From NCBI GenBank assembly GCA_964057225.1, contig OZ059895.1, forward strand, positions 15,500,001 to 15,564,000: a stretch of 64,000 nucleotides of DNA, written 5' to 3'. The position numbers were made by a program, and so were the translations under genes. This stretch comes from Auanema rhodensis. Lineage: Eukaryota > Animalia > Nematoda. The notes under the pieces were generated by a model, which saw only the letters and a program-made list of their open reading frames with translations, ran no database searches and was not told where the DNA came from. Each line of letters starts with the position of its first letter. Position 1 is the stretch's first letter. Of the stretch, positions 1 to 64,000 are shown piece by piece.

Positions 1-14
1 ATTACGCATTGCAG

Positions 15-1657
15 GTTCAATGGTTTCCGTATGATTCACAGAACTGTAGCTTCATCATATCAAGTTGGACACATGATAAAGCCACAATCGATTATTGGCC
101 AATGTGGGAAGGCGTTAACCTAGCTAATATGGCTCGTAATGATGAATGGGAAGTTATAAGTTTCAACTTTCATCGCATCGAGGTTTGAAATTCCACAGAT
201 TGAGTGTTGTTATTGATTGTTGTGTTTAAGCAAAATTTCAAATGTTGCAAAGATCCATGGGTAATGTTATACGCACATATGGTTATACGTCGTAAACCAT
301 TATACTATATTATAAATTTGGTAATAATTTATATATTATATCATATAAATTAAAATAATTTTAGGTTATTCCGACATCTATCATTACTATTGTAGCTGTG
401 ACAGGTTTCTTTACACCAACATCATCTTCCAGTGAACGAGATGAAAAATTGTATGATTTTCTATCAATTTTCACTTTTTTTTTTAATTTTATTTTTAAAA
501 AAATAATTTTTAAAAACTTCAGATATCTTGGTATAAATACCTTGTTAACCATGTCTATTATGATGTTGATGGTATGTAATCAAATGCCATCAACTAGTAC
601 TTATGTTCCTTTAATGAGTAAGATCAAACTTTTCTTCGTCTTTTTCATATTTTCAAATAAATTATTCAGGTTGGTATTACATTGGAGTAATTCTTGTCAT
701 TGTTGTTGGTACTCTTATGGCTACCATTGTTTTAGGTGCGCTCTAATCACAAATCTATACATTCAAACTTTAACCTTTTCAGCTATTCATAACCAAAAAC
801 ATTATAATAAGCCTATTCCAACTTGGATACGACGTCTTATACATAATCGATATGTCAATTGTATGTTTTATCTTCATGTTGTAAGGATTTTGAAGTCATC
901 ATAGTCATTTTCAGCTATTATACTTGATGTGCCATCAGCTTTACTGGAGCTGTGGGAAGAATTTGGGGTTGTAGTGAGTGCACGTAACTCAACAATGGAT
1001 CAATTCCTATTGGATAGTTTAGATCCAGTATCTGTAAGTGAACTGAAAATGATCGAAATGATCAGTAAATCACATATTGCAGCAATTGCCACCCAGACCC
1101 AGAGCCTTCTTCGGCTCATTCTGCTCAGTATCCAGTGATACTACGTCTTTCGACTATACAGTCAGACTTGCAAATATTACCAAGCAGTACACATCACAGG
1201 TTCATAAATCTTTTTTTGTTTACATAATTAGCATAATCAATAAGTAGTAAGAATATAATTAGCATATACTCGAATCATTTTTAAGTTAAATGCATAGATG
1301 AGCGGTTGTATTCAGAGATTAATCTTTTTAATTATTATTATTATTATTAATATTTAATTATTTCAGGTACGTAGTAAAGACAAGGAACATAGGTGTCATC
1401 ATATGAGCAATTCATCACAAGCACGTAATGTGAAACGGCAAAAAATGCAAAGAAGGTTTGTTTTGTTGTTTATTACTCTAAAATCTTCATCAAATTGCAT
1501 TTTCAGATGCTCAATGGAATGGGAATTTTTAGCAAATGTATTGGATCGAATATTGTTAACAATGTTCTCAGGAATTACTTGTATATTATTCTTCTTACTT
1601 GTATTTTTTGATTATTTCACCCATTTATATCATCGTTTCAATAATATGATGTCATGA
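15..1657 (+). CDS. deg-3: Nicotinic acetylcholine receptor alpha subunit, DEG-3 group (5' part lies outside the window)
   Basis: Exons 15-182, 231-320, 365-450, 523-617, 670-735, 783-860, 915-1033, 1083-1199, 1367-1455, 1507-1657, all GT-AG. Spliced protein shows the Cys-loop end (WFPYDSQNC), loop B SWTHD, loop C FKCC, TM1 PLYYIINLVIPTSIITIVAVTGFF, TM2 EKLYLGINTLLTMSIMMLMVCNQMP and TM4 MEWEFLANVLDRILL. These closely match C. elegans DEG-3 as recalled. Confidence 0.93.
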
Positions 1658-2365
1658 TCATCTTTAAAATGCTTCTAGTCTCATTGTTTTTCCAACAACA
1701 ACAACAACAACAACATTCTCTTAATATTAGGTGTTAAGGTTATGAGCATGAAAAGCCATAACGATTCTGATCACAGACTGCGCACGAATTGTCATAGATT
1801 TTTATTAATTCATTCTTTCATCTTATACATATTGTTTAAACGGTTTAAAATCTTTTTTTTTTTTAATTTTAATTGCAATCACAGCCTACTGAGTCCATGT
1901 GTTCAGCCTGCCTCATTATTCCACCATCACTAAGCATACTCCCCAGAATACCAAAAGTGGAAAAGTTATATAAATAATTTATAATTAAAGTTACAATCAA
2001 TAAAATGTTTTATTTAATTTTTTTTGCTCGAATTTCACGAGAATAGCTGATGAGGAACAATTTGTCTCTTCAAATACAAAGATAAGCCAGTCCATATAAC
2101 ATGCTCATGTGATGAAAAGCATTCGATTTATCTAAAAACGTTTTCTGTGTGGAAAAAAAGATAAGAGCTCGAAGAGTCTTCAAATAAGCACTTCGTGTCG
2201 GTAATCACACCTTCACATTTTACCATAAATGCTATGCGTTTGGTTTACAACGTCCGTTCCTTCTATATTATTTGTACCCGAAACAACTCCACTTTGAAAG
2301 CTGCTGCACCGGTACGGTACAGGCATCCTAATTTTATTTTTCTATTTGATTCTCCCCCGAAGGGG

Positions 2366-2550
2366 ATGGGCCGTTCCCGCCAGCAGTGCAAGAGCGGGTC
2401 GACCCGTGAGATGGAGCTAGCAAGCCAGCATCTACCTCAGGTCTCAAAAATCGGTTAACCTTATTGTGATCCAATGGAACACATATCGAAGGTTAATTCG
2501 ATAAGAACGATTACTACACTTTGATCTTAGCCAAAAGGCCGAGAAGCGAT
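2366..2550 (-). ncRNA. U2: U2 spliceosomal snRNA (variant at nt 40-42)
   Basis: Minus strand reads ATCGCTTCTCGGCCTTTTGGCTAAGATCAAAGTGTAGTAATCGTTCTTATCG... It has stem IIa TATCGAA/TTCGATA with loop TTAACC and its IIc complement GGTTAA, Sm site GATTTTTG, and stem IV with a TTGCACT loop. A TCCCC-TTCG-GGGGA hairpin (2353-2366) follows. 3' end is approximate. Confidence 0.96.
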
Positions 2551-2848
2551 ACTGCATCGTCGTCAGTGAGTGCAACACAATGCGTGTGCACCGTATTTCA
2601 TACGCGTGTACTCAATTTGTTGGCGCTCGAACTGAAAATTTGAATATTTCACTAACTTGGAAGGTTTGGGGGGTGTATTGCATGTGTATAACACGTGCTT
2701 TCACAATATTCCCATCAATATATAAATATATAAATATTTATATATTTATATAGACGTGTTAAAAACTATATTAAAATTCATATTTTGAAAACTGAGGAAA
2801 CATGCTTATATGTACATGTGATCTTTCATCTTACCGCTATTAACTTAA

Positions 2849-2890
2849 GCCCCGCCCCTTATAATGCCTCTAATGCCCCGCCCCCTTATA
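2849..2890 (-). promoter_or_regulatory. Tandem GC boxes (Sp/KLF-type) ~300 bp upstream of U2
   Basis: GCCCCGCCCCTTATA (2849-2863) and GCCCCGCCCCCTTATA (2875-2890) in very AT-rich DNA. The position resembles a distal snRNA enhancer element. Confidence 0.5.
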
Positions 2891-3259
2891 TTACGGCGTC
2901 TTTTAATACATTGAAGTTTAAAAAAAATATATAAATATATATAAATATAAGTAAATTAAATGATACTTGAACTGAAATTTATATATTTTTATATTTATAA
3001 TAATCTCCTAATTCACGCACATTTTCTTTGTTTTATTTGAAATTATTTTAAAATTTTAAAATAAAGCTGACCGCTATACGAGTTTTCTGTACAATCTGAA
3101 TATGAACACAACCGATCATATGAAAAATGCGAAATGAAATGAAAACGTGAAGATGGGCGCGAGTTACTTCTTTGTATCCCCACGTATGCTAATTTACGGA
3201 ATACGAATTGATTTTATTGATTTTTTTTGGAAATTTTTGAGACAGTTGGTATAATTCTT

Positions 3260-4729
3260 TTATTTTCGAGTTTTCTTTCTAACATATATAATGAAATTGA
3301 TTACTATACTTTCCATAAGATATATAACAGAAATGATAGATGTTCCAAGAAAAAGGACAGCTTGTCCACCAATCTGAAACAGTAATTTACGGTTAGAATT
3401 GAAGATTATTTTAATTTGCCTGTGAAATAAAGCTTGTAAAGGAAACCATCTTAATTTCTGAATAAAGTTCGTACTGAAATGAAAGATATTTGACTTTAAT
3501 GTATTTGAATTTGACTTGGCTATACTGCTGTTTCTGTCGATTCCCACGATCATAGATAGACAAGGGGGTATAGCACGGGTTAGCATATATGCATATGGAA
3601 TGTTTAAACTTTGAACCATTGAACACTTCATCTGATTTGAAACCGCCTTAGAGTTTTCCAGGAAAGATGGGAATTTGACAGAAACAGCATTATAGCTTTT
3701 AGATAAATGATCTTACCATAAGATCTGTAAAGTAAATATCAATAGTATAGCTGTTAGTTGATAGTATACCATGCTTTTCCGAATACTTGTAGATATAGTC
3801 CCAACGATCGCAATTCAAATTACACTATAACAGCATTATTAATCATATTTAGCAATATGTTTCAATGTAATAAACCTTATATTTTACATTTGTAGCTGTA
3901 ACTAATTGATTGTAGATTGGAATAACCGTGCTAGGATGACAGATTGGTAGTCCTTCAGATATTTTTAAATCTCTTAGATAAGGCAATGTACAATGATGTG
4001 GCTCAGCCAAGTTTTCTCGAATCCAATTATTTACAAAACACGTTGATCTACCTTAAGTAGTAACTTTTTAAGATGTTGCTTAACAATAGCTCTTATGCTA
4101 GGTGCTAAGAATGAAAAATAAGTAGAAGCTAAGCTTTGAATTCCATACTTCAAGTTGGAATTTTACAGTTTTTCCGCACAAAGTTTGATGGAAAGACAAA
4201 AAAATTTATATTTTCCTACTAAAAATTCAGATTTATGATGTACGATGCTACAAACCTCGTAGATTATCACCAAAGTTACATGTATCGTTTCGATGTAACA
4301 TACGAATCTTTCGAGCTCTTATAGATATTTGACCAAATGCAACTACATTATAATAATAACGGGGAATAAAATAGATTTCAGGATACCAGTCACCCATATA
4401 GAATACATATTGCTTCTGAATAATTTGAACAAAACTATGAGTAAAACATGAGAATAATGATGAAAATACCTGCAATTCTTGAGTAGCTAGAAGGCTACCT
4501 GGCTTAGTGAATTGCAAACGAAGCTTGTCCTTCTCACTAGTACCCGTCTGTTTTAATGGATCTAATCTTATACATCTAAATTAAATTATACTAATTTATA
4601 TGATATAGTTAGAGATTATTCATACTTTCCTCGTAACATGACATAGTGAGGTTTAAAGTTTTTACAACAATCAAATGATACGCCACTCATTGAGCAATTC
4701 TTGAGAATCTGAATGTTAAACAATATGAG

Positions 4730-4771
<42 letters not shown>

Positions 4772-5720
4772 ACTTACGTGTTCACATTTGACTCCATGCT
4801 CATTGAAAACGAAATTAAAAAGTTGTTCAAGAGTTCGATTACCTTGCCATCGAATGAACATTCTACTAGATTCTTCAATACTACTTTGAGATAGAGTTTC
4901 TAGACCGGAATTCTGTAATCCCGATCCAGCTATGTAATAGGTTAATAAATTTTTTTTCTGTTCCAGTGTTATATTACCAACTCGATCAGTAATATCTATA
5001 AAATATTTGACAAATATCATATTTTTCACGAAAAGAAGAAGAAGAAGAAGAAGAAAGCGAGACCTCGATAGATAGGACGCAATTCAAGATTATCTGGATT
5101 CTTGGGGCACACATGAATGGACGGCATATTCAGGCTGCTATTCTATATAAGCTCAAAATCAAAATTTTTCGTTTTTGTTTCTTTAAAAAAGAAAAAAGAA
5201 AGAAAGAAAAAGCATGTACCTGTATAATGCTGATACGTGTTGTTGTTTGAAAATCTTTGTAATCTTTTGCCATAATGACAGAAAAATATATGGCAACACC
5301 TAAGATGGCCAACATCAATAAAATCCAAAATAAACGAGTAAAACGTCGCGTCTGAATACGTCAACTTTCAAATAATTTTTTAAAAAATTCAAAATATATA
5401 TATTGAATAGTTATAGATTACGTTTAATATTTTCTGAAGGCCATGGATTGGCTTAGCTGATCCATGTGTATAGCTTGTGCACTTGTACGTATTCTCATCC
5501 TCATCTCGTCTTGTCTCCGATATTTGAATAGTAGAAATTGTTGGATAACTATAGTATGTTTCATAAGTTTTATAATCAAGTTGTACTCAAGTTTTAAAAT
5601 GAAAAAATTAAGATTTTAATCAATATTTATTAAAGTTTTTATGATATTTGAGTACATATTTTTGATATAAAATAAATGAAAATCTTACGGAAATCCATTT
5701 CGAGGAGATAGATGATACAT
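3260..5720 (-). CDS. DEG/ENaC (degenerin/epithelial Na+ channel) family subunit
   Basis: Exon 1 5720-5689 (MYHLSPRNGFP). Pre-TM1 HG motif PIHGLQKILN, TM1 RLFWILLMLAILGVAIYFSVIM, post-TM1 MPSIHVCPKNP, Cys-rich ectodomain (DCCKNFKPHYVMLRG) and TM2 IGGQAVLFLGTSIISVIYL. Stop at 3260-3262. Some internal boundaries near the 3' end are uncertain. Confidence 0.9.
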
Positions 5721-7552
5721 GAGAGTTTTTTTTTTAAGAATAAAGTGAAAAGTACAACAGATACATGAATAGAATATCTAGAAATGGATGAACTGCGTGT
5801 AGACAAGAAATTTGAAATTTGAGAATATGCTCATGATCTTCAATGCGATGCTACAACCCCACTCTTCCCCCGCAACATAAGTCACACAAGCGAGATATGA
5901 TACTTCATATCTCATTGTACTATTTATGAATTAAAAGCCATTATAAGGTATACCTTATTAGATATATACATCCAAATGTATACATTCAATATATATAATC
6001 AATACTGTTCCTGAGAATTTTTCATTTCAAATGTTTATGAAAGGCAAATAAGACTTTTCTATCCGCAGCCCACCCCCCCCCCTCCCTCCTTTGCTCTCCT
6101 CCTTCCTGGCCTACTTGAAGCTCAAGCTCTTGCCCCACCATCATCCTTTTCACTTATAAGTCTGTCCTACTACTAACTTGTATACATACGTTTATGTGTT
6201 CTATCTATCAACGTTGTACAACACAACCCATCAGTTGATGGATGTTATCGTTCTGATGTCGTTTGCAGACAAGAAGTACGGGGAAGAGAATGGAAGAGTA
6301 GTTGCGGGTAGGATAGATAGTGCTTAGTAGTCGTTAAGTTCAACTACAGTGTTACTTGCTGTCTGCAACACAAAAACATTAGAAATTTGAAAAAAAAACA
6401 AAGTACATTAGAAGTTTAATTGCCATAGATTTGTATGTCAAATCAATAACAAGATAAATGATTGTATAAAGAAGAAGAAGAAGAAGAAATCTATCTATGT
6501 GACCGTCTATAAGTGATGTTTCATTCCAGATGTGATGATGAATGATTTGGATAGAAGAAGGTGAAGCACGGGAAAGTGACAAACTTTTAGTTGAATTAAT
6601 GTTTTTTTTTATTTTTAAGAATAGAAAACTATTCAAATATCTCTAGATTATATGAAAAATAAAATTTTTCTGTGTTTTTTGATGTTTTAAATTATAAGAA
6701 ATATTTATTGATACTCCATTCATATGGTATAGATTACAGAGATTATTGATTGAAAATGAAATTATTTAGTTTTTATACTAATAATATTCAAAAAATTTAT
6801 TTTATTTATTAATAAAAAGCAATATTTGAATATTTATATTTTACAAAAATATCACTTTTTTGCAGTTTGACGATGATGACCGTAGTCTATTGGATGATAC
6901 TACATCAAAGTACGGTAGTTGACAACTCATGTGGTTGTTGGTGGTCGTTATTGTTGATACTTATGGATGTGAAATGTAAGGGGTGTAGACATCTGGTGGT
7001 CGTGGACTCATCTGGCAACAATAACGATGACGATGAAGATGGAGAAGATGGAGGAGATGGAGAAGATGGAGAAGCTCTCAGAAAAAGAAAAGTTTTCGAT
7101 TCGTCGACACGAGAATATCAGTCAATTTCCAAGATGCTCAATACGATGCACAGACGATTCTAATTCAGCTATTTGAACTGTGAATGTGTGCGAATTGCTG
7201 TAGCTGCTACTACAACGGCAGCAGCTACAGCAAGACAGCTCACATCGTTGTCGGCATCTGATTCTGATATGTCATCAACTATCAACTGACGTCCTCATTT
7301 CTTTTCTCGATTCAACACTTGAGTTCAATTTTCATTCGTTGAGAATGTGTCTTGTGCTATATCCTCTTGTCCTCTTTTTCTACCGTATCATCGCAGTTTT
7401 GTTGGAATTTTCCCAAGTTGTGAAATGCTTTAAAGAAGTTTTAACAATTCTCCACGATGTTAAATAATAATTTTCAAAGTTCTATAGTTAGAGACATTTA
7501 TAATCTACAAATATCTTGCAATTATAATTCTTTATAATTATTTTTAAGAGAA

Positions 7553-8932
7553 ATGAAGAAATTTTCAATTGAATATTTATTATCAAATGCTGCTGGATCA
7601 TCAAAATCAAATAACATATCATCATTGTCATCATTATCATCATCATCAACATCGTCGTCGTCGTCTTCCTCTTCTTCTTCCTCTTCTGTTTCTTCGACAT
7701 CATCAGCAGTTGCAATCGAAAATATACAAGTTGCCTTGGAAGGGCATCTGTTATGGCGCAAGTTTCATATGCTGGGAACTGAGATGATTGTAACGAAAAG
7801 TGGAAGGTATGTCATCCATTAAATATTTCAATCATATCTATGATTTTCATCATTAAAGATAAATAATAATAATAATAATAATAATAATATGGATTTACTA
7901 TATCATATCATCAGATAATAGAAAAAAGTAAAAACGAATTGAAGAACATAACTTATTGAAATTAATTAAACTCTTTGTAATATTATAATATTAAAATTAT
8001 ATTGATTAGTTTTTAATTAGTACAAATTTCGAATTTCAAAAGTAGACCTTTAAACGTTTACGTGAGTTTAAACGTGAGTGGATTTACACGTGAACATACA
8101 CGTGAACATACACGTGAATGTACACGTAAACGTGAGCTTACTTCTCTCATTTTGAGTTTAACTGATGCATTAAGCGGTTGTATTATTTATAATTTCATAT
8201 AATAATCATAATTTATTCATTTTACAGGCGCATGTTTCCAACATTAGCAGTTTCTATATCAGGCTTAGATCCTAATGGCTCCTATTCGCTAATGGTTGAT
8301 CTAGAATCATTAGATAGTAAACGATATCGATATTCATTTCATCAGAGTAAATGGACAGCAACAGGACCAGGTTAGAGCATTCAAGCTGCTGCTGATCTTC
8401 AGTGGTTTTCATACATTCGTTCTTTTCTTTGTTTTTGTTTAGGTGAAGTAGAGTTGCCTTGTCGCACATTTGTCCATCCTGACAGCCCAGCTAGTGGAGC
8501 TCATTGGATGAAAGGAGTGACATCATTTGATAAAATCAAATTAACCAATAATCAAATGGATAATAATGGCTATGTAAATAATAATTTATATGTGTATAAT
8601 CATATAATATGTGTATAATTTATAGATTATTGTAAATTCTATGCATCGTTATCGTCCACGCATTCATATTGTTCGTCACGACACCATGCTACAACGAAAA
8701 ACTTTTTTTTTCGAAGAAACTTCCTTTATAGCCGTTACAGCATATCAGAATCATCGAGTAATGCTAATATAACTTCTATAAACATCTATGTCATTTCCAG
8801 ATAACATCGCTCAAAATAGAATCAAATCCATTTGCTAAAGGATTTCGGGAATGTGAATTGGATGAAGCACGTCTACTACCTTTTCTACTTCCATTCTATA
8901 ATTTAGCTTTTCCCATCAAAAAGGCTTCATAG
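7553..8932 (+). CDS. mls-1: T-box transcription factor MLS-1 (Tbx1-like) with N-terminal eh1-like motif and poly-Ser tract
   Basis: Exons 7553-7806, 8228-8370, 8443-8573, 8626-8757, 8801-8932. T-box reads [23 protein letters not shown]...RYSFHQSKW...[12 protein letters not shown]...[28 protein letters not shown], matching C. elegans MLS-1 as recalled. N-terminus [10 protein letters not shown]. Confidence 0.9.
8052..8136 (+). repeat. ACGT/CACGTG box array (12-bp unit CACGTGAACATA) in mls-1 intron 1
   Basis: acacgtgaacatacacgtgaacatacacgtgaatgtacacgtaaacgtgag, preceded by three further ACGT cores. It lies directly 5' of a TCATTTT-N21-CGGTTGT element. Confidence 0.85.
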
Positions 8933-10915
8933 ACTTCGTATAATGATCATTCTCTTAACTATACATATAATATGAGAATCAGTCCTTTTATTCAAAATGC
9001 ATTTCCATGAATTATTTCCATTTCAAAACACATAATATACGCATATTTGGAAATTCTCATTCATTAACGTGAACATAAAGTAAGAAGTCTGTGTGCCTTT
9101 TCTCGTCAGCTAGTCATCAACTAATCATGTATTTTCACACAAATTTGAACTATTTCTCAATGATGTCATCAGTCATTATAACGAAGCAAAAACTGTCTAC
9201 TTTTCCATTATCAATGATCGATAAAGTATCATCATAAAAGATGTCTTCTAGTCACAACAAATGACATTCATTTTAAGATATTGACAAGATAAATTGATGG
9301 AGTAGCTTCTCTATGTCTTAGTCTCAAATCTTCCCGTTTTCCCCTCTTCTTTCACTCTCTCTCTCTCTCTCTCTTTTCTTTTTTTTTTCTTACGAATTTA
9401 CGTACACCAATCTGATTTTTTTTTTTGACTTTTCAACGAAAATAAAATAACAAAATGCCATCAAATGCCATAATATGAATGATTACATCGGTCATTTCAT
9501 ATGTTATATATAGTAAAAAGTATCTGTGAGAATGTATATTGGTTGAATAAATCTTCAGGATGGAAAATAATAGTTTCAGGACCATTTTTACTTTTAAGCT
9601 CAGAGTTTTTGCCACGACAAACTTGGATATAAAACTTAACTTTCACGTATTCTATGACATATTCGACAAACATTAATTGTAGATTTCTAAATGTAGTATG
9701 TTTTAAGCTTTCTTAAATGAATTTTTTAAATGCTTTGGTGGTCTTTTTGCTTGTCGGTCCCCAAATGACGAGTTTGCCAGGATGGATGAATGATGATTCC
9801 AGCTGCTGCTTTTCATTCAAGTCACTGAAGTCTGAAGTCTATAATGATAGAAAACGAAACGAAAAGAATGACCTTAAACATGTGAAATTAAAGAGAAATA
9901 GATTGTAAGATGAGCTGGAAAATCATAGAGAGATTATGAGTATGAAGAGATACAAGCTGGCAGAGATGAGCAGAGACAGCTTGTAATGTGTGTGCTTTTC
10001 CTTCGTCTGTGAGCCTGATAACTTCCATCCATCATATTCATCGAGCTCAACTATCTTCTAATAGTTAGCTGAAGGCTTCACTCGCAAACGTTATCAACAT
10101 TGACAACCATTGCAACAGCTTTTTAAAAAAATATTTTTCTTCCACTGTTTGTGCTTAGATTTGGTCACATTTTTGGAGAATTATGCTTTGGCAAAGTTAG
10201 ATCATTTCGGGTAATTTCGTTGATTTTCATCAGTTTTTGTCTTACAATTTCACTTTTTAGGTTTTATAGTCTCTTGAACCCTTTATAGTTCTGTAGGAAC
10301 TCTCATAACTATGAGCATATTTCCTGTTTATGCAAATGAACAAAGTAATTCATCATCTAGCTTGTCAGTTGAAGAGCATGTTGCCTAATCTGATGACCGT
10401 TTCGGCAACTAATCGGTTGCCTTTGAAGTAAAATCTGTGCCCAGCTGGAATAAAGGATACAGACATGACTATACCAAAGCGATAGCTTTCACAAGTCATT
10501 TCGCAGCTTTTGCACACTACCACCCCCTGTGGTTTTCAGCTCCTGATGGCGTCAACTTTGAGTTTGACTGTCTAATCCGTCTTCAATCAGTCTAATCTCT
10601 AAGGCATATGCACGTGTGAGCATGAAGTGCAGTCCTTTTCCAAGTAATGGAGAGAGGCCTAGATAAGACATAAGAGCTAATAGACCTGTGACGAGGCCAT
10701 ACAAACGAGCGAGGAACACGAAGACGATGATCAGTTGCAAAGGATTCTCATTCTGTCAGGTGATCCGTCTTCTGTTCTACTGTCCTTCATGCCGGCAACC
10801 CTTTTGTCTCCGGTATTCTTTTTTTGATAAAAAAACAACAAAACGAACAAGAACCCAGTATACACATAGCCTACTTTCTCGTTTTCTCAAATTCCAGAAA
10901 AGATAAATGTCGATT

Positions 10916-10921
<6 letters not shown>

Positions 10922-10978
<57 letters not shown>
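10922..10978. repeat. (AG)~28 microsatellite
   Basis: Perfect AG run. Similar shorter runs at ~4733-4768, 13237-13258, 14907-14942, 16216-16277, 17110-17132, 18072-18093 and 63746-63767. Confidence 0.95.
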
Positions 10979-10982
<4 letters not shown>

Positions 10983-13900
10983 TATACATTACCTGTATTG
11001 AGTCAACAAACAATGTCAACGCTTCTTTTACGTAATGTCAACAAAGGTTACGAGATTTTTGAGATCATAACCGTTTTTTAGCTTTTTTCTTGCGGAAACA
11101 AAGAGAATGAAAACATGCTGATTACTTAACCTAAACACACATATCCATCTTTCAAAACATAAGTTATATCATTCAGCAGTTGGTTCATATGCTTTCACTT
11201 GTTCCGAACATCGAGCGGTTGTCCTCGTTATGTTAGTAACAGTTGTTTTTTCTTTATAAGCCATCATCCAATAAGCTTCATTGAGAATCATAGAAATTGT
11301 TTGAGAATAAAGAAGAAATAACCCTTAATAGAGATGTCATCATCGTTCTTTCTTTCATGTAGAAACAGTTTTTTTTTATTTCTTTCACATATATCTGATA
11401 GTTATAATACCGCTCTCATTATCCAGCCTATAATTAAGTCAATTTTGTCATCAACTTGACCGCTAGCCGATCCCGACCTTTTGAGCACTTCAATAGCCTT
11501 ATTATAGATTATTATTATTATTTTGAAGTCTGACAGCTGACCAGAGCATGCCGGATATTCTCATTTAATGAAATTATTGTGTTTTTTCTTCCCAAAATTC
11601 AGAAGCAGCAGAAACAAACAAAAAAAAATTATTTGAAAAGAAAATTTCAGCTTTCAAATCATGTATGTATCCAATAAATATTATTTTATATTTATGGATT
11701 TATGGAAAACAAACAAAACAACAACAAATTTAAGAAATTCAAAAGAAACATAGACAGACACATGAACATCTGCTTTTTCTAATTTTCTCGAGAAACTTGG
11801 TGCATTCGTGAGAAAGATTCAGCAGTTTGAACTTTAAAAATCAGGCAATCATAACAGTTGCACGTGCAGCATACGTGAACACAACGTGTTATTCATTTCG
11901 TTTGATGTGCGCATGAAGAGCGGTCGGGTTTATGATGCACAGAACAAGCTGTGTTGCACTCAAACTGGTAAGGACTAAGCAACTAAGCTGCAAGTTGAAT
12001 GGAAAACACACATAAATAATTCTTTTCAAATATTTTATAAAGAGCATAGTTTAGTAAATGATAGCATAGTTAAGCATTTCATGTGGTTATGGAACGGCTA
12101 TTTGTATAAATACATCGTAAACATCTAATTTATAATTTATATTCAATTAGTTCCCCCCTTAAATCATTTTGTGATTCATCTCTGGCGAGAAGGTGTGATA
12201 ATGCGGGATAGTAAGGCGCATCCATCCTGATAGTGACGTCGGCAAGACTCTGTTGATCAGAAGAAGATGATGATGTTGATTAACTCCCTTTTTCTCTCTT
12301 AGTTTTTGTCTTTATTCCCTTTCTTTTACTTCATTACTACACAATACTGTCAACCTCATCTCAGTAGATCAAAGAACTGCCGACTTAGTGTATATGCCAA
12401 ACCAGCTGCCTATCTACTGTGTCGTTCTCATTCGCATTCTCTCTCTCTCTCTTTCTCTTTTTGCTGTCTTTCTCTTCTCCCTCTCTCATACACATTGTTT
12501 CTCTATCTCTCGCTATCTTTGGGGGTCTGAGCAGTCTTTGCAACTGTCAAACCAGACGAGACTTTGATAGAAACGAGAGAACAGGACAATGGAAATGATG
12601 ATGTCGGGATGAGGACATCAAAGAGATTATTCTAATAGACTAGAGAGGTGATAACTATAATTGAATATGTTTTACTCATGTTCAATATACTATATGATAT
12701 GTCCATAGATTATGCTATGAAGCTTTAACAATCTTGAATACATATGAGCTTCTTATAGAATATACAATATCCACCAAGATATAGACCACAAACCGATATA
12801 TCTTGATATCAGCCATTGAAACCCCTTGTTTTCTCTTTCTCTCTTTCTCTAAGTATATACATAATCAGCATAGTTACATCGTCATCTGTGAAATGGTATG
12901 GTGTTTGATGAACAATAGGCAACTGGTAACTGTTTGAAGATTTTTCGTTAAAACAAAGATCCCCCCTTTTCTCTCTCTCTCGATTTAGTGGTAATAGACA
13001 AATTGAAGATATTATAAGCTTATCCATAAAGTTTGTTAACAACCTTTGACCATGTTCTGACCGGTAATGTTTACTTAGGTAGCATTATCCGTATATTGTT
13101 CCGAAAAGTCGGATCATGAATGATCCTTTTATCTTTCTTCAAACATAAACTTATTATATTACACAGAGCATGATCATATAATTAGTATATCAGTATACAG
13201 GAAAACATGAATCAAAGGAAAGCAGCAAGAGAGATTGAGAGAGAGAGAGAGAGAGAGATGAGCTACTTCTTCTACCTCATCATCATCATCATCATCTTTG
13301 TCTTTGTCTTCTTTCAATTCACACAGACGAATACCGTACTTTCATCGATATACATACATGCCGTCGTCGTGATGATTGTTAGAACAGAAAATCGGACAAT
13401 ATCTGTAAGATATACGTATAGTAAAGGAATGATTTTCATTTGAGATAATGATGTGGAGAGACGGCTATCGTTTTACGTTTCATCGGTCAGGCACACCATG
13501 CCAATAGCAGAAAGTCAACGATTAACTTACAATAAAAGTTTTTTTATACTAATTATATGATATAGTTATTAATTATTATTACAATAGAAACTATGTTTAA
13601 TCTTGTAATACATCTTCTTCGACTTCTCTTCTTTTCCTTTTTTTTTTGTCGAAAAAAAAAGAAGAAAAGATGGATGATTGAGCAATATCATTACTTATAT
13701 AAATTATAATAAAAGTATATACATATAGTAAACATATATTCTAAGATATTTCTTTGAAATAGCATAGTTAAGTCCTATTTCAGTATATTCAAACGTATAC
13801 AACATTGAAAAATACCGTATCCTGTTGGGTTCTCTGGCTTTAAACCTGATGGAGTATTGTGTGTATGTGGTAGTCAATGTGCCAGCTCTTTTCAGTATAT

Positions 13901-14902
13901 AGATGAATCATATTCATTCATTAAATGTTATTTGTTGTTGTTTGTTTGTTTGATTGTTTGTTTATTTTTTGAATAAATAACAGCTTAATAAGGCTTAAAA
14001 TGATTTTCATTTTTCATATAAACATCAATGACAATAGAAATTATGAGAAGAATTCATATAATTTGCAAATGAAGTTTGTAGTTATGCATTTCACCGAAGC
14101 AGGTGAGCAGAAGAGAATATTTGGATGAGTCATATATGATAGAGAGATACAGGTTTTTGAGCATGAATTGATCAATTTATAGGAGATTTTCAATAGTTCT
14201 TAGCATTAAATTCATATAAATCACATATATCTTTATAGAAAATGAAGAAAAAACTACATTGTACTTGGAGAGAAGAGTCTGAACATCAGCTATATCTCAA
14301 TGAAATATGCGATGTATAGATAGTATAGTTTGTATAAAAAGTCTCATAATTAGTTAGAAGATTCAATTCAAACAGTTTCGAGAACATATATTCGGATATG
14401 TGATGTATGTCTGTGTGTATGTGTGAGTGAGTGTGTGTAACAGGCTTTTCCTTCACAATCATAATGTTTCTTTGGAGAAGACTGAACAGAGGCAGTTAAG
14501 TTTCAAGATGAAGCTACAACTAGTAGCTCTATCATGATTGAGTTGAGAAAGAGAATGAGAGCAAAAGATAGAGAAAGAGAGAAAAAATTGGGAATAAAGG
14601 GCTGCAGAAGGAAGGGAGTGAGTGAGAAAAAGGGAAAATATCATGATCACCTGCTCTCACAAGAAGTTACCCGAATTTCAAATATTTGTATGTTGATGTA
14701 TGTAAGGAAATTATTAATTATATAATAAAGATTTTGAAGAATCTGGTTGCGTTTTGGTCATCTTTCCTATGATTTCTGGATATATCGATCAGCTTGCTGC
14801 TGTTATCCTCTCACTTATACTTCTAGACTTTTTCTGTTTTGCCTCCTTCTCCTTCCTGATGTTTCATATTCTTACAATCTCCTTCAATCATGCTTCCTCC
14901 CT

Positions 14903-14946
<44 letters not shown>

Positions 14947-15680
14947 CTCTCTCCCCTGGTTTCTTTCACTCTTTTTCCATTTTTTGCATAATTTTATCAT
15001 TTTTCCCACGATTTGCAGGATATGCCATACTACTTCCGCTTCTATCATACTAATGACAAAACGTTTTCGTCATTAAACGGCGAATTTCTGACGAAAAAAA
15101 AAGGAAAAAGAGGAAAAGAAATTTGTAAATCATACAGACAGATCGACAGGCAGTTGGAGAGAAAAAGCGACTTGCAATAGTCCGATGATGTGTAGAATAC
15201 TGTAGATGAAATGAAGTTGAGAGAGAAAGAGAGAGGGAGAGAGGCCGAAATAAAGATAGAGAGAGAGATTGAAAGAGAGAGAGAAAAGAATGAAAAGAAG
15301 AACTAAAGATAATTTGATTTTCTAGGAAGGAATGAAGGAAGGAAAGGAGAGGGGTGGGGGGGGGGGGGTTAACTATCGTTTGGGTGGCTATGTCATTTTC
15401 AATTATAATCAGACTTAAACAGACAGTTTTCATCTCGAACTTTTTTTTGCGGAGGCGGAGGAGAAGAGGGGTTCTGTTCTTCTCAATTGCTTAAGAAGGT
15501 TATAGAAATATGGCCAAGTTTCTTAGTATAAAAATCGAAAAAGCGATTTATGGGCAGTAGAAGAGAAGAATAGGTTGAAGATGTCGCAGCAAAGGCCTTC
15601 TATGTGCATGTTTGTTGAGGAAATGATTGGTCCAAACACGAAAAATTCAAAAACAAATAGAAATTTCGGTATAATCCTAT

Positions 15681-18600
15681 TTACAGATGAGCTAGTTTAG
15701 CATCATCTGATGGAGGTGAATTATCCCAACATTGTACATTACGAGCCATGAAAGCTTGTTCCTTTTCCCTTTTTTTCTGCTTCATTCGACGGTTTTGAAA
15801 CCAAATTTTCACCTAAAAAATCATTTAATTAGATAAGAATGCTGTACCGAATTCATGATGTACCTGAGCTTCATTAAGCTTTAAGTTATTGGCTATTTCA
15901 GTTCGTCGCGTCCTGTTAACATATTTGGCTGTATGAAATTCTTTTTCTAATTCGGTAAGTTGATGTGTAGAGAAGTTTGTTCGATTCGTCCCATTCTCAT
16001 CGACGACTTTCTTTTTTGGCACTGAAAATACAAAATGTTCATTCCATATTTTGATAGAAATATTAAGAAAAAAATAAAAAATAACATGAAAATTTGAGAT
16101 TTTATGGTATAGAGAGTCTAGAGATCTAGAGACATCTTGAAGAAAGACTAAGATGTCTAGACACAAGACGCGCATAGATGGCGCATGAGGCTGATACAAA
16201 TAATTGGAGAACTGATAGAGAGAGAGAGAGAGGGGAATAGAGAGAGAGAGAGAGAGAGAGAGAAATAGAGAGAGAGGGTACAAAAAGAAATCTTCTTCTT
16301 CCATGTATGGCAATTTCAAACAAGTCTTTTCTCTTAGCATCGTATGAATGTGTGAATGTACTCTTCTGAAACTACCGTAATCTAAGACGCTATGTCGTAT
16401 TTTTCATTTTGAAAATGTGAGCTAGAGATTATATAAAATGATGAGAATTAGAGAAAAAGCAAAAGAAAAAGAAGAATAGTATGATTGGAGAAGACAATCT
16501 CTTCTTCGTCTCTGCCGACATCACTAACCCTACATCATCATCGTGGTCTTCTTCGCCTACTTCACTATCAGACTCTTTTCTCCATCTTTTCTAACACGTT
16601 GTTCCGTCTTTCTTCTAAACTCTATCCCCTTCTCAAGCCCCCTTCCCCCTCCTAACATTGAAGACTCTTCTGTTCACAGCCATGCCATATTACACATTGT
16701 CTTTCGCAAAATTTGTCAGTTTGACTAGAAAAATCACAAGTTTTTAGCTTTAGAAACACGGATAAAGGTGATTAAGATAATATATAAATGATCAAATAAT
16801 AATAATTATTATTATATTTCATATAAAATCAATAATAGATAATGAAGGTGAACAATGATATCTGAGAAAGCAAATGAGATGAATGACTGAAAGTTTTGAT
16901 GGATTGCCATGTTTTCACTGTTAGAAATTACCACAATGAGGCCAGAAGCAGCAACAATCAATATATTGATAATATATTTATATTGAAAATATGCTATAAT
17001 TCTTTTTTTTTATAAAATTAATGAAAAATGCACCAAAAACACAGCAAAAAAAAATTTAATATTGAGATTACGGTAGGTGATGTCTCGTCTCCCCCCCCCC
17101 CCCCCCCCTTCTCTCTCTCTCTCTCTCTCTCTATTCATACATACACGTACGTGTATATATGTATATACATATAAAGAGAGAAAAGAAGAAAAAGAGAATA
17201 TACAAAATATTTTCAAAAATTTGACAAAGATGACCAAAAAATGTCCTTGTGCTTGGCTTGCTGGCTGGCTGGTAAAATGGAAAGAGAAGTATCTTCCACT
17301 AGATTACCTTCAACAACTTTTTTTTTGCTTTGTCATCATCATTATCATCATCAGCAACAGCAGCAGCAGAAGCAGCCCAGTACCGAAGTATAAGGATTGT
17401 ATAAGCATATACATGAGTTAGAAGCATTCTGATGATGATGCATATGTTGGGAAGAATCAATAAATGATTTTTGTAGTAAAAGTTAAAAGTAAATACAGAT
17501 GATCAATCAAAATCTCTCGCCTCTTAATGATTACGGCAATGGCTAATGTGGTAGGAAGGGGATAGAGGTGAAGAGACAAGTAGTAGCATATGGCTAGAAT
17601 AAAGCTCATTATAATCAATTAGATTAGTTTATTTGAAGATAAATAGGTGAAATATACTTTAAAATGTTTGTTTTTTCTAATTTAAGTTGAATATATCAGC
17701 TTTAATCCTAAGATATATTCGAAAGAATAAAGGGCATGAGGAAGAAGAAGAAGAAGAAGAAGAAGAGGATTTTCCCATTTGTAATTGATGATGTTGATGA
17801 TGTCGATGATGTCGGTTAAGGAAGAGTCAGAAAATACAGATGGTAGCTGGATAGTTGGATTAATAGTTTTCAGACATCTTCATTCTACCGTAATCGATAG
17901 GAATATTTGGAGCATATACATGTGTATATATATAGCATTATGTTCTTTTCAGGAGTCAGAAATGAGACTAAAAAGCTGAAGTCACAAACCACCAAAGATG
18001 TGCGCATGGAGCTGGGTGAAGAGAAAGCAAGTATGTTAGGCAGAAAGAAGGAAAAAGAGAAAGAGATGGAAAGAGAGAGAGAGAGAGAGAGAGGGTCAAA
18101 GAGAAGAGAATATAAGCAAGAGCATGTAACAGAAGAAACATTTGCATATATTCTCCAAGCTACAGTAGTCGAAAGTGAAGAAAAAAATTGTTTTTCGATT
18201 TTAGGTTTTTTTGAGCTTTGCTTCTCCAAATGTTTGTTTTATTTTCTCGCAAAAATAATTGAATATGACATTCTGTCAGAATTAACAGTTGAATTTACTT
18301 AAAATCTTCTTATTGATTGGATGTTCAAGATGAATTTTGACCACACAGATTGTATAAAAAAAGCTTAAAGAGTGATCAATCAGTTTCTCATGTCTTACGG
18401 CCGTCTAAGACGAATGAGGTTCGAGATAGGAGAAAAGAGTTTTAACTCGCTCTCCAGCATACACATACTCACGGTATAACATCAACGAACAAAACAGAAG
18501 AGCTTAGAGGAAAATGAGGAATAGCTAGTGATTTTAGTCCCAGTCACCTGACTTGAAGAGAAGCATTTGCCTCATCAGACGTAGTTCAAAGTTTGTTTTG

Positions 18601-19205
18601 AGCAGACACGAATGAGAAGAAACAAAAACAAATTAAGTTCGATATAAATGGATTTAGATGAATGAATAATATTTCGGAATAATATAATGAAGAAGAAAAC
18701 ATTAAAAATACGAAAATCAAACAAAGAAATCGAAGAAAATGTAAGAAAAGTTGTGGACAAACCTGGTTTATGAGTTCGCTTCGTATGCATCCATTTGTAT
18801 GTGCTTTGAGTAGGCTGGGGATTGAAGTGAGTTTGAGCTGGACCATTCCAAATATCGGCAGAAGTGGATGGCGGGCCAAGTGTGGTGTACATTGGTGGTG
18901 TGGAAGCTGTGCTAGAAGCTACAATTCCACCGTCTCGAGTACTGAAGTAACATGACATTAGCAGGAAAAAACAATAGCAAAGTCGAAACAAGGGGGGGGG
19001 GGATGGTGAAGGGAGAAAAAGCTATGTGCATGAGGGAAATGATGTAATATGTTTGCAATGCGAACTGACAGACAGATGAGTTGATTTGAGTTAGAATACG
19101 TTGAAGAAAAGCTGAAACAAACCTTGTCCTATCATAGCCGAATGTGTATGGAGCTGGCCAATCGGCTGTTGGGTAATAAGCAGCATAAGAATCAGTACAA
19201 CTCAT
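15681..19205 (-). CDS. ceh-13: Hox1/labial homeodomain protein CEH-13
   Basis: Exons 19205-19123, 18941-18763, 16021-15864, 15812-15681. Labial-type hexapeptide TYKWM and homeodomain [59 protein letters not shown]. In-frame upstream ATGs exist (to 19238); MSCTDSY was chosen by analogy with C. elegans MSSTECY. Confidence 0.95.
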
Positions 19206-19339
19206 TTTCATAGGATCTTCCTTGACGTATAATACCATTTATAGATGGTTATAAGCAATACAAATCTATGAATTCGTATAAACGAATCAAAGATGGCAAA
19301 AAAGACGGTAATGAGCTAAAAAAAACTCAGTTTCCGTCT

Positions 19340-19505
19340 TGAGTTATCAGCTGCCGGTTGCCGGGACCAATAAATCACGACTGTTTGACAGGAGGGAAGA
19401 TGGAAGACCGAACGTGGGCGCTGGACCGATGAGGGCGGCGCTACTTAGGTCGGTGGGCGTGGTCAACCAATAGACAGCGAGCAGGCGTGGCTTCAACTGG
19501 CAACC
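19340..19505 (-). promoter_or_regulatory. GC-rich proximal promoter of ceh-13
   Basis: Abrupt GC-rich island 135-300 bp upstream of the ATG. It contains two CCAAT boxes, two GGCGTGG (Sp/KLF) boxes, a TGACAG (Meis-type) site and CCAATAAATCA (TGATTTATTGG on the minus strand). Confidence 0.6.
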
Positions 19506-21360
19506 TGATGGTATACGATCTGAAATGGAAATAACTCATGCTTCAATGAAATAAAGTTACTCATTGTCATAAATTCGAAATAAATGAGTTGTCAAACAAA
19601 ATGAAATAAAGAATACAGAAAATGATGGAAAAAAACGAATTGTATACAGCGCAAGCCTGAAAAGATGGTATAATAGGTTTTAAAGTTTGTGAACAATCGA
19701 AACTTGAACTGAAAACTTGTAAACTTGGTTATGAAGTTGAAAGTATTTTCTTGAAATTCCAGAAATATTAAGAATATGAGATGATAGTGCATTGAATGAA
19801 GAAGTAGCTTCTTAACGATTTGAAGGCTTTCCCCCCAAATTTCTTGCTGTATAGTTGTGAAAATGATTGATAAAACAAGTTCATAATTGCTTTTAACTAA
19901 TACATTTCAACAGACATACAGTTTAAAAAAGATTTTTTAGTTTGTCTTTAAAAGATAAAATGAGGTCATTTGATCAGATGAGTTGAATCACAACCATCTG
20001 CGAAAAATGTTAGGGGGGGGGGGTTAGTGGTTGGAGGGGGTAGGGGGATACTGTATTTTACAAAAGAAAAATCAGGTTGAAGCTGTATGAAAAAATGATT
20101 ACAAAGCTTTTTGGATGAAAAAGTTATAAGCTGATACCATGTTATAACTTGAAAATATTAGTTTTTTCCATTGAAAAACTCAAAAAAATAATTTAAGGTG
20201 AGTGCATGACTATCAGCGAAGAATATAGTGAATTCTAGCAATGAAGCGAAAAATAAAATTAAAAAAAAAAAGATTTTAAAGAAGCGTCACCTAAGGGATA
20301 GAGAGACAACATGACCAAAACCGATGAGATGCCACTCGTAATCAAAGGAACGGAAGGTCATCTATCAAAGGAACGTGCTTCTAACATTTCTTTGAAATAA
20401 TGATTTATTGGATTGAATAAAAAAGAATTTTGAAGAGAGCTTTTCGCAACATTCTCAGACCATGGGAGAATGAGAAAGTGAATTTTCAATTAAGCGTAAT
20501 ACCATGCTTAATAATCTGCATGTTTTCAACATGTCTTGTGTTGCAAAAGCTGGATCATTCATCTCTTCTTCCTTTTTTTTCAAAAAAAAAATAGAGATAA
20601 GATGGTAGTTGTGGAGCAATTATCATCGAAGGAGCGAAGCAAGGAAGGATTCCAAATGTTTAGAAACTTTCCAGGGGGCAAGGGAGGGAAAATGTAAGTT
20701 GGATGATGATGCAAGCAATAAAACATCAATTACACAAATAAAAAGGTCAAAAGGTCGAATGATAATGAACTACCTCTAATGGCTAGAAACACGACGACGA
20801 CGACACAACAGATAGACGGAAGACGTCGGATAGAGGGGATGGGAGTAGGGGGACTGATGAAGATGATAATGATGATGATGATGATGATGATGATGATACC
20901 TTAACTAATGGGCTGAGGTCGTGCTGTTGTAAATCATAGAATCAGAGGACAGTTCGGCAGACGACGTGAACAGAATATGAAGATTATAGAATAATCATTT
21001 GTTTTACAAATGACAACCTGTCCTTTTACTATTTATCTTTTCAATCATCAATTGGGAAAAAAAATGGTGAAAATGAAGAAGAAAACTGATGATGATGAAC
21101 GTAACTATAACAGATGTGCCACCAAATAATGATGATAAATTCACGTGCCAACTATACTAATGGGGAGAAAAAACTTATGTTCGAACAGGCATTATTAGGT
21201 TGATGAGAGTTGTAGCTCGTACAATCAGGTTGTAAGAGTATCTGCATCTAATAGATATGTTACGATATGATTTTGACTAATTTGTTGATGAAACTGAAAT
21301 GAGAGACCAGAGCTCTTCTTGAATCGATAGATTGAAACGAAGCAGAGAGTATGTATACGA

Positions 21361-21380
21361 GGGGGGGGGGGGGGGGGGGG
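21361..21380 (+). repeat. Poly-G tract (G20)
   Basis: 20 consecutive G. Also C18 at 17091-17108, G13 at 15356-15368, and G11 at 18992-19002 and 20013-20023. Confidence 0.95.
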
Positions 21381-24300
21381 CGCATGGAAGTTCAGGAGAA
21401 TTCATGTTGTTATATGGACACAAATGCTCTTATATGTATGTTGTGAGGAGAAGAACTTGAAGTTCATTTATCATAAGATCAAACAAGAGAGAGAGAATGA
21501 GGTATATTATGAAAATATGATGATAAAAATCAGGGAAGCATGCTTCATCTAGTAGCATTTCCTTTTCCCGTAAAACAACGAAATATCCGCAAAAATGGTC
21601 CCGTAGGGAATATGTGGTTCGACATTTATCATGCACTTCAGACACACATGCCTTATAGAGCAGAAGCTCAATAACAAGTGTTTATAGACATGCCAATTTA
21701 TGACCCCTCTACTTTGAAATATTGATGTCTTCTGCTTTTTAATCAGAATAAATAAATTTTTAGAGAGTTGTTGTTAGAAGAAACTACAGCCCTGATAGTT
21801 AGGTGAAAACAAATATGTTTTTTCTTATTTAAACCACAGAAAAAAAGTGAAATAATAATGATTCAATATTGGAAAAAGCACAAGCTTCTTCAATTTGTCC
21901 ATGTTTTGAAAGCTGCAAGTTGCATGTCCTGTACACAAGTTCTTCATTGTGCGAAGCGCAATTTATACAAAAATCTGCTTTCAGCTAAAACGGTAAAACG
22001 GATTTTCTTGAATATTTTTGAATATACATGATGAGTTACACACGTTGCTTAGGAAAACTTGGACGAAATCGAAATTTCGTTCATGTATCTTCTATACTGA
22101 GGTTTAGTGAACTCGAATTTGCGGGATTACTGTAGTGATCTTGACGTCGTGTTCATTGAGCCGTGTGTAAACAGGAACAGTCGAGAAAATGAAAATAGTT
22201 AAAAAATGGAAGAGAATTTAGAGAAAAAAATCATTTGGAACAACGGACAACTATCCGGTGCCTAGTTTTATCCACATAACATAAGCTTTTCTTTCAAAAT
22301 ACATAATGATTATGATGGATTTATAAAGAGAATTTGCAATACATGCAGTCATGGCAATGTAGTTTAATAGAAAATCAAAGGGATTGCAAATGCTGAGCTA
22401 ATGATGTTGGATGTAGAGTAAGTTGTACATGAAATCCGAATAAGTTGTCGAAATGCGTTTGAAGTGTTTCAGTTACAAAAGAAGAAAAATATTCGTAAAG
22501 TTGTAATGGTAGTAGAGAACTGTACATGGAGGTCTTACAATAGGATTTCAGCACTGGCATTATGTGTGATTTTGATTGAAAAAGTACATCAAATAGTACG
22601 GTATTAAGTAATGATTTTGATTTTTTGAATTATTTTCTTTTCTTTTTTTTCAAATAAAAACGAAAATGAAAAATTTATTTCAAAAATATAAGAAATATAG
22701 TAGGTTATAGGCAAAAATGTCATAATAATACAGAAATAGAAAATGACATAGTTTTACAAATATTTCAATAAAATATTGTTTTAATTAATTTTTTTATGTA
22801 AAAATTAATTAATTGATAGTGAAAGAAGATACATAATGTGAATGATTAGTTAGAAACAAAGGATTTTTATTTTATAAATGAGGAAAAGGGGTGGGTTTGA
22901 AAGAAGGAAGACAGATAGATAGACATAGAAGATGGATCGAAAGATGGACACAGATAGATTGGAATGTTCAGTATGATAGAGCTAGCTCGTCGTTTAACTG
23001 CTGTAAGTATGCTTTTCGAACTTATTCATATGAAAGACTGAAATTAATCATTAATTTCAAGAAATTCTTCTTATACAGTAAGCTGAGAAACAGTCTAAAC
23101 AATGGTGGTCGAAAGATCGATGATGCTAGTGAAGATGGGTTGGGGAGAGGGGGGGGGTGAGACTTCAGTATAGAATAAAGATGAAGGCTTGAATAGCAAG
23201 TACTTAAAGAATAAGGAAGATACAAGAATGAATTGAAGCTTTCATAAACATTCAGAAAATAAGTAATTAGAAGAGAAAGAATGCTAGATTTTACTGTACA
23301 AAGTATACGATGGATGAACAACGATGAACTACTTAGGTAAGTAAGAGAGATAGAAGAACAAACTACAACATACATACTTACACAACTTATAGTTTTATAA
23401 TCATTAGAATCATAATAAATATTATTAAAGATAAAGAGATAGAAAATGTGAGATAAATAGGTGGTACAAATCGTATAAGAGAAAAAAAAGATAGTTCAGG
23501 TATGTTATTAGTGTGACAAATGGGATCGATTACTGTAGATGATGGTTGATGATACGTCAAAACTGAAGAAGAGGAGGAATAAAGAAAACGATAAGACAAA
23601 TATATCAAAAGATAATGAAAACAGAAGAGATGATAGAGACATGCCAGAGAAGATAGTTGATGAAGTGACGGTGGTCCAGCTAGACTCTCTGTTGGAGCCA
23701 GGTGAACTACTCCTATACAAGAGGATGGATTACCTAGGATAGATCATGATCATTTGTCACTCTGTATATACTTCCATAGTCTGTAACATATGAGAATAAA
23801 AAAGAGTTTGCATTCTTATCAAGGACGATCCTTATCGAAATCAAAACTTACAACTTCAAATCACTACATTCTCCTCGAACATACAACTCGTCAACGCACA
23901 CACACACACATACACCCAACAGCTTCACTATTCTACAGTTCATTCTACTTGTATGTAATCATTTCTCAACTAATATTAGGCTAATCGTCTATTGTTCATT
24001 TTTTTTCTTATTTTAGACTGTTTTTGTTCACAAATTATATGTAACTACACCTATATCAGAGCCTGCAACGCTTGCTTTGTCACTAATTTTCGTCAAAAAA
24101 CCACGTGCTACAGGACACGCGCCCTTCTCTTGGTTTCTCCTTTTTTAAACTCTAAGTTTTTGTCTATTCTTCTGTTTCAAATACGATATTTGATGAAAAT
24201 TTCTTTTTTTTTGTTTTATTTCAAGAACATTGTTTTAAAATATTTCATCTTTCATTATGTGTGATCAGTCAATATATCATCAAAGTTATAACTTAATAAT

Positions 24301-27300
24301 CATCTTCACAAACAGTATTTTTCTCATGTTAACTCCTTTTGATCATAGACATACTGTCGGCATAACTAAAGAATACGGTATTCTACACAAGTTCGTGTGC
24401 CAGATTAGGAATCTCTCCCGAGGTTACAGCACAATCTGGACGTCGTCGGCTGCTGAGCTCACATCTGGTCATGACCATTTGACCATTCGACCAGTTTGAT
24501 GGACGTCGGTATAATCCGGAAAGCAGGGGGCATTGTATTCGGAATTTTCAGAAATTTTTAATACAAGTTGTATGCTTATTTGTTAGATAATGGAAAGATG
24601 TTAAAGATAAGAGAGATCAAAGGGTATATGTAAAGCGACTTCATGAAATTAAAAAAAATTTCAGAATATTAAACTTATTTACATAAAATAATTAAAGAAT
24701 TGCATTCTTTTTTTTTTTATTAAATTAGCTAATTAAATATAAGTATCTTATCAAATATTCAAATTAAAATTGTGAGAAAACGTGCTATTTTTATAATTTC
24801 AAAGTGGCGGGTAAAATTAGCATAAGTACTGTAGCTACTATTTTTATTTTTTTATTTCCGTATTTTAGGCATCAGCAGACGGTTGTATATATCTATGCTG
24901 TATTTTCTACCTACCGTTATTAGTATTTCTTTTCAGAATTCGTATCAAGAATCATAGTTTTATCGATTAAACGGAGTATTTTTGTTTTACTATTTTCGCA
25001 CCGATAATTTTGTCAAAGCTTTCCGTGAGGTTTTTTCTAATATTGTTATTTACAACTTTGTTTTCTTAAAGTTTTACAACAAGAAAAAATGAATTTCGTA
25101 ATTCCTCCATGATACGTAGGTAAGTAATATAAAATCTTTTATCTGATTATTTTTATTTATTTGCTATAGGAAATTGAGTAGCAATTATTACTACATTTGT
25201 TTTACTTTAAACAAGCAAAACAAGACATAGTGTTTAAGCACACAGATCGGGCTCCAAGGAGGAAGCATCACCAGTTTCTACCGAGGTGACAGAGGTCGAA
25301 CAGACAGTGATGGATCATATCCTTTCGGTCGTCCCGACGTCGTCACAGAAGTTGTGTAACATTGAGACACGACCCGTCCACTCTTCTGAAGCTAAACGAA
25401 GATGAACGAGAGCCAGACGGCCGAACTAGAACATTAGGATATTCTGCTATCTATCTCTACTCATATCAGTATATTCAATGAAAGCTGTCCTCATTCAGCT
25501 TAACAACTGGAATCAATGTTCGATGAGATGGATTAGAAGGATAAGCAGAGATGTATCAGGGACAACATTACTCATATTTAATAATACAAACATACATTAT
25601 TTAAGTAATGTTTCTTAATTTTCTATAATACTTATGTTTTTAGATTATTTGAGGTTAAAGTTCATTCATTATAAATTTTTACGTTTTATCCACTTATTTC
25701 TGACTTATTCAGTAATTCCAAAACTCCCTCTATCAGGATTTGCGGAATGCTCAGCAATGATCATATGATTCGTGGAAAGTTCGTGTTGACCGCGATCCTG
25801 TGTTGATAGATGTCTTCTTTCGGCTGCTCACTATCGGCCAAGCTCCGAGATTTATGGCTATCGATGGTGCGTTTACAACCTATCTTTACTCTTTCTTTAG
25901 TTGCCATGCCATTCGCAACATTACTACCCTGCCTGTTTTATTTTCCAAGTTCTTGCCGAATTATTTATATAATGTTATTCAGGCAAACTCTTTTTGCTGT
26001 TTTAGAAACCTAAGAGCATTTTAAGTTTTCTAGTTCTTTAAGCATTTCCTGGTCTTTTAATGGATTTATTATAAAACTAAGTTTTAATATGCTCTAAGCT
26101 TCTTTTCATCTTTTCACATGTGCGCATAATTATTCGGCAGTTTTTTTATTTTGTTTTCTGAAGTTGATCAACTTTTCGTGGTTTAGTTTTGTTTGAGCGA
26201 ACGAAAATAATAGTTGACTATACGGTAAAAGCATATTACTGGATGAAGAGAACAAGAGGATCAGTTGTGAATCTGGAAAGATAACAACTGTTCGTTTGTC
26301 GCTTTCTGCCTCTATCTTTTGGTCCAAACATCTTTTCAACATATCAATATTTGGATTACGGTAGATTGTTCTGAACACTTTTCGTTTCATAGCTTAGAAC
26401 AAGAAAAAGGGATTCATTCTAACTTCTAGATTATTCTTTATCAGTTGCCTTGTGTTATTATAACCTTATTGCTTGTTTTGACTCTCATCTATGTAGGGCA
26501 CTATTCTATTTTCTCAAGATGTAGCTCAAAACTTTGAACTGTTTCTAAAAATACTTGAATGCTACACCTTGCTATGTATTTTTACTAAGTTTTTCTAAAT
26601 TAGTGATCTATTATCGGGTTATATATGGACTGTACTGATCAGTGTTCCACTAATTTTATTGCTTGCTGTTTATCTTATTCAATAGAAATAGAAAGGATAT
26701 GAAATACACTCTCTTCATAGCAATATATTTCTCGGGAATGAATGAAAGGAACAAAGAGAGGTTTCAAATCATTTTTCATCAAATTTTTCTCTCTGATTCT
26801 CATGGTTATTGATTACTTTTATCGTTTTGATAGGCGTTTTTGGTGTTTCCTACTGTTGTGATCAAGCAAGCATCTTCATCTCTCTTCAGCCAATGTAATC
26901 AATATGTGGTATCAATACAATGCAACCTAAGAAATATGTATAAACCTTTGGGTCGTGGATGCCAGCAGAAGCCATAAACCATGAGCATTACCATTCAATC
27001 TATTCTTTTTTCCACGTACTCCCCTATTTGTATAGAATTTCTCACTTTTCATATTTGTCTGCATCTCTTATCTCTCCATCTACTATATAAATATAGTTTT
27101 ATATGTTTTTGATGCCATGTGAATCGGACCTTTTTATGTTCATTACGTGTACCGTCATCAAAATGGGTTTGTTAACTCGTTCACTCACTCAATCATTTAT
27201 AATTATCCTTATTTGACCTTTTGAAGATAATCTTATTCTTGCATTTCTTAATTTATTTAATTTTTCACTAAAACATTTTCATATCGTTTTGTATGGTTGG

Positions 27301-28094
27301 TGTGCTCAAAAAACTTGCATAGGTTCGCTGTTCTTTCCTGTTCCCTGAAATCTGCGCTTGAATCTTGTAATTCTAAGGCGGGAGTTAAATCATTTATGTT
27401 TTTCCTCTTCTTCAATACCGAAACTTGAAATTTCCCGCCTGTTTCAAGTTAGGCATAGTTGAACCTTTTGCCATACATGTACAATTCAACTCTATAGACC
27501 ATCAGCTGGTATTAAATTGATAGGAATGTAAAGCAGATTTTACAGGACAAAACTTGATACACTCTTATTTTCCGTTTTTCTTTGTCTTCCACACTTCTAC
27601 TTTATCATGTGGTACTACGTATTGTTGAGGGGCAGCATTATTTTCCGAAATTTTTTTTGCTGGAGAGTTCTTTCGAACCTTTGCATGATGACGTGACTGG
27701 AAACTATCTTGACAGCATCTTTGCAATTTGCAATCTCAAAATAATGTAAAAGATATAGTAAAAGGAAAGAACAATAGTTTAAAAAACAATATGACACGTG
27801 CCTTCACACTATTGTTACTTGCGGATTGTTCTTATCCTTTTTTTCATCTGTTTAGATTGTGTCTCATTCGTGATCTCTTATCTATCTTTCTTCACATTAC
27901 ACTAATATATATTTTTATTTATATACATAATATATACCGAAATGGTGAAGGCGGGTATATCTATAGAAAGTAAGAGAGAGAGAGACAGAGACACACACAC
28001 AGGACAAGATAGCAAATCTGTGACCGAAAGAAGGGGAGATAGAGATACGAGATGGTTAAAGAGAAAGAGAGAGGGACAGAAAGAACAAATGGTC

Positions 28095-28185
28095 CTTTCT
28101 GTGGGGCGGAGTTAAGTCTGCGGTCGCTCAACGATGGGAGCCCATTCTGGTAAACCGTCGACGTATTGAGCCTCTATTGGCTTAG
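28095..28185 (+). promoter_or_regulatory. Candidate promoter of the pri-miRNA/host transcript
   Basis: GGGGCGGAGT GC box and ATTGG (reverse CCAAT) in a GC-rich patch ~0.85 kb upstream of the hairpin. Splice-like signals follow, with no coding ORF. Confidence 0.35.
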
Positions 28186-29001
28186 ATATTCTTACAAAAC
28201 TTACATCACCTTTCATGTTGTTCTGTAATGAACTATTCGTCCTCGACATAATGTTCTTATTCTTTTCTCGTCAGGTGTATATTCCCGTGCACATCACATC
28301 ACATCATCTTGCTAAAAAGACTTCTTCATGTCCTATTAGATAAGTACTTTTGTTTTGTTATACAGATTGAAGAAATAGGTTTGATTTAGATTTTTCAGAA
28401 AAAAAAGAAGCTTTCTCTTTATACTTCCAGACATGAAAAAATTTTTTTCTTTCTCAATCATTATAGCTTGTTGAGTAGTGGCTGACTGTAAAATAGACCC
28501 ATCAATAGATAAATGACTTTGTTTACTGATTCAACCAACCAATGGATTTTTATCTATTGATCATGATTGTTAAATAATGTCTTCTATTATATCTTTCAGC
28601 AATCAAGATGCAAAAAAAAATTCATTTTCAACAACTGGAAGAAGAACTATGGTAACGTTTATTCATATTTCCTACTTAGAGGGCATATCTTATTTCTTCT
28701 CTAATTAGATGCCTAACTCGGGCTATCTCCAATTTATTTGCTAATAATCACCAAAAAGACCTTTTGGTCGGTTTTCATTAAAAGCCGTTTTGATAAGATA
28801 GCAAATATATGATTGCTTACAATATGAGCCCAGTTAGTGTCTATGCAACATTGAAAGTAGCTTTTTAGCAATTTTCTACAAAAACATGTTTTCAATCATC
28901 GATTCAATGCTTAGCATAATGTTTTAATGTTTATAGTTATTAATAATTTATTATCGTTCTTTTTATTTTTTTATTATTATTAATCCCACTCCCCGTTTCT
29001 T

Positions 29002-29077
29002 TTCACTACTCAGCCTGTATCCGTGAGATTATCTCTATACTGGTATAAGCTCGCTGTTACAGGTGGAATAGTTTGAA
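29002..29077 (+). ncRNA. mir-993: microRNA precursor, mir-993/mir-231 family; predicted mature 3p TAAGCTCGCTGTTACAGGTGGA (29046-29067)
   Basis: The 3' arm begins TAAGCTCG (AAGCUCG seed of miR-231/787/993) and carries TACAGG as in miR-993. The 5' arm CAGCCTGTATCCGTGAGATTAT pairs with it (CCTGTA/TACAGG, GAG.TTAT/ATAA.CTC). It lies upstream of ceh-13, as mir-231 does in C. elegans. Confidence 0.85.
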
Positions 29078-31494
29078 GAAGATACAAATTTTCCCATTTT
29101 TTGTTTAAAATTCTTATTTTTTTCTCAGTGTAAAACGTTCGAAAAGGTATAATCTTATCATTCACCTTTCGACTACTAAGTGGAATGTAGAAAATAGATA
29201 AGCTTGGTCTACATGCTTCCGATATCCGAATTTTTTTCAATATTTTGATAAAAACCAGGTCAAATGATATCACTCACTCTTCTTTATGTGTTAAATTCAG
29301 GTAAGTTGGCTGTTCAAATTTAGATCAAGTTTGTTCCTATTTCCTTTTCATTTTTGCAAAATCGAAACATTTTTGCCCTGAGCTCAGCAGCTTCTCTTTG
29401 ATCATTTATCTTTCCAGTTTTCTTCATATTATGAACTCAAAGAATACATCAGCCGTCTTACTAAATGGATTAATCGCCAACGGAATAGCCCAGTCGGCCT
29501 GGGGAAAAAAGAAGTGTTGGGGTTAGATGAGTAGAATGTTGCGGATGCCGAGCGTATGTCTGATTTATGACTGTACATTATCGAGTAGCCGAATCTTCCT
29601 TCTTTTTCTCATTGCCATCCTCTCTGTTTAGCCTTTATCTATCACCCTGTTTCTCTTTCCAGACCTCTCATACTCTCACACGCCGACCGCTGGGCTGTGT
29701 CGTCGTAAAACTCATCTCCTCTTTCCTTTGTCAGCAAGTCGCATTGCTGGCCAACACACAACAAACCAATCATCTATCTTCGGCACAATACTTATTCTTT
29801 TCGGAGAAGTAACCTGCTGTTGATAAATTATAACTATTCAAGAGAAATTTTCGTGTGTGTATGATACATGTCCCTCTCTACATAAGACTGTATTAAGGAA
29901 ATTTGGCATCTTCTGGCATCTTGCAAACTAGAATTTGAAAAAGGTCTAAACGTGTCAGAAAGACATACGGAGGCTTGTTATATTCTTCTGATGACAATTG
30001 AATCTTATTTGACCTAAAGAGTTAGAATGCCATTACTTTTCAATATCATTTGTGATTCAAATACTACCATATGAGTCAGTTTGCAACCCATTTTGGACTC
30101 TTTTGTTTCACAATTTCTATTCTGTTGTCGTTGGAAAAAAGTAATGGAAACAAAGAAGAACTTAAAAAGTTTTTGGTTAAAAGAAAGACAAAAATGAATA
30201 GAAAGAAGAAGTAAGATGGTCAGCACATGTGAAAATGAAATGGGAAGACGGTAAATAGCCTGACAGATTTATGCTGGAACTGTAAATTCGTTAATCTCAT
30301 AGAATTGTCATAATATTGTGAAGTTTATCGACAATCTAATGCCGAATAGTATTCATGTTTATTAGTATTATAAACAAGGTATAGAAGATACAAAACACTA
30401 TGATATATGTATTAAATGAAAACAGATTCATCGTCAAAACATCCAATATGGAGGGAATATATACTTACATATCGATGATAAGCACTAACATTCAATGTTC
30501 AATATAAGAGTGACATAAGATATACATGTTAAAATATTTAAAATATTGTTAAAACACTTGATTTATAAATAAAATTCAAATTATTCTCACGTACTTTTCA
30601 CGTAGAAATTTGAAAAGAGATGAAAAATCATTTTATGCTAAAGAGTTGTGAACCGGTTGTTTGAATTGTGATGATCCAATTCAATGTTTCAATAATAAAT
30701 TTCAACGTCGTTTCAATATTTTACCTATGATTTCCAGCTTTTCATTTATTTTTATTAATAAAATAAATTAACAAACTATATTTCAAGCATTATATTTGCA
30801 AGATATGCAAATAATTAATTTATATATCTAACCTCTTATTAATTATTTTTAACTGCCTGCAACACAAGTTATAAAGTATTGAGTTTTAATCATGGAACAG
30901 CTAACTATTAATTTTATCGTTTTTTTTTCAAACTGCAACTAAGAGAATCCTACATTGATTTCGCGAAATGAAAAGTTTGGTGAGAAATTTCAAACATGAT
31001 GTTGATCCGTGAATAGAGAAAGACCTAACATCTTAACCTTTTTGCTTCGCAGTAAATGAGGATTTCCGAACATTCGAGATTGGGGAAAAAGTTTTTTTTA
31101 CCAGATACTGTAACGAAACTGCAGTCATGTTATCTCTTTGTGATGTCAGGCATAGTGTTCGTTTATATATAGCTATCTTCTCACGTTATGTAATTTTGGG
31201 GGAAAAAAGTAGAAGTGTTAATGATGATTCTCGAGATACAAGTCTTTCAAGCGTAAACTATATCTCATTTGGTTCATTACTTCTGCATACAACTCGTGAA
31301 TCAAGCTTCATCATTTCTATTGTATGATGATAATAAGAATAGTTCAATAAAAATATGAATAGTAAACTCACAACATTATGTCAAGAGTATGAAATTGTTA
31401 TTGTATAATATCCTTAAACGTTCAATTTTTAAAAAAAAGTTTTATTTAAGGATTACGGTATGCAAATGTACGTATAACGTTGAAATTAGGGGAT

Positions 31495-32827
31495 ATGCTA
31501 GATTATTTAAAATGTACTGCTGATTATATAATTAACACAAGTGAGTTTTATTCAAGAAGCTATCAAATATTATTTTATTTATTATCTATATATTTTACAG
31601 TTAATGTTGCAAATAAAATGACTACATATGGCCCTCTTGCTCAAATTGCTGTTGTGGCGACAACAATTTTTGTTGTTGGTTCTGCTAGCATGAAGAAACA
31701 GCCTGCCCTTATAAATGGTATTCTGTTAAGAAACTTGAGAACTAATTAATTATTTGATGGTTTAGGTTTTCTTGCTTTTATAGTTGGAATAGCAATGATA
31801 GCCTATTCTTTTGCTATGAATAAAGGCATTTTTGAATTGCCGGAGCTTTTGATGAATATTGTATTTGAACCTAATTTGACTAGGTATGTTGTATCAATCT
31901 TATAATAGATTCATCTTCTGAATCTTTATACTTATATGAGCCGCTTTTCAGAAAATGTTTGCTAACATTCTTTTTTGTTAATGTATTAGCCTCAGTCATA
32001 TTTGCAACAATTGTAACCATGAGAGGAAAAAGCTCAACGATCCATAGGTTGTTAATGTTCCTCTAGTTTTTAAATTCATAAATCCTTTTAGGAAGTTTTT
32101 CCATCTCACTGTTTCACTAATTTATTTGTCCGGCTTATTCCTTGATAGAGATTTCGTTTGGCTTGCTGGATGGCTATCTCTTTGTATATTCGTTATAGTC
32201 GAGGTATATATAGTATTTGTTCTTTGCATTTTAAAATAGTTATTTTCAGGTTCTAAGATATTATAATGTGCCACCTTGGGGAGATACATTAAATGATTCT
32301 TTGCTTGTGTTTAAAGATGCTCAAGACTCAAATCTTCTTTTAACCCCTATTTTTCTTTTAATTGGGGTTTTCCTACCTTTATTCTTGTCACCCAATGATC
32401 CTGAACCGAGGATGTATCACTTAGCAGGTTTGTCATTTCAATTATAATAGTATCTTTTCAACGATATTAATTAGTTATGAATTAATAATCACTTTATTCT
32501 TCAGGCGTTGCTGCCGTAGGTGTAGGAGATAGTTTTGCAGCTATTATAGGAAGTTGCTTCGGCCGTGTTAAATGGCCAGGGTGAGACTTAAACGACTTTC
32601 TTTTAAAACTAAATTTTTTTTTCAGAAGGCAGAAGACAATTGAAGGGACAATAGCTATGGCAATCGGTATCGTTATATTCTTAACAGCTTCGACGCGTTT
32701 TCTTGAAAATCTAGTGCCCTCAATTCCTTATATATTCTTTGTATCCATAATTTTAGCTCTTTTGGAAGCGTTTGTTGTGAACGTTGACAATATTTTATTG
32801 CCTTTTATAGGATATATCCTCTTATAA
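31495..32827 (+). CDS. Dolichol kinase (CTP-transferase family membrane protein); start uncertain
   Basis: Spliced exons give STIHRKFFHL, VFKDAQDSNLLLTPIFLLIG and [35 protein letters not shown]...VDNILLP. These are the RKxFH, GVGD/KTxEG and DN motifs of DOLK/Sec59. Stop at 32825-32827; the frame is open back to an acceptor at 31450. Confidence 0.9.
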
Positions 32828-35800
32828 GTCACCTTCTTCTGGTCATAATTGTGTTAGAAAATTTTTCTAATAGCCTATAAGGGTTCTAATTAGTTTTTGG
32901 ATTACCTGCTTTTTCTTATCTATTCAAATATTTTATTCGTTTTTAGTCATAGTCTAAGTCAATGTGATAGCTTCTTCTGTGATGCAGCCGGGATTTGCCG
33001 ATTGTTTTGTGCCTTGTACCTATTAATGAATTATGGATTATTCCCTAGCGCTTTATTCGGAATTATGTCCGAAATAAATTAATTTTTTTTTCTTTCATCT
33101 TAATACGCGGATAAGTTGTCGCAATGCTCTTATATATGGCTTATCATTTCACAGTATTATATATATCCAAAGACCATAACTTCATTCCCTAATCAGCATT
33201 GTGATCCTTTTTGGATTCATAAGTCCCTACATTAGTCATAGTTAGAAGTTCAGTGATGAAAAATGCAGTTCTGAGAGCATTACTCCCCCCTGGGATTGGA
33301 GACTAGCCTTCTAGGCGGCTCATATAGCGCTAAAACTGAAAGGCCAGTGATTTTGTTGGTTTCTACACGCTTATCTTGATGTTTCATCCTCCCTTTTTAG
33401 TGTACTATCGACTGACAATTCCTGAATTGCAGTTGTGAATCTATTTTCTTGAAGCTCTAACATGAGCAATTTTCATGTTTCATGTAAGTTTAAGTCTTCA
33501 AATTACCAAATGAATACATTTAATGGCTATGTTCTCTAGAGCAGACCCAATTTTTTTCCGTAAGGTACGCCAAACCGAAGAGTTGCGTTGTAAATTTCTT
33601 CAAGTTGGAACTAATAAGACTTGGATGAGCAGGCTAGGGTCTCAATTTCGCGAATTCACTTTGACCAGTGTAAGAATATGTGGTGTGTCCGAACTTGCTT
33701 CACTGGACTTCACGCTTGCAAATAGAGCCTATCCAATTACTTCTTTCATCCCAGCCGCCTATTGCTCTTCTTTATGTCAGTTACCATCAGAATATTAGCT
33801 TTAAACCTGGAAAAGTTGTTGTTCTTTCCCACTATATCCTATATTTGTTTAATTTTTCAATTTAATATTTAATTAATTGCATCTTTTTGTCATTAGCCGC
33901 CAGATTATGCTGATTGCATGACACATACTTGAGATTGGGCGAGAGAGCTTGGCCTTCATCTACTTACTAGCTTCTTCTGCACATCTGCGTCAGCCATCTC
34001 TTTAGCTTTCAGTACGACAGCCAAGAAACACTAATTCCCTAATCTCCGTTTTGAGCCATATGCCATATTCGTCTTTGGATCCGGTTGGCTACCCATCTTC
34101 AAATTGAGAGAGATAGAGAAACAGAAAAAGATAAAAAGGCATAGGCTTTGAGAGAATGAGAGTATGAGAGAGAACATGGTGAGAAGGTGGATTGTAAGCA
34201 AATGAGGCTGTTCCAAAAGGACTGCCTTTGGTCTAATTTGTTAGCATTACTACCTCTCATTTGGTTTGTTGGCTACTGGAGAGTAAACTTTGGTACTTGA
34301 CAAACGATCATGTTGTTGAAGACATTGTATCGGCTGTAGCAAGGACATGTCATCTAGAGTAGATAGATAGCTTTGGATTTGAAGTAACTTGTACAAGAGC
34401 AATAATAACAAACAACATGGCACGCAGGTAGTTAGTAGCCAGTGGCATTGCTTTCTAAGCTCTTGGGAGTAAATATTGAAGCTAATAAAACGCCTATGAT
34501 TAGCAGGGTGTCAAAACGGTTCGAGTTAAACTACATATATGCGAGGTAGTTAGTTGACAGCACGTTCGTGTGAAACGAAAGATGAGCTAGTGAAGAGATC
34601 GAAGAAAAGCCGGATGGCGACAATGAGAACATTGAGCCGAGACTAGCTGACTGTTTTCAGGGAAAGACGACGAAGAGAAGAGAACGAAAACGAGAGGAGG
34701 GAAAGCGAGGGGAGCTCTTCTTCTTTCATTTTTGCGCGCACGATCGATCTCTCAGGGCCCGGAGGCTGGCTCTCCGGCTCTTTCTCTCTTCCTCTCTGTC
34801 TTCCTTTCTCTTTTCTTTCTTTCTCTATTTCCTTCTTTACGTAGCTAGAAAAAGAGGAAGACGAGCCAGAAGAGAAAGAAGAAAATGTGACTTGGGAGGG
34901 GCAAGGCACGAATCAAAGGCGTTCTCTCTCTCTTCATTCTCCCATACATCTCTCGTTTTCTCGCTTCCCCTATTTGCTTCTGGCTCTCTGTCTCTATCAA
35001 TTCTTAGTTTTAGGCAGAACGAGCTGTTCATCCATTTCACAACAAGCTGGATTCGGGACAGCCTTTCTCATGCTTGCCTTTTATGACATGCCTTGTCCAT
35101 TCTCCAGAAGAGAAGGACCACTGAACATATGGAGTGAACAGAGAGGCAGAGATTGAGTAGAGAATAGAACGAGAGCTGCACACACATACACTCACACACA
35201 TGCCTGCCCTAGAGCTTGAGGTCTTTACCCTCTCCCCTCTATACCCACCCTCTCTCTCCCCTCCGGCTACCCACTTCTTCTCTTTCTTTTTCTCTTTCTC
35301 TTTCTCTCTCTGTCTTTCTTTCTTCCTTCCTCTTTTCCCGCTATGACCCCAGCAGTGGCATAGCCATTTGAAGCTTCCAGCCAAGCGCCCCAGACCCAAA
35401 GCAAACCAGCCTCTTTCTTTCCCTCTGCAGTATCAAAATAAAGAGGGAGAAAAGGGGAGAGTAGCCTCTTTCTTCTCTTCCAGCCTACACAGCAGAGGTC
35501 GAGCACAGCTCAGCCTGGCGCAAGCCGCTGATGCTAACGTTGCCAGCTAGAACAACAACCTCGAGTAAATCCACGCATAATTCTCGCAGTTTTATCATTT
35601 TTTTGAATAAACGATTCTATAACCCACTACGAATGTATGCTTTGATTCTCTACTCAATAATCAACTATTCGCTGCTATCCATCACATAGATATTCATTTC
35701 TAAATATTCAAAAGATTTCTAATCTGCTCACTACATCGATACTCGTACTTTCAACTACACTATAACATATAATTGTATCTGAAAAAAACTTCTAATGTCT

Positions 35801-37571
35801 ATTCGAGCGTTTGTTTTGGATTTTTTATTTATTTTTGATATGTCAAACGATCTGCTCCTATGTTTCTTATCTGCTTCTCATTGAACGAGTTAAAACTCAA
35901 GCCTTATTTAATGAACTGGAGCAGGGTGCTCCCAGTTCTATTTTTTCTTCAACTTGAGCTCTCCCCCCCCTCTCGCTTTTCTTCGTCCTCTTTATAGTTT
36001 TCTCTGCCTGTGCCAGCTTAGCCAGCAGAAACATTACGCTATTTTTTCTCCAATGTTTTTGAGGACGAAAACGCATACATATATGCACACCCACTTGCAG
36101 AAACATAGCCCCAAATATGTCCCCTCATCTCATGTTACGGAAGTATGATTGAGAAACCTTTATAAGCTTAATTATAAAAGGATAATCCAGTCAATATCTT
36201 TTTTTATTAAAACCTTAGTTTGCTACAAGACGAGTTAGAAAGAGCATTACCGCTTATGAATGAAAGAGGAAAGGATGGAAGAATAGAAAGAAGGAGACAG
36301 ATACATACAGAGAAACGGACGCTATATATAAGAAAAACTTAGTTTCATCGTTTTCTTCTTCTCTCCTTCTTCTATTTTTGCTATGTACCCCCGATGGGCC
36401 GGGTGGGGCTTTGTTTATAAATTGCCTACATCATGGCTGACAGTTCGATCTCAATGCCCTGCCATCCTAGCCAGTCAGCCTCTTCGATTTGTCTTTACAC
36501 TTTTTCGTTGGCATAGTCTTGGTTTCCGTTGTTTTCATGTGTGTCATCACCATGGCCATCCTTATTGTTGTTTATTTTCGATATCTCACCAAATCTGCTG
36601 TTCAAGCTGGAACCTAAATGCCCAACTTAAGCACGTGTTCTCCTTTGTTACGTCATCCGTTAGAGTTTCTATAAATATACTTTCACATGGTTCTGTTGTT
36701 CTTTTCGATGTTTCCATTCCCTTATTGAATTCTCTTCAAATATATATTTCTGTTTTTTCCTGTATTTTATCTCCTCGTATCTCTAGTCTGATGTCCTGTT
36801 TTACATTGATTATTTGAAGCTATTTTATTTCTTTTTTTCCAAAGTCGAACAACATTTGAGTGCATTCAGCATCGTCCTAACTATCACCTACTTATTCAAT
36901 ATATATTATATTTGGCAAAACAAACTTCAAAAGTGTTATTTAGTTTGATATTTTTCAAACTAAGCAAATTGCGGGAAGCTTCTCTTAGCTACTGGCTCTG
37001 CTGCGACTGCTGCTGCTGCTGTTAATGCTGCCGCTGCCGCCGACGACGACTTATTCATCTGAAGCTATTATATTCTCATAGAATTTTGTCTTTAATCAAT
37101 GCCACTCACATAATTTCTGACTACTCAAGTGAGTTCGAGTGGACCTTTTTTTCTGGAACAATTTTCTGCATAGCATTTTTTTCTCATTTCATATGTAAAT
37201 ATTTAAAGTTTTTAATTCGTCTTCCGTCATCTTTCATTGTATTTCATTCTGACAGCATAATAGTTACCGATGTAATTCTCTAATTTAGCTGTTCATGTCA
37301 ACCCAAAATCTCTTGAGACTTTAAGATTACTAAGAAAATCTCTAGCTGGCTTCCAAAAGATATAGATTGCATGCTCATAGCAGCATTGATCATTTTAGTT
37401 TTTTTTCCCGAGAAATGCGAATTTTCTAGTTAATTATTATGTATAATGATTTTCGAATTTTTTTCCTAATAAATGCAGTTTACATGACAATTTAAGTAAT
37501 GAAATTGTGTTCTGTATTATAGCCCATTTCCTCTATTATTTTTTTAATAAGTTGTCTATATCTTTCATTCC

Positions 37572-37631
37572 CTCTCTCTCTCTTTCTCTCTCTCTGTACC
37601 CCTCTTTTGCTCTTTCTCTGTTCCCCTCTCC

Positions 37632-37715
<84 letters not shown>

Positions 37716-37716
37716 G

Positions 37717-37784
<68 letters not shown>

Positions 37785-37787
37785 TCG

Positions 37788-37832
<45 letters not shown>
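37572..37832. repeat. Long compound (CT)n/(AG)n microsatellite
   Basis: About 260 bp of near-pure CT dinucleotide with a few CTGT/CCCT interruptions. It is the source of the poly-ER and poly-LS ORFs. Confidence 0.97.
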
Positions 37833-37836
<4 letters not shown>

Positions 37837-40800
37837 CATGCTTAACTTTATAGCTTTAAATTCAAATCAATATCCTTGAACACATATGGGAGCAATCATC
37901 TGTTATCTGACGTGCTATTCTTCTGAAAAAATCATTTTCATCAAGATTGTTCTCCCTAATTATCGAAAATATTTTTAGAAGCTGTTTAATCTCTAAACTC
38001 TTTATAAACTCGGCTTTGTAACGCTTTATTCTTGACAATACAGCCTCTTAGATAAGCGAGAAAGTCGGTCCCTCCTCGTTCCCCTTCTCTCTTTCTCGTC
38101 TCTGTTCTCCCTCTTTTGAGCCATCATCGTCTTCATTCTCCTCTCTCCACCCTTGTCCGTCTACTCTTTTTCTCTATCGTCTGCCAGTGCCTGCCTCGAC
38201 TCCTGGAATTCAAAATTGAGCCATTTGCTTGTTTTTCTCACTTTTCCATTGCTATTTCTTTGCCGGAACACCTTATACGGATAGAAAAGTAGAGTATTGA
38301 GAACATTTGAATACAGCCTTATGATAGTATGGGTAATGTGTGATTTCAATATTCACTGCAATATCTTTAACTGCGCTTCACATCGTAGAAACAACCATCT
38401 GATACTATGTTTGTTCCATATTTGTCACTAGTTGGATAATCATTCTTTCCTCATCTTGCTCATTTAAGAATCAACTGATCATATATCTCAACAACTCAAC
38501 TAGGAATTAGATAAAACTGAGCTTGAAGATGATGAAATAGATTAACAGAAGGCTGCATGAGCAACTGAACAGTTAACGATTGGTAGCATCGAATACAGAT
38601 CAGAAAGATAGAGAATAGAGAATCATGCGATACGCCAAATTATTAAAAGAAGCTAACTTCGGCTAAGACGATGTAGGGATATGCCAATCGAATTATCCTA
38701 TTGATTCTGGCCAGCTACTGCGGAATGCTTTTGGCGCGAAAAATTAAGTTTGTAACCTGATGCTGCTGCCGTCATCAAAAGCCTAAGCTCAGTTCTCGCT
38801 CTTTTCTCTTTATCATGCTAACTCTTCTCTTACTCTTTTTGCTTTCATCTTCTCATTCCTTTTAGTGTATCTCTATATTTCCTGGTTAGGCTTTCTGTTT
38901 CTCTTCGTCTTTCTGAATGTTATAATCCCTGTAGATCTCCTTTGAACGGATTGTAGCTTTCATTGTATATTCTCTATTGTGCTTATGCTTTTCTATGTCT
39001 TTATTTGATTGCTATCAAGAAAAAGGAACTCTCGTCGCTTTATTATTCACTTGATAACCAAACGATTGTATGCCGAACTTTTCGTGGAACAACGTTTTTT
39101 TATTCATTTCATTGTGATAATCTTCTTTTTATAACTTTTAATTGGAAATCTTCAAAAAAAGGAAGTAAATAACCGTGAGTTTGCTTTCAAGCTCCATATC
39201 GCTATGCTTTTCTGATGGGAAAATCGCAAATGTTCGATTAGGGTTTGGAATAGACTACTACTGTTTTAGTTTCTCTTTCACATCAATGTCCTCTCTTTTT
39301 TGTTACCCCTTTCTCTCGTTTTCTTTAAAAGCTTCCCACTTATTTCATCCATTGAAAGAAATTCCTTTTTGAACTGATTCAGTTTCATTTTACGCTATAA
39401 AAGTTTCAAATGAATCGAAGAAAAATGTTGAAAGCTCGCTCGAATTCCAAAATTTGCTGGTCTATTTTTATTATTTAGATCACTATTTCTTAGAATTTTT
39501 TCTTTTTAATACTTTGCTACAGTTTAGTTATTGATTTTCTATTTGCATCTCCACGTGAAATTTGACGTAAGACGCACATTTCCATTTTTCAGTAAGTGGA
39601 ACGTGCATAACGGTTATTTTGGTCATTTTCTATCTTTCTTTCCCTTCATCTCTCTATCTTCGTTCTTTTTTTTATTTCTTCAGTTTTATTCCCCCTCTGC
39701 TTTCCTTGAAGCGTTTATCTCATTTGCCTCTATTTTTCCGGTTCATTCTTTTTTTGGCTCTCGTCCTTTTCCTGCATGACGGACGACGGCTACATTTCGT
39801 GTGGGCTTCTCCTTTTTCCTATCTACCCAGCAGTGATCCTCGTTTTCTTTCCTACTCTTGCCTATAGAATCTAAAAAGAACTGCTTCTGCGCTCGACAGC
39901 TGAATACATTAAAAAAAAAAAAGAAAAAAAAAACTGGTGGAGAAAGAGCAATCTAGTGATATTAGTAGAGTAGACGAAAAAGGATGAGAGAAAAAAATGA
40001 ACGCTCATCTGCTCTATTTCAACTTGTTCACTGCTCTAAAGGCTGTGGTTGAATGGTGATGTAATTTGTCACACTCATACGTTTTTTTCTGTTATTCATC
40101 GGCTGCTAATAATGTGATAAGTTCATTATCAAGATTATTGTCTTCCGGCTCATATCCATCTCATGATGTGGAGTAGCTTTCATGCCTATACGGTTTACTA
40201 TTGGTATGCTAGGATGATTGAAGAAATACGAGTAAATGGGTTAATTAATGTGTTGTCTATTCTAACTATCTCATTTGCATATAACGCACATGACATGAAC
40301 ACCGAGAGGCCCCAAAGACAACGATCTGTCTGTCCTCTGTCCCTCGAATAGAATAGAATAGAAATACAGATATAGATAGATATAGACGAAGTAACACGGA
40401 TTCAAGTTAACTAAGAAGAGGCCGAGAACACCCGAGAGATAGGAGGATCGAAAGATGCCCAATGCCGGGCACAAGGTCATCTAACTGTCTTTCGTTCTGC
40501 GTTGTCGTTTCCATCGTGTCCACCTCTGTTCTCCTGTTAGCCGTTCGCTTGACGACTAAAATATATAGAGAGAGGAAATTGTGGAAAGAAGGATCGACGG
40601 ATTATTCAGGGTCTCATTCTCTTCATCCTATCGCTCTCCACTCTTTGGCCGGCTACTGAATAGCTGGTCTCTTTTCTTTTCCTGCAAGTGTCTCCTTCCT
40701 TTTCTTCCAATATACATCAACTTGTCGGTTTCTCCTCATTCGCAACCTTCCCTTACTTCAATCTGTTCCTCGCTCTTTTCCTCTCTTCCAATCTACCTTC

Positions 40801-42839
40801 TATATTCTCTTCTTCCTTCGTATTCTTTTTCTCTCTTTACTCTCCTTCCACGACACACTTTCGGCTAAAGTGACATCTGAAACTACTAACTTTACCTCAA
40901 CAGTGTTCAAATTCTGCTTGTCCACACGTAATTATTTTCATTTTTTGGGCCGCAAGAAATGAAAAGAAAAGTCAGTTACCAACCTCGATTTCCAGCACGT
41001 CGGTACCAATTCTTCATTCATTCATAATCCATTTTCTTTTCTTTTTTTCTCGACCTTTCTTTACTAAAATGACGATGTCGCTGTTTCTATGTGTCTTTTG
41101 CACATATTCTTCCTAGCATATTTCTTTCGAATATTTACATTTTATGGCCCCAGGCTGCAATAATACTTGAATCAAAGGCTTTTGCTTCATTTTGTCTTAG
41201 CCTTTTGCTATTTCGATGGGTTTTTAAGGTCTCTTGCTTTGATTTCTTTTTTTTTGGCTGTGCTGCAATTCACTGTGGGACATCGTACTACTCATCATCA
41301 CAAGCCACGATTCATAGCTTTTTTTATTCGTTTTTCTGCAACGCTTCTCATTGTCCTAGTGTAGTACTAATTGTTTGCTTGTCAACGGCTACCTCAAGCG
41401 TAAAATCGGTATTCCACATTTGGCTAGCTCAATCACTTTTTAAATCATTGAAGTCGATTGAACTTATGATAATATATTGCCATCCATATGACCAGCATGA
41501 GTACAAAAACCTTTCCCCGTTCATATATTCTATGTTTCTCTCGATTCTCGCTATCTCTCATTGAAAGTGTAGCAGCATTGTTGAAACCTAGAAAAGAAAC
41601 TTCTACTTAAACTTAAAAAAACGCAGACTAGTTTCTTGGTTTGATTGACTGAAAGCCATGGAAAGCTCCTTTTTCATTTAGTATCGCTTTTGTTTCTTCT
41701 CTACATGCTTCATCGATTAGTAATCATATTTCCCGATCTGATCACATCCACCAATCTTTTTGGCAGTTTTTTCTCCTAATTTCACGAAAACTATTATACT
41801 ATATCAAACTAGGAACTAATTCAAAAATTAATAGAACGTCTGTCTACTACTGTGTATAACCCGACAGTTTTAAAAAAAAAAATAATAGAACGAGCATTAG
41901 TCAGTGATTTACTATGTTGACGAGCCCATTTCGCCATGGTTTCCCGTTAACTAGAATATTAATCATAATTTTATCTATTCTAATATTATTCACTTTTCTG
42001 TAGATGAGATAGATGTGTTTTTTCTATCTAAATATTCGATGAAAAAATATATTGTTTCTTGTGGACTAATCGATAAGACGAAAATCTATTAGATCTATGA
42101 ATCATCAATTAAAAAAAAATTTCCATCTTGAAGTACATTGATTATTTGTTGCAGTTCTTAAAGTAACTTCTCTTTTTTTTTATTTTCTTCATCGCTATAT
42201 TTGTTTTGCGTTAGCCATGATAAGATGCCCAGTTATAGTTCATGAAATACATTATTCCCATCATCTAGCTCTTCGATAAGAGCATCATCGTAATAATTAC
42301 TATCATCTTCGTAATGTTCATCGTAATCTATATCATTAACTAGATTTTAAGTGATTGTTTGATATTTTTATTATTAAAGTATATCATCATTGCATTGTTT
42401 CTCAAGATTTTTGTGCACTTAATATTAGTAAAAATCTATCTATTAGATTCTCTTCTATCATATTTTAGCGTTTAGTACTCGTTATCATCTTTATCTTGTT
42501 TCATTTATGCTTCGATTTTTTCCTAATTACCGTCTCACATGTTATATACAAACTGAAATATTCTGGCATTGCAAAACTATTTGGATTTCTCAGCAACTCT
42601 TTTGAATTTGAAGCCTCGAAGCATTCTGACACATATTTTTCCATGGATCATGACAACATGTTCAAAAAAAAAATATATGTATATATATGTGCTCAACATA
42701 TTCTGCCATAAATACTGTTATCGTTTCCGTTCATGATAGCTACAATGTCTTTATAATTGTCTTTTTGCCTTTTATAACATTATGCCGTTTCTCTGGCTTT
42801 CCTGCTTAGCACATTAAGTACATTCCAAGGGAAAACCAG

Positions 42840-43320
42840 CCATGTTGTAAAAGATTCCCAGAGGAAGCTGCCCACTCGTACGCAAATTTCACGGGATACG
42901 TGACACCCTTCTTGCGCATTCGCGCCTTTCATTTTTAATTTTCGAATATTCAACACCGGCCTGTTTGTTTACATTTCTCGAATTTTTATTTTTTTTTCTA
43001 TTTCCAAGTTTTCAGTTGGCATTTTCTTGTTTAATTCTTTGTTTTATCACGTTTATATGTTTTTTTTTATAGTTTGATATTATCGTTTAAGTTTCTTTTT
43101 TTCATTTTGATAATGTTCTTCGCTTTCTGTTTAATTTACTTACCGGTTTCGCTACTTTTCGTTGCCTCGATTCATTCTTGCATTTTGTAATTTACAGGCT
43201 TTCTTAAGCAGAAGGGCAACCCCATCTGTATGTCATTATACCGTTTTTAAGCGGACTCTGGTCTCAGCCAAGAAAGAACAATTGCGCCCTACTTTCCAAC
43301 ATTTTTAGTAAACCTTTAAG
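42840..43320 (+). promoter_or_regulatory. Probable promoter and non-coding 5' exon of the RhoGAP gene
   Basis: CpG-rich patch 42870-42930 (TTCGCGCC, E2F-like), then a T-rich outron-like stretch, acceptor TTTACAG (~43197) and donor AAG|GTTAGT (43320/43321). The next acceptor, TTTTCAG, is at ~44113 before the ATG. Confidence 0.45.
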
Positions 43321-44165
43321 GTTAGTCTTTCTGTTATTTTGTTGTATTACTATGTGAAATTTCATACATAATAGTGTGTCTCCTCAGCTATTGATTTCTC
43401 CGCATCACGATCAATGAAAGTATAACTCTGTTTTTAAACATTGATGCTACTTTTGTTCGTATTCCCCAGCTATATAAATTCGATTTGAAACGTACCAGCT
43501 GATTTTTTTAATTCTTTGCTATTTCTGTCTGTATCTTCTGCTAAGCCTAGTTGACGGCTTGAAATTCGACGATCTACGAGTCTGACTTATTTCCAAGCGG
43601 AAGTTATCAAGGATATGTGGTATTTAGTGAAAAAATCATTTCTTACATTGGCGTTTTCACCTTTGATACGCCCTACTTGAAGTTAGCTTGAACGTCACAG
43701 CGCTTTTTACTTTTCAAGCTGCTATCTTATCTTCTATTATTAAATGTTTTCATCGCTAATGATGCGTTTAAATCTCGAGATCTCTGTATTTATCGCATTC
43801 CATTGATAAAAGGAGAGATGGGATTCTAATATAGTTTTAAAAATTCCTTATTTGGGTTTTCTATTATATTTCTTGGCTGCCAATGCTGCTAAAGTGAGTG
43901 TCCTGTTTAACAGAATGACTATTGATAAGCTTAAAAAAATGACTAGGTCGAATTGATGGGAGAGAATGTGCGTAAACGTGTTGTGTACAGGCCCCTGCCA
44001 TGTTTGCTGGAAGGATCATGATGTTTTTTTTCCTGTGAATTTACAGCATTTTTCCTGCCTTTATTGAAAAATTTTCACATTAATATTTTTATTGTTTTAT
44101 TATCAATTTTCAGATTTTGAAGTCGTTCTTCCGTATTTACATTATCTTGGAAGTTTAAAATTGAG

Positions 44166-47100
44166 ATGGGGTTGAAACCTTTGGAATTTTCCGATTGTAT
44201 TTCGGATAGTCCCTGGTTCCGCCAGAACCTTTACGAACATGAAATGGCATTAGAAGAAGCTTACAAAAGTATGAAGAATATTGAAACACAATGCAGAGAA
44301 TTAATAACTTGTACTAGAAGTGAGTTTTTTTTTGTTTACGTATTTTTAAAATTTCATTTTATCATTTTTCCCCAATCACTACTGCCTGTCCTCTTTGGAA
44401 CTGGTTTTTTTTATTGAGGAAATTTTATTTAGCGATGTTCTTAACACTCTTGGCTAAAGAAATACAATTCCCAACATAAAATATTTAATTCACTTGCAGT
44501 TTATCGATAAAATACAAAAGATAGTGTCTGGTCCATTTTGAATATCCAAGTTTTGAATTGTTTACCAGCTTTTTATTGTTTTTATGGTCAATGAAAGAGC
44601 GCGAAAGTTTAGTTATTTATACACATTATATTCTAAGCATTAAAAGGTTATCCGTAGCTTTAAACTCATATTTAAGTTCTGAGTCTGAATTTTGAAACTA
44701 AGCTCATATTATAGAATGTTATTCGGCATTGGGTTGCTTACTTAGAACTCTAGATTCAAAGCTTCATGCTTTTTTTATATGCTTACTCTCTCATACCCCC
44801 ATATTTACTACTTGCATATCTCCTGAGCTTTTTCGTCATATAACATTGCATATCAAGTTCTGACGACACTGTCATATAGACACCAACATTTTAAATATAT
44901 TCCGCCTATACGGGATGAGTTCGAAAAAGGCAATGTTAAACTAATGGTGTTTGATCTTTAGCATGTTAAAAATAATATTTTATAGTTCTTCCGTCGTTTC
45001 GTTTTACTTTATTATTCATCCGTTACCATGTATTAGGTGACGTCATGTTGAAATATACTTTGATAAACCTTGGATTATTCAAATCAATTTCAACAAAAGA
45101 AGCTTCTTAATGTTGAGTAGCGCGTCCGAAAATTTTTCTTAGAGTAGTGTTATCGTATTCTTTCTTTTGTTCGCTAATTTGGTGTGCTAGTTACATGAGC
45201 TGCGGGGATTGAGTTAGTAGCCGAGATCTTCTTTCTTTTCATCTATGAAGCTTAAGATCTTGTGTTCCAATACGATACCATACATGACAAGTATGAAGTA
45301 CTTCCCAATGTATGATCAGAATATGAACTTATTAAAGAGGCTTTGTATGATTGCTAATGCTCCCAAAAGATATATTAGCATAATTTAATAGTTTTTCCCA
45401 TGATTAAGGAGAATTAAGCTTTGGTTTGAAGTATATATTCATACAAGTTATTAGTTAATATGCATATTTTCGCATTAAATAAATTTACTTTCAGAGTTGT
45501 CTAATGCACAAAGAGCATTTTCCAAATCGTTAACCGAATTTAAAATTGAGACAGTTGGTAACAACCAGACCGACGATGAAAGAGTTATCTGTAAGTTTCA
45601 TAAAAATAATTGACATATATTATTTTTGATACTATTTCAGTTACTTGCTTGAAAGAGTTTGCTAAGCTTATTCTACAAGTGGAAGAGGAGCGAACGAAGA
45701 TCTTAAATGAGGCAGAGTCGCATTATTTAGAACCTTTGCGAAGGTGTGTAAACTATTTTCAATTTGTTTTATTTCTTAAGAGTTTGAAATTGAGGATTTC
45801 AATTTCTCTAAGACTTAGATCAAAATCTAATGAGGCTATATTGAGCTTCGGAGATGTTGTCAAAACTATGTTTGGCCTAATATTCAGTTCTGTTATAGAT
45901 TTCGTACGGAAGCTATAGGTCGGTGTTTGCACGAAGAAAAACGAAAATACGAAAAAGAAAGTTCAAAGTTTTACCAAAGCCTTGAAAAACATCTACATCT
46001 TAGCACGGTGAGAACTTAATTGTATGATCCTTCATTGCCGAATTATTTCCTTTTAAGGTACGTAAAAATGATTTTCGAGATGCTGATGCTCAGCTTGATA
46101 TGCAACAACATCATTTTTGTAAAGCATCTCTTCAATATGTAGCTGAAATTCAATCTGTGCAGGTTCATTCATAAATTTTTATATTAATTGCAAGTTTTAT
46201 GTGTTAAGGAGAGGATGAAATTCGAAGTAGTGGAAACTCTTAGTTCGTTTTTATATTCTTGGTTAACATTTTATCACGTTGGTAGGATAATATATTTTTG
46301 AAACATAATATAAATAAATTTTTTTAGGTCATGTTATACATGAGGATTTTAAACCCTTTCTGGACGGAGTTCAAATGAGAGTTCAGAAAGTAATCCCTGT
46401 TAAATCAAGCTGTACTTACTTTTATCTTTATTTTAGACGAAAGAAAGCTATAAAGCTACTATTGCTGAAGCTGAAGGCTTAAAGGATAAAATGTTGAAAA
46501 CTCATACCAAAGTTGCGGTAATTTTTAATTATTCATAATTTCATTTTTTGTGTTTTTTAAGGGACAAGCCTCGGTTCCAACACCATCTTCATCAACTCCA
46601 ACTCCAAATATTAAGCAAGGGTATATGTATATGCAAGAGAAAAGTAAAATCCCAAGTAATCATTTAATTTTTTTAATTTTTGTTCATTCTTCTAATCATA
46701 GAGACCATTGGACGTGATGTTCTTGGCAAATGGACCAAGTATTACTGTGTGTTTTCTCGTGAAACTAGAATATTTACAATGATTCCTGTTAATAGTAGTG
46801 TGAAAACTGTAAGTCGGAAATGTTAATTTATTACTTTCTCATTTCACTCGGATCCTTTTTCTTATCTGTCTATCTTTTTTTTTTGTCCTCTCTCAGTAGT
46901 AATTACTCATACTGACTCTCATTTATTTGTTCTTCATGCTTATATTGGAGCCACTCTCGATGTCAATAGACCTGGTTATAGGATATGAAAGGAGCTCTTG
47001 GCCAGTCGGTTGCCTTCAAATTAAAAGAATGTATACGCCGATCTTCGGATAGCATTGACAAAAGGTTGTCCTTGACTTTTTAAAATTTTAATTCGAGCCT

Positions 47101-50100
47101 CAAGTTTCAGGTTCTGTTTTGATGTTATTGCTGATGAGCGGTCCGAACCGATGACTTTCCAAGCTCTATCAGAAGAAGATCGCCGCCAGTGGCTCGATGC
47201 TATGGATGGAAAACAAACTGTATGTGCGCGTTTTGGTGCTAAAATAAAATGTTTGTTGCAGGTTTATTCTCCTGGGACGGGTCCATCATGCAGTGGAGTT
47301 GCAAGTACGTTTGCTTTTTCCTGTCTGGGCTGCTTGAGTTTTATGAATAGTATATTTTTGGAAGATGTACAAGCAAACCTACTTGTAGATTCGAGTATTC
47401 ATTCCAGTCAGCTCTGATGAGCATCTATTTTGCAAACTGACTTTTTATTTTAATTATTCCTCTCTAAGAATATGTGTTATTGTGAAGGGTTTTTTTATCA
47501 AAAATATGCCGGTGTAAGGCTTTACGAATGGCATTTGATATGGTACAATAATTAACCTTCTACTTCTTAATACAGACATTTCTTGCATTACCATTATTCT
47601 ATTCCGCTGCTCACTTTCAAATATAATCTCGAATTACATGCCCCGGATGAGCAGTTTTCATTTTCACTTGACTTTTGTTTCGAAGAAACGAAAATTTACT
47701 CATCACATGGCCATTGTTTTTGTCTTATTCCTTTCTAGTGAAGGCATCTTTTCATATGGTAGTATAGCTTTGTGGAATTGTTTTGGAATGTCTTTCTCAG
47801 ATTCCTCTGTAAGCCATGAAGACTTTGGAATTCGTCTCGCGAGTTTGTCGTCAGACTCGTCAGTTCAATTTGTCTAATGGACGTCTTCTGATTTTCCATC
47901 TTTATTTTGTGTTTCACGCATCGGAAATTGTGATTAGTGCGCAAATTTCCGCTCATATGAGTGTCGCCAATTGAGAATCTATATTCTTGCTTCTGTCCAC
48001 AGTTTTTTTCCTATTTTTTTCTAACAAGTAATATTCTAATTAGCTTACTTGGATTATATGAAATTTTGTTCCGAATTCCAAGAAACTAGAAGAATCTATT
48101 CTTTTTGTGAGTCTGAGAGATATATAATGAAATCTTCGTCATTATATTAGAATCAGCGGAAGGTCAAAATGAGATTTTCTATTTAAGGCCTTTAAAATTA
48201 TTTCTTTTTCCAATTTTATATTTTTTTTCTCTTCCGGAAGCGCCTTGATTTAAATGTTAGATGTTGTATCGAGCCAAGGGTTTTTCGGAATTCTTTATCA
48301 TTCTTGGAAACCTATTTATATTGCCAAACTGCCTCTGCCGAAAGAGAAGGACGTGATTTTCCACCTTTTCTTATGCATATTGACTGAGAAATAGGCTTAG
48401 TCGGATTCAGTCCAAAGCCCCCTTCACTCGCCTTCTTCCCGTCTTAGTATGTCCAGTGGGAATCTTCAGATCGCCTATCTTTTCGAATATTCCATGTCTC
48501 TATGTTTAGTTGGTGGAGTTTTTATCTGAAGCTATGCTCTGGCGATATGTAAATTAATATTTTACTTCGGTTTGCCAGAACTATGCATTGCTATTCGTAG
48601 ATAGCTTTCAATACTTTCTGACATGGGTGTTTTCCAGGCAAACGTTCTTTGTCTGGACATTTATAAGGTCCGAACGCACTAAATGTTTTCTTTTTCATAT
48701 GCTGCTCTTTTCCTTGACTTTAATATTGTATTCAGTATACGAACATCAAGACGTTTTGCCCTGTAAACTCACAGTTTCATGCAATTTTATTTTTTTTCGA
48801 GATATATGCAACTTTTTGTACATGTTTTCACACTCAAGTTAATATATAAGCAGCTGAGCAGTTGCAAAGAGAACAGCTCACGATTTATTGCATGACTCTT
48901 TTACTATACTAGATCCAACATTACTTTATGGGATCGTTCCCGTGTCTACCATATTGGATAAGTCGTAACATCACATGTCGTTTTTTGTTTATTGTAATAA
49001 TGAGAATCCTGAAGAAGCCGCGACCCATCTCCTTTGTCACTCTTGCCTACATTTTCCCCAAGGAATTAAGGTCTATGTTGTTTCAATACAATGGATTTTC
49101 TTTATCTGCTTTTACGTTTGCCTTTAGCCTTCTTAAAGATTTTTTCCACACTTTTCAATCTCTTGAACGTACAATTCGCAATCTTGTGTACTATCGTTTT
49201 CAAAATGCAGAAGAATTGCTTCAAAACTAGTAGATACCAGCTCAGTCTCGGATGTGACTAAGCGGAAGCTCTTTTTCAACTCAGTTAAGCTTCTTTTTTT
49301 CGTTTTCATTCAAACTAAGCTTACTTGTTTTTCTAGTATGCATTTAAAAAGAAACACTGCGCGAAAACTTAAGTTTAGTTTTTGATCATCTTGAAAGGAT
49401 CTGGTATAGCTTGCTTTTAACTCGTCTGAGCAGTGTAAAGCTTAGTGAGATGCCTTAATGGACTACATACATTTTCGGGTGTTTCTCTGCTTGTACATAT
49501 AGCTTTTTTGCTGTATCTTTTTTTCCATTTCACAAACTCCCTAGGAACTCAACTGATATTTTGTTAGAGCTTATTGGAAATCGCACATGCTAGGATTAGA
49601 TGAAAGGCTGACTGGCCCTTAATACATTTTATTCGTTTACAGAGGTCAATTCAGAGCTTACGTTCGGTTTGTCATTCTTTCCCCCCTCCTTCAACTTTCA
49701 TGGAAATTTGAACCCAATATTCTCTTCTTTTCCGCTTTCGATTTTCTAATTTCCATTTTACGATTAGTTTCTGTTCAGAAGCAAACCTTTATTCGTGACT
49801 TGAATCTATGTTACTGCGTAGAGCTCTAACATTCATAACAAGTGTTAATTATATACTTGAAGGTCTCATATTAACAAGGTCGTCCGTATATTTGTTTGTT
49901 TATACGTTTTCTTTTTCCATTACTTCATGCTGAGAAGCTGAAGCCAAGAGTTTTCAAATTCATTCTAGTGTTATTGATGTTATTGTATTAGGACTTGCTC
50001 GCTCCTGTTACCAAATTTGGACTCGTCCTATCTTGCTTCTAGTTATCTCTCCAGTTTGTCGATGTATGCGCGTGTAAAAGTAGGCGGAGCTGATCCAGAT

Positions 50101-53100
50101 GACATCATCCCTATGAAGCTTTGGGACCTAGTTTTTGGATTGGACTCAGCTTCCTCAGCAATTCCTTTTTCTCATACTTTGAAATCAAATGAAGGGGTCT
50201 CTCTCACTTTCTTACTATTCGTTTTCGTTCTTATTTTCTCTCACTATCTCTCTTTGCAAAGTTGAATTTGTTATTTAGCGCTGTGCAAGATTCATAACTT
50301 TAGATACTTAAATCGCCACTAAGATGTGTTATAGCGTTCATTCCGACTTCTTGCATTGAGCATCTCGATCAAGAACGTTTAAGAATCTTTCATTTATCTT
50401 AATGATTCGAATAACTAAGCTCATCCACATTTGGTGGGCTGGGTTGGAGAAGCCTCATTAAAGCAGACTGCCCCGAATAACTATTTTCATTGATTGTTGT
50501 CCTTACCCTTTTCGTATATGTAGGTTCTACTATATTTATTCGAGTGGAATCAAATTAAAACTAGATTTTTCTTTTGCTTTTCCAACTTTCGGATGAATAG
50601 CTTAATATCATCTCCATTTTATATCCCATCTATCATTTGACTATCTTTCATTTTCTTTGATGATTGTTTCGCTATGAAGTTATTCTGCATGTTCGAGAAC
50701 TATTAAAAACGCTCTACTTTATTACGAATAGAGTCAGAAAAATGTGCATCGAAAGCTCACATCATTCATATTCACATTTCTGAACTATTGAACTATTTGC
50801 TCTAACTTTATCATCTTGTCCTATTAATTAGTCATACTCTTTTAATATTTCGATATGGTTCTCGTATGCTCTAATATGCTTTATGGACTCTATGTTTCAG
50901 TCCGTATATAATGCCAACTGTTGGTGTAGTCCCATTATCTCATAAAGGTCGCTCCTCTTCATGGGGCGATGCCCATCATCAATCTGCAGCTTCTAACACG
51001 TATAATATTGCTAATGGTCTTTCCCGGTTTCATAAGGCATCAGCATTTCTGCCTGGATTTGTTGTCGAAGGCTTTCATGGTTTATTTTTGTTTAAAATAG
51101 TGAAAAAAATAAATATATACATCGAATGCTAGCTTGGCAGCAGCCCAGTCAGATCTAATCAAACTTATACTAGTATTGGGAACAACCACATTGAACTTTT
51201 TTTCAGCACAGCTAGATGAAAATGGGTTCGACTTTGTGCAAGCCTGCCTTTCTTCCCTGGAAGAACGAGGTATGAATTTTTACTGCGTTTAGTCTCTGGA
51301 ACTATAATTTCAGGAATTCGGGAACAAGGATTATATCGAAATTGTGGTGTTACCTCTAAAGTGCAGAAGCTGATGCAACTGGGTCTTGATAAGCGGAAAT
51401 CGAGTGGAGAAAAACTGAACTTGAGAGATGAATCAGAATGGGAGACTAAAACCATAAGTAGTGCTGTTAAAACATATTTACGGTTTGCTACGACGTTTCC
51501 CGTGTGTAATAAAGGAAATGCTGTTCAGAAATTTACCGGAACCTTTGATGACGTTCGATTTGCATAATTTGTTTATCAATGCTGCTAAGATGGATGACAA
51601 GAAAACTCGAATAGATCATATCCACTACTACGTCTATCAGCTGCCTTTGAATCATAAAAGAATGCTCGAGATTGTTGTACGACATTTGAAACGGTAGGTT
51701 TTAATATAATGAACACTATTCTATGAGCCTCATGCAGGGTTGCTGATAAATGTGATGAAAATTTGATGACTGTTGGAAATTTGGGCGTTTGTTTCGGTCC
51801 AACATTGCTACGCCCAAAAGAAGAAACCATGGCAGCGATCATGGATATCAAATTCTGCAATGTAGTTGTCGAAGTACTTATAGCAAATTGTGAGGTTATC
51901 TTCGATACGGAACCCCCAAAATCGATTGGGCAGCCTTGTCCTCCAAAGCCTGATCATCGGCAAGTACAACACGAGCAAAGTCATCCCGTAACAAACATGT
52001 ATAAGGCTAATGAGAATAATGAATTATTTAAAAATTTATCTATAGATCACGCTTTGATAACGGTCGCACTGCTACTGCCTCGTTGTCAATATCTGGCAGC
52101 CTGGGAAGATCAAGACCAGTTACTAGTTCCCCTGCCATTCAAGTTAGGACTGCTGCTGTAAAGCAGACTGTGCCACAGCTTGTTTCTAATATAGCTCCCG
52201 TATATGACACCGTTCCAGCTGATGGTAAAGGAGCTGTTCATATTTTAGTTTCATTGTTTTTTCTAGCAAAAAAGACGGTTCTTCCTTATTGCCCCGCTAG
52301 TACGTCAGGGATGAATTTGCATTCGGCTGCCTCTTCTGGGACCCAGCGTACTGTTCCGAAAGCACGAGACGATAGCTCCGATTCTTTAAATTCTGTTAAT
52401 AGCAATGGTTCTGAAAGTCCAAAAACCAGTAGCACAGCCTCATCAAAAACAGTTTTAGGCGAGCAGAAAGGTATGTTTACGAGGAATTCTAGATTTAATT
52501 AAACATTTCAGCTAAAATGAGTTCTTCTTATGCGCCATCATATAATCCTTTGGCTTGTGAAAGGTGAGATTTCATTCTAGCTTTAAATTACTGGGAATTG
52601 AATTGAAAATCGCACGATATTATTGTTATTAATATGAAGTGTTTTAACTGAGTTTTGACGTTTAATGTTTTTCTGTTTTGGTATTGAGCACAAGCTAAAA
52701 AAGAGAAATTCTGGAGCAAATATTCTAAGTAGTATAGAGTAAGTTTCTTGGAGTCGATCGTTTGGTTTTCGTGACTGGTACACGCTATTCATGACTTGAA
52801 GCTATTTTTTTTGCAAATGTGGTTGACTGTAGCTCATGCGGTCAAGAATAAGTTTTTTGTAACTTATCTGAATAATAAGCAGATGAAATATAAAAACAAT
52901 CGGTTCCATTGCTTTATTTTAATAACTCAAAAGCAGTGTTTTGAGAATTTATTCAAAACAACAAAGTAACATGTCACCGAAAATATCGTGAATGCTAAAT
53001 GTCTCGTGTTCTTCACTGAAGTCTTGTGTCGTATTGTATATATAGCATGCTTGTTCTGCTTGGAATGCGCAGAATTCGAAATGTGTCGAAAAAAGCTTCT

Positions 53101-53956
53101 TTTTGATTAAATGATTGAATCTCTCTGTAGTAGTCTATCCTATAATAGTACCTTTGGCTGTGAAGTTTCAGTGTACATCGCGTTCCTACGGTACCTCTTG
53201 GGGTATCGCAACTGGATTCTATGATGCAAGCAAGAGCTACTCCTATGTATTCTTCATTTGTAAATTCTAATCTTCAGCCAAGGTTTGTGTTTTTCTTCAA
53301 TATACTTTCCATCTATCCATCTATCTTACCTTACCTTTTCCCAAAATTGAATTGTTACTTTTACCACAACGAAGCTGTGTATATGTTTCATTTTTCTAAT
53401 TAGATTTTCTGATGATAGTGCAGTCATTGCATGAGTTTTAATATCTTTTCCCGATGATTTAGTTAGAATTCTTCCACACATTGATTATGTATATGTTTCA
53501 ACACGACACCTAAAGCCAACAATCTGTATTTCACTAGATAGATCTCCGTTTGTACTAGCACGCGAGACTTTTCCTAAACTTAATTGCATGTGTATGTGTT
53601 TCAAAATATACAAAATCCGGTGAAAGTTGCGCTTAACATATACTTACATTAAACTTGATTTATCACAAAACTAAACAAAATAAACTAAACGCTATGTTCT
53701 ATTCTTTTTCACCATCTCATTGGTTTTTCAGTCGAAGGGTGAAAACGTTGTACGCTTGCACTCCGGATCACGAATCTGAGCTATGTTTCCAGCCTGGTCA
53801 AATTATAACTAATGGTACTATTACGATAGCTGAAGCTGGAAACCATATCAACATCTATTTTCAGTATATGAATCGAAAGAGGAGGGCTGGCTGGTTGGAA
53901 CACTGAACGGCAAAACCGGATTAATTCCTTCCAATTATGTAGAGCCTTTACCATAG
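44166..53956 (+). CDS. GRAF/oligophrenin-family RhoGAP (BAR-PH-RhoGAP-SH3)
   Basis: N-terminus MGLKPLEFSDCISDSPWFRQNL is typical of GRAF/OPHN1. BAR exons ~45495-46517; PH (IKQGYMYMQEK...DSIDKRFCFDV...FQALSEEDRRQWLDAMDG) ~46562-47219; GAP (EQGLYRNCG, NLPEPLMT, NLMTVGNLGVCFGPTL) ~51209-51900; SH3 (VKTLYAC...EGWLVGTLNGKTGLIPSNYVEPLP*) 53732-53956. Confidence 0.93.
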
Positions 53957-53965
53957 GTTAAAACT

Positions 53966-54056
53966 CCACACACATTATACACACGACACACACACACGCG
54001 CACACCCACACACACCCCCACCCACCTTCTCTCACACACATACACACATACATATG
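53966..54056 (+). repeat. Imperfect (CA)n tract in the RhoGAP 3' UTR
   Basis: CA-rich run directly after the stop codon. Confidence 0.8.
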
Positions 54057-54823
54057 TGCTGCTGGTATTTTTAAATTTTCCGTCTCATACTGATCCACTA
54101 TGTGATCGTCATCATATTTGTAAGATAAATTATTTATTTCGCTTATTTAAATTGCATGCTTTTGCTAATTCCATCACCATCTCTTCACTAAATTATATAA
54201 TATATATATATTTTTTTTTATTTAAATGACAATATTCTCTCTTCCAGGTTTCTTTTTTGAGATTGTTGCCCGATACTTTCAGTTTATTATTATTACTTCC
54301 AATTTTTTGGCCTATTTATTTTTTTTGTCTTATTGTGTAAGACAACACAAGTTCATTACCCCTCCCGGTATGCAGATTATGCACCCCGATTGTGCTTAGT
54401 TTTATTCGTTTTTTTTAAACGGCGAAGTTTATATTGTATAGAAATTTATTTTCATGTCAGTCTATCAATGTGCCAATCGTCATTTTCGTTTTCCGATTTT
54501 CACATACTCGTGAGCAATTACAGGTTGAAGATCCTCTGTTTTGGGTTATTTGATTGAATTTCCTTGAAATTGTCTCGTAGATGTAATCCTCCGTCCTTCT
54601 CTACTATCCATCCATACATCCACCCACCCATCACAACCACAAACCAATATTCTACGCTTTTAGTCCCGTCTTTTTGACTTAAAACTGTCTATTGTACCTG
54701 TACATCCAACAACAGATTTATTGATTTATATTATTTAAAAATGTATAAAAATCTTTAAAGTTCTGTAACAAATATAATAATATAACAACGAATAAGTGAT
54801 GGCATGACGGTTATTAGATCTGG

Positions 54824-56536
54824 TTACCAGTCTAATTTCTGAGATATATTTGTATCTATGATGTGGTAATCTGTATAAATAAGTTGTTTAAAGTTAGGAT
54901 TGAGCTGACTCCACTCATCGAAAACACGTCTGAAAACATTGAAATTATACACAGAAAACAAAAGAACATAATGAAAAACATACTTGAACTCCAGTTGCAT
55001 CTCGTCTTGTAAGCTCCCATAGATCTCTTCAACTTTTTTCAGAAGCGACTCACGCTCAGCTGTTGTTTCTGCTCTAACTTGCCCGCCTCCATTTGCACAA
55101 CCTGAAGAACACAAAGTGCTTACTACAGTTATTCCAACAAAAACATACCATTGGGACATGCCATAACTTCTATGAAATCATACGTGCATTTCCCTGATTT
55201 CATTTTTCGCACAACGTTTTGAATATTTCGAAAACCATAACATTGGGCAATTCGGAATGTTCTATGCTCAGAAACTATTTCAATAACATCCAAGTTTTTC
55301 GCTCTAAAATAAATGTTGAATAGTTTCAAAAAATGAGCTTTAATCATACACTCGGGATGAATTTACAGTGCCGCCATGCAGCGACAATAAGCTTTGGGCT
55401 ATCAGTTCAGCATATCCGCCTGATGTACCGCCCGTTCCTCCAATCACGTGACCTAAAATAGCAATGTTGTATTGACTCAAAATCAGAATAACAACCTAAA
55501 GAAAAGGCTGAAAGCCAGCCTTCGTGAGACATATTTACTGGTTCATAAGTAGCCGGTAATGCACTTTCCAATTCAGCTGAAATCAGAAACGCATGAGAAG
55601 TAACGAATAAGTTTCATCAACCTGTGCTAAGAACACAGTCCGTTTCACGAAGACTTGTTCCGGGAACATAAAAGTCGGTACGAGAAGCTTCTAATTTCTT
55701 GTCGAAACAAGGCATAACACTTAAGTGATATACGTGCTCAGAATTCAAATTAAGACGTCGCGCAAGAAAATCTTTTACTAATGCTCCTTGTATAGCTTGC
55801 GGAGAGCTGCAAAATGGCCAAACAATTGGTGATGAATAGCAATTACTTACCGAACTTTACTAATTAGAGGTGTCAGTAATGGTCCATGAGTTTTCTCAGC
55901 GTAACATACAAATCCTGGGCAAGCTGAAGACAACATAGGTCGAATAGAAGATGATAGAAATTCTTCTTTCTGCGCTTCTAATGAGAATATTCGACCAAAT
56001 GATGAATCAAGTACATATTTAAATCCTAAATTCAAAATTAATTTGAAAATTTGTGCCTAATTTACCCAAATTCAAAAAATATGTTGATATAAGCTTTGCT
56101 GCTTCACTTGGATGTAATTGTCGTTTAGCAGCAATCGAACATACTGTTTGAGGGCTGATGGTTGCAACGCAAAACTGGAAATTCTTAACAGCTTCAAGCA
56201 CTCTAAATTATGTTCAAAATTATGAAAATATTGTGATCAGCTAATAGAAAACCTTGCCAATGATTGTTCCTCCACAAGCACAGTTTCAGCACTTGTGATA
56301 CATCCATTACAGGCTAAACAGTCATTTAAAGATATTTTAACAACATTCTATAAAACTTATAAAACAATTAATCAATTATTATACATGAATATACCTTTTT
56401 CTCTTTCGGTTTATCAATTGTAGCATCTTTAATACGAATACCAACTAATGGTTCCTCTGTTGGAGCTGCCGTTTTAGTTGTTTCAAGAGGGATTATACAA
56501 TTCTATAATTTTCAAATATAAGGAAAAAGATCAGAG

Positions 56537-56575
<39 letters not shown>

Positions 56576-56643
56576 AAATTAGGAGCGATAAAGTCGCTAA
56601 TATTAGTTAATCGTACAACACCACTGAATCCTTCATTCTCCAT
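54824..56643 (-). CDS. oxy-4: Cytosolic Fe-S assembly factor Nar1/NARFL ([FeFe]-hydrogenase-like)
   Basis: [104 protein letters not shown], ending LDW*. Confidence 0.94.
56539..56573. repeat. (AT)17 microsatellite at the 5' end of oxy-4 intron 1
   Basis: Perfect AT run starting at the GT donor (minus strand, 56574-56573). Confidence 0.9.
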
Positions 56644-57532
56644 TTCTGCACAAGGAAAAACATTCAAAAATATATTATAATTCACGAATAATTAAGGTTA
56701 AAAACCTAATTAACAGAGATTTTCACTAGGCAATATGAGATTTATATCGAATTATCACAGAAAATAAATAAATAACTTGTAAATTTAAATCATTCTCCTA
56801 TGAATATAGACGAGGCAGCATCGTCCAAATATCTTAAGCATTTTACATTTAATATTTTTAAGAAAGAGCTTAGCTTACTTCGATTTTAATTCTGTACCAA
56901 ATGTGTAAAATGGATTAGAAATAGCGTTACAGTACTGTGATTGAAATTTTCTGAATATTCCTCTGACTTCTTGATCTTTCAGGCTCATATTATTAAGTTC
57001 AAGCACAAGAATCATTTTAATATGTGTGTTGGACATAAAGCCAAACGACTAGAAGTTAAAAAACGTTTTTTTTCAATATTAGCAAACCGACCTTAAACTT
57101 TTGGTCACTATATAGATGTCCTAGAAACATTTCATTAACTTTTTGTGATTTTTCATCAACAATATCCATTGAACACATTACAAAAAGTTCGATTTCATAT
57201 TCAAATTTTTTCCATTTATCGTTTACAGCGCTGTATAAGCGTGAATTCTTAAAAATACGATTTTATCAATTTTGATGTACAAAACTCACATCTTTTCCAA
57301 AAATTACGAATGCGACAGCATTGGCCATAACTTTTTAACAGAGAGACACTTTAGTTATTGGATATAGCAGATTATGTTAACAGGCTATGACCCATTCGTA
57401 TTTGTGTGTGCTCCAGTGCGAAAACATCGCTGCGGTTATATCGACATGCTGCTAATACGCCCGCTTCAGTTTATAACTTTCGAATAATTTTTTTTGCTTT
57501 ATTTAATAAATTATTTTTTTTCATATTTTTAG

Positions 57533-58256
57533 ATGTCTACAGTAGTTTCCCAAGTTAGTGTTAATAACGAAAAACCTATTGATAGAGAGAAGGTAGGTTA
57601 AAAAAAATTTAAAACTAATAAAGCGTCATTTTTAAAATATTTTTGCAGGTTTGTCCATTGTTGCTTCGTGTATTTTGCGCCAATGGCAGACACAATGCTC
57701 TGCAAGATTATGGAAGAGGTAGTACCCCAGCTAATGAGCTTCAAATGTATACGTGGTAAGCTTCATATGAGCACGGGATTAAAAAAATATTGATTATAGG
57801 ATGGATTGCACCTTGAGAGAGCTGACCTCGCTTATTAAGGAAGTCAATCCTGAAGCACGCCGTAGAGGAACCAATTTTGATTTTGCTATTGGTATTCAAT
57901 AATTCATTTAAATAGTTTAATGTGTTTTTTTAGTTACCCCTGATAAGAATTATCCACGGTTTCATTTGAGAACTATTGGTATCACCACTAACGGACAGAG
58001 AGGAGTCGATGATGGAAAAACGGTATTTTGTGTTGTTTCCTCGTTTTTTCAACTAAATACTTCAGCTTCAAATGTGTAAATTTGATGTTGGAGATTTCAT
58101 TGATGTAGCTATCTCGATGCCTGGAGCTGGCGGTATGGGTCAGCGTCGGTATGTATTTTGAATATATTTCTTTGCTAAAGTATCATTTTCAGCTTCAGTA
58201 ACTTCAATTATGATCGCGACAGACGGCAGGGAAGTCCTAACAGGGATAGACGTTAA
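57533..58256 (+). CDS. sap-18: Sin3-associated protein SAP18
   Basis: Six exons give IDREKVCPLLLRVF...NELQMYTWMDCTLRELTSLIKEVNPEARRRGT...DDGKTLQMCKFDVGDFIDVAISMP with an RD-rich tail. Stop at 58254-58256. Confidence 0.94.
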
Positions 58257-58473
58257 TTTCAGTTAAAATTCACTTGTTGATAATTTATGAAAACCACTTT
58301 TTTTGTTAAACTTGTTGTCGTGGTCTATGGTCTCATTATACTTCAATCTTTGATAAATTAAATTAACGTTGTTTTATTCAGTTTGTATATTGGTTATAAT
58401 CCAATGTTTTTACCTTGCTAACTCATTTTCACTTCCTTTTTTACTTTTTTTTTGCAGTAATTTTCATGGACTA

Positions 58474-60776
58474 ATGTCTGTACTAGAGTTGTTGACCTCG
58501 ATGGAGATCGAAGGTGTGGGGCAGGAGGTTTGAAATTATTACGAAATATATGTAAAAACAACATGTACGGTCTTGTAGATTGTATCCTCCGTGGTACTGA
58601 TAGGATGCTATTCGGTCATCCTGCTCCTAACTTATATGGCTTGGAAGTCAACTGCCCGGAGGCCACTGGATTACGAAGTTTTCCTGGTAGAAATGCATAC
58701 CTTAGCTAATAGAAGGGTTGTTGAGGTATACCCATTGTTCCATACACATATTTAAATCCTTTTATCAATAGGTATTGCACTTATCGAATGTGTTTCGACC
58801 GCACGATTCGTATTCGAGGCTACTCAGCCGCGTGCGAGGTAATTATTATAAAATTTAATATTAAATTGAGTTCTAAATCTTCAGATCGTGTGCGGAATAG
58901 ACAAGAGCGTGACGGCCAATGGATACGAGTTAGTGATACAAATGTAGTTATCCGTTCCCCTAGTACCGTTGGTAGAACGGATTTTCCAAGTTCCGCCAGG
59001 TTTGGTCTTGGTTTCTTCTCTGCTCATATATACTTATATCTTTCAGCACCGAAGTAACTCAAGAAGAACCTTTAACGCTTTTTGAAATTGAGTTACCTGC
59101 TACTGATAGTTCAGTTCAAAATGATCAGAGTCATGATAGTCAAGTTGCAGCAGCAGCAGCTATTGCTGTTTTAGGAAGAGGGTAAAATCTAATACCCCGT
59201 ATTCTTTATTGATTATTATTTTTCAGCGATGGAAGCGAACAACGGGTTACTGTTCAAGCAATTGAAGCTCGTCCTGAATTGAACTTTAGTGATTTACATC
59301 ATCTTAGTATGAACTTATTAGTTCCATCACGTAGAGGCGTATTACAGGTTTGATGATTCCGTTTTATTTTCATACTGTTTCTATTCTAGTTACCAAGCAT
59401 GAGAGTATCGGCTTCTCTCTTCACCCGAGAGAATGTTGCTCCTGTTACTGTGGAGAGCATGATAACTACTAACCGTTACCCTTCCACTGCGCCACCGGAA
59501 ACGCCTGAAGTGGAAGAAGCAGAATCGTCCTCTTCGGAGGAACCAGAATCGATATCACCTATACCTACAACGCCTATAGAAACTGAAATTAATGAATCAT
59601 TGGGTATGATTGATCTAAGTCTATATTCTGTATTTCAACATGTTTCAGCGTCTGAAACTGAAGTTCCTGCGGATCCAGAAACTTCCCCCAACCCACCAAT
59701 ACCAGAAACTAGTCAAAGTGAGCTGGCTCTCATTCGGCTCAAATTTTTGGATGATACCCTAATCGAAACTAGAACAAGTTTAAATGTTACAATTGCTCAG
59801 TTCAGACAGTAAGTTGAATTACTTTTAGCATCTAATTGTTTTTATTGTTTTTAGAACTAATTTTGCTACCGCTGTCGCAGATAATAAAGTAATTCGCTTA
59901 ATATTTCAAGGACAACTTTTGAGAGATGATATTCGAACTCTAAATTCATATGGAATACAGGATGGTAGTGTTATTCATTGTAATATAAGTGACACCCCTT
60001 ATGCTAGACCCATACTCACTGAGGTAATTTCTCCTAGTTTCTTCTTTTCTCATGAGTTTTTCTATAGAATTCAATCAATCAGTTTGAATCTAGCGTAGAT
60101 GGACATACTTCAAGCTCTGCTCAATTACCTCATATGCCGAGAATGACATCAAATAATGAAGCAGATGATAATACATCAAGTAAGAGAATTTCGAGTAGTA
60201 TTGTTCTCATAGTTATTTATTTTTAGTATCTGCAAGTCGTCTTTTCACAGATATTCTTTCAACCGGGTTCACATCTGTTCCTCCTAGTTTTATTCTGTGG
60301 ATACATAACTCTTTGAGAAGTGTTGAACCAGTCATACGTCCTTCCGGCGCACCAAACTTTTGGGCTCAAACATATCAGACGTGCGTTTGTATTTCCTACA
60401 TAATCACATAATTGCAATATTTACAGTTTATATAATCAATATTTGAGACCTATAATTCCTTCGGATGAAAATCCTCACATTATGGAAGCAATTGCGAGAG
60501 CTATAGCTTCACGTCCTCAGACTCGTTTCTGTATTGGGGACTATCTAGTATTGATATTCGGAGGTTTGTGATTGACATTTTGAATGATTTAGCATGTTAT
60601 CTGTTCTTTTAGTGCAATGTGCTCTTATTTGGGCATATGTGTATTTTTTCCCTCAACTGTGTGATAGAACAGCTATTGGTCTCTTAGTACTACTAACACT
60701 TTATTTCGTTTTTGTGGTGTTACGGAACAGTGATCCAGTTGCTCAGAATCGGGCTAGAGCAAATCAGAGAAGCTGA
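58474..60776 (+). CDS. Transmembrane and ubiquitin-like domain protein (TMUB-like)
   Basis: N-terminal IEGVGQE plus a TM segment ending AWKST. Ubiquitin-like domain IRLKFLDDT...IRLIFQGQLLRDDIRTLNSYGIQDGSVIHCNIS and two C-terminal TM segments. Stop at 60774-60776. Confidence 0.85.
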
Positions 60777-61351
60777 TTGTCATATCTTCTTTATTAATGT
60801 ATTCTCAAACCAGAAATAGTCCGTTGAAGAGTTTTTTCTATATTGTATATAAGGTCTAAGTTTATTTCTTGCCATATTCTACAGATAAGACCTTTTTCAC
60901 TTTGCAAGGGTTGTGCTACTCTGTGATATAAGATTTATGAAAAACACTAAGCAATTTGACAGCGGTGGCAATAGTATTGTTTGTAAATTTCCCCGGATTT
61001 GTACATTTTTACTGTTTCCTTCATGATCATAAGCCTACAAGGTAGGCAGACATTTTCTTTAACATTGGAAGACGCTAGTATGTAATACGCTTTCACGAAC
61101 TGGTCCGACTCAATATATCACGCGATATCTTGTTTCACGAGTTCTTTTCTTTCTTTTTTTTTATTTTTTTAAATCCTGTTTGAATAGAAATGCCGTATTA
61201 GCATATTTTTATTGAGATAATGTATAAATTTTAGATTCGACGAAAGAATTTCCTATGACGAAATATAATAATTATGGGAATAATCACATAATAACTTATA
61301 TGATTTTTTTTTGATATTTTTTAAAAGTAAAATTTAAATATTCTTATATTG

Positions 61352-63062
61352 TCATCTTCTTTGTATTCCAAATTGTTCTTCGGCTTTAAGCTTAATCTCA
61401 TTATAGAAACACCTTTTGATGTTCTCGAAGCGATCATAGCATGGGACGTATGAATAATCTAACTTAGTCAATCTGAAATTAAGTTACTAACTTGATAGCA
61501 TAGTCATTCTGTATACTTGTCTGGTCGTTGATCACAGAATGTCAGACACTTTTGCCCAGCTAATGTAGTTGTAACTCCGTTTCGTATACAACACTGCAAG
61601 ATTTAACCTAATTACTTCCGATTTTTCAAAATTGTTGATACCTGTGTATGATCTCTTCCTTGAGCAGCACAGAATTGCATATCAGCGGCAGCTTCTAATG
61701 GACACCCATCAGTTTTGAAATACATTGATTGAAGCTTAAATATTTGAATGAAAGACATGTCATGCAAGGATTTTCGCATTTATGATGCTTGTGATTAGTT
61801 ATGTGAGCTGACGTGCAAAATCATCATTTTGATATTTTTGCCGTGTTGACCGGTTGTGCAACAACAAAAAGTTCAAAATCTTCATGCAGTCCAAGTAAGT
61901 CAGAACGTCTATTTTCGTTTTTGTTTATTTTATTTTGCATTTTGATTTCTCTATGATGGGTTTCCGTTATTTAACTCTTCGTTCTTGTGGGTTGATATAA
62001 TAATAGCCCGAGGCTGCGTAGGTGAGGTAATAGGCGTTGTGTCCAAACTGGACCGGAATGACATAACTTGTGACACTCGGAATTGTTAAAAAAGAAAAAT
62101 ATCTAGTTAGTTAGCTATGAAAGTGAATGTTCCATTAACAGAAAAAAACTTACAGCATCTTTCGTATAGGCGTTGAAATGGCATTTGTTCAAGCAAGCAT
62201 CCGGTAAGCCCCTTTGTTCGCAGCATTGCCGGAAGATGAAATTAGGATTCTGCAAGAGTGACAAGACTGAATATTTTATTCGAAATTTCGATTATTTGCG
62301 TCATCGCTTTTGTATATAAACAGAGAAATGAATAGAAAAATAATGATCAACTTACTGTCATCATAGACAAAGTATGATTGTCAACTTGTGGCCATGGAGC
62401 GTGTTCATCCTCTTCTTCCTCTTCCTGTTCAAATGGATTCTCTTCTTTTCCAGATGAAGCTCCTCGTCTCATGCCAAATATATTGGTCAATGAGCCAGCT
62501 TTAACTTGTGCTTTAGGTTTTTCCTCTTCCTCACCCTCAGATTCAGGTCTAGCAATTGTTGTTATATCCGAAATGAAGATGCCATCCTGAAATTCCATCA
62601 AAGTATTCTGGATTTGAACGGATCTACTGCTTTAAGTTTGTACATAGCATATAGCATGATTCTTGCCAAACACACAGAAAACCACGGAAACTAGTAATTA
62701 TGATTAAACAAGTTTTCGGGATTTTACCGATTTGTTGCTATTGTCCTTGACAACTGGGCAACTATTTCTTTTTTAAAATTTAAAAAATAAGTAAAGAGAA
62801 GTTTTATCCACTTACCACTTTCTGGGTTAATGCTGAACGGGCTCTGTTTCTTGCACAGCCATACTGACCACATGAGTAGCCTGGTTGGCATGTTTGCGGG
62901 TGACATGCTACAGGGGGTGGAGCTGAACAGTAGCCACCACCACCACCGCAAACTCCAGAAGTAGCACACTGTGTGAAATGTGTAATTTTGAAAAAATTCT
63001 GAATTGAAACTTACACTGTAAGCTAAAGGAATTAGAGCAAGAAGAGTAATGTAGCTCAGCAT
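61352..63062 (-). CDS. Secreted DB-module (Cys-rich) protein
   Basis: Signal peptide MLSYITLLALIPLAYS, a Gly/Cys-rich segment and an acidic linker. Then NPNFIFRQCCEQRGLPDACLNKCHFNAYTKDALQSMYFKTDGCPLEAAADMQFCAAQGRDHTQCCIRNGV...KCLTFCDQRP...YVPCYDRFENIKRCF, the Cys pattern of the nematode DB module. Confidence 0.85.
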
Positions 63063-64000
63063 CTCTGTAAAGGTTTAGAACTGTAAAGGCTACAAGCAAT
63101 GCCTTCAGAAATGGAAGTATGCAGATCAAAGATTGTTGTAGCGCTGGCAAAAATAACTTTCAAGCAAGATACGGTCAGATGCTAAGGTTCTTATATAGTG
63201 GGAGGGGAATGGGCGGACAAGCAGCTTACAAACTTTATTAAGTACACATGACCATAATTATCTTCAGAAATGTGGAACTGGAGATGCTGTAAGAGGAGAG
63301 AAAGAAGACAAGAAGGGAATGGACGGAAAGGGATAAGATGAAGAGAAATGATCTTGAAATAATTTAAAACGAATCTGGAAAGAAACGAAGCAGATTGCGG
63401 ATTTGAAGAGGATGAAGAGACGATACATTCAGCCGGCAGGCATGGATAGCACAACGGTATTCAAGGATATTCAGATAGAGCGAGTGAAAGTGGCGAGGAG
63501 ACCGGCCGATCAGCAAGAGAGGGAGAGAATTGCGAGCTATTACGGAAAAGAACGAAGGAGAATAGCGGCAACTGCAATGCGTTGAGGGCAGGGGACCCGG
63601 ACAGTACTATAGTTGGTTTGTCTGCATCTCTTTGCGTCTCTACCAGTTGGCTTTTCATATTGGGACGTTTCTCTTATTCTTTTGAAAAATGTTGTTTGAA
63701 GAATAGCCGAATAGGATGAGGATGTAGTATACAGATTGAAGATGTCTTCTCTCTCTCTCTCTCTCTCCTTAAGCTTAAGTTATAGTTTGATGTTTAAATT
63801 ATATATTTTCATATTACTATTGTATAAGTGAATGAATTTGAGTGTGTATATATGCTGTACATGAAATAGCTGGACTGGATTTTCGATACACTACGATGTC
63901 TCATAGCTCACAAACGTTTTTGAAATATGTGATTGTTCATGGCATCATGATGTTTCTGCTGCTGCTGTTTGCTGTTGTTGTTGTTGCTGTTGCAGTTGCA

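Follow-up and report, generated by a model that had tools for sequence, protein, structure and literature searches.

The window analysed here, a stretch of 64,000 nt from the nematode Auanema rhodensis (assembly GCA_964057225.1, contig OZ059895.1, positions 15,500,001-15,564,000, forward strand), contains several dispersed copies of a two-box motif, TCATTTY-N(k)-CGGTTGT, which is numbered in the following with the A of TCA as +1 (Table 1). The coordinates reported for these copies in an earlier note on this DNA were all confirmed, as was the claim that they are non-coding. The copy at 1275 reads in the sense direction of a nicotinic-receptor-like gene; it is located in the final intron, with the acceptor of the exon for M4 about 55 bp further on. 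This gene is represented by a Neur_chan_memb match on 398-901 and by reading frames for the Cys-loop, M1-M3 and pre-M4/M4 regions, including what we take to be the M4 motif. The copy at 8147 is likewise in sense orientation, in a 421-bp intron of a T-box gene (7805-8225), and the acceptor used, at 8226, follows it by 45 bp; the intron is backed by spliced RNA contigs from four runs, and the translated exons contain the T-box domain. On the minus strand, the copy at 3108 is located about 120 bp 3' of an ORF of the same strand with a weak DEG/ENaC C-terminal match, and 590 bp upstream of a U2 gene, again on the same strand.

Table 1. Copies of the two-box motif and an associated array of ACGT boxes in the window. 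Positions of ACGT boxes are relative to +1.
Position	Strand	Feature	+1 (putative)	ACGT boxes	Remarks
1275-1309	+	exact, k=21	1277	none within 100 bp upstream	G at +24, A at +25
3108-3142	-	exact, k=21	3140	-45, -8	
8054-8133	+	eight ACGT boxes (ACACGTGAAC-type), putative activator sites		-95 to -19 of the 8147 copy	four at a 12-bp period
8147-8181	+	exact, k=21	8149		
11893-11927	+	near copy, TCATTTC-N21-CGGTCGG, 2 mismatches		-33, -22, -11	G at +24, A at +25
19327-19361	+	weak copy, TCAGTTT-N21-CGGTTGC, up to 2 mismatches		none	probably chance
24852-24886	+	near copy, TTATTTC-N21-CGGTTGT, 1 mismatch			surroundings without recognisable coding exons
30628-30660	+	copy with k=19		-41, -30	gene-poor surroundings
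39582-39617	+	weak copy, CCATTTT-N22-CGGTTAT		-31, -19	membership in the motif set uncertain
61824-61857	+	copy with k=20		-15	possibly antisense to a minus-strand gene

The spacing of the two boxes is far from random. Exact pairs with spacers of 19-21 nt occur five times in the window and not at all in 100 dinucleotide shuffles, and the CGGTTGT heptamer is present seven times versus 2.7 expected; the previous observation that six of the seven are paired with an upstream box was confirmed, the exception being the heptamer at 11216. With up to two mismatches allowed, the window contains six matches at k=21 (0.92 expected) and two at the control spacing k=25 (1.25 expected). The genome-wide scan of spacer lengths proposed in the earlier note was run over k=5-35 and yielded 880 matches versus 42 in the reversed control. 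At k=21 there were 495 matches (control 1), compared to 81 at k=20 (control 1) and 103 at k=22 (control 5), while the remaining 28 spacings together gave about 200. The motif therefore has a single sharp spacing mode at 21, which bears out the fixed spacing claimed before, and about 9% of the CGGTTGT heptamers of the genome are part of the two-box arrangement. The downstream box is restricted genome-wide to the CGGTYGT subset, CGGACGT being found once, and the upstream variant TCAGTTY is not enriched at k=21 (two matches versus one in the control). The copy at 19327, earlier listed as a weak member, is therefore probably a chance match, since it has this variant and no ACGT boxes, and its neighbouring homeobox gene is on the opposite strand. 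For the copy at 61824, the coordinates and the k=20 spacing were correct as reported, but its described position antisense in an intron is only possible, as the gene concerned has a weak Cbl_N2 match at 54827-55159 as its sole support.

The elements might be regarded as relics of a mobile element or another repeat family, given that some repeat families carry the motif: those at C1:3.37-3.47 Mb and C3:18.51-18.54 Mb account for about 17 copies with k=20, and those at C3:3.99-4.14 Mb, C1:19.55-19.81 Mb and C5:20.56 Mb contain about 23 copies of the CGGTCGT form. However, the unique copies (50 loci) have nothing in common beyond the boxes and some fixed positions, and their flanks and spacers do not align. 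The flanks show a mean column identity of 39% without any conserved block, and the position table is flat beyond -3 to +35. Because of these unalignable flanks and spacers, the motif is not a repeat family, in agreement with the earlier view that it is not a recent one, and an origin of this kind appears extremely improbable.

A view on the core promoter elements of Drosophila shows that letters and geometry of the motif correspond to the classical combination of Initiator (Inr) and downstream promoter element (DPE). TCATTTY conforms to the Initiator TCAKTY with A at +1, with only the T variant of K being used. The fly DPE has the consensus RGWYVT at +28 to +33 from A+1 and a strict spacing to the Inr (PMC5580651); in the worm motif, a 21-nt spacer places GGTTGT at exactly these positions, in agreement with the consensus, and the single mode at k=21 is equally strict. 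Moreover, the fly DPE word KCGGTTSK covers CGGTTGT, and the INR1 word TCATTCG has TCATT in common with the upstream box (PMC1779564). Additional conserved bases are found at positions outside the search pattern: among 52 sites, +24 is G in 28 and A in 19 (purine in 47), +25 is A in 37, which upholds the A previously noticed two bases before CGG, and +26 is A in 22. The sequence from +24 onward thus reads SAAC-G-S, in agreement with the MTE consensus CSARCSSAACGS in its 3' half (PMC8867553). The position table shows no A/T-box signal between -33 and -25, and neither TATAAA nor TATATA occurs in -50 to -1, as is typical of a TATA-less module. Kutach and Kadonaga reportedly described a preference for G at +24 in flies in 2000. 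A TAF6 protein is encoded in the genome (PF07571, E=1.8e-23), while NELF was not detected there. Because of this identity in geometry and letters, the kind of element is not undescribed, as had been proposed; it matches a promoter type known from flies, but it is not a described nematode motif.

The narrowness of both boxes (TCATTTY and CGGTYGT only) could also fit recognition by one sequence-specific protein instead of TFIID, such as a multi-zinc-finger, REST- or CTCF-like factor or complex with two half-sites at a fixed distance and a regulatory or architectural role close to neuronal and developmental genes, without any transcription start. Such a factor would be compatible with the copies in introns of ion-channel and transcription-factor genes, with the hot spot represented by the window (five copies in 64 kb versus a genome mean of about 0.3) and with the lack of an observed RNA start in the four available runs, which are of low depth and assembled into contigs. 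On the other hand, the Inr+DPE fit extends over some 13 specified positions at the fly register, including the unsearched ones at +24 to +26, which makes coincidence very unlikely, and a strand asymmetry starting at +1 is expected of transcription rather than of a passive binding site. We therefore regard a single non-TFIID factor as improbable.

This asymmetry is evident from several features. T-richness starts at +1, with a T-A skew of 0.00 upstream and 0.105 downstream of the element (paired p=5e-4), and acceptor-like motifs change strand at the element (Fisher p=0.0016): antisense acceptor-like sites are absent from -15 to +130, while sense acceptors at +45 to +95 are in mild excess (8 versus about 4 expected). 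At one site (L016), a CCDC85 exon opens with an ATG at +90 directly after an acceptor, an arrangement resembling a short outron with a trans-splice site behind it. The frames starting from the first downstream ATGs are no longer than at random positions, and the downstream side shows no excess of long frames over the upstream side. The upstream ACGT boxes pointed out earlier were also confirmed, with 51 of them within -50 to -1 of the 52 sites versus about 2-3 per 25-bp bin elsewhere. At least one box is present in this interval in 33 of the 52 sites; the positions vary, and some boxes form arrays with an 11-12 bp period.

Further sense copies are present in introns of a Kv channel gene and a hydroxyacyl-CoA dehydrogenase gene. 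Since the resolved copies are sense in introns, frequently with a 3' splice site 45-60 nt further on, and since sense acceptors are mildly enriched, the motif may be taken for a bipartite protein-binding or splicing-regulatory element acting on the sense strand of pre-mRNAs. Note, however, that the individual sense cases had been picked on sense frames, while an antisense control gave one case, beside a Piwi-domain gene. In addition, 35 of the 52 sites are without an acceptor within 250 nt, and copies are also found in SL1 arrays and gene-poor DNA. The rigid spacing, with a 5-6 fold drop one base away from the mode, fits double-stranded DNA rather than flexible RNA, and the same is indicated by the partner ACGTG boxes with their palindromic cores and occasional helical period. 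A function at the RNA level is thus very unlikely.

Four RNA runs were available at 2-4x depth and as contigs, which cannot show starts; they contain no contig starting at 8149 or covering 8149-8225, no spliced-leader loose end at 8226, and no RNA at all from 10400-13000 around the copy at 11893. If transcription began at +1, Pol II might stop within tens of nucleotides at the GC-rich box with the T-rich tract behind it and yield a short capped RNA from introns, either piRNA-precursor-like as at Pristionchus-type loci or of another small type. The copies are indeed dispersed and intronic, the start (C-A-T-T) matches YRNT, and the GC content of about 0.39 at +16 to +23, followed by the CGGTTGT box, drops past +44 to about 0.27 in a T-rich tract, similar to the pausing signature of nematode piRNA loci, in which a high Tm gives way to a low one (PMC6436959). 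Loci of the Ruby type are characterised by a GTTTC-cored motif about 40 nt upstream and a 21U-RNA that starts 2 nt downstream of the TSS. Against such short products, the piRNA-like role suggested earlier is not borne out by the Ruby core GTTTC, which is at background upstream (3 and 0 per 20-nt bin in -60 to -20 versus a mean of 1.56), and the density of about one copy per 10 kb or less is far below that of piRNA loci. Furthermore, the initial bases of all products would be dictated by TTTY at +2 to +5, and P-type piRNA loci are equally distributed between sense and antisense (PMC6436959), whereas the motif copies lean to the sense strand. Promoters dedicated to short capped RNAs appear highly unlikely.

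The earlier idea of a SNAPc-dependent promoter corresponds to a reading in which the boxes would be part of a PSE or a distal element of snRNA-type genes, as might be suggested by the copy upstream of U2 and by the SL1 arrays. Every SL1 repeat unit examined carries an intact or decayed copy, located 71-72 nt past the 3' end of the SL1 gene or about 212 nt before the next one. However, neither box is present in the upstream 150 bp of the U2 gene itself, and no copy occurs within 1.5 kb of 29 other U2 loci. The boxes in the SL1 arrays are conserved no better than the rest of the unit, some being decayed, and at -212 and after the 3' end they are off the PSE position. A block of different sequence conserved at about -70 to -40 of SL1 is probably the real PSE. 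A role of the motif in snRNA-type transcription is extremely improbable. The other roles suggested before, namely in chromosome architecture, replication, centromeres or telomere addition, are not favoured by anything in the analysis. The Myb-type reading is not supported either, as it rests only on the fit of CAACCG to the loose consensus YAACNG, and the box is accounted for by the Inr-DPE geometry.

In flies, TAF1/TAF2 contact the Inr and TAF6/TAF9 the DPE. By analogy, we consider it rather probable that the worm element serves as an Inr+DPE initiation module of the TFIID type, with ACGTG-binding activators close by to drive it. In this TATA-less RNA polymerase II module, TCA(+1)TTTY would act as Initiator and R(+24)-A-N-C-G-G-T-Y-G-T(+33) as downstream promoter region, in which the DPE is preceded by the 3' half of the MTE. 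TFIID would read both jointly, as in flies, and the rigid spacing would follow from its contacting both elements together; the previously noted likeness to the footprint of a multi-subunit DNA-binding complex was judged right. An activator of the bHLH or bZIP type on one to several (C)ACGTG(AA) boxes at most 50 bp upstream is proposed to turn the module on, and transcription would begin at A+1 and proceed to the T-rich side. The motif, its spacing, the extra conserved positions, the directionality and the genomic contexts are established; we infer from them that TFIID binds, that initiation takes place at +1 and what kind of product arises. Many copies are located away from gene 5' ends, in introns or in gene-poor DNA near neuronal and developmental genes. 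Their probable role is that of internal or distal promoters, or of starts of the transcribed-enhancer type, co-oriented with the host or downstream gene. Counter to this interpretation, starts in the introns of the T-box, nicotinic receptor, Kv and hydroxyacyl-CoA dehydrogenase genes would lead to truncated and probably useless proteins. The lack of an RNA 5' end in the low-depth contigs, the ordinary length of the downstream frames, the narrowness of the boxes and the small share of CGGTTGT heptamers in the arrangement likewise count against it. A more far-reaching and rather doubtful extension is that the copies form a dedicated, lineage-specific class of intragenic sense Inr+DPE mini-promoters switched on by an ACGTG-binding factor. 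Pol II starting at them would either enter long neuronal and developmental genes in their downstream part, with the next 3' splice site as trans-splice acceptor, or produce short capped RNAs; the downstream contact of fly TFIID would be kept and the pausing machinery absent, as there is no G-type Inr and NELF was not seen.

The DPE of flies is sharply defined and well established. In humans, it is rare or elusive (PMC5580651). If the proposal is true, the presence of hundreds to thousands of Inr-DPE modules with perfect letters in a nematode would indicate that the downstream contact of TFIID is old in moulting animals and that Caenorhabditis has lost or blurred it. Start sites could then be found from sequence only in an animal whose trans-splicing erases the 5' ends of mRNAs, and there would be a natural test of DPE promoters without NELF-type pausing, because the worm uses only the non-G initiator. 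The sense intronic copies would raise the testable question of whether nematode genes have internal promoters or transcribed enhancers.

Among known systems, the TATA-less Inr+DPE/MTE promoters of flies share with the worm module the TCA(+1) initiator with T at +2 to +4, the box at +28 to +33 fitting RGWYVT and KCGGTTSK, G at +24 within SAAC (+24 to +27), the strict single-mode spacing and the link with developmental and neuronal genes (in the worm, T-box, homeobox neighbourhood and ion channels). They differ in that the worm words are far narrower, with CGGACGT essentially absent and the commonest fly Inr, TCAGTY, missing (2 versus 495), that an ACGTG partner is present within 50 bp upstream, and that many worm copies are intronic and sense, whereas those of the fly are at annotated gene starts; moreover, NELF was not detected in the worm, and its module is known from sequence alone. 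The jockey, Doc and I elements, non-LTR retrotransposons of flies, have internal Inr+DPE promoters, and the worm repeat families with the same module could by analogy use it in this way, while the copies in the window are unique sequence without transposon ends. Ruby-type piRNA loci (Pristionchus-type, PMC6436959) resemble the module as dispersed intronic Pol II units with a YR start and a GC-rich then AT-rich course near +30, but the module has no GTTTC, is far sparser, and has fixed bases at +2 to +5 and a specific downstream heptamer, which those loci do not have. In C. elegans, DPE and MTE are not enriched (PMC3730108), unlike the DPE-like box in A. rhodensis, but transcribed enhancers and distal initiation clusters have an Inr and no TATA or Sp1 elements, and 90% of the former elongate toward the downstream gene (Chen et al. 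2013, PMC3730107). These sites rest on RNA and chromatin data, and with their location away from gene 5' ends, their TATA-less Inr and their co-orientation with the downstream gene, they may serve as the precedent for the co-oriented starts away from gene starts proposed here.

The element TCATTTY-N(k)-CGGTTGT is present in the window in the five copies with spacers of 19-21 nt described in the earlier note (starting at 1275, 3108, 8147, 30628, and 61824), as compared to none in 100 dinucleotide-preserving shuffles of the 64-kb window. The reported count of seven CGGTTGT heptamers is also confirmed, with the partner box missing only at position 11216. If up to two mismatches are allowed, k = 21 yields six window matches against 0.92 expected, which adds the copies at 11893, 24852, and 19327, and the corresponding control with k = 25 stays at chance level (2 versus 1.25 expected). 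Nine copies aligned along with their 120-bp flanks show a column identity of 39% and have no flank in common, so the element does not represent a repeat family, in agreement with the original claim.

The proposed genome-wide test of the spacing, performed on the 181-Mb roundworm assembly, in which the window occupies C3:15.50-15.56 Mb, with the reversed pattern as control, gave a clear-cut result with a single mode at k = 21. The search over k = 5-35 returned 880 matches (42 for the reversed control), with 495 at k = 21 (control, 1) and 81 at k = 20 (control, 1), about 17 of the latter being repeat copies, and the pattern without the leading T gave 103 matches at k = 22 (control, 5). The range of k = 20-22 contains 77% of the pairs in the genome. 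CGGTTGT alone is not over-represented (5,431 occurrences versus 7,060 of the reversed word), and about 9% of the heptamers occur in the k = 21 arrangement genome-wide, compared with five of seven within k = 19-21 in the window. By calculation from both counts, the window represents a hot spot, with five copies versus a genome mean of about 0.3 per 64 kb. Among the matches listed for contigs C1 and C3-C7, the unique copies are all located centrally, from about 4.9 to 18.5 Mb along the large contigs, and the contig ends carry repeat-family copies only. At C1:9985320-9985398, two divergent copies (k = 16 on the minus and k = 21 on the plus strand) are separated by only 15 bp and resemble a bidirectional arrangement.

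When positions are counted from the A of TCA (+1), a spacer of 21 nt places a C at +27, and GGTTGT extends from +28 to +33. The downstream promoter element (DPE) of Drosophila is defined as RGWYV(T) at +28 to +33 from A+1, requires an Initiator (Inr), and does not tolerate a change of spacing (PMC5580651). Precisely positioned fly promoter words are TCAGTY (INR), TCATTCG (INR1), and CGGACGT and KCGGTTSK (DPE; PMC1779564), and the CGGTTGT of the worm is a literal instance of the last. Position tables were compiled first from 30 and later from 52 independent sites. Ascertainment fixes the letters searched for and leaves the other positions free, and the latter also agree with the fly downstream region: of the 52 sites, 28 have G and 19 have A at +24, 37 have A at +25, 22 have A at +26, and 47 have a pyrimidine at +35. 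The resulting G/A-A-A-C-G-G at +24 to +29 matches SAACGS, the 3' half of the consensus CSARCSSAACGS of the neighbouring downstream element MTE (PMC8867553). Upstream, T is found at -3 in 35/52 sites, and neither table contains a TATA signal at -30. The very narrow boxes would suit the site of one sequence-specific factor other than TFIID, the factor reading these elements in flies, but some 13 positions of the fly Inr/MTE/DPE register would then be chance mimicry, which makes such a factor an unlikely explanation. As judged from sequence, the element is rather probably an initiation module of the fly-type Inr plus DPE kind with a partial MTE, accompanied by putative ACGTG activator sites. Several copies are intronic and sense-oriented, a position not explained by a reading as start sites.

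The upstream ACGT boxes of the earlier note proved to be a general feature, with 51 boxes in the region from -50 to -1 across 52 sites versus about 2-3 per 25-bp bin elsewhere, and at least one box in this region at 33 of the 52 sites. (C)ACGTGAA is the most frequent form, and ACGTCA makes up a minority. Their positions are scattered from -7 to -52, so the boxes behave as proximal factor sites rather than as a fixed core element. The array in front of the 8147 copy (see table) looks like a homotypic factor-site array, and the 11893 copy has three ACGT boxes with an 11-bp period. The partner boxes are palindromic and have a helical period, which points, together with the rigid spacing within the element, to double-stranded DNA, and most sites have no acceptor within 250 nt; action of the element at the RNA level is thus very improbable.

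RNA data from four small runs of one study cover parts of 7001-13000, and their contigs (depth 2-4x) represent RNA, being spliced at GT..AG introns. The exons defined by them encode a T-box domain and place the 8147 copy in sense orientation within a 421-bp intron interrupting the T-box domain, with the acceptor at 8226 following after 45 bp. No contig begins at 8149 or has sequence from within the intron, and there is no loose end at 8226, which at this depth and from contigs counts neither for nor against a start at the element; around the 11893 copy, the four runs contain no RNA. Exon models were searched one exon at a time. The L016 copy could belong to a true short-outron promoter or be one more intronic case, and no minus-strand copy of the element is present upstream of the homeodomain gene, even with up to two mismatches.

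Features at and around copies of the element in the window, and at numbered loci (L) from the genome-wide searches (positions relative to the A of TCA as +1)
Feature	Window position	Strand	Context and evidence
Eight ACGT boxes, ACACGTGAAC-type	8054-8133		T-box intron, directly upstream of 8147 copy; four at exact 12-bp period
T-box gene exons	7543-7617, 7696-7804, 8226-8368, 8441-8573, 8626-8757, 8801-9334	+	Spliced RNA contigs
1275 copy	1275	+	Last intron of nicotinic-receptor-like gene; Neur_chan_memb match at 398-901 plus Cys-loop, M1-M3, and pre-M4/M4 frames
3108 copy	3108	-	About 120 bp 3' of minus-strand frame with weak DEG/ENaC match; 590 bp upstream of U2
U2 snRNA gene	2361-2550	-	Solitary copy, best score
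Homeodomain exon	15828-16340	-	E=3e-12
L083 copy			Intron of about 210 bp, voltage-gated K+ channel gene; S4 exon before, S5/pore exons after
L084 copy			Intron of 3-hydroxyacyl-CoA dehydrogenase gene; Rossmann-motif exon at -406 to -308, next exon from about +190
L016 copy			CCDC85-family exon opening with ATG at +90, immediately 3' of acceptor
L072 copy			RhoGEF domain starting about 520 bp downstream
L065 copy (antisense control)			Piwi-domain gene downstream on opposite strand

The sequences on both sides of the element are asymmetric. The T-over-A skew is 0.00 at -150 to -3 and 0.105 at +33 to +183 (paired Wilcoxon p=5e-4), fading by about +300, and acceptor-like motifs change from 3 sense and 12 antisense over the 200 bp upstream to 24 sense and 10 antisense over the 300 bp downstream (Fisher p=0.0016); antisense acceptors of a stricter definition are absent from -15 to +130. 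Because nematode outrons and introns are T-rich on the sense strand, an asymmetry starting at the element fits, as indirect evidence, a putative transcription start there. A fixed distance between element and 3' splice site was rejected as a general rule, since acceptors are just mildly enriched at +45 to +95. Long frames of at least 70 aa are more frequent in sense than in antisense orientation (176 versus 128, p=0.007), to the same extent upstream and downstream. The first three downstream ATG frames are not longer than random, which suggests that most copies are not immediately followed by a coding first exon; short first exons and possibly long outrons limit the power of this test. Informative Pfam matches of the flanking frames (4/20 sense, 1/20 antisense) are only suggestive of a sense lean; since the individual sense cases were chosen on sense frames, the lean rests mainly on the skew, the long-frame counts, and the window cases, which are unbiased. 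It may arise because intragenic antisense promoters would yield double-stranded RNA and be counter-selected in an animal with strong RNA interference.

Two kinds of small-RNA promoter considered in the earlier note find no support. In the case of snRNA promoters recognized by SNAPc, neither box occurs upstream of the U2 gene of the window, and no copy of the element lies within 1.5 kb of 29 other U2 loci, most of which form one tandem array on C1; U2 is the only Rfam match over the window, with no RNA family at or downstream of the copies. The large U2 array (L036-L064, C1:10.96-11.28 Mb) has a period of about 2.46 kb. A piRNA-like promoter is not supported by the criteria for piRNA loci (PMC6436959) as applied to the copies: the core GTTTC of the Ruby motif is at background, the copies are much too sparse, and their positions +2 to +5 are invariant.

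A real link exists to the SL1 arrays (L031-L034, C3:14.47-14.84 Mb), which consist of 340-490-bp units with full-length Rfam SL1 matches of 51-57 bits containing GGTTTAATTACCCAAGTTTGAG. Every unit carries the element or a decayed copy 71-72 nt past the SL1 3' end, and in the long units an element variant is located about 212 nt ahead of the next SL1 gene. As the units are 73% conserved throughout and the boxes are conserved no better, some being decayed, this link is not decisive on function, and one ancestral copy may have been amplified along with the array. The real SNAPc site (PSE) of SL1 is probably a strongly conserved block located at about -70 to -40. Module-bearing repeats with conserved spacers, of a k = 20 CGGTTGT and a k = 21 CGGTCGT type, are also found on the arms at C1:3.37-3.47 Mb, C3:18.51-18.54 Mb (3,688-bp period), C1:19.55-19.81 Mb, and C5:20.56 Mb, and as inverted pairs about 261 bp apart at C3:3.99-4.14 Mb. 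These repeats may represent mobile elements or else multicopy genes, with a putative internal Inr-DPE promoter.

The worm boxes are narrower than those of flies. The Inr variant most common in flies, which has G at +2, is practically missing (2 genome-wide matches to TCAGTTY-N21-CGGTTGT versus 495). With the downstream box relaxed to GGTT at +28, the genome-wide count is 1,479 versus 157, a number inflated by a 226-bp tandem repeat, and the matches outside it are mostly CGGTT; this repeat (C1:6.375-6.395 Mb, at least 88 copies) fits the relaxed TCATTTC-N22-GGTT by chance of its own sequence. TCATTTY-N21-CGGWCGT occurs 38 times versus 0, about 23 of these belonging to one repeat family and nearly all others reading CGGTCGT. 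The fly DPE word CGGACGT was rejected as a worm variant, with one genome-wide copy at k = 21. Since CGGTCGT is found and CGGACGT only once, the word set of the worm is CGGTYGT, a small subset of the fly DPE consensus. Stable pausing of Pol II depends in flies mainly on a G at +2 of the Inr; for initiation in vitro, T is just as effective (PMC6483594). An exon-by-exon search of the whole genome returned no candidates for the subunits NELF-B (PF06209) and NELF-C/D (PF04858) of the pausing factor, which represents absence of evidence, and recovered TAF6 as positive control (E=1.8e-23). Two adjoining sets of matches to the TAF6 C-terminal domain within 3 kb (C6:13820270-13823240, minus strand) are possibly tandem paralogues. 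NELF is not known from C. elegans either, in agreement with the Auanema result. The rarity of G at +2 and the failure to find NELF suggest a DPE-type promoter that would not rely on stable pausing of the fly type.

With respect to C. elegans, a motif survey scored the DPE at 0.1% (PMC8867553), and thousands of initiation sites have been located off gene starts, which contain an Inr without TATA or Sp1 and elongate toward the downstream gene (PMC3730107). These sites are the closest precedent for the sense-oriented intragenic copies described here, which differ in being defined by sequence. On the probable reading as an Inr plus DPE module, the element is of a kind already known, in a lineage from which it had not been described.
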